The translations under genes were made by a program, and so were the position numbers. Positions 1-64,000 of a stretch of DNA of 64,000 nucleotides are shown piece by piece; position 1 is the stretch's first letter; each line of letters opens with the position of its first letter. The notes beneath the pieces were generated by a model, which worked only from the letters and a program-made list of their open reading frames with translations, searched no databases and was not told where the DNA came from. The stretch is from an uncultured SAR86 cluster bacterium (GTDB lineage Bacteria > Pseudomonadota > Gammaproteobacteria > Magnimaribacterales > D2472), in assembly GCA_902622845.1 (NCBI GenBank), contig CACNRI010000002.1, positions 196,398-260,397 on the forward strand. Reading direction: 5' to 3'.

Positions 1-479
1 TTAGCATTCACGGATATTTCTCCTTGAGCAATAATTTGACCACCATCTAAAACTTCATTTACAAAATGGATCGTTATACCATGCTTTAGATCTCCATTCT
101 TTACAACTGAATTATGAGTATCCAGACCAGGGTATTTTGGTAATAGAGAAGGGTGTATGTTGATGATCTTATTTTTAAATGCTTCGGTCATTACAGAAGT
201 TAATATTCTCATAAATCCAGCAAGGACAATCAAATCAGGATTAGAATCTTTCAATTCTTCCACAAGAGCTTGATCAAAATCTTCTCGAGTCTCAAATCTA
301 TTGTTATCAATAATCTTGTAATTTATAAAATGGTTTTTTGCTCTTTGAATGCCATATGCATCCGGATTGTTGCTAATAACAATATCAATAGATCCATTGA
401 TAACATTCTTTTTGCAAGCATCAATGAGTGCTTCAAGATTTGATCCATTCCCTGAGATTAAAACAGCTATCTTGAACAT
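1..479 (-). CDS. purN: Phosphoribosylglycinamide formyltransferase (partial; 3' end runs off window start)
   Basis: Not in the ORF track. Manual translation from ATG at 479 gives MFKIAVLISGNGSNLEALI...LAGFMRIL...NIHPSLLPKYPGLDTH...HFVNEVLDGGQII; ATGA overlap with the purM stop. Confidence 0.97.
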   Translation of the reverse strand, partial: MFKIAVLISGNGSNLEALIDACKKNVINGSIDIVISNNPDAYGIQRAKNHFINYKIIDNNRFETREDFDQALVEELKDSNPDLIVLAGFMRILTSVMTEAFKNKIINIHPSLLPKYPGLDTHNSVVKNGDLKHGITIHFVNEVLDGGQIIAQGEISVNA

Positions 480-1492
480 CAAATAAAAGTTATTGCTGAT
501 GAGGATTTTTTTATAACTTTCCCAATCATGAAGCCTTTAAATTTATGCTTGGAAAGTACTTTTATAGTGGAATCTAACTCCCTAGGTTCAATAATAACAG
601 TCATTCCAATTCCACAATTAAAAATTCTCAACATATCACTCATTTCAATTTCTCCCAATTTTTGAAGAGTTGCAAAGAATTTTGGCATTTTCCAATTTTT
701 CAGATATATTTCAGACGATAGAGTATTAGGAATTGATCTAGGAATATTTTCCGTGAGACCGCCTCCAGTAATATTAGCAATCGACTTCACTTTAACTTTC
801 TTCACTAAATCCAAAATTACATTTGTATATAAATGAGTAGGCTTTAAAGCAAGCTTAATTAATTTCTCTTTTTCACTCTTACTTAATTTTGATTCCTTAA
901 TTAATTTATTGATCAAAGAGTAACCGTTAGAATGAGCTCCGCTAGATTCAATCCCGATAATGATATTATTTTTTTTAACTTTTGAGGTGTCAATAATCAG
1001 TTTTTTTTCAACAATACCGACTGAAAATCCAGCTAAATCAAAATTTTTGCCTATATAGTGATTGGGCATTTCTGCAGTCTCGCCACCAATAAGCGAACAA
1101 TTGGTTTTTTTGCATGCTTTAGCAATGCCCTTTATAACTGTTGCTGTTTCAGTAACATTAAGTTTTGAGGAAGCAAAATAATCCAGAAAAAATAGCGGAT
1201 GTGCTCCAGAAGTGACCATATCATTTACACACATTGCGACTAAATCTTGCCCAATAGTTCCCATTGAAGAATTCTTTTGGGCTAGGGCGACTTTAGTGCC
1301 AACTCCATCAGTGCAAGCAACAAGAACTGGATTTTTAAAACCTTTAGGAAGAGAATAAAAACCTGAAAAGCTACCAATCCCGCCCAATACATTTTTATCG
1401 AAAGTACTAGCTACATCTTTTCTAATTTTGTCTACTAAATCATTTCCTGCTTTTATATCAACGCCAGCTTTCTTATAGGGATCGTTTTTCAT
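479..1492 (-). CDS. purM: Phosphoribosylformylglycinamidine cyclo-ligase (AIR synthase)
   Basis: YKKAGVDI, TDGVGTK, GGETAEMP, SSGAHSNGYSL, FNCGIGM motifs; adjacent to purN. Confidence 0.98.
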   Translation of the reverse strand: MKNDPYKKAGVDIKAGNDLVDKIRKDVASTFDKNVLGGIGSFSGFYSLPKGFKNPVLVACTDGVGTKVALAQKNSSMGTIGQDLVAMCVNDMVTSGAHPLFFLDYFASSKLNVTETATVIKGIAKACKKTNCSLIGGETAEMPNHYIGKNFDLAGFSVGIVEKKLIIDTSKVKKNNIIIGIESSGAHSNGYSLINKLIKESKLSKSEKEKLIKLALKPTHLYTNVILDLVKKVKVKSIANITGGGLTENIPRSIPNTLSSEIYLKNWKMPKFFATLQKLGEIEMSDMLRIFNCGIGMTVIIEPRELDSTIKVLSKHKFKGFMIGKVIKKSSSAITFI

Positions 1493-1520
1493 TATTGCTC
1501 TAGTACCTTAAAATAAATAT

Positions 1521-2516
1521 ATGAAGATGGCCATTCTAAAAAGTGTTTTCCTACTCATTATCTTTTCTAATGATATTTTTGCAAAGGATTTTGATGATCT
1601 TTTTAAAATTAGTATAGAAATAAAGAATGAGAACATAGAAAATTCCATTGACCGAGCATTTAATGACCTTGTTTTTAGACTCATAGGTTATGAGGATCTT
1701 GAAACAGCAAAAATTATTAGAGACAACTTTGATTCAAAAGATTTTCTCAGAAGATATGCTGTTGTAAGAAATAATGATGGTAACTTTCTTCAAGCTTCAT
1801 TTGAAGAGGACATTGTAATGAGTCAATTTATTGAAAATGGTATTAGTTTTATTGGAAGAAATAGACCAATTATTTTTTTAGACATCCAAATTGACAATGG
1901 CTTTGATAAACCCTTCAAAATAGAGTCAATACCTTATGAAACAAGTTTAGAATCATCAATAAAAAGAATTTTTGATGATATTTCAGAAAAACGAGGACTT
2001 TTCTTTGAATTTCCTCAAAACACAATAAATCTAGATGATAAAAATTACTTTTTTGATAACGAAAACGACAATGACTTCGATCAATATAAGTATGATTATC
2101 TTGAATCATTAATTATTTCAAGATCCGGAATCAATAATTGGTCAATTAGTTATAAAGACCAGATAGCATTTTTTGAAAACATTGATGAAATTACCGAAAG
2201 GATTAGATTTTTATTCGAGAATTTATCTGTAGATTACCTTAGTGACTTTGTTTTGGATAACTCAGAAAGGAAGTTGATGATGACGGTTACTAAAGTTTCT
2301 TCAGCTGAACATTTAGATAATCTTTTAGAAGCTCTAGATAAAATGATTTCTATTAAAGAATACTCAATTAAATCATTTCAGCAGGATGAAATATCCTTTT
2401 CTTTAACAATTTTTGGGACGGAAGATCAATTCAAGAAGTCCGTTCAAACACATAAAGATTTTTCAATCGAAAGCACCGCAACAGAAAAAATTCAGGCATC
2501 ACTAAATTCAATATGA
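1521..2516 (+). CDS. DUF2066-like periplasmic protein
   Basis: Signal peptide; position divergent from purM and upstream of a CDP-alcohol transferase and hda matches the usual gammaproteobacterial DUF2066 slot. Sequence is divergent. Confidence 0.6.
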   Translation: MKMAILKSVFLLIIFSNDIFAKDFDDLFKISIEIKNENIENSIDRAFNDLVFRLIGYEDLETAKIIRDNFDSKDFLRRYAVVRNNDGNFLQASFEEDIVMSQFIENGISFIGRNRPIIFLDIQIDNGFDKPFKIESIPYETSLESSIKRIFDDISEKRGLFFEFPQNTINLDDKNYFFDNENDNDFDQYKYDYLESLIISRSGINNWSISYKDQIAFFENIDEITERIRFLFENLSVDYLSDFVLDNSERKLMMTVTKVSSAEHLDNLLEALDKMISIKEYSIKSFQQDEISFSLTIFGTEDQFKKSVQTHKDFSIESTATEKIQASLNSI

Positions 2517-3061
2517 AGCATTATTTAAGATTTATACCTAACCTTATTTCTTTAGTAAGAATATCTTTGGTCATTCCAACAGTTCTTAATCTTCTTGCCG
2601 GGAAATATATTTTTGCATTGATTTTATTTGCCATTGCATCAATTTCAGATGCCATCGATGGTTTTCTAGCTAGATTTTTTAAATGGCAAACAGATTTAGG
2701 AAAAATCTTGGACCCAGTTGCTGACAAGCTTCTTATGATTGGCTCAATAACTGCACTTTGGTTGAATCAAATTGTTCCTCTATCAGTTTTTGTAATTTTT
2801 GTTCTTAGAGACCTGCTTATTCTTCTTGGTGCAGCATTCGAGATGTCAATTACGGAAAAAACTCCATCTCCAAATTTAATTGGAAAGATAACCACAACCT
2901 CTCAAATAATCTATATTTTAGGTTTGATAATCTTTGAAATCTTCAATGTGGATACAAATCCCCTGTTTTTCCACATTTTAATAGGCTTTATTACATTATT
3001 TAGCCTTATAAGTTATTTCAGATGGTGGTTTAAAAATAATTTCATAAATCAAAATGCCTAA
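2513..3061 (+). CDS. CDP-alcohol phosphatidyltransferase (PgsA-like)
   Basis: PNLISLVRI start; DAIDGFLAR-x8-GKILDPVADK signature; multiple TM segments. Confidence 0.9.
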   Translation: MKHYLRFIPNLISLVRISLVIPTVLNLLAGKYIFALILFAIASISDAIDGFLARFFKWQTDLGKILDPVADKLLMIGSITALWLNQIVPLSVFVIFVLRDLLILLGAAFEMSITEKTPSPNLIGKITTTSQIIYILGLIIFEIFNVDTNPLFFHILIGFITLFSLISYFRWWFKNNFINQNA

Positions 3062-3749
3062 TCCTCGCCAACTTGCTCTTCAAATTCAAATTAATGAAAG
3101 AGCATCTTTGAATAATTTCTTTGTTTCTAAAAACAATAATAAAACTATCCAAATCCTTAAAGATCTACTCAACTCGAATAACGGGGCTCAGATATTTATA
3201 GACGATCTAGGCAGTAATGGAAAAAGCTACTTGCTTCAGGCTATTTGCAATGATTTTTCTAATTCTAATAATTCATCAATTTATATCCCTATGCACGAAG
3301 TAATAAATCTTGATCCTTCAATACTTGAAGGGGTAGGCGAACTTAATTTAATTTGTATTGATGATGTAGATCTTATAAGTAAACGAAGAGAGTGGGAGAT
3401 TGCACTTTTTAATCTCATTAATGAATGCTATGAAAAAGAGTGCCTTCTTTTATTATCAGGTAGCATTAATAAGCTTGAGGCAATTCCTGATCTTGTCTCT
3501 AGGATAAAAAAAATGGAAATATTAAGATTAGAGGCTATAAACGATGATGAGTTGTTAGAAGCAACCCAAGCAATCTCTAAAAATCTTAATATAAAAATTT
3601 CTGATAAAAATTTGAATTATCTTATGAATAATTCTAGAAGAGATATTAAAACTATATTCAGGACTCTATCTCAGCTTGAGAAAGAGTCCCTAGAAAGAAA
3701 AAAATCTATAGGTCTAAATCTTATAAAAGAAGTTATTCGAAGTTCTTAA
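3054..3749 (+). CDS. hda: DnaA regulatory inactivator Hda
   Basis: N-terminal QLALQI clamp-binding-like motif; degenerate Walker A (GSNGKS); ICIDDVD, WEIALFNLINE, PDLVSR; synteny with purM. Confidence 0.9.
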   Translation: MPNPRQLALQIQINERASLNNFFVSKNNNKTIQILKDLLNSNNGAQIFIDDLGSNGKSYLLQAICNDFSNSNNSSIYIPMHEVINLDPSILEGVGELNLICIDDVDLISKRREWEIALFNLINECYEKECLLLLSGSINKLEAIPDLVSRIKKMEILRLEAINDDELLEATQAISKNLNIKISDKNLNYLMNNSRRDIKTIFRTLSQLEKESLERKKSIGLNLIKEVIRSS

Positions 3750-5577
3750 AGCCACAATCAAAACAATAGGCCACTATATATCTATCTTCACCTGATAAGA
3801 GCATCCTATTGAGACCACTAATTTCATTCAATAAATCCTGAATCTGAGAGGGGAGTTTACTTTGAATTAGTAAATTAAAATCGAACTCAAACTCAACTTC
3901 AGTATTGTACGAAAAGACTTTATAGTCCTCTAATTCAAGTTTTGTTACCATAGAGTCAATTGCATCATCTAGTGAGCCCAATTTATCGACTAAACCTAGT
4001 TCAAGAGCAGTATCGCCTCGCCATATTCTCCCACCAGCAAATTTGAGGACTTCTGAGTATTCCATCTTTCTATTTTCAGCTACCTTGGTAACAAACTCTT
4101 TGTAGAAGTTCTCTGTATTTTCTCTGAATTGCTTATTAAGCTCTTCATTCATTCCTCTACTTAAATCATAAATATCACCAGCCTTTGTCATGCTCACGCC
4201 GTCATAGTTGATACCAGCCCAATTCTCAAGGGGGCTTACATCAGGAACAATACTATATACTCCAATTGAGCCAGTAAGCGTTGTATCTTCAGCCCATATT
4301 TCTTCTGAAGTTGTTGTTACCCATACGCCGCCTGATGCAGCAATATCACCCATAGATGTAAATACAGGTCTTCCAGTAGATTGAAATTCCTCTAGAGCAT
4401 TCGTAATCATCGAAGAAGCATAAACATCACCGCCAGGGCTATTAACTCTTAAGATAATTCCTTTTACATTTTTATCATCTCTGGCTTTATTAATATTTTT
4501 AACGATACCTCCAGAACCAGCGGTATTGAAGTCTATTCCACCTGTAACAATTGCTCCCTCAACATGGATAACAGCAATCTTATTTTTATCCTGAGCTCTT
4601 TGTTGTTTTTTACTAATTTTTTCATCTTCCAGAGTTGAAAGATACTCTCTACCAGTTATTCCCTCAGGCCACTCATAATCATCATCGCTGCCAAACTTTT
4701 CAATCATATAGTTTCTAATCTCTTGTTTTGTCATTAATTTATCAACTAAGCCAACTGCTAGAGCAGTTTCATTATCATCGCCACCATTCTCAGTTGCTAG
4801 CAAGTGATAATTATCTCCAATATATTGAATAGTTCCTGAGTCAAAACCTCTGCCTTTTTCCATCATAGCTTTATACTTTTCCCAAACTGGAGTAATAAAC
4901 TCTACCCACGCTAGCCTATCTGTTTCAGACATATCATTTCTGGTAAAACCTTCAGGACCAGACTTAAAATCACCAGCAGCATATACATTCATATCAACTT
5001 TAATATTTTCAAAAAAATCTTTTTGATATTGCCTTACTCTGCTAAAACCAAAGGGCAAAACAGATCCGTATGCATCTTTTTCAAGAATTACCTCATTAGC
5101 TTGAGAGGCTATAAGATAGTTTGTTGTTCCTAACCCACTGGTATAAGCAATTATTTCTTTTCCATTCTCTCTAGCTTTATACAAAGCATCTGCAATCTTT
5201 AATGCAGAAGTGAAATAAGCACTTAAGCCATCAACATCAAGATAAATAGCTTTAAGATCATCATCAGTTCCAGCATTATTGATAACTTTTAAGATATTTT
5301 CTAACTCGATTTGGTTTGTGGAGCTTCCGAAAATTTCAAATTCTTCAAATAAATCATTTCTATTTATTGCCTTATCTACAATTACTCCATTAGGTTCAAG
5401 ATAGAGGATTTGATCTTCTGTTTCTATTTCATCAGATTCAAACAAAGAACCTAAACTGCCAAAAATACCCAAAGTGATGAGCATTAAAAGAAGAACTGTA
5501 AAAATATTTAGAAACACTTTTCTAAATTTTCCAAGAAGATTGTCTACAAATGTGATTATACTTTTAGCTTTTTCCAT
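3733..5577 (-). CDS. sppA: Signal peptide peptidase SppA (67 kDa type, S49)
   Basis: N-terminal TM; AGDFKSGPE (catalytic Lys region), LRVNSPGG, MGDIAASGG, TLTGSIGV, GRIWRG. Confidence 0.93.
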   Translation of the reverse strand: MEKAKSIITFVDNLLGKFRKVFLNIFTVLLLMLITLGIFGSLGSLFESDEIETEDQILYLEPNGVIVDKAINRNDLFEEFEIFGSSTNQIELENILKVINNAGTDDDLKAIYLDVDGLSAYFTSALKIADALYKARENGKEIIAYTSGLGTTNYLIASQANEVILEKDAYGSVLPFGFSRVRQYQKDFFENIKVDMNVYAAGDFKSGPEGFTRNDMSETDRLAWVEFITPVWEKYKAMMEKGRGFDSGTIQYIGDNYHLLATENGGDDNETALAVGLVDKLMTKQEIRNYMIEKFGSDDDYEWPEGITGREYLSTLEDEKISKKQQRAQDKNKIAVIHVEGAIVTGGIDFNTAGSGGIVKNINKARDDKNVKGIILRVNSPGGDVYASSMITNALEEFQSTGRPVFTSMGDIAASGGVWVTTTSEEIWAEDTTLTGSIGVYSIVPDVSPLENWAGINYDGVSMTKAGDIYDLSRGMNEELNKQFRENTENFYKEFVTKVAENRKMEYSEVLKFAGGRIWRGDTALELGLVDKLGSLDDAIDSMVTKLELEDYKVFSYNTEVEFEFDFNLLIQSKLPSQIQDLLNEISGLNRMLLSGEDRYIVAYCFDCGFKNFE

Positions 5578-5585
5578 AATTTATC

Positions 5586-5789
5586 CTATTTATTAAAGTT
5601 ATTTGTTGAAAAAATTTGTTCAACAGAAGTGTTAAAAAATTTACCCAGCTTGAGTGCCAATGGCAAACTCGGGTCAAATTTACCATTTTCAATTGAATTA
5701 ATTGTTTGTCTACTAACGTCTACAGAACTGCCAAGATCTGCCTGACTTAAACCCATTTGCTCTCTTAATTGTTTGATTGAATTATCCAT
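5586..5789 (-). CDS. XRE-family helix-turn-helix transcriptional regulator
   Basis: LSQADLGSSVDVSRQTINSIENGKFDPSLPLALKL is a classic small XRE/Cro HTH. Confidence 0.93.
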   Translation of the reverse strand: MDNSIKQLREQMGLSQADLGSSVDVSRQTINSIENGKFDPSLPLALKLGKFFNTSVEQIFSTNNFNK

Positions 5790-6241
5790 TAATCAATAAA
5801 TTTATTATGGAATCTATATCCACCAATAATTGTCCCAAGGACAAAGCCAATAAAATACTCGTAAAAAGTTACTTGATAATCAGTATATGGAGACAGTAGA
5901 GAGATAAGAAAACCAACAAAAAGAAAGCCGATAGCTCCATTGCTAAGTACAAATTCATTATATCTATTGAGAAATTCATCTTGTGTTGCATAAAATTCTT
6001 TGTATAACCATGCAGCTATTAGCATAAAAGTTAGTGATAAGACTCTAACGATAACTAAAACTGGTGATGGTGAAACTTCCTCACTTACTTCAAAGCCAAA
6101 TCCACCTACTGCAGTTAGATGAACGCCAAAAAGAAGAGCTCCTGCAAAGAGAAAGACATTACATAGTATGTATTTGCTTTTTGCATCTTTATCTAAAGAT
6201 TTAAGCTCTATCCAATTTCCTTTATGGGTAATCTTGGCCAT
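5789..6241 (-). CDS. Hypothetical membrane protein translationally coupled to the XRE regulator
   Basis: 150 aa with about 4 hydrophobic segments; stop overlaps the XRE ATG at 5789. Confidence 0.75.
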   Translation of the reverse strand: MAKITHKGNWIELKSLDKDAKSKYILCNVFLFAGALLFGVHLTAVGGFGFEVSEEVSPSPVLVIVRVLSLTFMLIAAWLYKEFYATQDEFLNRYNEFVLSNGAIGFLFVGFLISLLSPYTDYQVTFYEYFIGFVLGTIIGGYRFHNKFID

Positions 6242-6257
6242 ATGAAAGAATTAAATA

Positions 6258-6341
6258 TTAAATTAAGCTAATTAAAAGTGGTAAAAACTTCAATGCAAGT
6301 GCAGAGAAGCACCATATAGTTAGGGTTATTAAAATAAACAT
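6258..6341 (-). CDS. Putative 27-aa hydrophobic small peptide (MFILITLTIWCFSALALKFLPLLISLI)
   Basis: Manual translation; ATG lies 6 nt after a TAACAT -10 box. Could be a chance ORF in AT-rich DNA. Confidence 0.35.
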   Translation of the reverse strand: MFILITLTIWCFSALALKFLPLLISLI

Positions 6342-6347
6342 GTAGCT

Positions 6348-6377
6348 ATGTTATGTCAAGTCTGCTTGACATGTCAA
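6348..6377 (-). promoter_or_regulatory. Sigma70-type promoter with palindromic operator (ATGTCAAG-TCTG-CTTGACAT, 6353-6372) between -35 and -10
   Basis: Perfect 8-bp inverted repeat with 4-nt spacer; minus-strand TTGACA (6377-6372), 18 nt, TAACAT (6353-6348). Confidence 0.7.
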
Positions 6378-6706
6378 TTGCTATTTATATTTTTTGGTCC
6401 ATATAAAGCATTAACAAAAGCTATTGTAACTAAGACAAGTTCAGTAATATCAAAAGGTAATGGATTTGGAACACCAAAAACTCGTAAGCAAGAGAACATG
6501 AAATAAAGCAAGAGTATAAATGCATAGGATTGGTAGCTTCTAATTGACTTTTTGTAGAGAAAAAAAGAAAAAGACAAAAGAGGAATTGCCCAAAAACCAA
6601 ATATTAATAGGGGCAGTTTATACAAGATTAAGATTACAAGTTTGTTAACAATTAAGAGAAAAATTATAAATAAGCTAGAAGAAGGGTATTGAAAAAAGCT
6701 AAACAT
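6374..6706 (-). CDS. DUF2069-like membrane protein
   Basis: Four TM segments; RSYQSYAFILLLYF matches the family pattern; position near hda and tlpA. Confidence 0.7.
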   Translation of the reverse strand: MFSFFQYPSSSLFIIFLLIVNKLVILILYKLPLLIFGFWAIPLLSFSFFLYKKSIRSYQSYAFILLLYFMFSCLRVFGVPNPLPFDITELVLVTIAFVNALYGPKNINSN

Positions 6707-6723
6707 GTCTCAAAATAGGTTTG

Positions 6724-7176
6724 ATGCAAAATTTTATAAAAATATTACCACTTTTTATACTCTTTTATTCTTGTAGTTCAGGCGATATCCATTTTAATAA
6801 AGCAAATAGTCAATTCAAGAATGATCTTGATGAAAGCTGGATAGTTATTAATTATTGGGCCGACTGGTGTCCGCCATGTTTAAAGGAAATGCCAGAATTA
6901 GTAAATTTCGCACAATCTAATCCTGATATTGAAGTATTTGCATACAATTTTGATCGTCTTGAACCAGAATACTTAGATCCTTTAATATTAAGATTCGGTG
7001 TTGATATTCCATCTATAACTTCCCACCCAAGAGAGGTATGGGGCATAGAATCTCCAGCAATTTTACCTGCAACATATTTTATTAAACCAGGAGGGGAGGT
7101 TGTGCTAAGTCTTCTTACTCCTCAGACTGAGGCAAGTCTGCAGGAACATCTTGATAGTCTGCAAGGAGATTCATAG
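6724..7176 (+). CDS. TlpA-like thiol:disulfide oxidoreductase (possible lipoprotein)
   Basis: INYWADWCPPCLKEMP (CxxC), LPATYFI; possible lipobox FYSC. ORF track starts at TTG 6721. Confidence 0.88.
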   Translation: MQNFIKILPLFILFYSCSSGDIHFNKANSQFKNDLDESWIVINYWADWCPPCLKEMPELVNFAQSNPDIEVFAYNFDRLEPEYLDPLILRFGVDIPSITSHPREVWGIESPAILPATYFIKPGGEVVLSLLTPQTEASLQEHLDSLQGDS

Positions 7177-7933
7177 GGAAATCTTTGTTTAATACGATTT
7201 CTGGATTGATTCGATTTCCATTCATGTAAATTACCCAATGTAGGTGAGGACCGGTGACTCTTCCAGTAGAGCCAATTTCACCAATTAAGTCACCTTTTTT
7301 TACGAAATCTCCAACCGCTCTATGACTTTTACTCATATGGCTATAGGAAGTAAAAACATTACTTCCATGATCTAAAACGATGATGTTGCCACTATAAAAA
7401 AAGTTTTCGACAAGAACTACTTTTGCATCCAAGGGTGCAACAATAGGGTCTCCATCAAACCCATCCAAGTCTAAGGCTAAATGAGGAGCTCTTGGAAGAT
7501 CGTTTATGAATCTCTTTTTACCAAAACCGCTAGTTACGGCTCCTTCAACTGGCCTTAAAAACCTCAAATCACTCAAAATAAAATTACTTTTCTTTGTAAG
7601 AACTGACTGTAATAATTTTCTCTCTTTAGCTGCTCGCTCTTGATCTGATGAGGATGGATTTACAAGACTATCATTCTCGATTGTGATTCTTGATTCTCCA
7701 TAATTTACTGGCAAAACTTTTATTTTTTTATCATTTATTTTAATTACCTTTTCTTCTAAGACATAAGGCATGCCAGCAATTACATAATTTTTTCCATCTA
7801 TTTCAAACAGAAGATAATCATTTGAAATATACTTGCCAGAAACAGGTAGTGCAAAAATACCTCCAGAATCTCCTTCGTATGCAGCAGCAAATATGGAGCT
7901 TGAGAATAAAAACAAGGCTAAAAATTTAAACAT
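7115..7933 (-). CDS. M23 family metallopeptidase
   Basis: HLALDL (HxxxD) and TGPHLHW (HxH) zinc motifs; follows xseA. Confidence 0.9.
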   Translation of the reverse strand: MFKFLALFLFSSSIFAAAYEGDSGGIFALPVSGKYISNDYLLFEIDGKNYVIAGMPYVLEEKVIKINDKKIKVLPVNYGESRITIENDSLVNPSSSDQERAAKERKLLQSVLTKKSNFILSDLRFLRPVEGAVTSGFGKKRFINDLPRAPHLALDLDGFDGDPIVAPLDAKVVLVENFFYSGNIIVLDHGSNVFTSYSHMSKSHRAVGDFVKKGDLIGEIGSTGRVTGPHLHWVIYMNGNRINPEIVLNKDFPMNLLADYQDVPADLPQSEE

Positions 7934-9287
7934 TCTTCTTTCCTACTTTAGCTTCAAAAGATCCCTTAGCTAACTTAGCAGTTATTTCTTCGCCTTCGTT
8001 AATTTGTGCAGAATCTTTAATTACATCTCCTTTTATATTAGTTATTAAAGAATATCCTCTATCAAGGACATTCTGAGGATTGATCGATTTTATAACTTTT
8101 TCATAAGTAACAAGTCTTGATTGAGATTTGCTTAGAAAAGCTTTAATTAAAGTTTTCAAAGATTGATGATTCTTTTGCAAAGCATTTTTGTTATCAAGAA
8201 TTAAATATTTAGGGTTTTCTATCATTAAAGAGTTTGTATTTTCTTTAAAGGACAATTTAGAGTCCGAGATTTTTTGCTTAACAAGCATTTTTATTTTTTC
8301 ATAAGTCGACATAAGAACTCTATATTGCTCTCTTATTGCATGGGCTGGATGTTTTAAGTGAGAGCTTTGATAATCAAGGGTTTGATTTTTATCTCTTAAG
8401 ATATTCTTGATACTAGACACCAAATCTTTTGATATTTCTGAAAGCTTTTCGATAAGATTAAAATTAAACTCACTTACAATTTCTGCAGCTGCAGTTGGAG
8501 TAGGGGCTCTGAGATCCGATACAAAATCAGCAATCGTAAAGTCTATTTCGTGGCCAACACCAGAAATTACAGGAATTTCAAAGCTAAATATCTCCCTAGC
8601 TAAATCTTCATTATTAAAACACCACAAATCTTCTATTGAACCTCCGCCTCTGCATAAAAGAACGCAATCAACCTTATTTGAAGAGTTGTTGTTATAATTT
8701 TGTATTCTTTTAAAGGCTTCAATAATTGTTTCGGATGCATTTTCACCTTGAACTGTTGCAGGACTTACTGAAATTTTCATACTTGGAGCTCTTCTTTCAA
8801 TCGTTGATAATATATCTTGTAACGCAGCAGTCGAAGTAGAAGTAATAACAGCAACATGTTTTGGTGCTTCAGGAATAGGAACTTTGTTTGCATCATCAAA
8901 GAGGCCTTCATCTTTTAGCTTGTTCTTAAGCTTTTCAAACTCTTGCATTAGATTTCCTTGGCCAGCAAGAATCATTTTCTTAGCAATAAGTTGATAATTA
9001 CCTCTTTGAACAAATAGGCTTATATTTCCTGAGACAATGCATTCATCACCATCTTTAGGATTGAAATTAAGACCCATGTTACTCCCTTTAAACATCGCAC
9101 ACTGAATTGAACCTTCATCATCTTTCAGAGAGAAATAAATATGACCAGATGCAGGCCTTGCTAAATTTGAAATTTCTCCAATAACTGAAACGGCAGGGAA
9201 GTTACTTTCTAGGAGGTATTTCGCAGATCTATTCAATTCCCCAACTGAGATTATTTCATTATTCTGCTCTACAATATCTTTGTCCAT
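7926..9287 (-). CDS. xseA: Exodeoxyribonuclease VII large subunit
   Basis: SVGELN, GEISN, SGHIYFSLKD, RGGGSIEDLW.FN, SGVGHEIDFTIADFVSDLRAPTPTAAAE. Start reassigned from 9449 to ATG 9287. Confidence 0.96.
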   Translation of the reverse strand: MDKDIVEQNNEIISVGELNRSAKYLLESNFPAVSVIGEISNLARPASGHIYFSLKDDEGSIQCAMFKGSNMGLNFNPKDGDECIVSGNISLFVQRGNYQLIAKKMILAGQGNLMQEFEKLKNKLKDEGLFDDANKVPIPEAPKHVAVITSTSTAALQDILSTIERRAPSMKISVSPATVQGENASETIIEAFKRIQNYNNNSSNKVDCVLLCRGGGSIEDLWCFNNEDLAREIFSFEIPVISGVGHEIDFTIADFVSDLRAPTPTAAAEIVSEFNFNLIEKLSEISKDLVSSIKNILRDKNQTLDYQSSHLKHPAHAIREQYRVLMSTYEKIKMLVKQKISDSKLSFKENTNSLMIENPKYLILDNKNALQKNHQSLKTLIKAFLSKSQSRLVTYEKVIKSINPQNVLDRGYSLITNIKGDVIKDSAQINEGEEITAKLAKGSFEAKVGKKNV

Positions 9288-9304
9288 GAACAGAGTATAG
9301 CTAG

Positions 9305-10183
9305 ATGTTAAAAAATTTACAGGGAGCAAATTTCTTTTTAATACTATCCCTAGGAGCAATTTTGATAGGATTCGCACCAATATTTGTAAAGTGGAGTGAG
9401 CTTTCTTCTTCAGCGATATTATTTTGGAGAATGTTTCTGGCATTACCAATGCTGGCCATCCTTAATTATTTTCTTAATAAGACTTTTATTTTTAAGGTCA
9501 AAAATAAAAATACTATTTTATATACTGCAATAGCTTCTCTTGCATTCACAACTGATCTAATTCTTTGGCACTACAGTATGAATATAACTTCAGTTTCAAA
9601 TGCAACGATAATAGTGAACTCCGCTCCAATATTTGTAGCTCTTTTTGCCTATCTCATTTTCAAGGAAGTGCCCGCAAAAGGTTTCGGCGTTTCTTTTTTA
9701 ATAACTTACCTGGGAATAACTGGACTAATTATTTTTTCTAGCAATTATGCAAATGGAAAAATAATTGGCGATTTATTATGCATCATAGCCGCTATTGGCT
9801 ATGGAATATATTTGTTAATAATTGCCAAGCTAGGAAAAGAAACATCCCTGAACTTAATATTTTATACAACTCTTTTCTGCTGTCTTTTTTCAATTATTCC
9901 AATGATGCTAGATTCAGGAGTTAATTTTCCTAAATCAAATTTTGAATGGATTAATTTAATTTTGCTTGCTCTAGTTTGTCAATTTGGTGGCCAGTTTTTA
10001 ATAACATATGCTATTGGAAAGATCTCACCATCAAACGGTTCTATTGGATTGTTAATGCAGCCACTTACTGCAACAATTTTAGCTGCCTACTTATTTTCAG
10101 AATGGCTCAATCTTGCACAAATAATTTTTGCTGCTGTTACCCTCGTTGGAATATATTTTGCAAGACTAAGCATTACAAAATAG
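9305..10183 (+). CDS. DMT/EamA family transporter
   Basis: About 10 TM segments in two EamA-like repeats (NATIIVNSAPIFVAL; LLMQPLTATILAAYLFSEWL). Confidence 0.88.
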   Translation: MLKNLQGANFFLILSLGAILIGFAPIFVKWSELSSSAILFWRMFLALPMLAILNYFLNKTFIFKVKNKNTILYTAIASLAFTTDLILWHYSMNITSVSNATIIVNSAPIFVALFAYLIFKEVPAKGFGVSFLITYLGITGLIIFSSNYANGKIIGDLLCIIAAIGYGIYLLIIAKLGKETSLNLIFYTTLFCCLFSIIPMMLDSGVNFPKSNFEWINLILLALVCQFGGQFLITYAIGKISPSNGSIGLLMQPLTATILAAYLFSEWLNLAQIIFAAVTLVGIYFARLSITK

Positions 10184-10238
10184 CTTATTTAAAAATACTT
10201 AGACATCTTTAATGGATACAAAAATTACAAAATTTCAT

Positions 10239-10266
10239 TTGTATAGTCTAAATTAGCCAATATAAT
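10239..10266 (+). promoter_or_regulatory. Sigma70 promoter for tRNA-Val
   Basis: TTGTAT, 16 nt, TATAAT, ending 10 nt before the tRNA. Confidence 0.65.
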
Positions 10267-10276
10267 ACAACTCCGT

Positions 10277-10353
10277 GGGTGATTAGCTCAGTTTGGTAGA
10301 GCATCTCGTTTACACCGAGAGGGTCGGCAGTTCGAGCCTGTCATCACCCACCA
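10277..10353 (+). tRNA. tRNA-Val (anticodon UAC)
   Basis: GGGTGAT/ATCACCC acceptor stem; TCTCG-ttTACac-CGAGA anticodon arm; GTTCGA T-loop; encoded CCA. Confidence 0.97.
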
Positions 10354-10412
10354 TTCAAATATACTTGCAGAATTATTTTAAAAAGATATTATTCGCAAAC
10401 ATATATTTATGC

Positions 10413-10490
10413 GGACCGGTAGTTCAGTTTGGTTAGAATGCCGGCCTGTCACGCCGGAGGTCGCGGGTTCGAGTCCCGTCCGGTCCGCCA
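10413..10490 (+). tRNA. tRNA-Asp (anticodon GUC)
   Basis: GGACCGG/CCGGTCC acceptor; CCGGC-ctGTCac-GCCGG anticodon arm; encoded CCA. Confidence 0.97.
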
Positions 10491-10496
10491 GTTATT

Positions 10497-10904
10497 ATGG
10501 ATACTATTGTTGTAATACTTTTATCAATTACCTATTCGTTAATTATAGGAATTATTTTTGCTCAAGCCTTACTTACAGCTCCTGTTGTATTTAAAGTTCT
10601 TGACAATGAGACTGCTTCAAAATTCTTAAGAAGAATATTTCCAAGATATTACTTAATAATTTTCTTATTTTGCCTTCTAGCGGTATTAATTTCTTATCTT
10701 TTTCTGGAAAGAAGTTTCTTGATAATGGCTGCAATAAACAGCAGCCTTGCATTCATAGGATACATAATTATTCCTATGACAAACTCTGCTAGAGACAGGT
10801 CATGGGATAGACTTTTCACTTTTTTTCATAGGCTAAGTGTTTACATCACAATCTCCATCTTTATTTTTTCAATTACGGAAATAGTTAGAATTTCGCTTGC
10901 CTAA
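10497..10904 (+). CDS. DUF4149-like membrane protein
   Basis: APVVFKVL...FLRRIFPRYY pattern; four TM segments. Confidence 0.7.
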   Translation: MDTIVVILLSITYSLIIGIIFAQALLTAPVVFKVLDNETASKFLRRIFPRYYLIIFLFCLLAVLISYLFLERSFLIMAAINSSLAFIGYIIIPMTNSARDRSWDRLFTFFHRLSVYITISIFIFSITEIVRISLA

Positions 10905-10917
10905 AGCAATTACAAAA

Positions 10918-10949
10918 CTTGAAATATCTTAAATTAGCATTAACTATTA
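10918..10949 (+). promoter_or_regulatory. Possible sigma32 promoter of htpG
   Basis: CTTGAAA matches the sigma32 -35 consensus; the -10 element (AACTATTA, 17 nt later) is a poor match. Confidence 0.3.
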
Positions 10950-10964
10950 GCAGGGGATAAACTT

Positions 10965-12788
10965 ATGGGGAAAAGTAAAACAAAAAGTTTCCAGACTGAA
11001 ACTAAGCAGTTGCTTCAGTTGATGATTCATTCTCTTTACTCAAATAAAGAGATTTTTCTAAGAGAATTAATTTCAAATGCATCTGATGCACTTGATAAGC
11101 TTAGATTTAAATCTATAAGCAGCTCTAAATTAGCAAGTCTATCTGATGACTTGAAAATTAAGGTAATTGTTGATGAAGAAAATAAGACTTTAACCATATC
11201 TGATAATGGCATCGGAATGTCTGAAGAGGAAATAATTGAAAATATTGGGACGATTGCTAGATCTGGTACCGCAGAATTTCTTGGAAAACTCACTGGCGAT
11301 AAAAAGAAAGATTCAAATTTAATTGGACAGTTTGGAGTTGGTTTTTACTCTGTCTTTATGATTGCAGAGAAAGTACAAGTTCTCTCTAAATCAGCACAAA
11401 AGAAATCATCACAACCTATTCTTTGGGAAAGCAGTGGTGAAGATAAGTATAAGCTTACTGAAGTTGAAAAAAAATCACATGGAACCGACATAATAATTTA
11501 CTTGAGTGAAGAAAATCATGATTTTGCTAACAAGCAAAGGATAAGTTTTCTCATTAACAAATATTCACAATATATTAACTTTCCAATCTATCTTTCAAAT
11601 ATTGATGAGGAAGAGGAAGTTATTAATGAAACTGATGCATTATGGCTCAAACCCAAAAGATCAATTAAAGAAGATGAATATAATGAATTTTATAAATTTA
11701 TTAGTTTTGATCAGGATGATCCATTGCTAACAATTCATAATAAGGTTGAAGGCAAGCAAGAGTATTCTAATCTTTTATATATCCCAAAAAAGCCACCTTT
11801 TGATCTATGGAACAGAGAATCTCCAAGAGGAATAAAGCTTTATATTCAAAGAGTTTTTATTATGGATGATGCCGTCCATTTTTTACCCCTTTATTTAAGA
11901 TTTATTAGAGGCGTTATTGATTCAAGCGACTTACCTTTAAATGTGTCTAGAGAAATCCTTCAAGATCATCCTCTAGTAGATTCAATAAAAAAAGCTTTAA
12001 CTAAAAGAGTTATAGATGCTCTCAAAAAACTTAAAGACAATGATATCAATGCATATAAAGAATTTTGGAAGGAGTATGGTCTTGTTCTGAAGGAGGGACC
12101 TGCAGAAGATTTTGAACACAAGGAAGCAATTGCAGAACTTCTACTATTTGCTACATCAAATAAAGAAACACACGAAGTAGATCAAACTCTTGATGACTAC
12201 ATTTCTAGAATGCCTTCAGATCAAAAGGACATTTACTACTGTGTTGCTGACACATTTGAGGGTGCTTTAAACTCTCCACATCTTGAATCACTTAAATCTA
12301 AAAATACAGAGGTATTATTACTAACCGATAGAATAGATGAATGGTTGATGTCTACTCTTTTTGAATTCAAAGGTAAGAGTTTTATTAATGTGGCAAAAAC
12401 TAGCAATGAAACTGAAGAAAAACCTAAAACAACAAAAGATCAAAATGAGCTTTTAACAAAAGTTGCTGATCATTTAGGAGAAAGAGTCTCTGAAGTATTG
12501 CCTAGCTCACGATTAAAAGATTCTGCCTGCTGTTTAGTTCTGCATAGCAATGAACCAGGAATACAGCTTAGAAAGATACTTGAGGCTGCTGGTCAAAAAA
12601 TGGGTGATGCAGTTCCAATATTTGAGTTAAATATGAAGCACAAGCTCATTAAAAAGCTTTCAAAGATAGATGGTAAAGACTTTAAAGCGTTTGTAGATTT
12701 TCTCTATGACTATGCAGTAATTGCAGAAGGAGGATCTCCAAAAGATCCTTCTAAATACCTAAGACAACTTGATAAATATCTTTCTTAA
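10965..12788 (+). CDS. htpG: Chaperone HtpG (Hsp90)
   Basis: YSNKEIFLRELISNASDA, DNGIGM, IGQFGVGFYS, LPLNVSREILQ; GGGG SD upstream. Confidence 0.98.
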   Translation: MGKSKTKSFQTETKQLLQLMIHSLYSNKEIFLRELISNASDALDKLRFKSISSSKLASLSDDLKIKVIVDEENKTLTISDNGIGMSEEEIIENIGTIARSGTAEFLGKLTGDKKKDSNLIGQFGVGFYSVFMIAEKVQVLSKSAQKKSSQPILWESSGEDKYKLTEVEKKSHGTDIIIYLSEENHDFANKQRISFLINKYSQYINFPIYLSNIDEEEEVINETDALWLKPKRSIKEDEYNEFYKFISFDQDDPLLTIHNKVEGKQEYSNLLYIPKKPPFDLWNRESPRGIKLYIQRVFIMDDAVHFLPLYLRFIRGVIDSSDLPLNVSREILQDHPLVDSIKKALTKRVIDALKKLKDNDINAYKEFWKEYGLVLKEGPAEDFEHKEAIAELLLFATSNKETHEVDQTLDDYISRMPSDQKDIYYCVADTFEGALNSPHLESLKSKNTEVLLLTDRIDEWLMSTLFEFKGKSFINVAKTSNETEEKPKTTKDQNELLTKVADHLGERVSEVLPSSRLKDSACCLVLHSNEPGIQLRKILEAAGQKMGDAVPIFELNMKHKLIKKLSKIDGKDFKAFVDFLYDYAVIAEGGSPKDPSKYLRQLDKYLS

Positions 12789-12789
12789 T

Positions 12790-13815
12790 ATGAATAAAAA
12801 TTACAAAATTAGCGTTCTCGGTGGAGGAAGCTTTGGAACTGTATTAGCAAACTTAGCTGCATCGAAAGGACATGATGTATCTCTGTGGGTTAAAGATTCT
12901 GATAAAGCTTTAAGAATAAATTCTGAAAGCAGAAATACTGAATATCATCCCGAACTCAAACTCTCTAATAATATTATTGCTTCTGAGAAGCTAGAAGAAA
13001 TTATTCCAGAATCTGAAATAATATTTGTAGCTACTCCAAGTAAAATTATTAATGATGTCCTTGATAGAATCTCTGATTTCTCGATGGATAATAAGATGAT
13101 AATTTCATGCACTAAGGGCATTAATGAAAAACCTTTCATGACAATGTCTGAAACAATTGAAAAACACTTTAATAATTCCAGCATCAAGGTGGGTGTTTTA
13201 AGCGGACCAAATTTAGCAAGAGAAATTGCAGATGAAAAGGTTGCTGGAACAGTTATAGCAAGCAAGCATGCAGATCTTTGTCATCTAGGAAGAGAAATTC
13301 TGTCCTCAAGCACTTTTAAGATATACACAAGCGAAGATACTCAAGGTATAGAACTTGCGGGGGCTTTAAAAAATATTTATGCAATTATATCGGGTTATTG
13401 TCATTCTCTTGATGTAGGTGAGAACGCTATCGGACTTATACTGACAAGGAGCATGGCAGAAATGAGCACCTTTGCTGTTAGTAAGGGAGCAAATCCAATT
13501 ACTTTTCTAGGCCTTGCAGGAATGGGTGACTTGGTTGCAACTTGCTTTTCAAAATTATCAAGAAATTATCAGTTTGGTTGGGCCATTGGAGAAGGTCTTG
13601 ATATTGAGTCTGCAAAAAATAAAGTGGGTCAGGTAGCAGAGGGGTTAAATACTATTAAAATAATTCACAGCGAGATTTCTTCATCTGAAATCAAGATGCC
13701 ACTTGTATCTGGCATGCATGAAATATTGTTTAATAACGGAAGCAAAGAATTACTCTTGGAACAGATCATAAATAGTGAAATTTATGTTGATGTGAATTTT
13801 GATGTAGAATCATAG
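12790..13815 (+). CDS. gpsA: NAD(P)H-dependent glycerol-3-phosphate dehydrogenase
   Basis: VLGGGSFGT, LSGPNLA.EIA, GALKNIYAI, GLAGMGDLVATC.SKLSRN. Start set at ATG 12790, 1 nt after the htpG stop. Confidence 0.96.
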   Translation: MNKNYKISVLGGGSFGTVLANLAASKGHDVSLWVKDSDKALRINSESRNTEYHPELKLSNNIIASEKLEEIIPESEIIFVATPSKIINDVLDRISDFSMDNKMIISCTKGINEKPFMTMSETIEKHFNNSSIKVGVLSGPNLAREIADEKVAGTVIASKHADLCHLGREILSSSTFKIYTSEDTQGIELAGALKNIYAIISGYCHSLDVGENAIGLILTRSMAEMSTFAVSKGANPITFLGLAGMGDLVATCFSKLSRNYQFGWAIGEGLDIESAKNKVGQVAEGLNTIKIIHSEISSSEIKMPLVSGMHEILFNNGSKELLLEQIINSEIYVDVNFDVES

Positions 13816-13817
13816 CT

Positions 13818-14168
13818 ATGGAACAAATTAATAGAGAAGAAATTACAAAAACTAGTAAGTGGGCAAGACTCGTCTATATGCTAATTTATGCATTTATTTT
13901 TAATTTTAGTATTCCTTTTCTTTTTGGCTTTGCTTTAATTCAGTTTGTTTTCTTCTTATTAACCGGGAATGTTAATGAACCTTTATCAAGAGTTTGTTCC
14001 TGGTTGTTAAAGTTTTATAACCAAATCATTTCTTATCTTCTATTTCAAACTGATCTACCTCCATTTCCTTTTACTGATATTGATGGTGAATCGAGTCCAG
14101 ATGAAGTTGTTGTAGATTCAGAAATCGAAGAAGAAGTTCCTACAGAAGAAAAAGAAGAAACTAGTTAA
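13818..14168 (+). CDS. DUF4389-like membrane protein
   Basis: RLVYML...[12 protein letters not shown]...QII.YL.F.TD.PPFPF pattern; acidic tail. Confidence 0.75.
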
Positions 14169-15000
14169 GAGTTTTCCTAGCAGCCTCCATAGTATTTAGA
14201 ATTAAAGTATTAATTGTCATTGGGCCCACACCACCCGGTACAGGGGTATACGAGGAAGCTATTTCTTCAATTCCATCTAAATCAATATCGCCACATTTTT
14301 CAGGATGGTAACCAGCATCGATTACTACAGCACCTTTTTTGAGCCATTCTTTTTTTATTAGCTTGGGAACACCAACTGCACCAACTACTAAATCTGCATT
14401 ACGCACATGATCCTCTAATTCCTTAGTTCGAGAATGACAAATCGTTACAGTTGCATTTTTGTTAAGAAGCATCATTGCCATCGGCTTTCCTAGAATAGGG
14501 CTTCTTCCAACTACAACAGCATTCATTCCAGATATGTCTACATCATAAAATTCAAGAATTCTCATAATCCCTGCAGGTGTGCATGATCCATATGCAGATA
14601 GACCCATAGACATTCTTCCAAAACCCAGGCATGTAACTCCATCAACATCTTTTTCTATGGAAATTCTCTCAAAACATTCTCTTTCATTGATTTGATTAGG
14701 GACTGGATGTTGCAACAAAATACCGTGAATTTTTTTATCATTATTTAGCTCATCAATTTTCAAAAGGAGTTCTTCTGTAGATGTTTCTTTAGGTAAATTA
14801 ATAGCTAATGATTCCATACCAACTCTTTTGCAAGTTTCTTGTTTCATTCTTACATATGTTTCAGATGCTGGATCGTCGCCCACAAGAATAGTTGCCAAGG
14901 TGGGAATTATTCCTTTTTCCTTTAAGACTGATACAGATTCCAAGATCTCTTTTTCAGAGTCACTTGCGAGTTTCTTTCCATCGAGTATTTGTGCTGGCAT
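14161..15000 (-). CDS. folD: Bifunctional methylene-THF dehydrogenase/cyclohydrolase
   Basis: [55 protein letters not shown]. Confidence 0.98.
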
Positions 15001-15041
15001 TTCAATATTTTCTCATCTTAAAATAATTATTCCAATGAAGA

Positions 15042-15070
15042 TTGATTATTTATCTCTAAAACTTTAAGAT
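15042..15070 (+). promoter_or_regulatory. Sigma70 promoter for tRNA-Pro/tRNA-Arg
   Basis: TTGATT, 17 nt, TAAGAT, ending 9 nt before the tRNA. Confidence 0.6.
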
Positions 15071-15079
15071 TCATTTCAC

Positions 15080-15156
15080 CGGGGTATAGCGCAGTCTGGT
15101 AGCGCACTCGCTTTGGGAGCGAGTGGTCGTAGGTTCAAATCCTACTACCCCGACCA
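15080..15156 (+). tRNA. tRNA-Pro (anticodon UGG)
   Basis: CGGGGTA/TACCCCG acceptor; CTCGC-ttTGGga-GCGAG anticodon arm; encoded CCA. Confidence 0.97.
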
Positions 15157-15157
15157 A

Positions 15158-15234
<77 letters not shown>

Positions 15235-15254
15235 TTTTTTGCTTTAATTTGATC

Positions 15255-16187
15255 ATGTTTAAAGTAGCAGCCTTATATAAGTTCTCTGAAATTGAAAATC
15301 CTTTAGAAGTTCAGATTTCTTTAAAGAAGATTCTAAAAAAGCTTTCTATCTATGGAACAATCTTGGTTGGAAGTGAGGGTATTAATGGGACAATAGCTGC
15401 TAAAAATGAAAAAAATCTCAATAAAGCCTTAATGCATCTAAAAAATCTCAAGGGCTTTAATGATTTAGATATAAAATTTTCAGACTCGAAAAAGAATCCT
15501 TTTGTAAGGTTAAAAATAAAATTAAAGCAGGAAATAGTTACTATTGGTGACAAATCTATAGATCCTACAAAAAGTGTAGGTGAGTATGTTAACCCTGAAG
15601 ACTGGAATTCCCTTTTAGAAGAAGAAAACATTCTTCTTATTGATACCAGAAATGATTATGAATATTCCATAGGCTCATTTAAAGATTCGATTAATCCAAA
15701 GACCCAAAAATTTAGAGACTTCCCAAAATGGTTAAAAGATCAGGATTTCACTCATGAGGATAAAAACAATAAAAAAGTTGCTATGTTTTGCACCGGAGGT
15801 ATTAGATGCGAAAAGGCTTCATCATTAATGAAAAATGAAGGATTTAAGAAGGTTTATCATCTTAAAGGCGGCATATTAAAATATTTTGAATCAGTTTCGA
15901 AAGAAAAATCTCTTTGGAATGGAGAATGTTTTGTTTTTGATGACAGAGTCTCAGTAAAACATGATTTATCTGTTGGGGATTATGATATGTGTCATGGATG
16001 TAGGATGCCCATCACAGAAAGAGATAAAACGTCTCAAAAATATACTCGTGGAGTTTCATGCCCAAATTGCTATGACCAAACTACAGAAGAGCAAAAATCT
16101 AGATATATGAGTAGACAAAAGCAAGTCGACCTTGCAAAACAAAGAAAGCAGAAGCATATCGGACCAAAAGAAGAAGTTTTCAATTAA
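15255..16187 (+). CDS. trhO: Oxygen-dependent tRNA U34 hydroxylase TrhO (YceA/UPF0176 rhodanese family)
   Basis: VAALYKF, GTILVGSEGINGT, LKIKLKQEIVT, DTRNDYE..IGSF, FCTGGIRCEKA, HLKGGILKY, WNGECFVFDDRV. Alternative TTG start at 15249. Confidence 0.93.
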   Translation: MFKVAALYKFSEIENPLEVQISLKKILKKLSIYGTILVGSEGINGTIAAKNEKNLNKALMHLKNLKGFNDLDIKFSDSKKNPFVRLKIKLKQEIVTIGDKSIDPTKSVGEYVNPEDWNSLLEEENILLIDTRNDYEYSIGSFKDSINPKTQKFRDFPKWLKDQDFTHEDKNNKKVAMFCTGGIRCEKASSLMKNEGFKKVYHLKGGILKYFESVSKEKSLWNGECFVFDDRVSVKHDLSVGDYDMCHGCRMPITERDKTSQKYTRGVSCPNCYDQTTEEQKSRYMSRQKQVDLAKQRKQKHIGPKEEVFN

Positions 16188-16191
16188 CCAT

Positions 16192-16839
16192 ATGAGTTAT
16201 CCAATTCTATACTCATTTAAAAGATGTCCTTATGCTATGAGGGCAAGAATGGCTTTACATCTGGCTGAAATTAAATGTGAAATAAGAGAAGTCAGGTTGA
16301 GCAATAAACCAGAACAGATGTTGGAGATATCACCAAAAGGTACTGTTCCAATCCTTATTTTGGAAGATAAAGTTATTGATGAAAGCTATGATATTGTAAA
16401 TTGGGTTATAGAAGAGAGTAATATTTTTGATGGAAATTTGGATTCAGATCAAATAGATTTAACAGAATCATTAATTAAAAAGTTTGATGATGAGTTTAAA
16501 CATCACTTAGACAGATATAAATATGCAACAAGATATGAGAATACAGATTCGGATTTTCACAGAGCTGAGTGTCTAAAGATATTAGTTGATCTTGAAGCTA
16601 TTGCTTCAAATGGTAAATGGATCTTTGGAGAAAATTTAAACAAACTGGATATCTCAATTTTACCTTTTATTCGCCAGTTTAGGATAGCAAATCCTGAGTG
16701 GTTTGATTCGCTTGAAGAGATAAGCAGAATTAGAAAGATTTTGAGTAATTATTTAGATTCAGAAGAGTTTGAAAAGATAATGTTTAAGTATGATGAATGG
16801 CAGTTAGAAGCAGAACCTGTTTATTTTCCACCAATATAA
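16192..16839 (+). CDS. Glutathione S-transferase family protein
   Basis: LYSFKRCPYAMRARMAL, SPKGTVP, DESYDI, FKHHLDRYKY, DISILPFIRQF. Start moved from 16132. Confidence 0.88.
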   Translation: MSYPILYSFKRCPYAMRARMALHLAEIKCEIREVRLSNKPEQMLEISPKGTVPILILEDKVIDESYDIVNWVIEESNIFDGNLDSDQIDLTESLIKKFDDEFKHHLDRYKYATRYENTDSDFHRAECLKILVDLEAIASNGKWIFGENLNKLDISILPFIRQFRIANPEWFDSLEEISRIRKILSNYLDSEEFEKIMFKYDEWQLEAEPVYFPPI

Positions 16840-16860
16840 TATTTAGTAATTATTATTGGC

Positions 16861-18276
16861 CTAAAGAGCAATCGTGTCGTAAGCTCCAGCAATCTTTTCT
16901 AGGGCAAGCTTAAAAGCTGCTATTTTTAAATTCGGTAATTTGCTTCTTAGCATCTGTCCTCTAATGTTTTGATAAGCATCCACCATCATGTCATTAAGTC
17001 CTGATCTAATAAGATCAATCTCATTAACTCCATCAAACAGTTTTAATTTATCTACTTTAGGCATCTTTTGATTCGTCATTTTCTCAACAACTTTTATTAG
17101 TTGATCAATTTGTGCCTTATCTCTTCTTTTTTCAAGTCTACCAAATCTCATTTGAGAAATATTTCTGACCCACTCAAAATAACTAACAACCACTCCACCT
17201 GCATTGAGATATACATCAGGAATAACTAAAACACCATTTTTATTTAGAGCTTTATCTCCTTTATATGTAACAGGTCCATTTGCTGCTTCAGCAACTACTT
17301 TTGCTCTTATATTTTTAGCATTTTTTTGATTTATAACATTCTCAACAGCTGCTGGAATTAAAATGTCACACTCTCTTTCAAGCTCCTTTGCTGAGTCGCT
17401 AAAAAACTTTCCATATGGACATCTTTTAAGGGTTTTACCTTCATCAAGCCATTTCTTAACTTTTTTTACTGGAAGGCCCTCTTCATTAAAGAGAGAGCCA
17501 CTTTTTTCAATAATTGAGATTATCTTACATCCATCATCCTCTGAGAGACATTTCGCAGCATGATACCCAACCTTACCAAGACCTTGCACAATAACTGTCT
17601 TGCCTTCAAGACCAGATTCAATTTTTTTGGTATCAAGAAGTTTTTTATCTTGAAAGAACTCACGAAGGCCGAATTGTACTCCTCTTCCAGTTGCTTCATT
17701 TCTTCCAGCTATTCCTTTTTTATTAAGAGGTTTTCCTGTCACACATGCTTTTCCATTAATATCATTTGGATGTAATTTTTGATATTCGTCTGCAATCCAT
17801 GCCATTTCCCTTTCGGAGGTGCCTAAATCAGGAGCAGGAACATTTTGACTGGGACATATTAGGTCTCTTTTAATTAGTTCTTGAGCAAATCTGCGAGTAA
17901 TCCTAGCCATTTCTCCACGTTCATATTTTTTAGGATCAATTTTTAGAGCTCCTTTAGAGCCAGAGAATGGAACATCAACTATTGCACATTTATATGACAT
18001 CAAGGCTGCCATAGATTCAACTTCATCCTGATTAGCGTCTATTGAATATCTAATTCCTCCTTTAGCAGGCATGATATGGTCTGAATGGACAGATCTCCAA
18101 CCAATAAAATTATGAATCTTTTTACCTAACTGCACCCCAAATCTTACCGTATAGGTAGAATTACAGATTTTAATCTGATCTGCTAAGTTAGTAGGGATTT
18201 TAGTATAGGAGAGGGCATCATCAAGAATTGATTCTGTGCTCTCCCAAAATGAATAGTTCGAACCATTATTGCCCAT
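16861..18276 (-). CDS. gdhA: Glu/Leu/Phe/Val dehydrogenase (glutamate dehydrogenase) with antenna-like insertion
   Basis: PAKGGIRY, MSYKCAIVDVPF, VPAPD.GT, GRNEATGRG, VQGLGKVG, EAANGP, NAGGVVVSYFEW; GGAGG SD. Confidence 0.93.
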   Translation of the reverse strand: MGNNGSNYSFWESTESILDDALSYTKIPTNLADQIKICNSTYTVRFGVQLGKKIHNFIGWRSVHSDHIMPAKGGIRYSIDANQDEVESMAALMSYKCAIVDVPFSGSKGALKIDPKKYERGEMARITRRFAQELIKRDLICPSQNVPAPDLGTSEREMAWIADEYQKLHPNDINGKACVTGKPLNKKGIAGRNEATGRGVQFGLREFFQDKKLLDTKKIESGLEGKTVIVQGLGKVGYHAAKCLSEDDGCKIISIIEKSGSLFNEEGLPVKKVKKWLDEGKTLKRCPYGKFFSDSAKELERECDILIPAAVENVINQKNAKNIRAKVVAEAANGPVTYKGDKALNKNGVLVIPDVYLNAGGVVVSYFEWVRNISQMRFGRLEKRRDKAQIDQLIKVVEKMTNQKMPKVDKLKLFDGVNEIDLIRSGLNDMMVDAYQNIRGQMLRSKLPNLKIAAFKLALEKIAGAYDTIAL

Positions 18277-18343
18277 TCAATTTATCCTCCCAAACAAATT
18301 TTACTATTTTTTTATCAATGTATCATTATAATACTTAGTTCGC

Positions 18344-18421
18344 GGCGGGCGTAGCTCAGTTGGTTAGAGCGCTGGATTGTGGCTCCGGAGGCCGTGGGTT
18401 CGAACCCCATCGCTCGCCCCA
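18344..18421 (+). tRNA. tRNA-His (anticodon GUG) with encoded G-1
   Basis: G-1 plus GCGGGCG/CGCTCGC acceptor, C73, CCA; CTGGA-ttGTGgc-TCCGG anticodon arm; TATAAT at 18327-18332 upstream. Confidence 0.97.
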
Positions 18422-18438
18422 TTAAAATAGGATAAAAA

Positions 18439-19740
18439 ATGGCAAGTAGTTTAAAAAAACTTAAAGATTTGGAAAGAAGTCTTACAGTTTCAATTGAAAA
18501 AGATTTGTATCAATCAAAGTTCAATGAAAAGATTTTGAACCTTAAAAAAAATGTAAAACTTGATGGATTCAGAAAGGGTAAAGTACCCAATGATGTTATC
18601 GAGCAAAGATATGGAGGATCTGTTCATGCTGAGGTCTTAAATGACCTTATTCAAGATTCATACCCTAGAGAAATTGCTGATAAGCAAATAAGACCAGCAA
18701 ACACTCCAACTATTTCAATGGTTGAGGACAATCCTGATAAAGGCATTAAATACAATGCAGTATTTGAAGTTTTCCCAGATATTAAACCAAAAGTAAGTAG
18801 TTGGAAGACTTATGAAAAACATAAAATTAATATTGTCGATGAAGATGTCGACCACGCTATACAAGATATCTTAGAGAGATATGGAGATTGGGAGAAAGTA
18901 GAGAGGAATTCTGCAGAAAATGATCAAGTAGTCATTGATTTTGAGGGCACTATCGAAGGTGAGTCTTTTGATGGAAATACAGCCAAAGACTTTAAATTAA
19001 TTATTGGCTCCAAATCCATGATTCCCGGGTTTGAAGATCAATTGATTAATAAAAAGATAAATTCAGATTTTGAAATTAAGACAAACTTTCCTGATGATTA
19101 CTTTAAAAAAGATCTAGCCGGCAAAGAGGCAGTTTTCAAGATTAATTTAAAAGAGGTTCAAGAAAATGTCCCATCAAAAATTAATAAAGATCTATTTAAG
19201 AAGCTTGCTATGGAAGTTAAGAATGAAAATGAATTTCGTGATGAGATCAGAAAAAGAATGGAGAACGAGTCTTTGACTCAAGAAAAAACTCTCACAAAAG
19301 ATTCTATGTATGAGCTTCTCCTAAAAATTAACAAATTTTCTGCACCTCAATGCACCATTAGAGAGCAATCTGAATTAATGAGAAAAGAAGCTCTTTCAAG
19401 AATAGGAAGAAATCCTGATGGGGAAAGTGATAATGATCTTTTTCCTCTGGATACTTTTAAAGAAAATGCTGAAAAGAGAGTGAAACTTGATCTTTTATTC
19501 ACTGCTTTATTAAATCACTATGATTTAAAAGTGAATCAAGATGATCTTAAAGAATTTATTGAGGAAGAAGCAAAAAGATATAAAGATCCTAAACAATTTG
19601 AGACTTGGGTATATAATCAACCTAACCAGTTGGATCAATACAGAATGATAGTTCTTGAGAATCAGTTGGTTGAAAAATTGGATAATGATCTTAAATCAAA
19701 GGATAAGGTTATTAACTTTAAGGATTTATCGAAATACTAA
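18439..19740 (+). CDS. tig: Trigger factor
   Basis: [10 protein letters not shown] ribosome-binding motif; FKBP domain (VVIDFEG, MIPGFED). Confidence 0.96.
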
Positions 19741-20339
19741 TGGAAGAACATAATTCAACTTTGATTCCTATGGTAGTTGAGCAGACTGCCAGAGGAGAAC
19801 GTGCTTTTGATATATATTCAAGGTTGCTGAAAGAGAGAGTTATTTTCCTTACTGGACCTATAAATGATCAAATCTCAAATCTGGTAGTTGCGCAGTTATT
19901 ATTTCTAGAATCTGAAAATCCTAAGAAAGACATAAGCATTTATATTAACTCACCGGGTGGCGTCATATCATCTGGCTTAGCAATTTATGACACAATGCAA
20001 TTTGTATCTCCTTCTATATCTACATTATGTATAGGTCAAGCTGCCTCAATGGGTGCTCTATTGCTTGCTGGAGGTGAGAAAGGGAAAAGATTTGCTCTTC
20101 CTAATTCTAGGATTATGATTCATCAACCACTTGGAGGTTTTCAAGGCCAGGCTTCAGATATTGAGATTCATGCTCAAGAAATACTGCTAATGAAGAAGAA
20201 GGTAAATGAAATATTATCTAAACATACCGGAAAAAGCCTCAAAACTGTTGAAAAAGACACTGATAGAGATAACTTTCTCAACGCAGAGGAATCCAAAAAA
20301 TATGGGATAATTGATGAAATACTTGAAGAAAGAAACTAA
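19740..20339 (+). CDS. clpP: ATP-dependent Clp protease proteolytic subunit
   Basis: [41 protein letters not shown]. Confidence 0.98.
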
Positions 20340-21589
20340 TGACTGATACTAAAGATCAAAAAAAATTACACTGTTCATTTTGTGGAAAAAATCAAGATGA
20401 AGTCAAAAAACTTATAGCAGGTCCAAGCGTATATATTTGTAATGAATGCGTTGACCTTTGTAACGATATAATCGAAGAAGAAGTAAAACATGAAGAGTCT
20501 GATGAAGAAGATATTCTACTTTCTCCATTAGAGATTTATCAAAAGCTTGATGAATATGTTATCGGCCAAGAAAAAGCAAAAAAAATTCTTTCGGTAGCTG
20601 TATATAATCATTACAAAAGACTTAGAAATAATAAAGCTAAAGAAGTTGAGCTTCAAAAAAGTAATGTTCTTCTTTTAGGTCCTACAGGTAGCGGAAAAAC
20701 TCTCTTAGCTCAAACACTTGCCAAAATACTCAATGTTCCTTTCACAATTGCAGATGCTACAACTCTTACAGAAGCAGGTTATGTTGGTGAGGATGTTGAG
20801 AATATCATTCAAAAGCTTTTACAAAAATGTGATTATGACCCTGAAAGGGCTCAGCTAGGCATTGTTTATATTGATGAAATAGATAAGATTGCACGCAAAA
20901 CAGATAATCCTTCAATAACAAGGGATGTTTCTGGTGAAGGCGTTCAGCAAGCACTCCTTAAATTAATTGAAGGGACAATTGCATCTATTCCTCCTCAGGG
21001 CGGAAGAAAACATCCACAACAAGAATTTATTCAAGTAGATACATCAAATATCTTGTTTATTTGTGGTGGTGCTTTTTCTGGTCTTGATAAAGTCATCAGA
21101 GACAGAACAGAAAAAACAGGAATTGGTTTCTCAGCTGAAGTCAATTCAGTTGATGATAAAGAAGTTAAGAAAATGAACATAGAAGATGTCGAGCCTGAGG
21201 ATTTAGTAAAATTTGGACTAATACCAGAATTTGTCGGAAGACTTCCTGTAATAAGTACATTGCATGAGTTAGATGAGGATGCCTTGGTTAGAATCTTGCA
21301 AGAGCCTAAGAATGCTCTAGTTAATCAATATAAATATCTTTTTGAGATTGATTCAGTTGATTTAAGTTTTAGAGATGAAGCTCTTAGAAGCATCGCTAAA
21401 AGGGCTATCGCCAGAAAAACTGGCGCAAGAGGTCTTAGATCAATATTAGAGGACATCTTGATGGATGTTATGTTTGAACTACCAGATGAAAGTCTTGAAA
21501 AAGTCATTATTGATGAAAATTCAGCTGATAATGGCTCTGATCCTATTAAAGTCTTTAAATCCCCAAAAAAGAAATCTTCCGCAAGCTGA
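20339..21589 (+). CDS. clpX: ATP-dependent Clp protease ATP-binding subunit
   Basis: CSFC...CNEC Zn finger, [26 protein letters not shown] loop, GARGLR. Confidence 0.98.
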
Positions 21590-21623
21590 TTGATTATTAT
21601 TAATTAATCCCTAAATATTGTTT

Positions 21624-24011
21624 ATGGTTACAATAACAAAAGATTATCCCATTATACCTTTGAGAGATGTTGTGGTATTCCCAGGCATTGTTACTACCTT
21701 ATTTGTTGGAAGATCAAAATCAGTAGAAGCATTAAATTCTGCAATGGCTTCAGATAAAAAACTTGTTTTGGTTGCTCAAAGAGATGCGTCCAACGAAGAT
21801 CCAACTTTCAAAGACATCTATCATTTTGGAACTGTTAGCAATCTTCTTCAGCTTATAAAGCTTCCTGATGGAACCATGAAAGTCTTAGTTGAAGGTTCAA
21901 AAAGATGTCAAATTGAGAAAATAAATGAAACAAAAGGTGTAACAAAAGCTGTCGTAACTGAAATTGATGATGATGTTATTAAGGTTTCTGACTCTATGAA
22001 TCTCGTTAGATTTATAAAAACTAAGTTTAACGACTATGTAGCATCTACAAAAAAAATACCACCGGAAATATTATCTACTATCGATGCAATTGATGATCTT
22101 TCTAAGTTAATAGACAACATTGTAAATCACTTAAATATTGATACCTCTCAAAAACAAGAAATTTTAGAAATCTTTGATCTTCAAAAAAGATCCGAAAGCT
22201 TATTAACTTTTATTGAATCTCAGCTAGATGTTATTGATGTTGAGAAAAGGATTAGATCAAGAGTAAAAAAACAGATGGAAAAATCTCAAAGAGAATATTA
22301 CTTAAACGAAAAGATAAAGGCAGCTCAAAAAGAACTTGGTGAGATTGGTGAGGAAGGTGATGAGTTTCAGGTACTTAAAAACAAAATAGAAAAAGCCGGA
22401 ATGTCTAAAGAAGCTCTTAAAAAAGCAAAAAGCGAATTCTCAAAATTTAAAATGATGTCCCCAACTTCTGCGGAGGCATCGGTAATAAGATCTTATCTTG
22501 AATGTCTGATTGATGTTCCTTGGAAGAAAAGAGGTAAAGTTAAGTCTGATATTAAATTAGCTCTTGATACACTTAACGATGATCACTATGGATTAGAAGA
22601 GGTAAAAGATAGAATATTAGAATATCTAGCTGTCCAAAAAAGAGTCAAAAATCTTAAAGCACCTGTGTTATGTCTAGTTGGACCTCCGGGAGTTGGAAAA
22701 ACCTCCCTTGGTGAATCAATCGCTAGAGCAACAAATAGAAAGTTTATAAGAATGTCTCTTGGTGGAGTAAGAGATGAAGCTGAAATAAGAGGCCATAGAA
22801 GAACTTATATCGGTTCTATGCCTGGAAAGATAATACAAAAACTTACAAAAGTTGGTGTCAAAAACCCTCTTTTTCTTCTTGATGAAGTAGACAAAATAGG
22901 GATGGACCACAGGGGAGATCCTGCATCTGCTTTGCTTGAGGTTTTAGATCCAGAACAGAACACATCTTTCAGCGATCATTATCTGGAAGTTGATTACGAT
23001 CTTTCTGAGGTTATGTTTGTTTGTACAGCAAATAGCCTTAATATTCCTGGTCCACTATTAGACAGAATGGAAATAATAAGGATCCCAGGCTACATTGAAG
23101 ATGAAAAACTAGAAATTGCCCAGAATTATCTCTTACCAAAGCAATTAAAAAGAAATGGTCTTGATGACAATGAGCTTAAACTAAACAAAAATGTTCTTCT
23201 TGATCTTATAAGATATTACACTCGTGAGGCTGGAGTGAGAGGCTTAGAAAGACAAATATCTAAAATTTTACGAAAAGTTGTTAAAGAAAGACTTCTCTCT
23301 AAAAGAAAAACTGCAACAAAGATTGATTCGAAGAATTTAGAAAAATATTCTGGCGTTAGGAAGTTCAAGTTTGGAGAGGCTGAGTCTTCTAATACTATTG
23401 GTCAAGTTTGTGGACTTGCATGGACTGAGGTTGGTGGCGAATTACTAACTATAGAAGCCTCTAAAGTTTCAGGAAAAGGAAAAACAATTAAAACTGGCTC
23501 GTTAGGTGAGGTTATGCAAGAGTCGATTCAAGCAGCGCTTACTGTTGTTAGGTCAAGATCAGATTCTCTTGGTATTAAGAAAGACTTTTATGAAAAATTT
23601 GATACTCATATTCATGTTCCTGAGGGTGCAACACCAAAAGATGGACCCAGTGCAGGTGTTGGGATGACTACCGCTCTAATCTCTGCATTTACTGAAATTC
23701 CAGTAAGATCGGATGTTGCTATGACGGGAGAAATTACTCTCAGAGGACAGGTCCTAAAAATTGGTGGACTCAAGGAAAAATTGCTAGCTGCGAAGAGGGG
23801 CGGCATCAAAAAGGTAATCATACCATTGGATAATAAGGCTGATCTTAAAGAAATTCCTGATGTAATTACAGATAAACTCGATATAGTTCCTGTTGAATGG
23901 ATAGATGAAGTAATTTTGCATTCGCTTGAATCTCAACCTAGCGCAATTAACAAATCATCAAGCTTTAAGTCAAAAACAAAAAAATCTGCAAAAACATTAA
24001 GCAAACACTAA
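21624..24011 (+). CDS. lon: Lon protease
   Basis: PLRDVVVFP, GPPGVGKTS, DEVDK, PKDGPSAG (catalytic Ser), IGGLKEK. Alternative TTG start at 21618. Confidence 0.98.
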   Translation: MVTITKDYPIIPLRDVVVFPGIVTTLFVGRSKSVEALNSAMASDKKLVLVAQRDASNEDPTFKDIYHFGTVSNLLQLIKLPDGTMKVLVEGSKRCQIEKINETKGVTKAVVTEIDDDVIKVSDSMNLVRFIKTKFNDYVASTKKIPPEILSTIDAIDDLSKLIDNIVNHLNIDTSQKQEILEIFDLQKRSESLLTFIESQLDVIDVEKRIRSRVKKQMEKSQREYYLNEKIKAAQKELGEIGEEGDEFQVLKNKIEKAGMSKEALKKAKSEFSKFKMMSPTSAEASVIRSYLECLIDVPWKKRGKVKSDIKLALDTLNDDHYGLEEVKDRILEYLAVQKRVKNLKAPVLCLVGPPGVGKTSLGESIARATNRKFIRMSLGGVRDEAEIRGHRRTYIGSMPGKIIQKLTKVGVKNPLFLLDEVDKIGMDHRGDPASALLEVLDPEQNTSFSDHYLEVDYDLSEVMFVCTANSLNIPGPLLDRMEIIRIPGYIEDEKLEIAQNYLLPKQLKRNGLDDNELKLNKNVLLDLIRYYTREAGVRGLERQISKILRKVVKERLLSKRKTATKIDSKNLEKYSGVRKFKFGEAESSNTIGQVCGLAWTEVGGELLTIEASKVSGKGKTIKTGSLGEVMQESIQAALTVVRSRSDSLGIKKDFYEKFDTHIHVPEGATPKDGPSAGVGMTTALISAFTEIPVRSDVAMTGEITLRGQVLKIGGLKEKLLAAKRGGIKKVIIPLDNKADLKEIPDVITDKLDIVPVEWIDEVILHSLESQPSAINKSSSFKSKTKKSAKTLSKH

Positions 24012-24027
24012 TTCCTTTAAACTAAAA

Positions 24028-24059
24028 AAACCCTTTAAAAGCTTGACTTTTTAGGGTTT
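24028..24059 (+). other. Imperfect hairpin (AAACCCT...AGGGTTT) after lon, enclosing a TTGACT -35-like element upstream of hupB
   Basis: Outer 7-bp and inner 5-bp stems; no clear downstream U-tract. Confidence 0.35.
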
Positions 24060-24105
24060 CTGGCTTTTCATAGAAGAGTAAATTTTTCAATTTAGAGGAG
24101 ATCAA

Positions 24106-24384
24106 ATGAATAAATCAGATTTAGTAGATGCAGTTGCTTCTAAAGCAGATATGTCAAAAGCAGAAGCTGGAAGAGCAGTTGATGCTGTACTTGGTTCTGT
24201 GGGGGACGCTCTTGGTAACGGTGATTCTGTTTCTTTAGTAGGATTCGGAACATTTTCAGTAAGACATAGAGCAGCTAGAATGGGTAGAAACCCTCAAACT
24301 GGGGCAACAATGCAAATCGCTGCATCAAAAGTTCCTGGTTTTAAAGCTGGAAAAGCTCTTAAGGACAAAGTCAAGCACGGCTAA
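24106..24384 (+). CDS. hupB: DNA-binding protein HU
   Basis: [37 protein letters not shown]; GAGGAG SD; lon-hupB-ppiD synteny. Confidence 0.96.
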
Positions 24385-24404
24385 TTAGTCTTTAAAAATC
24401 AATG

Positions 24405-24432
24405 AGGGTGCTTATTATGCACCCTTTTTTTT
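24405..24432 (+). terminator. Intrinsic terminator of hupB
   Basis: AGGGTGC-ttattat-GCACCCT followed by a T-run. Confidence 0.85.
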
Positions 24433-24450
24433 ATTATAATAATCACGTTT

Positions 24451-26301
24451 ATGGATGCATTAAGATCTTTTTTATCAGGGCCAAGGTTGGCTATTATAGG
24501 AATTCTCCTAGCTATACCATTTGTTTTTTTTGGATCGAGTAGTTTTGGAACTGTTTTTACTAACTATGGAAAGGTTAATGGCCTTACTGTATCTACTCTA
24601 GACGTAAGTATAGCAATTAATTCAGTTACTTCTCGATTGCAGCAAATATATGGAGATGACTTTACTGTTGAAAGCCTTGAAGAGGGTATTTTTAATAATC
24701 TTGTAAGAAATGAAATTGTTAGCCAAAAAGCTTTACTCTATCAAGTAAAACAAATGAATTTAGTGAATTCTGAGGATGAGGCTAAAAGATTGATAATGTC
24801 TGAACCATCTTTTCAAACAGACGGATTATTTGATCAAAATATATTTGAAGCTACCATAAGGCAAAATGGTATTTTGCCCAATGAGTACATTGAGAATATT
24901 CAAAATAGCTCACTTGTGAATGACTTTCTTTTAGCTATATCTGATTCAAGCTTCCAGATTGAGGCAGAGCTCAAGAATCAAATCAGGCTTATAGAGCAGG
25001 AGAGAAATATAGATTTTTTTAAGATTGATTTTAATGCGCTTAAAAGCAATATCAATCCTAGTCTAGAAAATGCTCTTGAGTATTATGAATCTAATCAGCT
25101 TTTATTTATGGATGATGAAAAAAGATCATTTAATTTGCTATCGATTTCTCAAGATAGATTTAAAGAGCTTGTGGAAATACCTGAAGACTTTATAGAAAAT
25201 GAATACAAAGACTACTTAGAAAGGATAAATGCTCTAGCTGAAAGAAGAATTTCTCACATAATGGTTGAAGCCTCTAACTATGCATCTAAAGAGGATGCAT
25301 ACAATGCTTTATTATCAATACAAAATAAAATTGGTAATGATCTAACATTTGAAGAAGCTGCTGAGCAGTTTAGTGAAGATTTAATATCAGCTGATCAGCA
25401 AGGAGATTTAGGTTTTTCTAGTGGAGATAGTTTTCCTCCTGAGTTTGAGATTGCTCTTGATTCAATGTCTGTAGGAAGTTTGTCTGAAATCATAGAGCTT
25501 GAGGAGTCATTGCACATAATTAAATTTACTGAACAGAATAAAGAAACTCCAAAATCTAAAGAGAGCATGTCAAAACAGTTTGTTTCTGATCTATTAGAAG
25601 CTGAATCATATGCTCTAATGCTCGATCTAAGAGATGAAATTGAAGATTTATTGTTAAGTGGATTCTCAGTCGAGGCTATTGCGAATGAGTTCAATCTTGA
25701 GTTCTCTGTGAGCAATAAGACAAGTTATGAAGATTTTGAAATATATGATAATCCAGCTATCAGAGACTTTCTTTATGGAATTGATTTTCCAAGTGATTTT
25801 GCCGAAATTTTTGAACTTGATGATAGAGTCTTAGTAGCTTCTGTTTCAGAAGTAGTTGCTCCCTCAGTTCTTCCTTTTGATCAAGTAACAGACGATGTAT
25901 TTGAACGATTGAGAATAGATCAAGCTAATTTGGATTTAGTGGATTTAACAAATGACTTAGTGGCTGCAATAAATGACGATACTTTTGTATTGGATAATAG
26001 TAATGTTCTTCAAGACAGTTTTACTTCTGTAAAAAGAGGCTCATCACTATTTCCTGCGAATGTACTGAATGAAATTTTTTCATCTTCTATTGACTCAGTC
26101 CAAAATATTAGAGCTTTCAACTCAGATATATATGTATTCAAGGTTACTAAAATAACTGAACCATCTGATGATTTTATTAGCTCCATAATCACAGATTATG
26201 ATAATTTCTCTTCAACAACGTCTCTTGTTAAACTTAACTTGATTATTGAAAAAGAAATAAATAGTCGAATAAGAGATAATATTAAAAACTTAAATATTTA
26301 A
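24451..26301 (+). CDS. ppiD: Periplasmic chaperone/PPIase PpiD
   Basis: N-terminal TM, SurA-like domain, parvulin segment (RRISHIM...FEEAAEQFSED...GDLGF...PEFE); follows hupB. Confidence 0.85.
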   Translation: MDALRSFLSGPRLAIIGILLAIPFVFFGSSSFGTVFTNYGKVNGLTVSTLDVSIAINSVTSRLQQIYGDDFTVESLEEGIFNNLVRNEIVSQKALLYQVKQMNLVNSEDEAKRLIMSEPSFQTDGLFDQNIFEATIRQNGILPNEYIENIQNSSLVNDFLLAISDSSFQIEAELKNQIRLIEQERNIDFFKIDFNALKSNINPSLENALEYYESNQLLFMDDEKRSFNLLSISQDRFKELVEIPEDFIENEYKDYLERINALAERRISHIMVEASNYASKEDAYNALLSIQNKIGNDLTFEEAAEQFSEDLISADQQGDLGFSSGDSFPPEFEIALDSMSVGSLSEIIELEESLHIIKFTEQNKETPKSKESMSKQFVSDLLEAESYALMLDLRDEIEDLLLSGFSVEAIANEFNLEFSVSNKTSYEDFEIYDNPAIRDFLYGIDFPSDFAEIFELDDRVLVASVSEVVAPSVLPFDQVTDDVFERLRIDQANLDLVDLTNDLVAAINDDTFVLDNSNVLQDSFTSVKRGSSLFPANVLNEIFSSSIDSVQNIRAFNSDIYVFKVTKITEPSDDFISSIITDYDNFSSTTSLVKLNLIIEKEINSRIRDNIKNLNI

Positions 26302-26308
26302 ATAAAAA

Positions 26309-27925
26309 ATGAAAAAAATAACTTCTATATTTTTGGTTGCCATTTTATATGGTTGTGGTTCAACTGTTTCTCCTGTTGATCAAGGCCTAATTGATCAAGT
26401 CATGCATATTGGAAATGGCTCTGAGCCCCAAGGCTTAGATCCTCATATTGTTACAGGCGTTCCTGAGCACCATCTTTTAATAACAATGTGTGAAGGCTTA
26501 ACAATTTCAAATCCAGAGGGTGGAGCAAATCTTCCTGGCATGGCTGAGAGCTGGGAAATAAGCGAAGACGGAAAAACTTATATCTTCAATATTAGGAAAG
26601 ATGCTAAATGGTCAAATGGAGATGATTTTCTTGCTGAAGATATGGTTTGGTCGTGGATGAGAGTCCTCACTCCAAGTTTAGGATCTCAATATCCAGATAT
26701 GCTCTATTATGTTGTTGGTGCTGAAGAATTTAATACTGGAGTAATAACAGACTTTTCTAAAGTAGGAGTCAAAGCAATAGATGCAAAAACTCTAGAAGTA
26801 AAATTAAAAAATCCTACACCATTTTTTCTAGGACTTCTTAGTCATTATTCTACATGGCCTGTCCATAAGGAGACGGTACTGGAGTTTGGCGAGATTGATG
26901 ATAGGCAGGGTTTGTGGACCAGACCTGGAAATTTTGTTTGCAATGGGCCTATGAATCTAAAATCTTGGGAACTAAATAAAAAAATTATTGTAGAAAAAAA
27001 TCCTCTCTACTGGGATGCTGATAAGGTAAGACTTAACCAAATGCATTTTTATCCAGTTTCAGACATTAATACTGAGGAAAGAATGTTCAGAGCAGGACAA
27101 CTTCACTTAACATCTACAGTGCCCTCTCAAAAGTGTGGAGTTTGGAGAGAAGAAGGAAATCCAAATCTTAGAATAGATCCGTATATGGGAACATACTACT
27201 ACAGAGCAAATGTAAATGTTGAACCTTTGAATAATGTTAAAGTAAGAAAAGCTTTAACCTATTCTATTGATAGAGAAAAACTAACGGAAAAAGTTACTCA
27301 ATGTGGACAAATTCCTGCCTACTCATTTACGCCTCCAGGTGCCGCAGGATATAACCCTGATACAGAAATACCGTATGACCCAGAACTAGCGCGTCAGCTT
27401 CTTTCAGAAGCTCTTGAGGAAGAAGGAATTAGTGGTATCGAGGATTTTCCTGTTCTACAAATCTTATACAATACATCTGAAGATCACAGAAAAATTGCTT
27501 TAACTATTCAACAAATGTGGCAACAAAATCTTGGTATTAATGTTGAGCTCGAGAATATGGATTGGAAAGTTTATCTCAGCAGACAAAATTCTATGGATTA
27601 TCAGATTTCAAGAGCTGGATGGATTGGAGACTATGAGGATCCAAATACTTTTTTAGATATTATGAGAACTGGTAGAGGAAATAATAGAACTGGATGGAGT
27701 AACCAAGAGTTTGATGAGTTAGTTGGAAAAGCCAATGCAACTGCAGATCAAGAGGAAAGATATAGGTTTTTAGGTGAAGCAGAAAAAATACTTATTGATG
27801 AATTGCCAATCATTCCTGTCTATACTTATGTTCGTTCGTATCAGCTTTCTTCTGATGTAAAAGGATACTCTCCAAATTATTTAGATCATCATCACCCGAA
27901 AACACTTTATCTAGAGCGAGACTAA
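26309..27925 (+). CDS. oppA: Oligopeptide ABC transporter substrate-binding lipoprotein (family 5)
   Basis: Lipobox LYGC; GNGSEPQGLDPH, DAKWSNGD, NGPMNLKSW, RAGWIGDYEDPNTFL. Confidence 0.88.
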   Translation: MKKITSIFLVAILYGCGSTVSPVDQGLIDQVMHIGNGSEPQGLDPHIVTGVPEHHLLITMCEGLTISNPEGGANLPGMAESWEISEDGKTYIFNIRKDAKWSNGDDFLAEDMVWSWMRVLTPSLGSQYPDMLYYVVGAEEFNTGVITDFSKVGVKAIDAKTLEVKLKNPTPFFLGLLSHYSTWPVHKETVLEFGEIDDRQGLWTRPGNFVCNGPMNLKSWELNKKIIVEKNPLYWDADKVRLNQMHFYPVSDINTEERMFRAGQLHLTSTVPSQKCGVWREEGNPNLRIDPYMGTYYYRANVNVEPLNNVKVRKALTYSIDREKLTEKVTQCGQIPAYSFTPPGAAGYNPDTEIPYDPELARQLLSEALEEEGISGIEDFPVLQILYNTSEDHRKIALTIQQMWQQNLGINVELENMDWKVYLSRQNSMDYQISRAGWIGDYEDPNTFLDIMRTGRGNNRTGWSNQEFDELVGKANATADQEERYRFLGEAEKILIDELPIIPVYTYVRSYQLSSDVKGYSPNYLDHHHPKTLYLERD

Positions 27926-27931
27926 AAATTA

Positions 27932-28855
27932 ATGCTTAATGTTTTAATAAGAAGGATATTAATAGCAATTCCTGTCTTAATTGTAGTTGCTAGTCTTACA
28001 TTCTTTTTTATTAGATTGGCTCCAGGCGGACCATTTGATGCTGACAAGGTTGTTTCACCTCAAGTGATGAAGAACTTAAATGCAGCTTACAATCTTGATG
28101 CGCCACTTCATGAACAATACTTTGATTATATGTCTGGAGTAGTTGTTGGCGATTTTGGTCCATCATTTAGATATCCTGGAAGATCTGTATCTGAAATGAT
28201 ATATACAGGACTTCCAATAACCTTCGAGTTGGCATTCTATGCTTTAATGATTGCAGTTGCACTTGGAATATTTTCTGGTGTTTTGGCTGCGCTAAAAAGA
28301 AATACTTTTTTAGATTACTTCCCAATGGCTATTGCGATGCTTGGAATATGCGTTCCAACATTTTTAATGGGCCCAATTTTAGTTTTAGTTTTTGGTATAA
28401 ATCTTGAAGTACTTCCAGTCTCAGGTTGGGATACTCTATCGGGTGATAAGCTCTTACCGTCAATAACCTTAGGCTTTGCATATGCTGCATATATTGCAAG
28501 GTTGAGTAGAGGAGGCATGCTAGAAGTCCTTGGTCAAGATTTCATAAGAACTGCTAGAGCAAAAGGTCTTAGTGAATTTAGTATCGTTACGAGGCATGCC
28601 ATGCAGGGAGGATTATTGCCGGTTGTTTCATTCATGGGTCCTGCAATTGCTGGATTACTTGGCGGCTCATTCGTTGTAGAAACAATATTTCAAATTCCTG
28701 GACTTGGAAGATTCTATGTTGAAGCTGCTTTCAATAGAGACTATACAATGATTCTTGGAACAACAATTTTCTTCTCAGCAATGATAATCTTCTTTAACCT
28801 ATTGTCTGATTTAGCTGTTCTTTTATTAAATCCCAGAGCCAGGGAAAATTTATGA
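27932..28855 (+). CDS. oppB: Oligopeptide ABC transporter permease
   Basis: LAPGGPFD, GDFGPS, EAA-loop DFIRTARAKGLSE, NRDYTMILG. Confidence 0.92.
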   Translation: MLNVLIRRILIAIPVLIVVASLTFFFIRLAPGGPFDADKVVSPQVMKNLNAAYNLDAPLHEQYFDYMSGVVVGDFGPSFRYPGRSVSEMIYTGLPITFELAFYALMIAVALGIFSGVLAALKRNTFLDYFPMAIAMLGICVPTFLMGPILVLVFGINLEVLPVSGWDTLSGDKLLPSITLGFAYAAYIARLSRGGMLEVLGQDFIRTARAKGLSEFSIVTRHAMQGGLLPVVSFMGPAIAGLLGGSFVVETIFQIPGLGRFYVEAAFNRDYTMILGTTIFFSAMIIFFNLLSDLAVLLLNPRARENL

Positions 28856-29703
28856 ATAATTCCTCTCTTTGGCAAGACGCAGTAAGAAGACTTATTCAAA
28901 ATAGGGCAGCCATGATTGGGGGCATCACGATACTTTTACTTATCATACTTGCTGTATTTGCTCCTTGGATTGCTCCATATTCTTATTCATATCAAAATCT
29001 TGATATTGGAGCCTCTCCTCCCTCTGCAGAGCATTTACTGGGTACTGACGTGTTAGGAAGAGATTTATTGAGTAGGCTTTTATATGGGGCCAGGATCTCT
29101 TTACTTGTGGGCTTTGTTGCAACGGGAGTAGCCCTAGTTATTGGAGTTAGTTGGGGTATTATTGCCGGCTATTTTGGTGGAAGAGTTGATTCAATAATGA
29201 TGAGAATAGTTGATGTTTTGTATGGACTTCCATTCATAATTTTTATTATTCTTTTAATGGTTATCTTTGGAAGAAATATATGGCTCCTGTTTGCAGCTAT
29301 CGGAGCTGTAGAGTGGCTAACAATGGCAAGGATTGTTAGAGCTCAAGTGATTGGTTTAAAAAATCAAGAGTTTGTTCAGGCTGCTCAAGTCATGGGAGTT
29401 AGTAATTTTTCAATGTTTAGAAGGCATATACTTCCAAATATTCTTGGACCAATTGCCGTTTATGCAACTCTCACAATACCTCAAGTAATGTTATTGGAGG
29501 CTTTCTTAAGTTTCCTTGGTTTGGGTATTCAGCCACCAATGAGTAGTTGGGGTACCCTTATAAGATATGGAGTTGAATCAATGGAAGAGCATTATTGGCT
29601 GTTAATATATCCTGGTTTAACTTTCACCATAACTCTCTTTGCTTTAAATTTCTTTGGAGATGGTCTTAGAGATGCCCTAGATCCCAAAACCTCAGATAAC
29701 TAA
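28852..29703 (+). CDS. oppC: Oligopeptide ABC transporter permease
   Basis: HLLGTDVLGRDL, RHILPN, EAFLSFLGLG, GDGLRDALDP. Confidence 0.92.
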   Translation: MNNSSLWQDAVRRLIQNRAAMIGGITILLLIILAVFAPWIAPYSYSYQNLDIGASPPSAEHLLGTDVLGRDLLSRLLYGARISLLVGFVATGVALVIGVSWGIIAGYFGGRVDSIMMRIVDVLYGLPFIIFIILLMVIFGRNIWLLFAAIGAVEWLTMARIVRAQVIGLKNQEFVQAAQVMGVSNFSMFRRHILPNILGPIAVYATLTIPQVMLLEAFLSFLGLGIQPPMSSWGTLIRYGVESMEEHYWLLIYPGLTFTITLFALNFFGDGLRDALDPKTSDN

Positions 29704-31208
29704 AACGCTTTAATCGTAATTTTTAAAATTTGACCTGGTCTTATAATATCCAAATTTTCATTATCCTGCTTGATTGTTTTAATAGATACATTAAAGAGTT
29801 TAGAAATCTTTGATAAGTTATCACCTTGTTTAACAGAATAGAGGATCGTTCTTTTCTTTGAATCTATATTTCTATAGATATTTTTATTACCTATATTCAA
29901 AACCTGACCAATTTTTATGTCCGAGCCACTATCTAGGTTATTTATATCTATTATCTTTTTTTCAGAAACTCCAAACTTTCTCGCTAAACTCCACAAGGTG
30001 TCACCCTCGCTCACAACATGAGCTTCAAATGGTATAAGAATATTTGATGATGCCTGCCCAACAGGAATTAGTAATACTTGATTTATTGACAATGTATCTG
30101 AGTCAAGCTGATTCACTTGCCTAATGATATCAATCTTTGTCCTATATTTTTTTGCCAATACCCACAAACTTTCACCTCTAGACACGTCATGTGAAATCCA
30201 GTTTATTTTTTGGGATTGAATGTATTCTTGACCATTCATCTCATATTTAGCCTTGTTTTCAACTGGAACATAAAAGGTGCTTACCATATTTGGATCAGTT
30301 GCCCATTTTGTGTAACCTGCATTAAGCTTATAAAGAAGTTCAGGTTGTAGATTAAGAAAATCACTAAAGTTTAAGATCTCTATTTGCTCTTCAAAAGAGA
30401 TCTTATCTACGACCTTTGAATATGGAATCTCTGGGAGATCAACACCATATTTTTCATTATTATTAATTAGTTCAATCAATGCTAAAAATTTTGGAATATA
30501 GTTTCTTGTTTGAGCGGACAGTGACAAATCTTTATAAGAAATAACTGAAGTCCTTCTTGAATTTCTTTGAATAGCCTTTGCAGTAAAAGTTGGCCCTGCA
30601 TTATAGGCAACTAAGACCAGATAAATGTCTTCGTTAAATCTTTTATATAGATAGTCAATGTACCTTATTGCTGCATCTGTTGATTTATAAGGATCATGCC
30701 TCTCTTCAACCCACCAATTTTCTTTCAACCCAAGTAGTTCAGCTGTTCTCGGCATTATTTGCCATAATCCAACTGCTCCAGATGAAGAAATAGAAAATGG
30801 GTCATAACTACTCTCAATAAATGGTAAAAAAGCAAGCTCAATAGGCAAGTTATTCCTTTTGAGCTCTTCAATAACGTAGTATAAGAAATAATAAGAATTT
30901 TCAAGATAGTTTTCGAAAAGGTCTACATTTTTAAGATGTTGATTCATGTAATAAAGAGTCAAATCATCGATTTCATAATCTTTGATTACAGCTTCATTTT
31001 TTAAGACTTCCCAAATACTGATTATTTCTGGAACGGATGGCTCAATATTAGCAACCTCAACTAATTGATTAGACTCAATAGTTTCTTCATTCTTTGGTTC
31101 AGAGAGATCAGGAATCATCTCAATGGATTCATCATTTGTAACTTCCAACATTTGACAGCCAGATAAAAGTAGAATGAGAGCTAAATATCTTATTTTGAGT
31201 CTTTCCAT
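29700..31208 (-). CDS. mltD: Membrane-bound lytic murein transglycosylase D with LysM repeats
   Basis: Lipobox LSGC; IESSYDP, GAVGLWQIM, AYNAG, QTRNYIPK; three LysM repeats. Confidence 0.9.
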   Translation of the reverse strand: MERLKIRYLALILLLSGCQMLEVTNDESIEMIPDLSEPKNEETIESNQLVEVANIEPSVPEIISIWEVLKNEAVIKDYEIDDLTLYYMNQHLKNVDLFENYLENSYYFLYYVIEELKRNNLPIELAFLPFIESSYDPFSISSSGAVGLWQIMPRTAELLGLKENWWVEERHDPYKSTDAAIRYIDYLYKRFNEDIYLVLVAYNAGPTFTAKAIQRNSRRTSVISYKDLSLSAQTRNYIPKFLALIELINNNEKYGVDLPEIPYSKVVDKISFEEQIEILNFSDFLNLQPELLYKLNAGYTKWATDPNMVSTFYVPVENKAKYEMNGQEYIQSQKINWISHDVSRGESLWVLAKKYRTKIDIIRQVNQLDSDTLSINQVLLIPVGQASSNILIPFEAHVVSEGDTLWSLARKFGVSEKKIIDINNLDSGSDIKIGQVLNIGNKNIYRNIDSKKRTILYSVKQGDNLSKISKLFNVSIKTIKQDNENLDIIRPGQILKITIKAF

Positions 31209-31951
31209 TCTCGAATATATTTGAAGATTTCTTTTTCCGAAGGATTATCTAATCCAATTTTTTTTATGAGATGCATATTATCACTTAAGACATCACATCT
31301 TAAAAAAGGATTTGTTTTTTTTTCTAGCCCAATGGAAGAGGGAAGTGAGGAACCATGTTCTGTAAGAAGGTTGTCAATTTCAGTATTTCTCATTATTAGG
31401 TCATTATTTTTTGGTTCGACTTCAACTGAAAACAGTAGGTTGCTCTTTGTATACTCATGACCGCAATAGATTTGTGTGCTGTCTGGTAATTGCTTTAATT
31501 TATTAAGAGATTCAAACATTTGATCAAATGTACCTTCAAAAACTCTTCCACATCCACCAGCAAACAAGGTATCTCCGCAAAAGAGAATATTATTTTCCTC
31601 ATTATAAAAAGCTATGTGATCAAGAGTGTGGCCTGGAACCTCAATGATTTCAAATTTTATTCCCAGACTAGAAAGAGTATCTCCTTGAGTGACTTTTTCA
31701 TTTATTAGTTCGTAACTATTTTTAGGTCCATAAATAGATCCAGAAATTATATTTTCTAATTCAGGTACTCCAGCAGTATGATCAAAATGGTGATGGGTTA
31801 TAAAAATATCCCTTAAATTTTTATTGGTTTTACTTAAATAATCTAGAACAGGTTTCGCATCACCTGGGTCAACAACAGAAACCTCTTCATTAGTTTCAAG
31901 CAACCAAATATAATTATCAGTGAAGGCCTTTAATGGTTTAATATTAATCAC
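31190..31951 (-). CDS. gloB: Hydroxyacylglutathione hydrolase (glyoxalase II)
   Basis: [42 protein letters not shown]. Start reassigned to GTG 31951 (track: TTG 31957). Confidence 0.95.
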
Positions 31952-31974
31952 ATGCAAATTTTACAACTAACGAG

Positions 31975-32406
31975 ATGAAAACTGTAATTATTTACACTGA
32001 TGGGGCTTGCAGAGGCAATCCTGGACCAGGAGGTTGGGGAGCGCTTATTGAGTATGGTGAATCAAGCAAACAGCTTTATGGAGGAAATATTTCTACTACC
32101 AATAATAAGATGGAGCTGACAGCAGCCATTATGGCTCTAAAAGAAATTAAAGAACCTTGTGAAATCATTCTTTATACAGACTCAAAATATGTTCTTCAGG
32201 GCATAGAAGAGTGGATATATAACTGGAAAAAAAGAGGTTGGAGAGGTGCAAATAAGAAACCAGTAAAAAATATTGATCTTTGGAAAGAATTAGATGAACT
32301 TAGAGATGAACATAATATAAAATGGAACTGGGTTAAGGGTCATTCTGGTGATCCAGGTAATGAAACCGCAGATATGCTCGCAAATAGAGGTATAGACGAA
32401 CTTTAA
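31975..32406 (+). CDS. rnhA: Ribonuclease HI
   Basis: [44 protein letters not shown]. Confidence 0.98.
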
Positions 32407-32407
32407 A

Positions 32408-33121
32408 ATGGAAAAAAGACACATAGTGCTTGATACAGAAACTACTGGATTAGATGTCGAAAAAGGGCATAGAATTATTGAAATAGGCGGAGTTGTAATG
32501 AACGGTAGAAAAAAAACCGCTGAAACATTTCATGTATATATAAATCCACAAAGAGAAATTGATAAAGAAGCACAAGAAGTTCATGGTATTTCTAATGAAG
32601 ATCTCAAAGATAAGCCTATTTTTTCTGAAATTGCAGAGGATTTTTTAGAATTTATTCATGGCTCAACATTGGTAATTCATAACGCAGATTTTGATGTTGG
32701 TTTTTTAGATGCTGAATTTAAAATAGCATCGTCAACCTATCCATCAATTTCTGAGATTTGTGAAGTTAAAGATACACTTGCGATTGCAAGAAATAAGTTT
32801 CCAGGACAAAGGAATTCCCTCGATGCACTTTCAAAACGTTTTGACATCAATGGCTACGATAGAAGCTATCATGGAGCTTTACTAGATGCCAACATATTAG
32901 CTGATGTTTATTCAAACCTTACAGGCGGCCAAAGTAAAATTAATTTTGCGAATAACTTTGATGCTGATCTTCAGGAGGAAAATAAAAAACAAGCAAGAGA
33001 TTTTTCAAATGATTTCGAAATTACTAAGATTATTACTTCTGAAGAGGATCAACTCTTGCACTCTAAAAGACTTGAAGAGATTGAGAAAAAGATAGGTAAG
33101 AAAACACTATGGAATTCTTAA
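32408..33121 (+). CDS. dnaQ: DNA polymerase III epsilon subunit
   Basis: LDTETTG, HRIIEIG, HNADFD, HGALLDA.ILA.VY. Confidence 0.96.
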   Translation: MEKRHIVLDTETTGLDVEKGHRIIEIGGVVMNGRKKTAETFHVYINPQREIDKEAQEVHGISNEDLKDKPIFSEIAEDFLEFIHGSTLVIHNADFDVGFLDAEFKIASSTYPSISEICEVKDTLAIARNKFPGQRNSLDALSKRFDINGYDRSYHGALLDANILADVYSNLTGGQSKINFANNFDADLQEENKKQARDFSNDFEITKIITSEEDQLLHSKRLEEIEKKIGKKTLWNS

Positions 33122-34501
33122 ATGAAGGTAACTAGATTTGCTCCAAGTCCCACAGGCAATCTGCATATAGGAGGAGTTAGGACTGCTTTATTTAATTATG
33201 TATTTTCAAAGCAATCTGGTGGTTTATTCTTAATAAGGGTCGAGGATACTGACAGAGAAAGATCAAAGAAGGAATATGAAGAAGACATAATCTCTGGATT
33301 AGAATGGCTTGGTATATCTCCCGATAAAACACCGATAAGACAATCAGAGAGATCTGATATGTATCAAAAAGCTGCTGAAAAGCTCATTGACTCTGGAAAT
33401 GCTTATTGGTGCGACTGTTCTCCAGAAGATTTAGAAGAAATGCGTGAACAGCAAGCTGCCGCTGGTAAAAAACCAATGTATGACGGAAGAAGCAGAGACC
33501 TTGGCCTAAAAAAGTCATCAAAAACAGTTCTAAGACTAAAAACACCACTTGAAGGAGAAACGGTGGTATGTGATTTGATTCGAGGTGAAATAACTTTCAA
33601 AAATATTGAATTAGATGATCTTATTTTATTAAGAAGTGATGGGACTCCCACATATCATTTCTGCAATGTTGTCGATGATTTTGATCAGGGCGTGACTACA
33701 GTTATCAGAGGAGAGGATCATATAAGCAATACACCTAGACAGATTCATATCCAGAAAGCTTTAGGTTATCCAGATCTTGAGTATGCTCATTTACCATTAG
33801 TATTGGGTGAAGACAAAAAAAGACTTTCTAAAAGGCATGCTGCAACAAGCTTAAATGCTTATAAAGAAATGGGGTTTACGAAAGAAACAATTATTAACGC
33901 CTTAGCACTTCTTGGTTGGTCAACTGAAAATGAAATCTTTTCAATTGATGAACTAATAGAATCATTCAAGCTTGAAAATGTTCAAAAAGCTGCAGCAGTA
34001 TTTGATCTAAAAAGATTTAACTGGGTAAGTTCCCAACAATTAGCAAAACTAGATGAAGAAAGTTTTTTTGAGGTAATTAAACCATTTATGGAAGATGAAG
34101 ATATCAATGAAGATTTTCCAAATTATGAAAAGATTCTTCTTGCAATGAGAACCTCTAAAACAAATTTAAAAGACATAGCTCATGCAACAAGACCATTCTT
34201 TTTTGAATTAGATGGTTATGATGAAAAGGGTGTTAAGAAGTTTCTAAATGAATCTCATGAAACACTTATCTTTGCCCTAGAAGTTCTTACTAAACTGACT
34301 GAATGGAATGAGGCAGAATTAGATATGGCGCTTATAAAGGTTCGAGATTATTTTAATCTTCCTATTCCAAAGGTAAATCAACCAATGAGAATAGCTCTTG
34401 TTGGCTCTACTGTCTCTCCATCACTTGGTTTAACACTTGAGCTATTTGGGAAGGAAAAGTCATTAGAAAGGATACAAAAAGCAATAGATTTTATTAGTTA
34501 G
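33122..34501 (+). CDS. gltX: Glutamate--tRNA ligase
   Basis: RFAPSPTG.LHIGG (HIGH), VIRGEDH.SNT, KRLSKR (KMSKS). Confidence 0.97.
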   Translation: MKVTRFAPSPTGNLHIGGVRTALFNYVFSKQSGGLFLIRVEDTDRERSKKEYEEDIISGLEWLGISPDKTPIRQSERSDMYQKAAEKLIDSGNAYWCDCSPEDLEEMREQQAAAGKKPMYDGRSRDLGLKKSSKTVLRLKTPLEGETVVCDLIRGEITFKNIELDDLILLRSDGTPTYHFCNVVDDFDQGVTTVIRGEDHISNTPRQIHIQKALGYPDLEYAHLPLVLGEDKKRLSKRHAATSLNAYKEMGFTKETIINALALLGWSTENEIFSIDELIESFKLENVQKAAAVFDLKRFNWVSSQQLAKLDEESFFEVIKPFMEDEDINEDFPNYEKILLAMRTSKTNLKDIAHATRPFFFELDGYDEKGVKKFLNESHETLIFALEVLTKLTEWNEAELDMALIKVRDYFNLPIPKVNQPMRIALVGSTVSPSLGLTLELFGKEKSLERIQKAIDFIS

Positions 34502-36224
34502 ACTTTTCTATCGAAACTCCAGCATTTGGTCTCCTTAGATCAGCAAAACCATACTTAATTCCATCAATGATCTGAATTGATTGGGTGCTGCCGATAGTAT
34601 CTGACAATTTTAGTTGATGACCTATCTTGTCTAAAAGGTTTAAATTATCCTGACTTAATGTCGATTCAAAATCAAGATCGTCATATGGCCAATCTTTATG
34701 AATTCTAGGAAGCATAGTCGCATCACCCACATGTAAATCAAAATCTATAACACCTGTTACAACCCTCAGATTTGCAGCAGGTATTTGAGAACCCCCTGGA
34801 GATCCAGTAACTAGAGACAACTCACCTTTTTTATTGAATACCATTATGGGGTGCATTGTGCTCATAGGTCTTTTACCTGCTTCAAACCTGTTTCCAGGAC
34901 TAGAAGCTCTACTTATAGAGGATTTGTCACCATATTTGTATGCAAAATTCCTCATTTGATTATTCATTAAAATCCCCGTTCCAGGGATTGTCACTCCGGA
35001 CCCAAATGAATATCCCAAAGTATATGTGTTTGAAACAGCATTTCCATTTCGATCTACAACAGAGAAGTGAGTAGTATCTTTACTTTCTTCAACATGACTA
35101 TATTTTTGAATTGAAGATGCCTTTGAAGCTTTGTCGAAACTAATACTCTTAGTTAATTGTTTAGCCCTAGCTTTTGATATTAGCCCCTCAGTAGGCACGT
35201 CATAAAAATCTGGATCACCCACATGATGAGATCTATTGTTATGTCCTCTTCTTAATGCCTCAGCTAATAAATGGTAAGTTAATGAGGAATCTTTTCTATA
35301 TTTTCCAAGATTATAATAGCTAAGGATATTTAAAGCAGTTAGAAATGTTATTCCACCTCCTGATGGAGGTCCTTGAGTGTATACACTATACCCTCGGTAA
35401 TTAACTCCAATTGGATCTCTAAACTTTGAAATATATTTATTAAGATCATCGGCATCAATAAAGCCGCCATTTTCTGCCATAGAGGATTGAATTCTTTCAG
35501 CAACCCAACCACTATAGAATCCATCTTTCCCTTCTTTAGCTATCGCTTCAAAAGTATTTGCTAGATCAGGCCTTTTCATAAGAGAGCCAATAGCTACTGG
35601 TTTATTGTTATGAAAATAAATCTTTCTTGATTCGGGATCATCCTTAAGCTGATATGAGCTTCCAATAGCATTATGTAAGTCATAAGAAACAATAATCCCA
35701 TTTCTGGCTTGATCAATAACTGGCTGCAAAACTTTTTCAAGAGGAAGCTGTCCAAACCTCTCATGGGCTTCCAAGAGACCATATACAGTTCCAGGAACAG
35801 CAGATGCCATATAGCCATATTTAGTAAGATCATAATCATCATCTTGAATTTGTGCGGGAGATTTAGAGCCAAATAAATCTTCTAAATTTGAATTTAAAGA
35901 AGATCTACTTCTATAGTCAATTGAAAACAACTCTTTGGTTTCTTTAATGTAAACCAACATAAAACCGCCACCCCCGATATTTCCTGCTCTTGGAAGAGTT
36001 GTAGTTAAAGAGAATCCAACGGCTACAGCAGCATCCACTGCATTGCCTCCCGATTCCAAAATTATTGCTCCAATTTCTGATGATTCAATATTTTGAGACA
36101 CTACCATTCCATTTTCTGAAATTGTTGGATGGAAGGGCGATTTATAATCTAGGTATGCATCTAAATGAGCGTCATGTATTTGAAAAAGGAAAAGAAAAAG
36201 TACTATTTTCGTGAATTTCATCAA
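34494..36224 (-). CDS. ggt: Gamma-glutamyltransferase (secreted)
   Basis: Signal peptide; GGNAVDAAVA, GNIGGGGF, DTTHFSVVD (autocatalytic Thr), KRPMSTM, GSPGG. Confidence 0.93.
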   Translation of the reverse strand: MMKFTKIVLFLFLFQIHDAHLDAYLDYKSPFHPTISENGMVVSQNIESSEIGAIILESGGNAVDAAVAVGFSLTTTLPRAGNIGGGGFMLVYIKETKELFSIDYRSRSSLNSNLEDLFGSKSPAQIQDDDYDLTKYGYMASAVPGTVYGLLEAHERFGQLPLEKVLQPVIDQARNGIIVSYDLHNAIGSSYQLKDDPESRKIYFHNNKPVAIGSLMKRPDLANTFEAIAKEGKDGFYSGWVAERIQSSMAENGGFIDADDLNKYISKFRDPIGVNYRGYSVYTQGPPSGGGITFLTALNILSYYNLGKYRKDSSLTYHLLAEALRRGHNNRSHHVGDPDFYDVPTEGLISKARAKQLTKSISFDKASKASSIQKYSHVEESKDTTHFSVVDRNGNAVSNTYTLGYSFGSGVTIPGTGILMNNQMRNFAYKYGDKSSISRASSPGNRFEAGKRPMSTMHPIMVFNKKGELSLVTGSPGGSQIPAANLRVVTGVIDFDLHVGDATMLPRIHKDWPYDDLDFESTLSQDNLNLLDKIGHQLKLSDTIGSTQSIQIIDGIKYGFADLRRPNAGVSIEKSN

Positions 36225-37648
36225 AAAATAACTTTTGCGAAGTAGTATGCAAAAACCGTCACTACAAAAATGCCTGCAATGTTAATAAGGAACCCGGCAC
36301 GCATCATATCAATAATTTTAAATTTATTAGCACCATAAACAATTGCATTGGGTGGCGTTGCAACTGGAAGCATAAATGCGCAACTAGCAGCAAGCACCAC
36401 AGGAACTGTCAATACTTCTGGCGCAACACCAACAGCAACTGCAACTGCTCCAAAAACTGGCAAGAAGGTTGAGGTTGTAGCAACATTGCTTGTTACTTCA
36501 GTCAAAAATATTATTAGTGCAGCAACAGCCATGACTAGGATTACCAATGGAACTGTTTTGAGACTTATCAGACTTTGGCCAATCCAAAGACCTAAACCGG
36601 TGTCATTAATTTGGACGCCAAGAGACAGGCCTCCACCGAAAAGAAGTAACAAACCCCATGGGAGTTTGCTTGATTGCTCCCATGAAAGCAATTCTCCATT
36701 TCTTCCACTTGATGGGATTATAAAGAGAGCAATAGCAACTATAATTGCAATGCCAGCATCAGTAAGACCAATTACATAGTTATCAATTAGACTCCTGAAC
36801 ATCCACAAACCTGCAGCAATGAAGAAGACAATCCCAACTCTAAACTCATCTTTAGACATAGGACCCATATCAGTCAGCATTTTTGCAAGAGTATTCTTTG
36901 TTTCATTCGATGAAGCAAAATCCACTGGATATACAACTTTAGTAAGAATTATCCAAGCTAATGTAAGCATACAAATTGAAACTGGAACACCTAACTTCAT
37001 CCAATCAATCATAGAGATTTCTAATCCATAAACTTCTTGCATGAATGAACTAAAAACAATATTTGGCGCTGTGCCAACAAGCGTAGACATGCCTCCAATA
37101 GTTGCTGCATATGCAATAGAAAGTAGAAGAGCCTTATCAAAGTTACTTTTATCCTTTTCAGACATATTTGGAACAGTTTTTGCTACAACTGAACAAATCG
37201 CAAGACCAATTGGAAGTAGCATCAGAGTAGTAGATGTATTCATTACCCACATGCTAATTAAAGCAGAGACAAGCATGAATCCACCAATGAGTTTAGGTCC
37301 ATCTGAGCCAAGTCTTTTAATCATAATTAATGCAAGACGCTTGTGAAGACCTGATCTTTCAATTGCCAGGGCAATTAAGAACCCACCTAAAAAAAGATAG
37401 ATGTTTTTATTTGCATATGGAAGCGCTGCTGTTTCAATTGAAGTAACACCAAGAATCGGGAAAAGTGCAAGCGGCAATAAAGAGGTAACAGGTATTGGTA
37501 TAGCTTCTGTTGCCCACCAAGTAACCATTAATACCGCAACAGCTGCAACCAACCACGCACTTTCAGTTAAACCATTAGGTGAGGGCAATATGATAATTGC
37601 TAAAAAAAGAAATATACCAATCCAAAAACCTCTTTTTCTTAAAGCCAT
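36221..37648 (-). CDS. SLC13/DASS family Na+:anion symporter
   Basis: WWATEAIP, SMWVMNTSTT and TEVTSNVAT (SNT motifs), TLVGTAPN, FMLPVATPPNA. Confidence 0.9.
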   Translation of the reverse strand: MALRKRGFWIGIFLFLAIIILPSPNGLTESAWLVAAVAVLMVTWWATEAIPIPVTSLLPLALFPILGVTSIETAALPYANKNIYLFLGGFLIALAIERSGLHKRLALIMIKRLGSDGPKLIGGFMLVSALISMWVMNTSTTLMLLPIGLAICSVVAKTVPNMSEKDKSNFDKALLLSIAYAATIGGMSTLVGTAPNIVFSSFMQEVYGLEISMIDWMKLGVPVSICMLTLAWIILTKVVYPVDFASSNETKNTLAKMLTDMGPMSKDEFRVGIVFFIAAGLWMFRSLIDNYVIGLTDAGIAIIVAIALFIIPSSGRNGELLSWEQSSKLPWGLLLLFGGGLSLGVQINDTGLGLWIGQSLISLKTVPLVILVMAVAALIIFLTEVTSNVATTSTFLPVFGAVAVAVGVAPEVLTVPVVLAASCAFMLPVATPPNAIVYGANKFKIIDMMRAGFLINIAGIFVVTVFAYYFAKVIF

Positions 37649-37664
37649 AAATCAATTATAGGAT

Positions 37665-37692
37665 AAAAAAAGGGAGCATAAAGCTCCCTTTT
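37665..37692 (-). terminator. Intrinsic terminator of TonB receptor 1
   Basis: AAAAGGGAGC-ataaa-GCTCCCTTTT; 7-T tract on the minus strand. Confidence 0.85.
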
Positions 37693-37708
37693 GATAATTA
37701 ATGGGTTT

Positions 37709-40700
37709 TTAGAATTTCTGATAAAACTCTACAGAATAACTTCTTCCGTAGTCACTGTGAACGTCTCCTACAAAACCCCATGTATACTCATCAGCCAAAG
37801 GAGCTCGAGTATCCTCAAGGTTTCTGATTTGACCTCTTACTCTTAAACCATTCTTAAATCTGTATCCAAGAGTAAGATTAAGAGTCATCATTGATTCAAC
37901 TAACCAATTTTCTCCACAGTTGCCACCAGAATATGATGTTGTTCCAGAACACACATAATTGCCAGATGAGTCTTTTGCATTATTTGTAACAGCAAGTTCT
38001 CTGAAGCTAGCAATTTCTGTTCCTGATAGATATACATCAAATCCATTATGTTTCCATGCAAGACGCATAGAGTCTTTATATTCAGGATATGCTCTTCTAT
38101 CATATGTTCCAAGAAGATCGCCAAAGCCTGAAGGAGATATTAATCCTTCCAAAGCTCCACCAGGACCAGCAGCATCAAATAATTGCTGTGTTAATGCCCC
38201 AGCATCTTGCTCAAACGAATCAAACTGAACACTCATGAATTTAGCAGAGAAAGAACCATAATCAGTATCTACAGAATATTCAACAGCATAGTCTGTTCCT
38301 TCAAGTGTTCTATCATCTAAGTTCACATAAACATCTTCAACTCTTTGAACTGTTCCAACTTGACATAAGTTAGGATCCCAAGTTGCATTGTATGTTGGTG
38401 ATTCTGGATCATCATCAGGTATAAAGTCACCTCTAATAACAAATGGGTTACCAGTACACTCATTGACACCGCCATTAACTCTAATCAATGTATCTAAGAG
38501 CATATGATTTCTCTCACCAAAAAGTCCAACAACACTTTCTTGTTCAATTTGCCACTTGTCAATGGTGATAATCCAATTATCTCCAGGAGTAAGAACTAAT
38601 CCAATTGAAGCATTGGTTGATTCTTCACCCTCGAGAGCATCATTACCTTTTGCAACTCTTTGAATTGAATAATTCTCATAGTTTTCACCAATTGCTTTTG
38701 TGTACAGTGGATCTTCCTGAGAGTTATTCCTAACAACAAGACCCTCATTAACTGTTATAAGGTTTGGTGCTCTAAAAGATGTAGAGTTTGAAGTTCTTAA
38801 CTTGAACCAATTTGTTGGAGCATAACCTAATGCTAGTTTTCCAACAGTATTAGTTCCATAGTCATCAGCATTCTCAACTCTCACTGCAAACTGAGCATCT
38901 AAGTCCTCTAGCAGAGGAATTTGGGCTTCAGCAAATAGTGAAGTAACCACTCTATCTCCAGTAGTATTCGGTGATGGGCTACTATTTACAACATCTGAAA
39001 TATAAGGGAATGTTGATTGATTTGCTGCCTCTGGAGGTGTTGAGTAAACAATCGTACCATTAATTCTTGGATCCCTGAGGTCTTCCATTGACTCTGCTCT
39101 TACCTCAGCACCAACAAGAACAGCTACGTCTCCAGCAGGCATAGAATATACTGATGGATTAGACATCTTAATATCTGCCATATAAAGATCAGTATTGTTA
39201 TTTCTGAATATGCTTATTGTAAAAGGCTCTTCGTTGCTATTTACACCAGCATTGAATGGGTTATAAGCATTTGGTGTTGAGTCAGCCAGAGCTTCATTAA
39301 GTAAAGTCATACTTTGTCTTCCGTGGTTATCCATTTCAGAACTTGCTTTTGAAGCAACTAAGCCAGCATCCCAATCCCAATCGCCATAGGTTCCTCTGAA
39401 TCCTTGAACAACTCTCCATGTTTCTCTTGTTGAGTCCCAACTTCTCGGAGTATTAAATCTGAAGTATCTAAACCAAAGTTGATCACCTTCTTTATCAACA
39501 AATAGATCACCATTAGGTCTTTGAAGTTGATTTAACCAATAGTTAGTGGATGGAACTAAGATAGGTTGCGTGTTTCCTCCATTTTTAGAAGAAGAACCCA
39601 TACCTAAAGGTGCGCCACCATAAAGTTGCTTATTTGCAGTTGATTTGTAGTAACTTACTTCACTATAAGCTTCAACTCCATTATCAAGAGTTGTGTTGTA
39701 GAACATTACAAGATTATTTCTTAGAAGTGGTCCTCTTTTATCATATGTTTGACCATAGCTCGCTCTACTTTCTGCTCTTATTGAGCTTGAGTCATAAAGA
39801 CACATATGATCAAGTCCAGGAATATTATAAAGATTACTTGATGAGTTACTTAAACAGTTAGAATCATCAGGTCTATAGATTGTAAAAATATTGCTACCTT
39901 CATAGAATTGAGCCCAAACTGAACTGGCGCTTGCATTTCTCCATGTAGTGTCGTTGAATGCACCTAATCCTCCTTCATCAGGATCTGGCAACAATCTTCT
40001 TAGATCACCATCAGCCCATTTAGGATCCTCGATACCTCTGATTCTTTCTCTATCATATCTGTCAAAGTAAATAGAGAGATTTGAGCCATCGCTCATAGTC
40101 TGTCCCCATTGAATACTAACTTTATTATCTTTAGCATCAAAGCTGTCATACCAGTTTTGTCTCACTCGCATAGTTAGACCATCAAAGTCATCTTTGAGAA
40201 CAGTGTTTATGACCCCAGCAACAGCATCAGCTCCATAAATAGCAGAAGCACCATCACGAAGAATCTCAACTCGTTCAGCTCCGTAGACAGGAATAGTATT
40301 TGAATTAACGCTTGATACAGGAACGAAACTTCCACCAACCCACTCAGTAGCATAACCAGGTGATTGAACCAGTCTCCTTCCATTGAGAAGTGTAACAGTA
40401 TTACCTGTCCCAATATTTCTCAAATCCAGTGAACCAACATCACCCCTTGAAGCGTTATAACCCCCACTAAAGTCTGTTTGGTTAAAGTTATTATTACCAT
40501 TTTCAGCTAGATCTGCAAATAGTTCCTCACCAGACTCAACTGCTAAGCTTTCTATATCATCCGCAGTAATAACAGTTACAGGCAAAGAACCAGTAATTTT
40601 GGCTCCTTTAATTTGTGATCCAACAACAACAACCTCTTCAACATCAGACTCAGTTTCGTCTTGAGCAAAAAGAAATGCAGCTGGTAGTATAAGTAAAATT

Positions 40701-40723
40701 GAAAAAAGTTTAAGTAACTTCAT
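37709..40723 (-). CDS. TonB-dependent receptor (TBDR1)
   Basis: Signal peptide; EEVVVVGSQI TonB box; LRNIG.GNTVTLLNGRR plug; ERVEILRDGASAIYGADAVAGVIN; terminal Phe; GGGGG SD. Confidence 0.93.
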   Translation of the reverse strand: MKLLKLFSILLILPAAFLFAQDETESDVEEVVVVGSQIKGAKITGSLPVTVITADDIESLAVESGEELFADLAENGNNNFNQTDFSGGYNASRGDVGSLDLRNIGTGNTVTLLNGRRLVQSPGYATEWVGGSFVPVSSVNSNTIPVYGAERVEILRDGASAIYGADAVAGVINTVLKDDFDGLTMRVRQNWYDSFDAKDNKVSIQWGQTMSDGSNLSIYFDRYDRERIRGIEDPKWADGDLRRLLPDPDEGGLGAFNDTTWRNASASSVWAQFYEGSNIFTIYRPDDSNCLSNSSSNLYNIPGLDHMCLYDSSSIRAESRASYGQTYDKRGPLLRNNLVMFYNTTLDNGVEAYSEVSYYKSTANKQLYGGAPLGMGSSSKNGGNTQPILVPSTNYWLNQLQRPNGDLFVDKEGDQLWFRYFRFNTPRSWDSTRETWRVVQGFRGTYGDWDWDAGLVASKASSEMDNHGRQSMTLLNEALADSTPNAYNPFNAGVNSNEEPFTISIFRNNNTDLYMADIKMSNPSVYSMPAGDVAVLVGAEVRAESMEDLRDPRINGTIVYSTPPEAANQSTFPYISDVVNSSPSPNTTGDRVVTSLFAEAQIPLLEDLDAQFAVRVENADDYGTNTVGKLALGYAPTNWFKLRTSNSTSFRAPNLITVNEGLVVRNNSQEDPLYTKAIGENYENYSIQRVAKGNDALEGEESTNASIGLVLTPGDNWIITIDKWQIEQESVVGLFGERNHMLLDTLIRVNGGVNECTGNPFVIRGDFIPDDDPESPTYNATWDPNLCQVGTVQRVEDVYVNLDDRTLEGTDYAVEYSVDTDYGSFSAKFMSVQFDSFEQDAGALTQQLFDAAGPGGALEGLISPSGFGDLLGTYDRRAYPEYKDSMRLAWKHNGFDVYLSGTEIASFRELAVTNNAKDSSGNYVCSGTTSYSGGNCGENWLVESMMTLNLTLGYRFKNGLRVRGQIRNLEDTRAPLADEYTWGFVGDVHSDYGRSYSVEFYQKF

Positions 40724-40756
40724 ATTTCCCCCATTAATTTTCGTTAAAAATCCTTT

Positions 40757-40787
40757 ATTTTATAACTTAAATTGCCAGTTAAATCAA
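40757..40787 (-). promoter_or_regulatory. Putative sigma70 promoter of TBDR1
   Basis: Minus-strand TTGATT, 17 nt, TATAAA(AT). Confidence 0.45.
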
Positions 40788-40875
40788 ATAAGATAAACTT
40801 TTTAAATTGGGCAAATTTGCTAATAAGTAAGATACTTTGCGATGAATTTTAATCATCAAGAGGGTGTTAAAATTT

Positions 40876-42330
40876 TTAGTGAATAACTTTTCCATCCTTG
40901 AATTTAACTTTTCTTCCTACCCATTCCTCCTTTTTCAATATATTTAAGAAATTATTTTGATTAGAAGAGAGAATTTTCCTGCGTTGTAATTGATCTTCGA
41001 CATATAAAATAGCAATAGGTGTATCCTTATCGTTCTTAAAAATAGTATATCCAACGATTACTCCTTCTCCTTCATTAATATTAGACAGTTTAATCGGTAT
41101 TTCTTTAATTCTAGCTTTATCTGTTACATCTTTATAAATAAAACTCTCCTTATATTTTTTGCCCCAAATACAAAAAGACTGCTTTGTCATCATTCCCGAT
41201 ACACCAGTTACAAGACCATAATTAACTTCCAGATTTCTAATTTTTTGAATCATTCTTACTGTTGAGTGAAGGACAAAGCTATTTAGAGGTCCTCCAGCAT
41301 ATGCCATTGAACCAGTTATAGACTCATTTTTATTTTCATCCAGACCAAGAGATTTACTAAACATTTTTATAGCAGCTGGAAAACAACTATATAAATCGTA
41401 TGCATCTATTTTTATGCCTTGTCTTTTAATTTCGTCTTTTATGTATTGAGCGGCATAGTTCATGCCTAATGATTCATATAATTTTGGTCGTTGTTGGATT
41501 GCAATCATATGATTATTTTCTGCCGATGAAATTGGATAAACTCTCTTATCCATATCTATTCCTAACTTATCTGCTAATTCCTCACTGCATATAATTAAGG
41601 CTGCAGATTGATTAACATTCCAGCTTGTGCAATGAAGTTTATTATATGGAAAAGCAAGCATTTTGTTTTTCTGACTGCTATTTAATATTTCTTCTTTAGA
41701 GTAGGGCTTATTAATCCAACCATCATCATTTGCAGCTGCAATTTTTGAGAATTCTTCATACATTGAAGCAATCTTTTCTTTATGCTCTTCAACACCTTCT
41801 TGATCATTTTTTCTAATCGCTGTCTCAATAGAGGCATAATAACCTACTGCCATTGAACCTAAATTTTTTAGCTCCTCTTCTGTATAAAGATCTTCCTTTG
41901 CCTTAATGTAAAAATCAGGATTTTCATTAAGTTCAGTTTCAGAAAATTTTCTTTCTTCAATTATTGATCTTAGCTGTTTATATCTTGCCTCTCCTCCAAG
42001 AATAATAGATGCATTAATTTCTCCTTTTTCAATTTTTAAACAAGACTCATTTATGAGATTTTGTTGGAGAACTCCAATTTTTGTTACATAAGTTGTAGGA
42101 ATTTTTTTAAAATTATTGTTTTTTGCAATCCATTTTCCAGGGTCTCTATATCTCCAAAACCCTTTTGGTACTCTTATTTCATCAATATGATCCTTAATCG
42201 AAACATTTCCTGAATCGTTAATAGCATTTTTTACAGCTTTATCCATAAGGATCAATGCTTCATCAAGATCCTCGAAATTTCCTTTTTGTTTAATTGCAGA
42301 AACACCAATCACAACTGATCGATTTTGCAT
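40876..42330 (-). CDS. Thiolase-like protein (TLP1-type) with extra C-terminal domain
   Basis: QQNLIN, GGEA, YASIETA, FPYNKLH...VNQSAALII, DLYSCFP, SITGSMAYAGGP.N; C-terminal GEGVIVGYTI domain. Confidence 0.75.
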   Translation of the reverse strand: MQNRSVVIGVSAIKQKGNFEDLDEALILMDKAVKNAINDSGNVSIKDHIDEIRVPKGFWRYRDPGKWIAKNNNFKKIPTTYVTKIGVLQQNLINESCLKIEKGEINASIILGGEARYKQLRSIIEERKFSETELNENPDFYIKAKEDLYTEEELKNLGSMAVGYYASIETAIRKNDQEGVEEHKEKIASMYEEFSKIAAANDDGWINKPYSKEEILNSSQKNKMLAFPYNKLHCTSWNVNQSAALIICSEELADKLGIDMDKRVYPISSAENNHMIAIQQRPKLYESLGMNYAAQYIKDEIKRQGIKIDAYDLYSCFPAAIKMFSKSLGLDENKNESITGSMAYAGGPLNSFVLHSTVRMIQKIRNLEVNYGLVTGVSGMMTKQSFCIWGKKYKESFIYKDVTDKARIKEIPIKLSNINEGEGVIVGYTIFKNDKDTPIAILYVEDQLQRRKILSSNQNNFLNILKKEEWVGRKVKFKDGKVIH

Positions 42331-42334
42331 AATT

Positions 42335-43120
42335 TTATTCAGTTTTAGGAATTGTACTCATTGCAGAAGTGTTAAAACCAGCATCTACATATGTTATTTC
42401 ACCTGTAATACCACTTGCTAAATCTGAACATAAAAAAGCTGCAACATTTCCAACTTCCTCAGTAGTTACAGTTCTTCCAAGTGGCGCTCTGTCTGCGTAT
42501 TCTGTTAGCATGCTTCTAAAATCTTTTACACCAGATGCAGCGAGAGTTTTAATTGGGCCTGCTGAAATTGCATTTACCCTTATTCCTCTTTTACCAAGTG
42601 AGGCTGCTAAAAATCTTGTATTTGCTTCAAGGCTCGCTTTAGCAAGTCCCATTACATTATAGTTAGGCAATGATTGAATTGACCCAAGATAAGTTAAAGT
42701 CAAAAGGGCAGCATTTTTGTTTAAAAGAGGAAGAGATGCTTTCGCAAGAGCAGTAAAGCTGTATGAGCTAATATCATGAGCAATCTGAAAACCCTCCCGC
42801 GTTGTTACCTCGGTAAAATCTCCTTCAAGCTGATCTGATGGAGCAAAACCGATTGAGTGAACTAATCCATCAATATTCTCCCACTTTGATCCTATTTCTT
42901 TAAATGCTCTATCTATAGATTTATCAGACGAAACATCACATTCTATTAGTAACTCAGCCCCTAACTCATCAGCAATTGGCTTAATTTTTTTTAAAAATCT
43001 CTCATTTTGATATAAAAATAATAGTTCTGCCCCATGAGCAGCCATAGATTTAGCTATTCCGCTTGCAATTGAGAATTTATTAGCTAATCCGGTGATTATG
43101 AATTTTTTGTTATTTAGCAT
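42335..43120 (-). CDS. fabI: Enoyl-ACP reductase (NADH)
   Basis: [63 protein letters not shown]. Alternative TTG start at 43135. Confidence 0.96.
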
Positions 43121-43245
43121 TTTTCGATTTGTCAAATTAAATTATAAGCCAATAAAACATTTGTTTACATTCTTTTGAATAAATGGTTCCATAAATTACT
43201 GATGTAGCATTATTTGCTGCTTTTTTTAAAAAATAGGGGGGAAGT

Positions 43246-46065
43246 ATGAATATACTCAAACTGAGAAACTTCTTAGCTTTATCTCTGACACTTGGGCTAT
43301 TTAATTTTGAAATTTTTGCTCAAGATTCAGACGATGATGTTGAAGAGGTAGTTGTTACTGGCTCAAGGATTTTAAATGATGAATTTGCATCTTCTAGTCC
43401 TGTAACAATAATTTCTGACGAAGATATTCTCGCTGGCGGTAATGCTAGTGTTGACGAATTTCTTAAGTACACGCCTGCCTTCACAGGTTATCAGCTTGGT
43501 ACGTCTACCAACAATGGTGGGGATGGATCAAGAAAGGTTGATCTGAGAGGTTTAGGTTTTAATAGAACACTTGTTTTAGTGAATTCTAGAAGAGTAATCG
43601 GTGATGTTGGCGGAGATGGTGCCGTTGATATTGGTGGTATTCCTGAAATCATGATTAAGCGAGTCGAAGTTTTAAAAGATGGAGCTTCAACTGTATACGG
43701 ATCAGATGCAATTTCTGGTGTCGTAAACTTTATACTTGATGATAATTTTGAAGGTCTACAAGTCTCTACTGGAATGGGGGAAGGCCTTGAAAATGGCCAA
43801 GCTGCGAATGAAGACTTTGGTATAAAAGCTGGTTTGAAAGGCGATAGGGGTAACATTGTTTTTGCCATGGGTTGGAAAAATCAAAAAGAAATGCTCCAAG
43901 CAGAACAACCATGGGCTAATGATGCTTTGTTTCCTCAAATACAAGCTGATGGTTCATTCAAAGCTGTAGGATCTGGTTCTTCTAATAGTAGAAAAATTAG
44001 AGGTCCAGGAGGCAACTATATTTATGATTCATCTATTGGTGCAGCTAGAGATTTTACCTCTGCGGATGTATATAACTATGCTCCTGTAAATGCATTGATA
44101 ACTCCAAATGAGAGAACACAAATGGCTGTAATGGGAGAATTGGAAGTTACAGATGGATTAGATTTTTACTTTTCAGGTATTTATAATAGAAGATATTCCC
44201 ATCAAAGACTTGCTCCAGATGCATCTTTTGCTGTGAATCCATCTGTTGAAACGCCTAATAATGGTCTTCAATATAATGATTTTGTTCCTGCAAATAATCC
44301 TTACAACCCGTTTGGATCTGTCAACTGTGCAAATACTGCCGGTGATGGTGAACTTATTGATGGAAATGGGAATGTGATACCTGTTGGTGGTGCTATATGT
44401 GATCTTGGTGTAAGAATCAATAGAAGATTTGAAGAGTCTGGAGGAAGACTATTCGAGCAAACTGTTGATGCATACTCTCTAGTCACAGGACTAACATGGG
44501 AAATGTTTGGCTTAAATCATGACTTATCTTTATCTTTTGGTGAAACAGAGCAAGTAGATGAAACACTGAATTATGGAAGATTTGATAGATGGGCAATAGC
44601 TGTTGACCCAGTTGCATGTGAAGCTAATTCTTCATGCCCTGGTGTGCTAAACCCATTTGGAGAATTTGGAAGCATCACTCCAGAGCAAATGGCTTTCTTA
44701 ACAGCTGGATCACTTAAAGATCAATCTGGTGCAGATTTTGACATGATTTCATATGTCGTTTCTGGTGAAAATTATGCTGTTGGTGTTGAAAAGAGGCAAG
44801 AATACGGATATTTCAAACCTGATGAATTTAGTGCTGAGGGTTTAACTACAGGTGGTGCCTCTGATCCTTTAAGAGGAGGATTTAGTGTCATGGAAGTATT
44901 TGGTGAATATCTTATGGATGTTAACGATGATCTTAACGTCGATATGTCTGTGAGATACTCTGATTACGATACTGTTGGCTCAAGCACTGTTTTCAAAGTT
45001 GGAGTTGATTACACAATTCAAGAAAACATGAGATTAAGAGCAACACTTGGTACTGGATTTAGAGCGCCTAATGTTTCTGAATTAAACACAAGTGCAAGTA
45101 CAACTTTTCCTGTCATCGATTTACCATGTGAGTTAGCTGATAGAAGACTTGCTGCAGGCTCAATATCTCAGACTATCTATGATAACTGCGTCGCATTAGG
45201 TTTTGATCCAACAGATGCTGGCGAATATGGTTTTGGATGGCAGTCTTATCATGAGTATTATGCTGACGGTGATCTCTCTCCTGAAGAATCAACAAACTTT
45301 TCTGTTGGTCTTGTAATGGAAGATGTCTTAGTTGATGGCCTTTCACTGGCTGTAGATTACTGGAATATAGAGATTGATGATGTAATTGCATTACCAATTG
45401 CTAATTTAATCTTTTTAGATTGTCTATCACAACCTGTCATGGATTTTTCAACAGGCAGCTGTGGAACATTTATCGATTATGGCTTGAATGATGATTCAGA
45501 TTTTGGTCCCAATGGATTGAATTATTTTGGATATCCAGGGGATATAGAAACTCCATGGGGTAACCAAGGAACTTTCTCATCTGATGGTATTGACTTTGCA
45601 TTAGCAAAATCTGGCGATTTAGATATGAGAAGGATATCTGGTTATGTTGTTTCATTTGATGCGACTTTGCACAATTCATATGAGCAAGAATTCACTTTTG
45701 GTGGAGGAAAAGATTATGTAGGAACAGCAGATGGTTTTGCTGTATATCCTGAATTCAGATATGTTCTTTCAGCCGGTGTTCAAGGAGATAATTGGACAAC
45801 AGCTTTAAGTATTAGAGGTATCGGTGAATCTGATGATGTTTGGCGACATCCTGCAGTTACACAAGATGCTACTGCTGAAGCAACAACATATATAGATGCT
45901 GTTTCATCGTACAATTTTAGAAATTCCACATTTAGATTTGGTATTAATAACTTAACCGATGAAAATCCTCCTTATTTCCATAGTAACTTTAATGGAAATA
46001 CTGAGCCTGGTGTTTATGATGTAATTGGTAGAAGAGTATTTGTTAGCATAGTTTCAACTTTCTAA
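43246..46065 (+). CDS. TonB-dependent receptor (TBDR2)
   Basis: EEVVVTGSRI, DLRGLGFNRTLVLVN, RVEVLKDGASTVYGSDAISGVVN, YDVIGRR, terminal Phe; GGGGGG SD. Confidence 0.93.
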   Translation: MNILKLRNFLALSLTLGLFNFEIFAQDSDDDVEEVVVTGSRILNDEFASSSPVTIISDEDILAGGNASVDEFLKYTPAFTGYQLGTSTNNGGDGSRKVDLRGLGFNRTLVLVNSRRVIGDVGGDGAVDIGGIPEIMIKRVEVLKDGASTVYGSDAISGVVNFILDDNFEGLQVSTGMGEGLENGQAANEDFGIKAGLKGDRGNIVFAMGWKNQKEMLQAEQPWANDALFPQIQADGSFKAVGSGSSNSRKIRGPGGNYIYDSSIGAARDFTSADVYNYAPVNALITPNERTQMAVMGELEVTDGLDFYFSGIYNRRYSHQRLAPDASFAVNPSVETPNNGLQYNDFVPANNPYNPFGSVNCANTAGDGELIDGNGNVIPVGGAICDLGVRINRRFEESGGRLFEQTVDAYSLVTGLTWEMFGLNHDLSLSFGETEQVDETLNYGRFDRWAIAVDPVACEANSSCPGVLNPFGEFGSITPEQMAFLTAGSLKDQSGADFDMISYVVSGENYAVGVEKRQEYGYFKPDEFSAEGLTTGGASDPLRGGFSVMEVFGEYLMDVNDDLNVDMSVRYSDYDTVGSSTVFKVGVDYTIQENMRLRATLGTGFRAPNVSELNTSASTTFPVIDLPCELADRRLAAGSISQTIYDNCVALGFDPTDAGEYGFGWQSYHEYYADGDLSPEESTNFSVGLVMEDVLVDGLSLAVDYWNIEIDDVIALPIANLIFLDCLSQPVMDFSTGSCGTFIDYGLNDDSDFGPNGLNYFGYPGDIETPWGNQGTFSSDGIDFALAKSGDLDMRRISGYVVSFDATLHNSYEQEFTFGGGKDYVGTADGFAVYPEFRYVLSAGVQGDNWTTALSIRGIGESDDVWRHPAVTQDATAEATTYIDAVSSYNFRNSTFRFGINNLTDENPPYFHSNFNGNTEPGVYDVIGRRVFVSIVSTF

Positions 46066-46084
46066 CTTATTTTCTCCTAAATTT

Positions 46085-46112
46085 AAAGGGGTCTGATTGG
46101 ACCCCTTTTTTT
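46085..46112 (+). terminator. Intrinsic terminator of TBDR2
   Basis: AAAGGGGTC-tgattg-GACCCCTTT followed by more Ts. Confidence 0.85.
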
Positions 46113-46183
46113 ATTAATTTGTGTTGAAATTTTTAACATATTAATGTCTAATACCTGCTTCTTTTTATTCGAGTAATCTATTT

Positions 46184-46588
46184 ATGTTAACAAAAGCAAA
46201 ACTTCTAAGAATGCCAGCAAAAAAATATATGGCTAAAGAGCAGCTTGAGTTTTTCTCAGCTCAACTTAATGATCAAAAGTCCGAAGCTTTGACTGAAATT
46301 GAAGATGCAAGACAAAGATTGAGAGTTCCGCCAGAGTGCAAAGATGAAGCAGATAGAGCCTCTTTTGAAATGGATTCACAATTGTATTTAAGAATAGTTG
46401 ATAGAAAGTCAAAGCTTGTAAGAAAAATTGACTTTGCTCTAAGAAGAATTAAAACAGGTGAGTATGGTTATTGCATGGAGACTGGAGAGCCAATTGGTCT
46501 TGAAAGACTTTTAATAAGACCAACTGCAGAATTCTGTGCGGATATTAAATATATTAATGATGACCAAGAAAAACATTACGCAGAGTAA
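46184..46588 (+). CDS. dksA: DksA-family RNA polymerase-binding factor, 2-Cys (non-Zn-finger) type
   Basis: YMAKEQLEFF, DEADRA (DxxDxA tip), GEYGYC.ETGEPIGLERL..RPTA..C; motif is CxxT-x17-CxxI. Confidence 0.85.
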   Translation: MLTKAKLLRMPAKKYMAKEQLEFFSAQLNDQKSEALTEIEDARQRLRVPPECKDEADRASFEMDSQLYLRIVDRKSKLVRKIDFALRRIKTGEYGYCMETGEPIGLERLLIRPTAEFCADIKYINDDQEKHYAE

Positions 46589-46684
46589 TCTTTAGTAAAT
46601 TATCATTAGACTTAATTTTTTCCACCTAACCATTTCTTTTATACTGAATTTTATACAATCATCTTAAATGTTTTTATTTTACTT

Positions 46685-47677
46685 ATGGAAAAGTATATGA
46701 GACTTAGCAAAACTTGTATTTTAATTACATTTTTTATTTTTAATTCGAGTGTAGTTCTTTCAGACTATGAAAATACCAACGGAAAACCAATTGAAAAATC
46801 ATTCCAGGATCTCTTGAAGTGGGCTACAGATGATATTGAAACAAAGATCGATTACATTGAAATATCAAATGATTGGGAAAGCTTAGATTTTGAAGAAGAT
46901 GATAATTATGGAGTCTGGGTGGGGCACTCTACTTTCCTAATAAAGAAAAATGGCATCACAATTTTGACTGATCCGGTTTTCTCTGACAGGGCATCTCCAT
47001 TTAAAAACATAGGACCCAAAAGACTTATTCCTCCAGCAATTCCTTTAAAACAACTACCTGAAATTGACTTTATAACTATAAGTCATAATCATTATGACCA
47101 TTTAGATATCAGATCTTTGAAAGATCTTTATTTATTAAACTCAAGTACCATTTTTTTAGTGCCTGCTGGAGACAAAAAGCTCTTAGAAAGACAAAAAATA
47201 GAAAATGTCTATGAGTATGAATGGTGGGAAGGATATTTATCAGACGAACTTAAGATAACTTTCACTCCCGTTCAGCATTGGTCAAAGAGAGGCCTATTTG
47301 ATAGAAACAAAAGTTTATGGGGAGGGTGGTATTTTGAGTTTAATGATTTTTCAATATTTCATGCAGGCGATACTGGTTATTCTGAAGATTTTAAGAGCAC
47401 CAGAATGAAACTAGGTTCACCTAAGTATGCTTTTATTCCGATAGGAGCATATGATCCAGAGTGGTTTATGGCTGAAAGTCATGTCAATCCAGAAGATGCT
47501 GTTCAAATAATGTTAGATCTTGGGGCTGAAAGTAGTTTTGGTATGCACTGGGCAACTTTTAAACTTACAGATGAGGATACTTTGGAGCCAAGAGAGAGAC
47601 TTGATGCAGAAGTTAAAAATAAAAAAATAAACAGCTTTATTGCACCCATTCCAGGCTCGATCATAAATTTAGATTGA
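46685..47677 (+). CDS. Secreted MBL-fold hydrolase, NAPE-PLD/RomA-like
   Basis: WVGHSTFL, LTDPVFS, SHNHYDHLD, PVQHWS, HAGDTG, PIGAY.P.WFM, GMHWATF.LTDE; signal peptide. Confidence 0.8.
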   Translation: MEKYMRLSKTCILITFFIFNSSVVLSDYENTNGKPIEKSFQDLLKWATDDIETKIDYIEISNDWESLDFEEDDNYGVWVGHSTFLIKKNGITILTDPVFSDRASPFKNIGPKRLIPPAIPLKQLPEIDFITISHNHYDHLDIRSLKDLYLLNSSTIFLVPAGDKKLLERQKIENVYEYEWWEGYLSDELKITFTPVQHWSKRGLFDRNKSLWGGWYFEFNDFSIFHAGDTGYSEDFKSTRMKLGSPKYAFIPIGAYDPEWFMAESHVNPEDAVQIMLDLGAESSFGMHWATFKLTDEDTLEPRERLDAEVKNKKINSFIAPIPGSIINLD

Positions 47678-47725
47678 ATAAATATTTACTTCAAAAATAT
47701 ACTTAGGTAATATCTGGAACTTCTT

Positions 47726-47801
47726 GGGGCCATAGCTCAGCTGGGAGAGCGCAACGCTGGCAGCGTTGAGGTCAGGGGTTCGATCCCCCTTGGCTCCACC
47801 A
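47726..47801 (+). tRNA. tRNA-Ala (anticodon GGC)
   Basis: GGGGCCA/TGGCTCC acceptor with G3:U70; CAACG-ctGGCag-CGTTG anticodon arm; encoded CCA. Confidence 0.97.
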
Positions 47802-47813
47802 AATATTTAAAAG

Positions 47814-48305
47814 ATGAAAAAATCAATATCACTTATAGGTATGGCAGGGGCAGGAAAATCGTCCATTGGAGTGAAGTTAGCAAATTATCTTAAGTTTGAT
47901 TTCATTGACAGTGATGAATTAATAGAGGCAAATCAAAATAAATCACTTCAGGAGGTTCTGGCTAAGAATGGAATTCAAGAATTTAAAAAAATTGAGGAAG
48001 CTGCAATTTTATCTGTTGAATTTAATCAAACTATCTTAGCAACCGGTGGAAGTGCAATCTTTAGCAAAAATGCAATGAATCATATTAAAAACAATTCATC
48101 AGTAGTTTTTTTAGAAGTTTCTTTTGAAGATATAGTTGATCGTATTCCTGATTTTTCAAATCGTGGCTTTATTAAAGAGGCAAATCAAACAATGCAACAA
48201 GCTTTTAATGAAAGAGAGAGCATCTATAGAGAGTTTGCTGATCATATTGTGCCAAACCACGAAGGAATAGAGTCTTGTTTCAATAAAATTCTTAGTATTA
48301 TTTAA
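47814..48305 (+). CDS. Shikimate kinase-like small-molecule kinase
   Basis: IGMAGAGKS P-loop, IDSDELIE, ATGGS, ERESIY; not adjacent to aroB. Confidence 0.8.
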   Translation: MKKSISLIGMAGAGKSSIGVKLANYLKFDFIDSDELIEANQNKSLQEVLAKNGIQEFKKIEEAAILSVEFNQTILATGGSAIFSKNAMNHIKNNSSVVFLEVSFEDIVDRIPDFSNRGFIKEANQTMQQAFNERESIYREFADHIVPNHEGIESCFNKILSII

Positions 48306-48313
48306 AAACTTCT

Positions 48314-49063
48314 TTAGATTCTTTTATTAAGCATTTTCCATACCTTGGAAGTAATTTTCATTCCAAGAAATGGCCTTACTAACTTATAGGCTATGCCAGG
48401 AATAACGGTACTCTTTCCAGCTCTAGAAGCTTTTTCAGTCGTCCTTACAACCTTTTCAGCAGATACCCACATCCAAAAAGGTATTTTCTTTTCTAGATGA
48501 TCAAGACCAGCTCTTTTGTGCGCATTTGTTTTAACATAACCTGGAAGTGAGATAGTGACAGAAACATTTTCATCTGCTAGCTCCTCGCCAACCGATCTTC
48601 CATAAGAATAAATAGCAGACTTTGCAGATGCATATAATGAAGATTTTGGCATTGGTGTTACTGCTCCTATGCTTGAAATAATGACAATCCTTGAAGCATC
48701 TTTCTCTTTTAACCTTGGAACCAATCCCTCTATTAAATCAATAACTCCACCACATAAAAGATAATATAATTCATCTCTTTGCAATGAGGTGCTCTCACCA
48801 GCTTTGCTCATCATAGTAATGCCAGCATTAGCAACAACAAGATCTGGACAATCTACTTTTTCAAGCAGCTCTAAAATAGAATCTTTCTTCGAGAGATCAA
48901 AATGAAAATAGTTATTATTATTATTTTGAAAGAACTCTCTTGCTTTTTTTGATCTTTCTTCACTATGGGAAATTAAATCTAAAGACCAACCATTCTGGTT
49001 TAAATGCTTAGCGTACTCAAAACCAATTCCTGAAGAAGCTCCTGTAATTAATGCTTTTTTCAT
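48314..49063 (-). CDS. Short-chain dehydrogenase/reductase
   Basis: TGASSGIG, ANAG, ISS, YASAK, PGYVKT. Start moved from 49105 to ATG 49063. Confidence 0.9.
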   Translation of the reverse strand: MKKALITGASSGIGFEYAKHLNQNGWSLDLISHSEERSKKAREFFQNNNNNYFHFDLSKKDSILELLEKVDCPDLVVANAGITMMSKAGESTSLQRDELYYLLCGGVIDLIEGLVPRLKEKDASRIVIISSIGAVTPMPKSSLYASAKSAIYSYGRSVGEELADENVSVTISLPGYVKTNAHKRAGLDHLEKKIPFWMWVSAEKVVRTTEKASRAGKSTVIPGIAYKLVRPFLGMKITSKVWKMLNKRI

Positions 49064-49096
49064 CTTTATTATTTTAATTGGGATTATAATCTTTTT

Positions 49097-50050
49097 ATGA
49101 AACATTTTGGTTTGAGATCGACATTTTCATTGATTGTTGCAATCACTTTTGTAAACTCCTGCGGCGGCGGTGGAGGAGGTACTGATCCTATACCTCAGAC
49201 CTCAAATACTTCTCCCTTTTTCGTAAATAACATTGGTGAGATTGAGGTTGATGAAATGCAATTATCTGTTGCTACCATTTCTGCTAGTGATAATGATGGA
49301 GATATACTTCAATACAGTCTCTCAGGGAATGATCCTTCCTATTTTTCTATAACCAATGAAGGAGTAATAACCTTTAATCAGCCCCCGAATTATTTTGATA
49401 AGAATGAGTTCTCAATTTTGATAAATGTAACTGATAATATTGCTTCAATTTCTCAAACACTTACAGTTTTTCTTTTGAGAGTTTGTTCAGACAGTTTTTT
49501 TGGCAGAACAGTATGTTTTGAAGAGGAAAATACAAGTGTTGAATATGATAGATCAAATGATTATCCAACATGGCAAGATTGGGATGGCGATTGTCAGAAT
49601 AATAGACATGAAGTGCTTGAATCTGAACATATTGATGATGATTCTAATCATCCCTTAGTTTTTTCATCAGACGGATGTTTCGTCAATTCTGGCAAATGGT
49701 TTGATCCATACGATAATCTTTATTATTTTTCTTCTTCTGAAGTCCAAATAGATCATGTTGTTGCATTATTTGAAGCACATAAAAGTGGAGCTTGGAGCTT
49801 TCCAGCTTCAAGAAAACTAAAATTCGCTAACAATATTGATTTTGATGATCTTTTAATTGCAGTGGGAGGTTCATCAAATGCAAGCAAAGGATCATCAGAT
49901 CCATCTAACTGGATGCCAGATAATGCCTCTTATCATTGTGAATATCTAAATAAATGGCTCAACATTAAATCTGAGTTTAGGTTAAGTCTTGATTTGGATG
50001 AGAGAGATACGATCACCACTCTTTATCAAGAAAAAAATTGCCAAAATTAA
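49097..50050 (+). CDS. Lipoprotein with cadherin-like domain and C-terminal DUF1524/HNH nuclease domain
   Basis: VNSC-GGGGGG; ASDNDGDILQYSLSGND..YFSI...G.ITF..PPNY (cadherin-like); DCQNNRHEVL, W.DPYD, QIDHVV, GAW, LIAV..SSNASKG.SDP..WMP, CEY...W. Confidence 0.8.
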   Translation: MKHFGLRSTFSLIVAITFVNSCGGGGGGTDPIPQTSNTSPFFVNNIGEIEVDEMQLSVATISASDNDGDILQYSLSGNDPSYFSITNEGVITFNQPPNYFDKNEFSILINVTDNIASISQTLTVFLLRVCSDSFFGRTVCFEEENTSVEYDRSNDYPTWQDWDGDCQNNRHEVLESEHIDDDSNHPLVFSSDGCFVNSGKWFDPYDNLYYFSSSEVQIDHVVALFEAHKSGAWSFPASRKLKFANNIDFDDLLIAVGGSSNASKGSSDPSNWMPDNASYHCEYLNKWLNIKSEFRLSLDLDERDTITTLYQEKNCQN

Positions 50051-50116
50051 GTTTTTTTTATAAACATAATAATTTTTTTATTGAAATTGATGTATGATTT
50101 TATAAGGAGGGATTTT

Positions 50117-50902
50117 ATGAATAAAAATATTTTTTACTTAACAGCTTTACTTTTTATTTTTGGTTGTTCAAACCAAGATTCTGAACCTGAGGCGATGGAA
50201 ACCGCAGGTGCTCAAAGCCTTTTGCTTGAGTATATGTGGTGCGACTTTGGTCCCAATACATCTGGGGAAAGTTTAGATAAGCTGGTTGCAGATTTTAATG
50301 AGGTAACCAAAAATTCAGATCATCCAGTTGAGAGTGCTTGGGGATATTTTCCAACATTTGAAACAGATGCATATGATGCTATTTGGTTGAATGTGTGGTC
50401 TGATGAAGATCAAAGAAATGCTGGCTGGAAAGATTGGGCTGCAGACAGCCAAGAAGATTTTGAAGCGAAGCACAACGATACTCTTAACTGTCGAGAAGAT
50501 AGAATTTTTCAATTTACAGGTACTGCAGGAATGACACCAAGAGTTGAGTGGACTGCTGAGCCACCATTTAATGCCGATTTTTATTTCTGTACTTTCAAAG
50601 GTGAAAACGGAATGGATGAACTTATGCCTATAATGGCGGATTATGATGCATGGGTTGAAGGAACAGAAGAGGATAGCATGTGGTATGTATGGCATGACCC
50701 ACTATTTGACACTTCAAATGCTAGTGGCTCTGTTCAAGATGGCTATGACTATGCAATCGGCTTTTACTGGCAAAATGCTGCTGAAAGAGAGGCTAGTTAT
50801 AGTAATTATGATGAGACAGATTTCGGATCTAGATTTGATGAAATTGAATCATGTGAAACACTAGAATTCGAGGGGTATCCTATAGTTCAACCATCTTCTT
50901 AA
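50117..50902 (+). CDS. Uncharacterised acidic lipoprotein with two internal repeats
   Basis: AAGGAGG SD, lipobox IFGC (Cys17), tandem ~100-aa repeats, followed by a terminator. Start moved from 50081. Confidence 0.8.
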   Translation: MNKNIFYLTALLFIFGCSNQDSEPEAMETAGAQSLLLEYMWCDFGPNTSGESLDKLVADFNEVTKNSDHPVESAWGYFPTFETDAYDAIWLNVWSDEDQRNAGWKDWAADSQEDFEAKHNDTLNCREDRIFQFTGTAGMTPRVEWTAEPPFNADFYFCTFKGENGMDELMPIMADYDAWVEGTEEDSMWYVWHDPLFDTSNASGSVQDGYDYAIGFYWQNAAEREASYSNYDETDFGSRFDEIESCETLEFEGYPIVQPSS

Positions 50903-50916
50903 AATTAGCTATTTTT

Positions 50917-50941
50917 AAAAAGGGAGCTTGCTCCCTTTTTT
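50917..50941 (+). terminator. Intrinsic terminator after the repeat lipoprotein
   Basis: AAAAAGGGAG-cttg-CTCCCTTTTT(T). Confidence 0.85.
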
Positions 50942-50959
50942 AATTTATAATTAACTTTA

Positions 50960-51733
50960 ATGTCTAAACTGTTTGATCTTTGTAATAAGAATGTTTTGCT
51001 AACTGGAGCGTCCAAAGGGATGGGGCTGGCCATGGCTCAAGGTTTAGTGAATCATGGAGCTAATGTTGTTGTATCAAGTAGAAAACTTGATCAATGTGAA
51101 AAAGCTGTAGAGATAATTAATGAATCTATTGGAAAAGAAAAAGCATTTGCATTTTCTTGTAATGCATCAAGCAAAGATGAATTGAATGCACTTGTAGACT
51201 TTTCATTATCCAAGCTTGGATCAATTACGACTTTAGTTTGTAATGCTGGTGTAAATTCATTTTTTGGTTCCATGTCTGAAATAGATGATGAGTCATATGA
51301 TAAGACCATGGATACTAATGTTAAGTCTAATCATTGGTTAATAAATATGGTCACACCTTCAATGAAAGAATCAGGAGGTGGGTCAATTATGATTACTTCT
51401 AGCATTGCAGCATTCCATGCCTCTGAAACTTTGGGTGCATATAGCATTTCAAAGCTTGCTGTGTTGGGTTTAGTGAGAAACTATGCCTCTGAATTAGGTC
51501 CTTCAAATATTAGAGTAAATGCAATTTGCCCAGGACTTGTCAAAACAGATTTTTCAAAACTCTTATGGGAAAATCCAGATGCTGAAAAAGCTTCAAGCCA
51601 GAAGATGCCGCTCAGAAGGCTTGGTGAAGCTGATGATTTTAAAGGAGTTGCAGTTTTTCTTGCTTCTGATGAAAGCTCTTTTATGACTGGTCAGGCATTA
51701 ACTATCTGTGGCGGCGCAAGCATGTGGTCGTGA
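50960..51733 (+). CDS. Short-chain dehydrogenase/reductase (DHRS4-like)
   Basis: TGASKGMG, CNAG, YSISK, NAICPGLVKTDFS, PLRRLGE.DD. Confidence 0.9.
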   Translation: MSKLFDLCNKNVLLTGASKGMGLAMAQGLVNHGANVVVSSRKLDQCEKAVEIINESIGKEKAFAFSCNASSKDELNALVDFSLSKLGSITTLVCNAGVNSFFGSMSEIDDESYDKTMDTNVKSNHWLINMVTPSMKESGGGSIMITSSIAAFHASETLGAYSISKLAVLGLVRNYASELGPSNIRVNAICPGLVKTDFSKLLWENPDAEKASSQKMPLRRLGEADDFKGVAVFLASDESSFMTGQALTICGGASMWS

Positions 51734-51744
51734 AAAAGAGGCGC

Positions 51745-52332
51745 TTAATCTAAAAGTTTTGTGGCTTCGTTAAAATGTTTTCTGCATAAAACTCTGTATA
51801 CATCATTACCACCAATTTGAACTTTTGATCCCTTAGTTACAACCTTCCCACTCTCATCAAGCCTAACAACCATAGTTGCTTTCTTACTGCACTCATTACA
51901 GACTGTTTTAAGCTCAATGAGATTATCTGCTAATGCTAAAAGAGACCCACTTCCTTCAAATAGCTCTCCTCTAAAATCTGTTCTTATGCCATAACACATT
52001 ACAGGAATCCCTAATTCATCGCAGACTTTACACATTTGAAGTACATGATGTTTTTTTAGAAATTGAGCTTCATCAACAAGAATTGCATCGATATTTCTTT
52101 TTGCATTTTCTTCTTCGACGTATTCAAAGATTTTAAATTTTGAATCAATTACAACGGCAGAGGCGCTAAGTCCAATTCTTGATTTTATTAGTCCAGAATT
52201 CTTATCAGCATCTTCTCTTGGAATAAATAAAATTGTTTCATTGCCTGTTTCATGATAATTATGGGCCGATTGAAGTAATGCCGTAGATTTACCAGCATTC
52301 ATAGTTGAGTAAAAAAAGTGAACCTTAGCCAT
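51745..52332 (-). CDS. tdk: Thymidine kinase
   Basis: YSTMNAGKST, VDEAQFL, YGIRTDF, GS.SLLA.AD, CNEC and CRKH Zn ligands, IGG. Confidence 0.96.
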   Translation of the reverse strand: MAKVHFFYSTMNAGKSTALLQSAHNYHETGNETILFIPREDADKNSGLIKSRIGLSASAVVIDSKFKIFEYVEEENAKRNIDAILVDEAQFLKKHHVLQMCKVCDELGIPVMCYGIRTDFRGELFEGSGSLLALADNLIELKTVCNECSKKATMVVRLDESGKVVTKGSKVQIGGNDVYRVLCRKHFNEATKLLD

Positions 52333-52338
52333 AAGGAA

Positions 52339-52346
52339 ATTATAAT
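52339..52346. promoter_or_regulatory. Palindromic bidirectional -10 element ATTATAAT
   Basis: Gives TATAAT on both strands, each exactly 6 nt from the ATG of tdk (52332) and of the Smr-like gene (52353). Confidence 0.7.
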
Positions 52347-52352
52347 GGTTTT

Positions 52353-52586
52353 ATGAAAACTTTTGTTGAGAATGGAATTACTCATTTGGATCTTCATGGA
52401 GTAAGACATCACGAGGTGCATGAACTTGTACTTGATTTTGTTTTAAGGAATCAAGAATTAATTCCTTTAGTTATAATATGTGGCAACAGTGTTAAGATGA
52501 TTTCTATTACCAAATCCTGCCTAGATATAAACAAAATAAAATATCAAGATATTAGGTTCGGATTAATCAGAGTTGAGAAAATTTAA
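52353..52586 (+). CDS. Minimal stand-alone Smr-domain-like protein
   Basis: LDLHG and IICGNS resemble the Smr LDLHG and IITGxG motifs; 77 aa. Confidence 0.6.
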
Positions 52587-52600
52587 TTTATAATACTTGC

Positions 52601-53764
52601 ATGAGTAAACTTCCAGACTTACTTCTCTTTGATCAGCAATTAACAGAAGAGGAGCTCGCTATTCAAAAAACTGTAAGAGATTATTGTGATAAATCTCTCA
52701 TGCCAAGAATCCAAAAAGCTAATAGAGAAGAACTTTTTGATAAAGAAATTTATAAAGAGCTTGCAGCTTTAGGTTTACTCGGTCCTCACATAAAAGGGTA
52801 TGGCTGTGCTGGGGTAAGTAATGTTGCTTATGGATTGATTGCTAGAGAAATTGAGAGAGTTGATTCAAGTTACAGATCTGCTTTTAGTGTTCAGTCATCG
52901 TTGGCAATGTATGCAATTTATAAGTTTGGCTCTGAAGAGCAGAAAGAGCACTATCTACCTGAAATGGCTAAAGGCAATATCATAGGTTGCTTTGGCCTGA
53001 CCGAACCAGATGCTGGCTCCGATCCTGCTGGCATGAAATCAGTTGCAAAAAAAGTAGATGGTGGATTTGAATTAACGGGGTCTAAGACTTGGATAACAAA
53101 TTCACCAATCGCTGATCTATTTATTATTTGGGCTAAAGATGAGCAGGGCGTCTTGAGGGGATTTATCTTAGAGAGAGAGGAGGCTAAGGGATTAGAGACT
53201 CCTTACTTGGATGGTAAATTTGCATTACGCGCATCAGCAACTGGAATGATATTTATGGATCAAGTATTTGTTTCTGAAGATAAAGTGCTTCCAGATGTAC
53301 AAAGTTTTAAGGGCCCATTTACATGTCTAAATTCTGCAAGATATGGAATTGCTTGGGGTGTAATGGGAGCTGCAGAATTTTGTTGGGAGAAATCACTTGA
53401 ATATACTCTCGACAGAAATCAATTCAATGCCCCTCTAGCATCAAAACAACTTGTGCAAAAGAAATTGGCTGATATGCAAACTGAGATTTCATTGGGAATG
53501 CAGGCTGCCCTCAGAGTTGGAAGATTGATAGATGAAAATAATTTTGTTCCAGAGATGATTTCGTTAATCAAGAGAAATAATTGTCAAAAGGCTTTGGAAA
53601 TTGCTAGATCAGCTAGAGATATTCATGGTGGTAATGGAATCAGCGACGAATACCATGTGGTAAGACATTCAATGAATTTGGAGGCTGTTAACACTTATGA
53701 GGGCACAAGTGATATTCATGCCCTCATCCTTGGTCAAAAACAAACTAATATTTCAAGTTTTTAA
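52601..53764 (+). CDS. gcdH: Glutaryl-CoA dehydrogenase
   Basis: [78 protein letters not shown]. Confidence 0.92.
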
Positions 53765-55851
53765 TTTAGGTGCTTTGTTAAAAATTCCTCGTAGTCTTGG
53801 AAGAGTTCCAATCTAGCAGTTTCTCTTCTAAAGCCATGACCTTCTTCGCCTTTAATAATGTACTTGTAGTCTTTATTATATTTTTTAAGCTCATTGACCA
53901 TATCAACCGTCTCTTGGAATCGCACTTGAGTATCTCTTCTTCCGGTAATGATTAAAATAGGATCTTCAACATTTTCAGCAAAAAATAATGGACTGTTTTC
54001 ATACAGATTTTTATAGTCATCTGGGTCTCTAGGATCGCCTTTTTCAATGTATTCCATTGGCATACCTAACTCACTCCATTGAAGACCTCTTAAATCCATG
54101 CTTGTAAGATCATAGACGCCTACATATGCAATGATGCATTTAAACAGCTCTGGATTTTTAGTAGCCGCTTGCATTGCTGCATATCCTCCATATGATGCTC
54201 CAGAAATACAAACATTATCCATATCAACATAACCCTGATCATTTGCCCACATTAATGCATCATATTTATCTTCTTGCATTTTTTTACCCATTTGATGATT
54301 TGCAAGAATCATTTCTTTTCTTCCATACCCTGTAGAGCCTCTATAGTCCATCTGAATTACTCCATAACCTCTGGTTGCATAAAATTGAACTTCAGGATTA
54401 TATCCCCAATAATCTCTTGCATTGGGCCCACCATGGGGATGAATAATAAATGGAATCTTTTCACCATCTTTATAATTAGGCGGCAAAGTTATGTATCCGT
54501 GTAACTTAATTCCGTCTCTACTTGTGTAAGTAAATGGTTCAATATCGGCTAACTGATAGTTTTTAATCCAAGGAGCAGATTCTGATACTTTTGACACTTT
54601 TCCTTTAGATAAATCAAAAAGATATGAGGCTCCAGGATCTTTATCACTAGATACAGTAAACAAGAATCTTGTGAGGTCATCTGACCAATCCCTAATTCTA
54701 ACTTCATGATCTGGGAAGATAGCTTCAAGAGATTTATCTACGGAAGCAAAATATTCATCAAAGTATACTTTTTCGGTTTTTGCACCTTCATAAGAAAATC
54801 CATAAAGCTCATAACCACCAGAAGAAAACCACATATTCATTGAATACATGCCATGCATTGGACTAGAGAGGTCATAGTCAGGATCGTGATATATCATTTC
54901 CTGATACTCACCTGTTTCAGAATTAATTGACCATAATGCATTTGTATCAGTCTCATTAATAATTTGTCCATTTGGTAGGACTGCTTGACCAACTCCTAAA
55001 ATAGACTTGTTATCAATATCAAAACTCTGAGGGAAGAAGCATGCAGCTTGATGCATACATGAAAGAACTTTTTCATATCCTCCGTTATCTGTAAATTTAT
55101 AAAATGTTGTTTCAATTCCTTTATTAGGACCTTCCTCCATAAACGTTTCAAATCCATAAGGTACACCTTCCCAATCAAGCATCCAGCCAGACACTAATTC
55201 ACCAGGAACGGAAGGCTCTCTTGCTACTAGCTCTGTTCTTTTAGTTTTAAGATCTAGCCAGTATAAGTCTCTAGATCTACTTCCTGTGTTAAAAAGGCTT
55301 ATCATTACTTTTCCAGGAACTCTTGGATACACGCCATAAAGGCTTGGTACTTGATATCCTGGCTTATTTCTAAAAGCCTTTGCTTTTATAAGTAATGTTG
55401 TATTTTTCCCATCTCTATCAACTGTATATAAACTTGCAGAATCAATACCAGCTCTTGAGTCTCTTGATACAAGTAATCTTTCGTCATTCAACCATCTAAA
55501 GCTTGTAACAGCAGATCCTGCTGTTGTTCCCGAAATAATTTTTGGTTCCATAGTTTCAAGGTTAGTAACCACCAAGACTCTGTCTGTTGCCATCATTTCT
55601 TGATCGGTTTCATCTTTAATATCACAAACATTGTCGTCAACAGGAACCATTGCTGCTAAAAATTCACCGGAAGGTGATAGTTGTTGTTGAGTACCTTGGC
55701 CATAGCAAACAAGTTTATCAAGGGGTATCGGGACATATTCATCGGTTTGCGAAGTGAATGAAAATGCCAGTAAAAAGGATAAAAATAGTGCTTTTAAAGA
55801 ATTATAAGCATTATTATTAATAGAATTAATTACATTTATTAGTGTAAGCAT
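53761..55851 (-). CDS. S9 (prolyl oligopeptidase family) peptidase, secreted
   Basis: HPHGGP, GSTGYG, GASYGG (catalytic Ser), GRRD and EGHGF (Asp/His); signal peptide; AAGGAG SD. Confidence 0.92.
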
Positions 55852-55885
55852 TTTTTAAATTTCTCCTTGAGAATTAATAAGATTG

Positions 55886-55904
55886 TGTCAAGTCTACTTT
55901 ACAT
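55886..55904. promoter_or_regulatory. Second copy of the XRE-type operator (TGTCAAGTCTACTTTACAT)
   Basis: 17/19 identical to 6354-6372; lies in the divergent gap between the S9 peptidase and TBDR3. Confidence 0.6.
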
Positions 55905-55984
55905 AAAGTAAAAAATAAAGACGTTGAGTATAAAATACCTTAAAAACAGTATTTTTGAAACAAAAATTATATTTGCGAAAAATG

Positions 55985-56013
55985 TTTACATTAATGTCAC
56001 AAATATGTATATT
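55985..56013 (+). promoter_or_regulatory. Sigma70 promoter of TBDR3
   Basis: TTTACA, 17 nt, TATATT. Confidence 0.6.
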
Positions 56014-56070
56014 CATTGAATCGGAACATGTTTCCGTGTTAATTTTATGCATATATATGGGGAAAATATT

Positions 56071-59000
56071 ATGAAAAATTTAAGTTTTTTAACTTTGTTT
56101 GCTTTCCTAAGTGTCAGCTTTGTAGTAGCTGATGAGCCTGTAGATGAAGATGTTGAAGTTGTTGCTGAGGCAACAATGACAGAGTCTGAAGATGCTGCAG
56201 AGGATGAAGACGCTCAAGACCTAGGAAGAGTAAGCGTAACTGGTTCTAGAATTAAAAGAGTTGATATAGAAGGTGCAACACCTCTAATCACTATAACTAG
56301 AGCTGATATTGATAACGCAGGTTTCCAAACTGTTTATGACGCAGTAAGCAACCTTACCCAAAACACAGGTAGTGTTAATGGTGAAAATTTCCAGGCTGGT
56401 TTTAATGCTTCATTGCAACCAATCAACCTTAGAGATTTTGGTCCAGGTAGAACACTAGTTCTTGTTAATGGTAAGAGAACTGCAGACTATCCGTTTCCAT
56501 ATAATGGTGAATCAGCTTCTTTTAACTGGGGTGCAATTCCACTTGCAGCTGTTGAAAGAATTGAAGTCTTAACTTCAGGTGCTTCATCTATTTATGGTTC
56601 AGATGCTGTTGCAGGTGTTGTTAACGTTATATTAGTTGATGGATTAGAAAAACAAACTGCAAGAGTTGTAGCTGGAGCTGGTGTAAACCAGGGTTCAGGT
56701 GGTGAAACACTTAACCTAGAGTTTGCAGGTGGCGGCTTCGGTGAAAGGTACTCCTATACATATGCGCTTGAATATTACGACGAGCAACAAGTACCAATCA
56801 GCTCAAGAAGTGAACATGATTCATACCTAGATGCTAATGATGGTGGTTTACCATCAAGAGGTTTATTAATGAGAGATACTTACTCTTTCTTTAATCCTTC
56901 TCTTCCTGGGTTTGGTTTCAACCACTATACACCAGATCAACTTATCAGAGGTATTGATGCAGTTGAGAATCCTGGATTAGGAACTACAGCAACAGCTGGC
57001 CTTGATTGTTCTAACGCTGGTAATTACTTTAGACCAACAGAAGAGCAGATTGGTAACTATGTTTGGTTCGCTAATGGTGACTGGTGTGCTATTGATACCA
57101 GTGCAAACGGATCACTTACAAACGAAAGAACAAGAACTGCAGCATATGTCTCAGGTACATATGAATTAACTGATTCAGTTGAAGCTTATGCGAAAGTAGT
57201 TCTTCTTGAAACAGATACAATCGGTGTTCTTGATAACCTATTTACTCCTTTTGAGTGGGTTTCAGGACCACAACCTTACGGTTCAGTTGACAGTGTATGG
57301 ATTAGAAACGTTGATAATGACGGTTTCTATACTCCTGGTTACTCTGCAATGATGGATGTTAGATTCCAAAAGATTTTCCCTGGTGTATACAGAGGTTCTT
57401 CATATGAAGAAGAAACACAAACTGTAGACTTTGGACTAAGAGGTGTTTTAAACAATGGTTTTGAGTGGGATATGTCCTACACTGAAAACACTTATGATGT
57501 TGTCCAAACGGGAAGAAACTTCCTAAGAGAAGCACTTTTCGATAAGATCCATAATATTGGTGGAGTTGATGGTTTCGGTAACCCTTGTGTTAGAGACCAA
57601 GCAGTTCTTCTTGATGGCGATCCATCCAATGGTGAAGTTGTTGACTGGTATGGTATCTATGGTTACGGTGCTGCTTACAACCAAGCAAACTGTTATGACT
57701 GGGATTGGTATCTATCAGAACAAACTGTTGATGAAGTTGAAGCTCTAAGAGTTGATAATGTTGAACCTGCTGATGCATTCAGTGAGTTCTTTGTTGCATC
57801 AATCACTGGTGACATCATGCAATTACCGTATGGTCCACTTGCATTTGCTGCTGTTGTTGAGCAACAAACAAAAGGATACGAAGTTAACCTAAGTCAATTA
57901 AATAAAGATGGCCTACTTTGGGGTATCGGTGGTGTTGACGGCGGCGGTGAAAGAGATAGAACTGCTCTTGGTATAGAATTAAATATACCTGCTACTGAAA
58001 ATCTTCTTTTAAGTGTTTCCACAAGATGGGATGAGTACGATGATGCTGTTGTTAATGTAGACAGACAAACAGCTGGTGCAACACTAGAGTGGAGACCTAG
58101 AGATAACATGCTCGTTAGAGCATCATGGTCAGAGTCATTTAAAGCTCCTGATTTACCTTATTCTTTCGTAGGCGAAAGAAGATTCTTTACACAGCAAACT
58201 GACTACTGGTCATGTTATGTTGATGGTCAATTTGGTGAAAACGGTATTGGCTGTGGCGGAGGCTACGGAATTATTAATATTGATGGTATTACAACTGGTA
58301 ACCTTGGTCTAAAAGAAGAAGAAGGTGACTCATATGCTGTTGGTATTGTTTGGGAGCCAATGGATAGAATGGTTGTAACAGTTGATGCGTTCCACATTCA
58401 ACTTGGCGACATCGTTGCTACTAAATCATTATCTCAAATGGTTCTTGATGAAGCAGTATGTAGAGCTAGAGAAGCTGGTGCGGTACTTGACTCATTTGTT
58501 GATTACCCTGCTTCATACTGTACACAGGTAAAAAATAATATTATTAGAGGTGGTAAGGACTTTAGTGCACCTGAAGGAAGTATTACAGCTATTTATGAAA
58601 CTCCAGTAAACATTGCTGGACAAGAATTCCTAGGTATTGATACATCTGTAGCATATGCTTGGGTTACTGATAAAGCTGGTGACTTCTCTGTAAGTGTATT
58701 TAGCTCACATCAAATTGATCTTAAGTATGCTGAAGATGTTGGTGATCCACTACTTTCTTACATGAACAATTCATATACACCTAGATCCAGACAATCTGCA
58801 AGATTTGGATGGAATAGAGGTGATTGGGGAGCTGGTGTATCAGTTCTTAGAGTTGGTCATATGGAAGCTTTAGATGGAAATAAACTAAGCCCATACTTTA
58901 ATACTAACTTTACAGTTAACTATGACGTTACACAGGATTCATTCCTTGCATTTACAGTTACAAACGTGTTTGATGCAATTCCGGATTCAGATGACGCATA

Positions 59001-59097
59001 TGATACTGGAAGTAGTTTCTATCCATATGGATTTAACTCATTCAGGTATCCAAGATTCGGCCCAGAGGCTTACCTTGTTTATCAAATGAGATTCTAA
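56071..59097 (+). CDS. TonB-dependent receptor (TBDR3)
   Basis: Signal peptide, acidic extension, RVSVTGSRI, NLRDFGPGRTLVLVNGKR, ERIEVL..GASSIYGSDAVAGVVN, terminal Phe; GGGG SD. Start moved from 56047. Confidence 0.93.
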   Translation: MKNLSFLTLFAFLSVSFVVADEPVDEDVEVVAEATMTESEDAAEDEDAQDLGRVSVTGSRIKRVDIEGATPLITITRADIDNAGFQTVYDAVSNLTQNTGSVNGENFQAGFNASLQPINLRDFGPGRTLVLVNGKRTADYPFPYNGESASFNWGAIPLAAVERIEVLTSGASSIYGSDAVAGVVNVILVDGLEKQTARVVAGAGVNQGSGGETLNLEFAGGGFGERYSYTYALEYYDEQQVPISSRSEHDSYLDANDGGLPSRGLLMRDTYSFFNPSLPGFGFNHYTPDQLIRGIDAVENPGLGTTATAGLDCSNAGNYFRPTEEQIGNYVWFANGDWCAIDTSANGSLTNERTRTAAYVSGTYELTDSVEAYAKVVLLETDTIGVLDNLFTPFEWVSGPQPYGSVDSVWIRNVDNDGFYTPGYSAMMDVRFQKIFPGVYRGSSYEEETQTVDFGLRGVLNNGFEWDMSYTENTYDVVQTGRNFLREALFDKIHNIGGVDGFGNPCVRDQAVLLDGDPSNGEVVDWYGIYGYGAAYNQANCYDWDWYLSEQTVDEVEALRVDNVEPADAFSEFFVASITGDIMQLPYGPLAFAAVVEQQTKGYEVNLSQLNKDGLLWGIGGVDGGGERDRTALGIELNIPATENLLLSVSTRWDEYDDAVVNVDRQTAGATLEWRPRDNMLVRASWSESFKAPDLPYSFVGERRFFTQQTDYWSCYVDGQFGENGIGCGGGYGIINIDGITTGNLGLKEEEGDSYAVGIVWEPMDRMVVTVDAFHIQLGDIVATKSLSQMVLDEAVCRAREAGAVLDSFVDYPASYCTQVKNNIIRGGKDFSAPEGSITAIYETPVNIAGQEFLGIDTSVAYAWVTDKAGDFSVSVFSSHQIDLKYAEDVGDPLLSYMNNSYTPRSRQSARFGWNRGDWGAGVSVLRVGHMEALDGNKLSPYFNTNFTVNYDVTQDSFLAFTVTNVFDAIPDSDDAYDTGSSFYPYGFNSFRYPRFGPEAYLVYQMRF

Positions 59098-59111
59098 AAT
59101 ATGAATTAAAG

Positions 59112-59140
59112 AAAAAGGAGGCATTAGCCTCCTTTTTTTT
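59112..59140 (+). terminator. Intrinsic terminator of TBDR3
   Basis: AAAAAGGAGGC-atta-GCCTCCTTTTTTTT. Confidence 0.9.
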
Positions 59141-59231
59141 GTCAAAAAATAAAACATTTTTTGGACTACAAATATCAAGAAAAATATACTGTTTTAGAGT
59201 ATAATTTGTGGTCACTTAAAGGGACATTACT

Positions 59232-60020
59232 ATGCTGTTTGATATGAATAAAAATATTCTTGCTATCTCCTTGTTTTCAGTATTTTCATCTGTTGCATTA
59301 TTCTCTCAAGAATCAACTTCTGTAAATGATGTTGATTTGCTTACAGAGTCAATAAATATTTCAACAAATAGTCTTGAAAACTCGGCCTTAACGCAGGAAC
59401 AAATAAATAAACTCGATGAAACTACAAGAATTTTGTTAGCAGATTATCAATCTACATCCAAAGAATATGAGTCACTTAAACTTTATAACGATCAAGTTCA
59501 AAAAATTATTAATTCACAATTAGATGAAATAGAAAATATTTTATTTCAAATTGATGAATTAGATAAAACTAATCAAAAGATTGTTCCACTGATGATTAAA
59601 ATGATAAATGGTCTCGAAGACTTTATTAATCTTGATGTTCCTTTTTTAATGTCTGAACGTATGGATCGTTTAGCTAACCTAAGAACTACTATGGATCGAG
59701 GTGATATATCAACATCTGAAAAGTTCAGGCTTATCACTGAAGCTTACAAAACAGAGCTTGAGTATGGAAGAACAATTGAAGCATATAGGGATACCATTAA
59801 AATTGATGGCATAGATACAAGTGCAGATTTCCTCAGAGTTGGAAGAATAGCACTTACATATTTAACAACTGACGGAAGTAAGGGTGGTTATTTTGATTTA
59901 AATGAACGTCAATTTTTGAAATCATCTGGTTCTATTAGAAGAGCAACTGAAGATGGCTTAAAAATTGCTGCTAAGCAAGCTCCACCGGCACTTATTCAAA
60001 TACCAATTTATAAGGACTAA
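59232..60020 (+). CDS. DUF3450 family protein (TtpB-like)
   Basis: Signal peptide, coiled coil, PLM..M...L..F...D.PF...ER, EKFR...EAY..E..YGR, LRVGRIAL; first gene of the TonB2 cluster. Confidence 0.85.
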   Translation: MLFDMNKNILAISLFSVFSSVALFSQESTSVNDVDLLTESINISTNSLENSALTQEQINKLDETTRILLADYQSTSKEYESLKLYNDQVQKIINSQLDEIENILFQIDELDKTNQKIVPLMIKMINGLEDFINLDVPFLMSERMDRLANLRTTMDRGDISTSEKFRLITEAYKTELEYGRTIEAYRDTIKIDGIDTSADFLRVGRIALTYLTTDGSKGGYFDLNERQFLKSSGSIRRATEDGLKIAAKQAPPALIQIPIYKD

Positions 60021-60023
60021 AAA

Positions 60024-61391
60024 ATGAGTATTAGATTTTTACCCTTAATATTAATATCTTCTTTGGCGTTTGCTCAAGAAGATACTGCTCAACTAGCGGA
60101 GCCAATCATTACTGATCTTGATAGATTAGTTGAATCCGTTAAAAAAACAGCCTCATCGCGTTCTGCTGAGGATAACGCAAGGTTGCAAAGATTCTTAGCT
60201 GACAAAAATAGACAACAGTATCTCTTAAATCAAATGAAAGCTAACTTAAAGGCGGAAGAGAATAGAAGCGCAAGGCTTACTAAGGAGTATGAAGACAATG
60301 ATGCTCGTCTTGCTGATCTTGAAGAGCAGCTTACACTCAAACTAGGCTCATTTGGTGAGCTTTTTGGAATTGTGAGGCAAACAGCTGGTGAATCGAAAGG
60401 CCAATTTTCACTTTCTTTAACAAATGTGGAATATCCTGAAAGAATTGAATTTTTAGGTGATATTGCTGAAAGAAAAAGTCTAGACTTACCCACTAATGAA
60501 GAATTAGAAAGACTTTGGTTTGAGATATTAAATGAATTAAATCAAAGCGGAAAAGTTAAAGAATATTCTACGGAAATTCTTTCTAAGTCCGGAGAAATTC
60601 AAGATGCTAACATTCTTAGAGTTGGTGTATTTAATTCAGTTGCTGATGGAATGTACCTAAACCTTGTTGCAGAGCAGAATATTCTTGAGTATCTCCCAAA
60701 GCAGCCTGATGGTGGCATCAGAAGATCAGCAAAAAGGCTTCAAAATTCTGATAGTGGAACCTATCATGAAATTTACATAGACCCTACTAGAGGATCACTT
60801 CTTACTAAACTTATCGATAGAGCTGGTTTCTTTGAAAGAATCAATCAAGGTGGTTTTGTCGGTTATATTATTATCATTCTTCTAACTATTGGTATTGTAT
60901 TAGGAGCTTTAAGGTATAGATTTCTTTCAGCCGAGTCTAAAGTCCTTGATGCAGAGCTTTCAAGTGGAAACTTCTCAGACACTTCTGTTCTTGGAAAATT
61001 AAATAGAATATTTAAAGACTATCATGGTAATACCCCTGAGGATCTTGAAGCACAACTTGAAGATGTTTTATCAAGAGCTGTCCCTGTACTTGAACAAAAT
61101 CTTAGCACTATCAAGCTTTTAGCTGCTGTGGCTCCGCTTTTAGGTTTATTAGGAACAGTTGTTGGTATGATTGAAACGTTCCAGTCTATAACACTCTTTG
61201 GAACTGGTGATCCAAAACTTATGGCGGGTGGAATTTCACAAGCTTTGGTTACAACTATGTTGGGTCTCATTGCTGCTGTTCCTTTATTATTTATTCATAA
61301 TATTCTTGAATCAAGAAGTAGAGCTATAACACAGGTTTATGAGGAGCAAGCAATCGGTTTTATAGCATCATTTTCTACTAGAGAAAAATAA
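60024..61391 (+). CDS. TtpC-like MotA/TolQ/ExbB channel protein with N-terminal coiled coil
   Basis: LGSFGELFG, RVGVFN, IDPTRG, APLLGLLGTV.GMI.TF, PKLMAGGISQALVTT. Confidence 0.88.
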   Translation: MSIRFLPLILISSLAFAQEDTAQLAEPIITDLDRLVESVKKTASSRSAEDNARLQRFLADKNRQQYLLNQMKANLKAEENRSARLTKEYEDNDARLADLEEQLTLKLGSFGELFGIVRQTAGESKGQFSLSLTNVEYPERIEFLGDIAERKSLDLPTNEELERLWFEILNELNQSGKVKEYSTEILSKSGEIQDANILRVGVFNSVADGMYLNLVAEQNILEYLPKQPDGGIRRSAKRLQNSDSGTYHEIYIDPTRGSLLTKLIDRAGFFERINQGGFVGYIIIILLTIGIVLGALRYRFLSAESKVLDAELSSGNFSDTSVLGKLNRIFKDYHGNTPEDLEAQLEDVLSRAVPVLEQNLSTIKLLAAVAPLLGLLGTVVGMIETFQSITLFGTGDPKLMAGGISQALVTTMLGLIAAVPLLFIHNILESRSRAITQVYEEQAIGFIASFSTREK

Positions 61392-61393
61392 TA

Positions 61394-61921
61394 ATGTTTT
61401 ACTATTTATCTCTACCTTTTGTATCTTTGCTTGATTTTTTTGATAGAGGTGGCCCTGTAATTCTTATATTGTTTTTAGTTGCCATAGTTATGATAACTCT
61501 GCTAGTTGAAAGAACTATATTTTTTTTGAATGATTTAAAAAAGTTAAGCGATGACCGCGTCAATGAAATTAAGACCTGCCCATCTGATAATAAATGGGTT
61601 AAAAATAAGGTAAAAGTCAGAAATATATCTATTCTTAATTCTGAATCCTCAAAGAATCTTCTTATGATTCAGGGATTAATTGCATTGTGCCCTCTGCTTG
61701 GACTTCTTGGCACTGTCACAGGAATGATTGAGGTTTTTGACATTATGGCAATTACTGGTACAGGTAATGCCAGAGCGATGGCTTCTGGAATTGCAAGAGC
61801 TACACTACCAACTATGACAGGACTTTTTATATCAATTGTTGGACTATTTTTGCTTACAGCAATTAAATCTAGTATTGAAAAAGCCACACTTGAAGTAAAG
61901 CATACAATAGAGACAATTTAA
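61394..61921 (+). CDS. exbB: ExbB-like proton channel protein
   Basis: RGGPV, CPLLGLLGTVTGMI.VF, ARAMASGIARATLPTM. Confidence 0.88.
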   Translation: MFYYLSLPFVSLLDFFDRGGPVILILFLVAIVMITLLVERTIFFLNDLKKLSDDRVNEIKTCPSDNKWVKNKVKVRNISILNSESSKNLLMIQGLIALCPLLGLLGTVTGMIEVFDIMAITGTGNARAMASGIARATLPTMTGLFISIVGLFLLTAIKSSIEKATLEVKHTIETI

Positions 61922-61922
61922 C

Positions 61923-62324
61923 ATGATCAAGAGAAGAAGTAGAGCAAGAGACGAATCAACCATTGATATTACACCAATGCTTGATATTGTCTTTATAATG
62001 CTAATTTTCTTTATTGTTACAACTTCTTTTGTTAAGGAAACGGGTGTTGAAGTTAACAGACCAAATGCATCTACAGCTGTCAGAGACGAAAGAGGTAATA
62101 TTTTAATTGCAATAACTGCAAATGATGAAATTTGGATTGATAAAAGAAGAGTTGACCTTAGGTCTGTAAGAGCCAACGTAGAAAGACTAAAGGCTGAAAA
62201 TCCTGAAGGTTCTGTCATTATTCAAGCTGACAAAGCATCTAAAACAGGTTTTTTAGTTGAAACAATGGACCAAGTAAGGTTGGCTGGAGTACAAAATGTT
62301 TCAATCGCTGCTGAGCAAGATTAA
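61923..62324 (+). CDS. exbD: ExbD-like biopolymer transport protein
   Basis: IDITPMLDIVFIMLIFFIVT, VNRP.A, VIIQAD. Confidence 0.92.
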   Translation: MIKRRSRARDESTIDITPMLDIVFIMLIFFIVTTSFVKETGVEVNRPNASTAVRDERGNILIAITANDEIWIDKRRVDLRSVRANVERLKAENPEGSVIIQADKASKTGFLVETMDQVRLAGVQNVSIAAEQD

Positions 62325-62934
62325 TTTAGACAATAGGTTAACCGTTTCAGTCGTTGGCGGTTTTTCAATAGCTTTTGCAATTTTTTTAACTATATACATA
62401 ATTATCTTGCCAAGTGATAAAACTTTTGATTCTGTTAAAGATTCAAGCCTTGTTGATTTTGTAAGACTTAGAAAAAATGATTTTTTAAATGAGAGAGAAA
62501 GGGCTCTTCCAGAAAAGCCACCTCCTCCAAAAAAACCACCACCTCCAAAACTTGAGACGCCAGAGGTTGTGCAACCGGTTCAAAATCTTAATATTAAGTT
62601 TCCTACTCTCAATACTCCTGTAGATTTGAAAGGTGCTTTTTTAAGAGGTTCAAATTCATTAGCTTCAAATAGTGGATTAATACCACTAGTTAAGATACAG
62701 CCAAAGTACCCTAGAGAAGCATTAAAGGGTGGAAAGACTGGTTTTGTAACTGTTAGATTGACCGTCGATGAAAAGGGAAGAGTAATTACTGCTATAATTG
62801 AAGAGTCAAGACCACCTAGGATTTTTGATGCAGCTGCCATACAAGCAGTGCTCAAGTGGAAATTCAAACCTAGAGTTATAGATGGAGTTCCTGTTAAACA
62901 GGTGGGTCTTACTACTATTGAGTTTAATTTATGA
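62296..62934 (+). CDS. tonB: Energy transducer TonB
   Basis: N-terminal TM, Pro-rich PEKPPPPKKPPPP linker, C-terminal PKYP..A...G..G.V...IFD.AA..AV.KWKFKP. Confidence 0.9.
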   Translation: MFQSLLSKINLDNRLTVSVVGGFSIAFAIFLTIYIIILPSDKTFDSVKDSSLVDFVRLRKNDFLNERERALPEKPPPPKKPPPPKLETPEVVQPVQNLNIKFPTLNTPVDLKGAFLRGSNSLASNSGLIPLVKIQPKYPREALKGGKTGFVTVRLTVDEKGRVITAIIEESRPPRIFDAAAIQAVLKWKFKPRVIDGVPVKQVGLTTIEFNL

Positions 62935-64000
62935 TAAAGAAAATTTTAAGTTTAGCGCTAGTTTTTAGTTTAAGTGTTTCAGCTGCTGAGCAAGCAATTA
63001 CTCAGTGGGTTTATAACACCCTAGAGAGAGCTCAAGCAAATCTTGATAAAGGCAACCTGGAAGCTGCTGAAAGAATTTATTATGACTATGCTAATGATAC
63101 ATGGTCATCTAGATCATATGATCATTTTGTAATTTTGCGAACCTATGCTTATTTTTTACTTTCCTATGACAGAAATGATGAGGCATTGAGATATCTAAAG
63201 CAGGCAAGTCTAAAAAGGGATATGCCACCTTATGATATTTTTGAGCTCACATTTACACTAGGCCAAGTCTATTACGTTACTGGTGATATAGAGAATGCAA
63301 AAAAATCTCTCCTAAAGTGGGTTCAGATAGGTGAAAAAAATAAACTAGATTTAAAACCAGAAGGCTATGCAATTTTAGCAACTATTTATGCTCAAGAAGA
63401 AGAATGGGGTAACGCCCTTAAGTTTATTACTTTAGCCATTGAAAACTCATATAAATTTGTTGAAGACTGGGCTCAACTTAAGTTTGCTATCCATACAGAA
63501 AGAAAAGAATATCTTGATGCTCTTGAAATAGCTCAGGATTTGGTAAGGTACAAGCCAAAAAATAAACAATACATTGAGCAAATGGCTGGAATATATAACA
63601 TCATCAAATTTGAAGAAGAATCTTTGGCATCTCTTGAGTTTAAACTACAACAAGATCTATTAAAAAAACCATCTGAATATATTAATCTTGCAAACTTTTA
63701 TCTTTACAAGGGACTCCCTGTAGACTCAAGCAAGGTAATTGAAAAAGGTTTGAAATTAAAAGTATTAGAAAATAATATTAAAAATAACGAGCTTTTAAGT
63801 AATGCTTATATCATTGCAAAAGATTTTGATAACGCAGTTAGATCATTGAATAAGGTAACAAAAATTACTGATGATCCAAAGTATGATTATCGAATCGGTC
63901 AAATACAACTTCAAAATTCTAAATATGAACAAGCTATTAAATATTTTAAGCAAGCAAGAAGTAAAGGCTGGAACAGAAAGCCTGGATCCCTCGAGATGCT
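62931..64000 (+). CDS. Tetratricopeptide-repeat protein (TtpD-like), partial; runs off window end
   Basis: Not in the ORF track. Frame is open from ATG 62931 (ATGA overlap with tonB) to 64000: MIKKILSLALVFSLSVSAAEQAITQWVY...LGQVYYVTGDIENAKK...; TPR-like helices. Confidence 0.85.
   Translation, partial: MIKKILSLALVFSLSVSAAEQAITQWVYNTLERAQANLDKGNLEAAERIYYDYANDTWSSRSYDHFVILRTYAYFLLSYDRNDEALRYLKQASLKRDMPPYDIFELTFTLGQVYYVTGDIENAKKSLLKWVQIGEKNKLDLKPEGYAILATIYAQEEEWGNALKFITLAIENSYKFVEDWAQLKFAIHTERKEYLDALEIAQDLVRYKPKNKQYIEQMAGIYNIIKFEEESLASLEFKLQQDLLKKPSEYINLANFYLYKGLPVDSSKVIEKGLKLKVLENNIKNNELLSNAYIIAKDFDNAVRSLNKVTKITDDPKYDYRIGQIQLQNSKYEQAIKYFKQARSKGWNRKPGSLEM

Follow-up and report, generated by a model that had tools for sequence, protein, structure and literature searches.

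In SAR86, an abundant marine bacterium, do the genes at the head of transcription units produce mRNAs whose 5' end is the start codon? The whole stretch of DNA that was analysed (64,000 nucleotides, hereafter the window) belongs to SAR86, has 34% GC and an intergenic share of only 3.5%. An earlier note listed eight genes in it with a TAnnnT hexamer exactly 6 nt before the start codon and no Shine-Dalgarno (SD) sequence, and proposed a pervasive leaderless architecture. All eight hexamer-6 nt-start junctions are present exactly as written, and their coordinates were re-verified. However, "pervasive" overstates a signature that is real for strong -10 boxes. By a rough estimate, 8-12 of the ~35 transcription units in the window, roughly a quarter to a third, have a -10 box 6-7 nt before the start codon, and transcription of these units probably starts on the first base of that codon. 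The core set of leaderless candidates consists of xseA, folD, gloB, a DASS symporter, a nuclease-like lipoprotein, tdk, a Smr-like gene and gcdH. DUF2066, a thioredoxin-like lipoprotein and the SDR gene at 50960 are probable leaderless genes, and ppiD is predicted to be near-leaderless. The candidates folD and the thioredoxin-like lipoprotein were absent from the earlier list. Clear SDs and leaders are found on highly expressed genes (three TonB receptors, HU, htpG, tig and gdh), and g59232 (59200-59234, forward strand) serves as an internal reference for a conventional unit, with TATAAT at 59200-59205, 26 nt including AAGGGA, and ATG at 59232. The leaderless mode is known from Actinobacteria and Deinococcus-Thermus, and this design is apparently unreported for the SAR86 lineage; no SAR86 transcription start site or N-terminal data were found in the literature searched. 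The comparative data represent three genomic neighbourhoods, not whole genomes.

When the positional frequency of the hexamer was compared with that in shuffled sequence, a peak at spacer 6 was obtained for TATAAT, but none above background for the loose TAnnnT (5 observed vs 2.4 expected, P=0.09, corrected P=0.58); at 34% GC the loose pattern has no discriminating power by itself. When starts were defined mechanically, four of the 53 genes of at least 100 aa had exact TATAAT at spacer 6, against 0.13 in shuffles, and five of 56 window genes when Smr is added. This excess has P<0.0005, also with the maximum taken over spacers 0-25, and it was replicated in 101 orthogroups without a window member (4 vs 0.26 expected, corrected P=0.0035). 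PWM-strong boxes likewise gave P<0.0005 and were replicated independently. At the orthogroup level, spacer 6 scores in 8 of 154 groups, and any other spacer from 0 to 39 in 0-3. Five of the six matches to TATAAT-N6-ATG in the window are gene starts, and TATAAT is depleted window-wide (57 vs 89). Among 20 same-composition hexamers compared, only TATAAT has the spacer-6 peak, and its reverse complement ATTATA scores 0 at this spacer. The identity, position and orientation specificity of the motif are direct observations, as are its conservation and its association with unit heads described below.

That AT-rich sequence around gene starts produced this pattern by chance is barely credible. This reading is refuted globally by the replicated excess of exact TATAAT and PWM-strong boxes, by the missing peak for same-composition hexamers or the reverse complement, and by the deep conservation at xseA, folD and gloB, although it may apply to an isolated weak case like DUF2066. 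In its favour, the enrichment of TAnnnT at spacer 6 is not significant, and two TAnnnT matches near starts are something else: TAGAAT near the DUF4389 start, which is gpsA coding sequence, and TAGGAT near the g3733 start, which is an SD. Both were rejected as -10 boxes.

The deepest conservation was found at three junctions, all on the reverse strand. At xseA (9285-9299), TATACT (9299-9294) is followed by the 6-nt spacer CTGTTC and ATG 9287-9285. In 27 non-redundant orthologs (46-99% aa identity), TATA[AC]T lies at spacer 6 in 22, at 7 in four and at 19 in one; the distance is 6-7 nt in 26 of the 27, including orthologs with as little as 46% protein identity. In the spacer-6 set, positions -12, -11, -10, -9 and -7 are 100% conserved, while -4 to -1 vary almost randomly. 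Each position of the motif agrees with the -10 consensus, A-11 and T-7 being invariant and -8 free. At folD (14998-15015), an extended -10, TGaGAAAAT (15015-15007), precedes the spacer ATTGAA and ATG 15000-14998. Twelve of 13 non-redundant orthologs have TG at -15/-14, 12 have A-11 and T-7, and 12 carry the extended form TGnGAAAAT/GATAAT at +6; the 12 distinct spacer sequences are always 6 nt long. At gloB (31949-31963), TAAAAT (31963-31958) stands before TTGCAT and GTG 31951-31949, and TA[AG]AAT at spacer 6 recurs in five lineages with the spacers TTGCAT, TTGTAT, CTAAAT, CTGCAT and CACCAT. Diverged lineages have ATG in place of the window GTG, and gloB in public gene calls (253 aa) corresponds to the GTG start. 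Box and spacing, and not the spacer sequence, are under purifying selection at xseA, folD, gloB, gcdH, tdk and SDR-50960.

The genes tdk and Smr-like stand back to back (52330-52355, both strands) with a 20-nt gap between the tdk ATG (52332-52330, reverse strand) and the Smr-like ATG (52353-52355, forward strand). The palindrome ATTATAAT (52339-52346) in this gap provides TATAAT at spacer 6 on both strands, at 52344-52339 for the ATG at 52332 and at 52341-52346 for the ATG at 52353. This single 8-bp palindrome could act as the -10 both ways and yield two leaderless mRNAs with starts 21 bp apart. A comparable arrangement is the bidirectional promoter in which one pseudo-symmetric -10 drives divergent transcription (Warman et al. 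2021, as reviewed in PMC10268837), and the predicted tdk/Smr starts fall inside the 7-25 bp range of that class. As described there, the modal distance of the class is 18 bp, -7T pairing reciprocally with -11A, and its products are an mRNA and an antisense RNA (PMC10268837), whereas the tdk/Smr hexamers are offset by 2 bp in a perfect palindrome and both products would be leaderless protein-coding mRNAs.

The close clade keeps the tdk/Smr arrangement with other spacer bases. The tdk start is exact, profile positions 1-191 corresponding to residues 1-191. In other lineages with an ATG start for tdk, TATAAT+6 (L026) or TAAATT+6 (L025 and L027) is present; overall, ATG occurs with the motif in 3/3 and TTG without it in 7/8. 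Gammaproteobacterial ribosomes can translate AUG-initial mRNA, with strong AUG dependence, and E. coli has leaderless mRNAs in lambda cI from PRM and in Tn1721 tetR. The AUG dependence of the E. coli leaderless mRNAs matches the ATG/TTG switch of tdk. However, the E. coli cases are isolated and on mobile elements, whereas Smr, tdk and the other SAR86 cases, if leaderless, are chromosomal housekeeping genes and a sizeable share of the units.

The gcdH box (52589-52603, forward strand; TATAAT 52589-52594, spacer ACTTGC, ATG 52601) follows the Smr-like stop codon by 14 nt and would therefore be an internal promoter; read-through could reach gcdH as well. In relatives whose GcdH is 94-98% identical, the box is invariant and six spacer sequences occur, all of 6 nt; the box is absent in SAR86 at 73-76% identity. 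For gcdH, Smr, the nuclease-like lipoprotein and DASS, conservation is limited to the close clade. The DASS/SLC13 junction (37646-37688, reverse strand) has a terminator hairpin GGGAGC-TTTAT-GCTCCC (37688-37672) with a T-run before TATAAT (37660-37655), the spacer TGATTT and ATG 37648-37646. This box is kept with a different spacer (ACAAAT) in an 89% relative and is absent in an 81% lineage; of two 68% lineages, one has TATAAT followed by a 16-nt leader that carries an SD (AGGGA), while TAGTAT+5 is found in the other, a distribution indicating lineage-specific turnover. The box of the nuclease-like lipoprotein (49085-49099, forward strand; TATAAT 49085-49090, spacer CTTTTT, ATG 49097) is half of another ATTATAAT palindrome (49083-49090), and close relatives have the 7-nt spacer CTTTTTT.

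Four further forward-strand genes lie outside the core set. DUF2066 (1509-1523) has a weaker box, TAAAAT at 1509-1514, with the spacer AAATAT and ATG 1521; the box is kept in two relatives (96% and 68% aa identity, the latter with the spacer AATTAT), its best -35 match is TTTTCA (4/6, 17 bp), and as a single case it is inseparable from chance. The thioredoxin-like lipoprotein (6711-6726) has CAAAAT at 6711-6716, a 7-nt spacer, ATG 6724 and a -35 of TTGAAA (5/6, 16 bp). Its relatives in many lineages have TAAAAT or TATGAT at 6-7 nt, and in eight other SAR86 loci it stands back to back with a ~198-aa gene across gaps of 23-29 nt. SDR-50960 (50917-50962), a near case of the earlier note, combines a terminator (50917-50940), TATAAT (50946-50951), an 8-nt spacer and ATG 50960, with a predicted leader of 0-2 nt; it is supported by seven relatives with TATACT and 6-nt spacers of differing sequence. 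At ppiD (24405-24453), a terminator and T-run precede ATTATAAT (24433-24440), a 10-nt spacer and ATG 24451, and the predicted leader is ~3-4 nt.

These spacings presuppose correct start codons. It is very improbable that the starts are mis-assigned, with true starts downstream and ordinary promoters whose short leaders happen to hold an ATG. The N-termini of DUF2066, the nuclease-like lipoprotein and the Smr-like protein have no profile anchor, and in some genes another ATG follows only a few codons later. Against this, tdk matches its profile from residue 1, orthologs of xseA, gloB, gcdH, Smr and tdk align from residue 1 with the start codon kept in place, and the alignment of xseA to TIGR00237 excludes the upstream TTG at 9449. 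The ATGs cited for gcdH and DASS are the first start codons of their ORFs, with no other start for 20-33 codons, and there would be no reason to conserve a constant distance of 6 nt from an ATG without function.

As for position within units, the motif was found before 19% of genes whose upstream neighbour is divergent vs 3% of operon-internal genes (orthogroup-weighted); with one representative per orthogroup, the difference between genes first in a transcription unit and operon-internal genes is only a trend (p=0.13). The claimed lack of SDs holds for all 33 motif-bearing first genes, but the exclusion is only a trend with one representative per orthogroup (p=0.19), and as most SAR86 genes, operon-internal ones included, have no SD core, SD absence is weak evidence and not diagnostic of leaderless mRNAs. 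Base -1 is a pyrimidine in 8/8 cited and 26/37 pooled cases (only a trend, p=0.12, with one representative per orthogroup; p=0.06 over all 611 genes), which fits the preference of RNA polymerase for pyrimidine(-1)/purine(+1). A convincing -35 match was not found (mean best 3.1/6 vs 2.6 background), and no leaderless candidate passes a two-hexamer scan; a better -35 or TGn accompanies weaker boxes. The same hexamer lies 10-12 nt upstream of tRNA-Val and tRNA-His and 19-26 nt upstream of predicted short-leader genes, one of them SD-bearing (g59232), and three junctions adjoin a terminator.

Because of the folD TGn, the invariant A-11 and T-7, the tRNA and leadered-gene placements and the depletion of TATAAT elsewhere, the hexamer is best read as a promoter element rather than an RNA signal. 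The alternative is a non-SD ribosome-binding site or AU-rich enhancer at a fixed distance in leadered mRNAs, as in GeneMarkS-2 group B of Bacteroidetes, which likewise combines an AT-rich motif a few nt before the start with an SD-poor genome. The genome here is AT-rich and SD-poor, and the 6-8 nt position coincides with the location of ribosome-binding sites (10.1101/193490). This alternative is nevertheless quite improbable: group B motifs are not -10-like and also precede operon-internal genes, whereas the SAR86 motif follows the -10 consensus position by position, extends to TGn at -15/-14 in folD and is rare before internal genes. Moreover, it precedes tRNA genes, the tdk/Smr palindrome serves both strands, and divergent gaps leave no upstream promoter position for such a leader.

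The sharp orientation-specific spike, the deep conservation of box and spacing, the folD TGn, the enrichment at unit heads and the tdk ATG that tracks the motif all argue for sigma-70 -10-only promoters yielding leaderless mRNAs, which we consider likely. The hexamers would be sigma-70-type -10 elements, mostly -10-only with one extended -10, and the modal RNA polymerase start, the 7th base past the box, would coincide with the first base, A (or G), of the start codon. Such mRNAs would lack a 5' UTR, or carry no more than 1-2 nt of one, and would be translated from a 5'-terminal AUG without SD interaction. Highly expressed genes retain short leaders with SD sites. Transcription from the start codon, as proposed in the earlier note, agrees with every in-silico test run; it is from sequence that we infer it, together with leaderless translation.

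It is unlikely, by comparison, that the promoters are real but the translated mRNAs mainly leadered, arising from upstream promoters or terminator read-through and initiating independently of SD by S1/AU-rich sequence or coupling, with the start-adjacent promoter minor or regulatory. With most SAR86 genes lacking an SD core, leadered mRNAs must commonly be initiated here without an SD; gcdH follows Smr by 14 nt, terminators that could leak stand directly before DASS, ppiD and SDR-50960, and gcdH and DASS of other lineages follow a terminator with no visible promoter. However, this would leave unexplained a box at exactly 6-7 nt over deep divergence while the spacer drifts, and it fails in the 17-23-nt divergent gaps (xseA, gloB, tdk and Smr), because the upstream DNA there is the coding strand of the neighbour, with no upstream unit on the same strand.

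Leaderless genes are defined in silico by a -10-like box at this spacing (PMC3160421; bioRxiv 10.1101/193490). As in TA-led genes (Zheng et al. 2011, PMC3160421) and GeneMarkS-2 group C (10.1101/193490), the first T of TAnnnT/TATAAT in SAR86 lies ~12 nt before the start (spacer 6-8), the motif is at first operon genes and SD-led genes occur alongside (dual start model); the roughly estimated 8-12 of ~35 units reaches, or falls slightly short of, the range of 25-50% of operons given for group C (10.1101/193490). The SAR86 box is, however, near-consensus TATAAT, the degenerate TAnnnT of TA-led genes being uninformative at this GC, and SAR86 is a streamlined marine gammaproteobacterium of low GC, whereas the main published occurrences are in Actinobacteria and Deinococcus-Thermus of high GC. 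In silico surveys found 15 of 239 gammaproteobacterial genomes positive for TA-led genes (3-5.7% of genes), mostly Xanthomonadales and Legionellales (PMC3160421; 10.1101/193490). The "-10-motif adjacent to ORFs" of Deinococcus radiodurans is likewise a classical -10 adjoining the ORF, with a required spacing to the start codon, no -35 requirement and with coexisting RBS-type (GGAG) genes (PMC12340547). The same motif and spacing were validated there experimentally, by reporters and mutagenesis (PMC12340547), whereas the SAR86 case is built on statistics and conservation.

Two near cases of the earlier note, both on the reverse strand, did not hold. At fabI (43118-43146), TATAAT (43146-43141) lies 20 nt from ATG 43120, which gives an SD-less short leader of ~13 nt, so that fabI is not leaderless; the TTG (43135) is refuted as the start, being followed by an in-frame TGA in the relative L010, and the region has indels among relatives. 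For SDR 49063 (49061-49088), the other half of the palindrome (TATAAT 49088-49083) is 19 nt from ATG 49063, a start that SDR profiles confirm, and a leader of ~12-13 nt is predicted, so that this gene is not leaderless; the proposed TAAAAT+7 reads TAAAAA in relatives, while ATTATAAT is kept.

The suggestion that leaderless starts explain the tiny divergent gaps fits some of them, but the signature is about equally frequent at large divergent gaps (6/29 orthogroups, vs 4/14 for gaps of 16-40 nt), and in the xseA/EamA gap and the window gloB/rnhA gap only one partner has it. No -10 for the EamA transporter (9270-9307, forward strand; ATG 9305) was found in the 17-nt gap to xseA. Its likely -10 is TACAAT at 9270-9275, 29 nt upstream, which is buried in xseA codons 5-6 and would give a leader of ~22 nt. 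These codons read ATT GTA or ATT TTA, and their synonymous sites are invariant in 26/26 non-redundant xseA orthologs.

The window comes from a SAR86-cluster gammaproteobacterium, and its gcdH shares 98% identity with the gcdH of several SAR86 single-cell genomes. It has a GC content of 34-35% and is densely coding, with ~57 protein genes, six tRNAs and an intergenic share of just 3.5% (2,252 nt). An Rfam search of the window returned the six tRNAs only and no known RNA element at the candidate junctions. The earlier note had proposed that genes heading transcription units (TUs) pervasively carry a TAnnnT hexamer 6 nt before the start codon (spacer 6), lack a Shine-Dalgarno (SD) site and give leaderless mRNAs. 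The eight junctions cited, those of DUF2066, xseA, gloB, the DASS/SLC13 symporter, a nuclease-like lipoprotein, tdk, an Smr-like gene and gcdH, were all present exactly as described, and the coordinates of hexamers and start codons were re-verified.

Start codons were checked independently of the motif by use of profiles, ortholog alignment and ORF inspection, and N-termini were found to be conserved from residue 1 in ortholog or profile comparisons. Residues 1-191 of the tdk product match positions 1-191 of the NCBIfam profile. For xseA, the profile match opens at residue 68 of the longest ORF, fitting ATG 9287 and ruling out an upstream TTG, a start that would make xseA and the divergent gene share 145 bp; alignments with relatives begin at residue 1 even at 46% identity. 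The starts of gcdH and DASS lie in stretches of 20-33 codons without any other possible start, and GTG 31951 is the gloB start in public gene calls. For SDR-49063, the profiles start at residue 15 of the longest ORF, confirming ATG 49063. The longest-ORF start is too far upstream in several genes, by 54 codons in xseA (7926-9449), 14 in SDR-49063 (48314-49105), 12 in a lipoprotein (50081-50902) and 8 in a TonB receptor (56047-59097). Gene finders that rely on an RBS alone will probably misplace starts in SAR86 assemblies.

When starts were set by a mechanical rule (longest ORF or first ATG), 5 of 56 genes had an exact TATAAT at spacer 6, and only three other TATAATs occurred across spacers 0-25. 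Internal ATGs, taken as a control (n=1,277), have approximately zero TATAAT at spacer 6. For the 53 genes of ≥100 aa, shuffling of each upstream region gave 0.13 expected occurrences at this spacer versus 4 observed, and none of 2,000 shuffles matched the observed count with the maximum over all 26 spacers included (corrected P<0.0005). The string TATAAT-N6-ATG is present six times in the window (1.74 expected), and in five instances its ATG starts a gene. A -10-like box thus stands at a sharp distance from the start and above background when near-consensus boxes are considered, but the generic TAnnnT put forward previously does not (5 observed versus 2.4 expected, corrected P=0.58). At the base composition of the window, only near-consensus boxes are informative, and weak-box cases such as DUF2066, taken singly, are indistinguishable from chance. 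TATAAT overall is depleted in the window (57 versus 88.8 ± 9 in shuffles), as are two-hexamer promoter-like sites (48 versus 71 ± 7), which fits selection against spurious promoters where a -10 element alone may suffice.

RNA polymerase most often starts at the seventh base after a -10 box. Given the 6-nt spacer, this base is the A or G that opens the start codon, and it is this coincidence that supports a leaderless reading; judged from sequence, the architecture would be that of the known bacterial leaderless type. The base at -1 is a pyrimidine in 8/8 cited cases and in 26 of 37 pooled motif cases, versus 309 of 574 others (p=0.06). At DASS (37672-37688, - strand), ppiD (~24405-24432, +) and SDR-50960 (50917-50940, +), a terminator hairpin with its T-run lies directly against the -10 box, leaving no space for a leader. 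Terminator and promoter share ~40 nt at these three junctions. Leaderless translation depends on AUG, with GUG a less frequent 5'-terminal start, and ATG is the start codon in 10 of the 11 core and probable cases, the exception being gloB, where ATG occupies the same place in diverged lineages. Consistent with this AUG dependence, tdk starts with ATG wherever a TAnnnT stands at spacer 6 (three lineages), whereas seven of the eight lineages that lack the motif use TTG. The ends of a few metagenome contigs near the xseA start were considered as transcript ends and rejected, as these are ordinary assemblies with no TSS information.

The lack of SD sites held in that none was visible in the cited cases and an SD core was found in 0/33 TU-first motif genes, but this is weak evidence of low specificity, since by a simple test ~2/3 of all SAR86 genes, operon-internal ones included, have no SD core. 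Clear SD sites are present in highly expressed genes, namely those for three TonB-dependent receptors, HU, htpG, tig, gdh and two others. Some genes lack any visible expression signal, such as rnhA of the window (31952-31977), with neither an SD nor a -10 box at 5-8 nt. The putative leaderless set is substantial but not pervasive, comprising eight core candidates (xseA, folD, gloB, DASS, the nuclease-like lipoprotein, tdk, Smr-like and gcdH), three probable ones (DUF2066, a thioredoxin-like lipoprotein and SDR-50960) and one near-leaderless gene (ppiD) of ~35 TUs, a number inferred by manual count.

A hexamer fixed next to the start codon could be either a promoter element or a signal acting at the RNA level. 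The sigma-70 -10 consensus is TATAAT, with A-11 and T-7 the most conserved positions, and an optional TGn at -15 to -13 offsets a poor or missing -35. The boxes are of this type, extended -10 included, as seen in the invariant positions at xseA and the TG at folD, and both the agreement of the conserved positions with those of sigma-70 and the TGn extension at folD argue for a promoter. So does the occurrence of the hexamer before tRNAs and before genes with predicted short leaders: TATAAT lies 19-26 nt before fabI, SDR-49063 and the SD-bearing g59232, and for the 14 TATAATs that precede a gene or tRNA on the same strand by no more than 60 nt, the distances are 6, 6, 6, 6, 6, 8, 10, 10, 12, 19, 20, 26, 48 and 60 nt. 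The depletion of TATAAT and two-hexamer sites elsewhere points the same way, as does the higher frequency of a box at 6-7 nt in genes with a divergent upstream neighbour (19%) than in operon-internal genes (3%, orthogroup-weighted). Several contrasts shrink to trends at one gene per orthogroup, and that between TU-first and operon-internal genes then gives a Fisher p=0.13. An exception to the unit-head position is gcdH, which lies 14 nt after the Smr-like gene.

A promoter might also be expected to show in its -35 region. The mean best match to TTGACA 16-18 bp upstream was 3.1/6 versus 2.6 for background, with ≥4/6 in just 3 of 10 candidates, and the two-hexamer promoter scan included no leaderless candidate among its sites. 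Nothing recognisable as a -35 or UP-like signal was found at the candidates beyond a weak trend. The candidates with imperfect boxes are those with a 4-5/6 match at -35 or a TGn, and this pairing again favours the promoter over an RNA-level signal. The -35 is dispensable for -10-only and extended -10 promoters, and in D. radiodurans a -10 adjoining the ORF was shown to be sufficient (PMC12340547).

At the level of sequence, gene-by-gene conservation is the strongest evidence of the study. Among 27 non-redundant xseA orthologs (46-99% identity), TATA[AC]T is found at spacer 6 in 22, at spacer 7 in four and at spacer 19 in one; in the spacer-6 set, positions -12, -11, -10, -9 and -7 are invariant, -8 is C or A, and -4 to -1 are approximately random. 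At folD, the window has TGaGAAAAT+6 and relatives have TGnGATAAT+6, a box overlooked in the earlier note because the hexamer starts with G. Twelve of 13 non-redundant sequences carry its TG at -15/-14, -12 is G/C, and the spacer has 12 different sequences, always 6 nt in length. For gloB, TA[AG]AAT+6 is found across five lineages with five different spacers. Within the close clade, TATAAT of gcdH is invariant with six spacer variants, each of 6 nt, and tdk has three spacer variants. SDR-50960, previously listed as a near-case and TATAAT+8 in the window, is borne out by relatives with TATACT and seven different 6-nt spacers. For the thioredoxin-like lipoprotein gene (ATG 6724), the window has CAAAAT+7, and many lineages have TAAAAT or TATGAT at 6-7 nt.

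Conservation is limited at other genes. The box is retained only in the close clade for gcdH, Smr and the nuclease-like gene, and for DASS it is kept in an 89% relative and absent in an 81% lineage; of two 68% lineages, one has TATAAT and a leader of 16 nt that includes AGGGA, and all that the other shows is TAGTAT at spacer 5. Such limited conservation and the variation at DASS indicate turnover between leaderless and leadered forms. In other SAR86 lineages (loci L140 and L013-L028), DASS and gcdH begin 8-10 nt after a terminator, with no box.

The comparison covered ~140 further SAR86 loci, anchored on gcdH (genomes), xseA (metagenomes) and HU and DASS (contig look-ups), and hence three neighbourhoods rather than whole genomes; the HU strain set (L130-L139) is almost identical to the window and uninformative. 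In 232 unique genes from SAR86 lineages at 73-76% GcdH identity, TATAAT occurs six times at spacer 6 and at none of the other spacers 0-20, the genes behind it including enoyl-CoA hydratase, alanine dehydrogenase, secreted proteins and tdk. When 611 unique genes were pooled into 154 orthogroups, a strong box at spacer 6 was found in eight orthogroups, and in 0-3 at every other spacer up to 39. For the 101 orthogroups without a window member, TATAAT at spacer 6 was observed in 4 versus 0.26 expected (corrected P=0.0035). Among the 20 permutations of the TATAAT bases, none but TATAAT, its one-base shifts aside, peaks at spacer 6, and its reverse complement has a count of zero there.

Ortholog comparison also corrected several assignments. 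The TTG start given previously for fabI fails, as the relative at locus L010 reads TTG ACA TAT TGA, with an in-frame stop; ATG 43120, 20 nt past the box, gives a predicted leader of ~13 nt. Likewise, TAAAAT+7 at SDR-49063 is TAAAAA in relatives, and the conserved element is a ATTATAAT palindrome 19 nt upstream, again with a predicted leader of ~13 nt. Two further candidates were rejected. TAGAAT+7 at DUF4389 lies in gpsA and codes for part of its conserved C-terminus (VDVEF), the distance varying among relatives, and TAGGAT+5 at g3733 is an SD, with GGAG in that place in relatives. Just upstream of the fabI -10 box (~43150-43170, - strand) is an imperfect palindrome, TGTAAACAAATGTTTTA, which is conserved and reads tgtaaacaattgtgtaa in relatives; a regulator of fatty-acid synthesis may use it as an operator.

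Leaderless starts had also been offered as the way in which divergent genes fit into tiny gaps. The cleanest case is tdk/Smr, where a 20-nt gap contains the perfect palindrome ATTATAAT, giving TATAAT at spacer 6 on both strands, with 4 bp within it shared by the two hexamers. Bidirectional promoters have divergent TSS pairs 7-25 bp apart, with a mode of 18 bp, and the two directions share overlapping -10 sequence (PMC10268837); the predicted tdk/Smr starts are 21 bp apart, inside this range but off the mode. Back-to-back arrangements recur for the thioredoxin-like lipoprotein gene and its ~198 aa neighbour, separated by 23-29 nt in eight other SAR86 loci, and for gloB/rnhA in two lineages. No box was found within the gap for rnhA and EamA of the window. 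For EamA, xseA codons 5-6 read ATT GTA or ATT TTA in 26/26 non-redundant orthologs, invariant at synonymous sites, and the opposite strand (9270-9275, +) reads TACAAT or TAAAAT ~29 nt before the EamA ATG, which suggests a candidate -10 embedded in the xseA ORF. The signature is no commoner at tiny gaps: where the gap is 16-40 nt it occurs in 4 of 14 orthogroups, and where the gap is >150 nt in 6 of 29; these counts rule out a signature specific to tiny divergent gaps. Leaderless starts thus do not explain the compaction in full but would be one device among several.

Four tRNA loci are each followed by a same-strand protein gene within 6-20 nt: tRNA-Asp and DUF4149 (10413-10499), tRNA-Arg and a rhodanese-like gene (15158-15257), tRNA-His and tig (18345-18441), and tRNA-Ala and aroK (47726-47816). 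These pairs look like tRNA-mRNA co-transcripts, in which 3' processing would leave a very short mRNA leader. TATAAT is located 10 nt before tRNA-Val (10261-10277) and 12 nt before tRNA-His (18327-18345), predicting 5' leaders of only ~3-5 nt. The box before tRNA-His forms one half of a further ATTATAAT palindrome (18325-18332), facing gdh.

SAR86 are among the most abundant surface-ocean heterotrophs and are known nearly only from single-cell and metagenome assemblies. The motif and spacing in SAR86 agree with the published leaderless signature, described as TANNNT ~12 bp upstream as measured from its first T (Zheng et al., PMC3160421) or as a Pribnow box 6-8 nt from the start (GeneMarkS-2, 10.1101/193490). 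Leaderless genes are rare in Proteobacteria in both large surveys (PMC3160421; 10.1101/193490): 15 of 239 gammaproteobacterial genomes were positive, with 3-5.7% of genes, chiefly in Xanthomonadales and Legionellales (PMC3160421), and 104 of 1,854 Proteobacteria fell into GeneMarkS-2 group C (10.1101/193490). The literature searched contained no report joining SAR86 with leaderless mRNAs or TSS mapping, and nothing relevant on Pelagibacter or on streamlining. Less usual in SAR86 would be the near-consensus TATAAT boxes at low GC and the palindromic back-to-back pairs of putative leaderless genes.

We consider the case evenly balanced for leaderless starts being an ancient, order-wide SAR86 trait, fixed at housekeeping genes such as xseA, folD and gloB before the deepest sampled splits and used by 1/5-1/3 of TUs, minimal bidirectional promoters included. 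If so, SAR86 would be the first abundant free-living marine gammaproteobacterial lineage with group C type architecture, and one 8-bp palindrome in a 20-nt gap would launch two leaderless mRNAs; with ORF-embedded -10 boxes and tRNA-mRNA co-transcripts, this would help to reach 3.5% intergenic DNA. The junctions of xseA, folD and gloB, short and conserved over deep divergence, are suited to reporter tests. If at least a quarter of SAR86 TUs are leaderless, RBS-only gene finders would misplace starts, metatranscriptome and expression-prediction work on SAR86 would need a dual start model, and there would be a concrete, testable account of expression-signal packing in 17-28-nt divergent gaps. The gammaproteobacterial range of leaderless genes would widen past Xanthomonadales and Legionellales to a low-GC streamlined lineage, which bears on the proposed single loss of the trait within the class (PMC3160421).

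Among sequences outside SAR86, the gcdH ortholog of a Pelagibacteraceae MAG (L046:9974) also has TAAAAT 6 nt before its ATG, and in an Anaerolineae MAG (L033) three genes of the locus have a TAnnnT box at spacer 6. Locus L005 (PBXW01000141.1), labelled Crocinitomicaceae, and protein P0043, labelled Flavobacteriaceae, are respectively 97% and 86% identical to SAR86 genes of the window, and the gene neighbourhood of L005 is that of the window; both are probably mis-binned SAR86 DNA in public MAGs.
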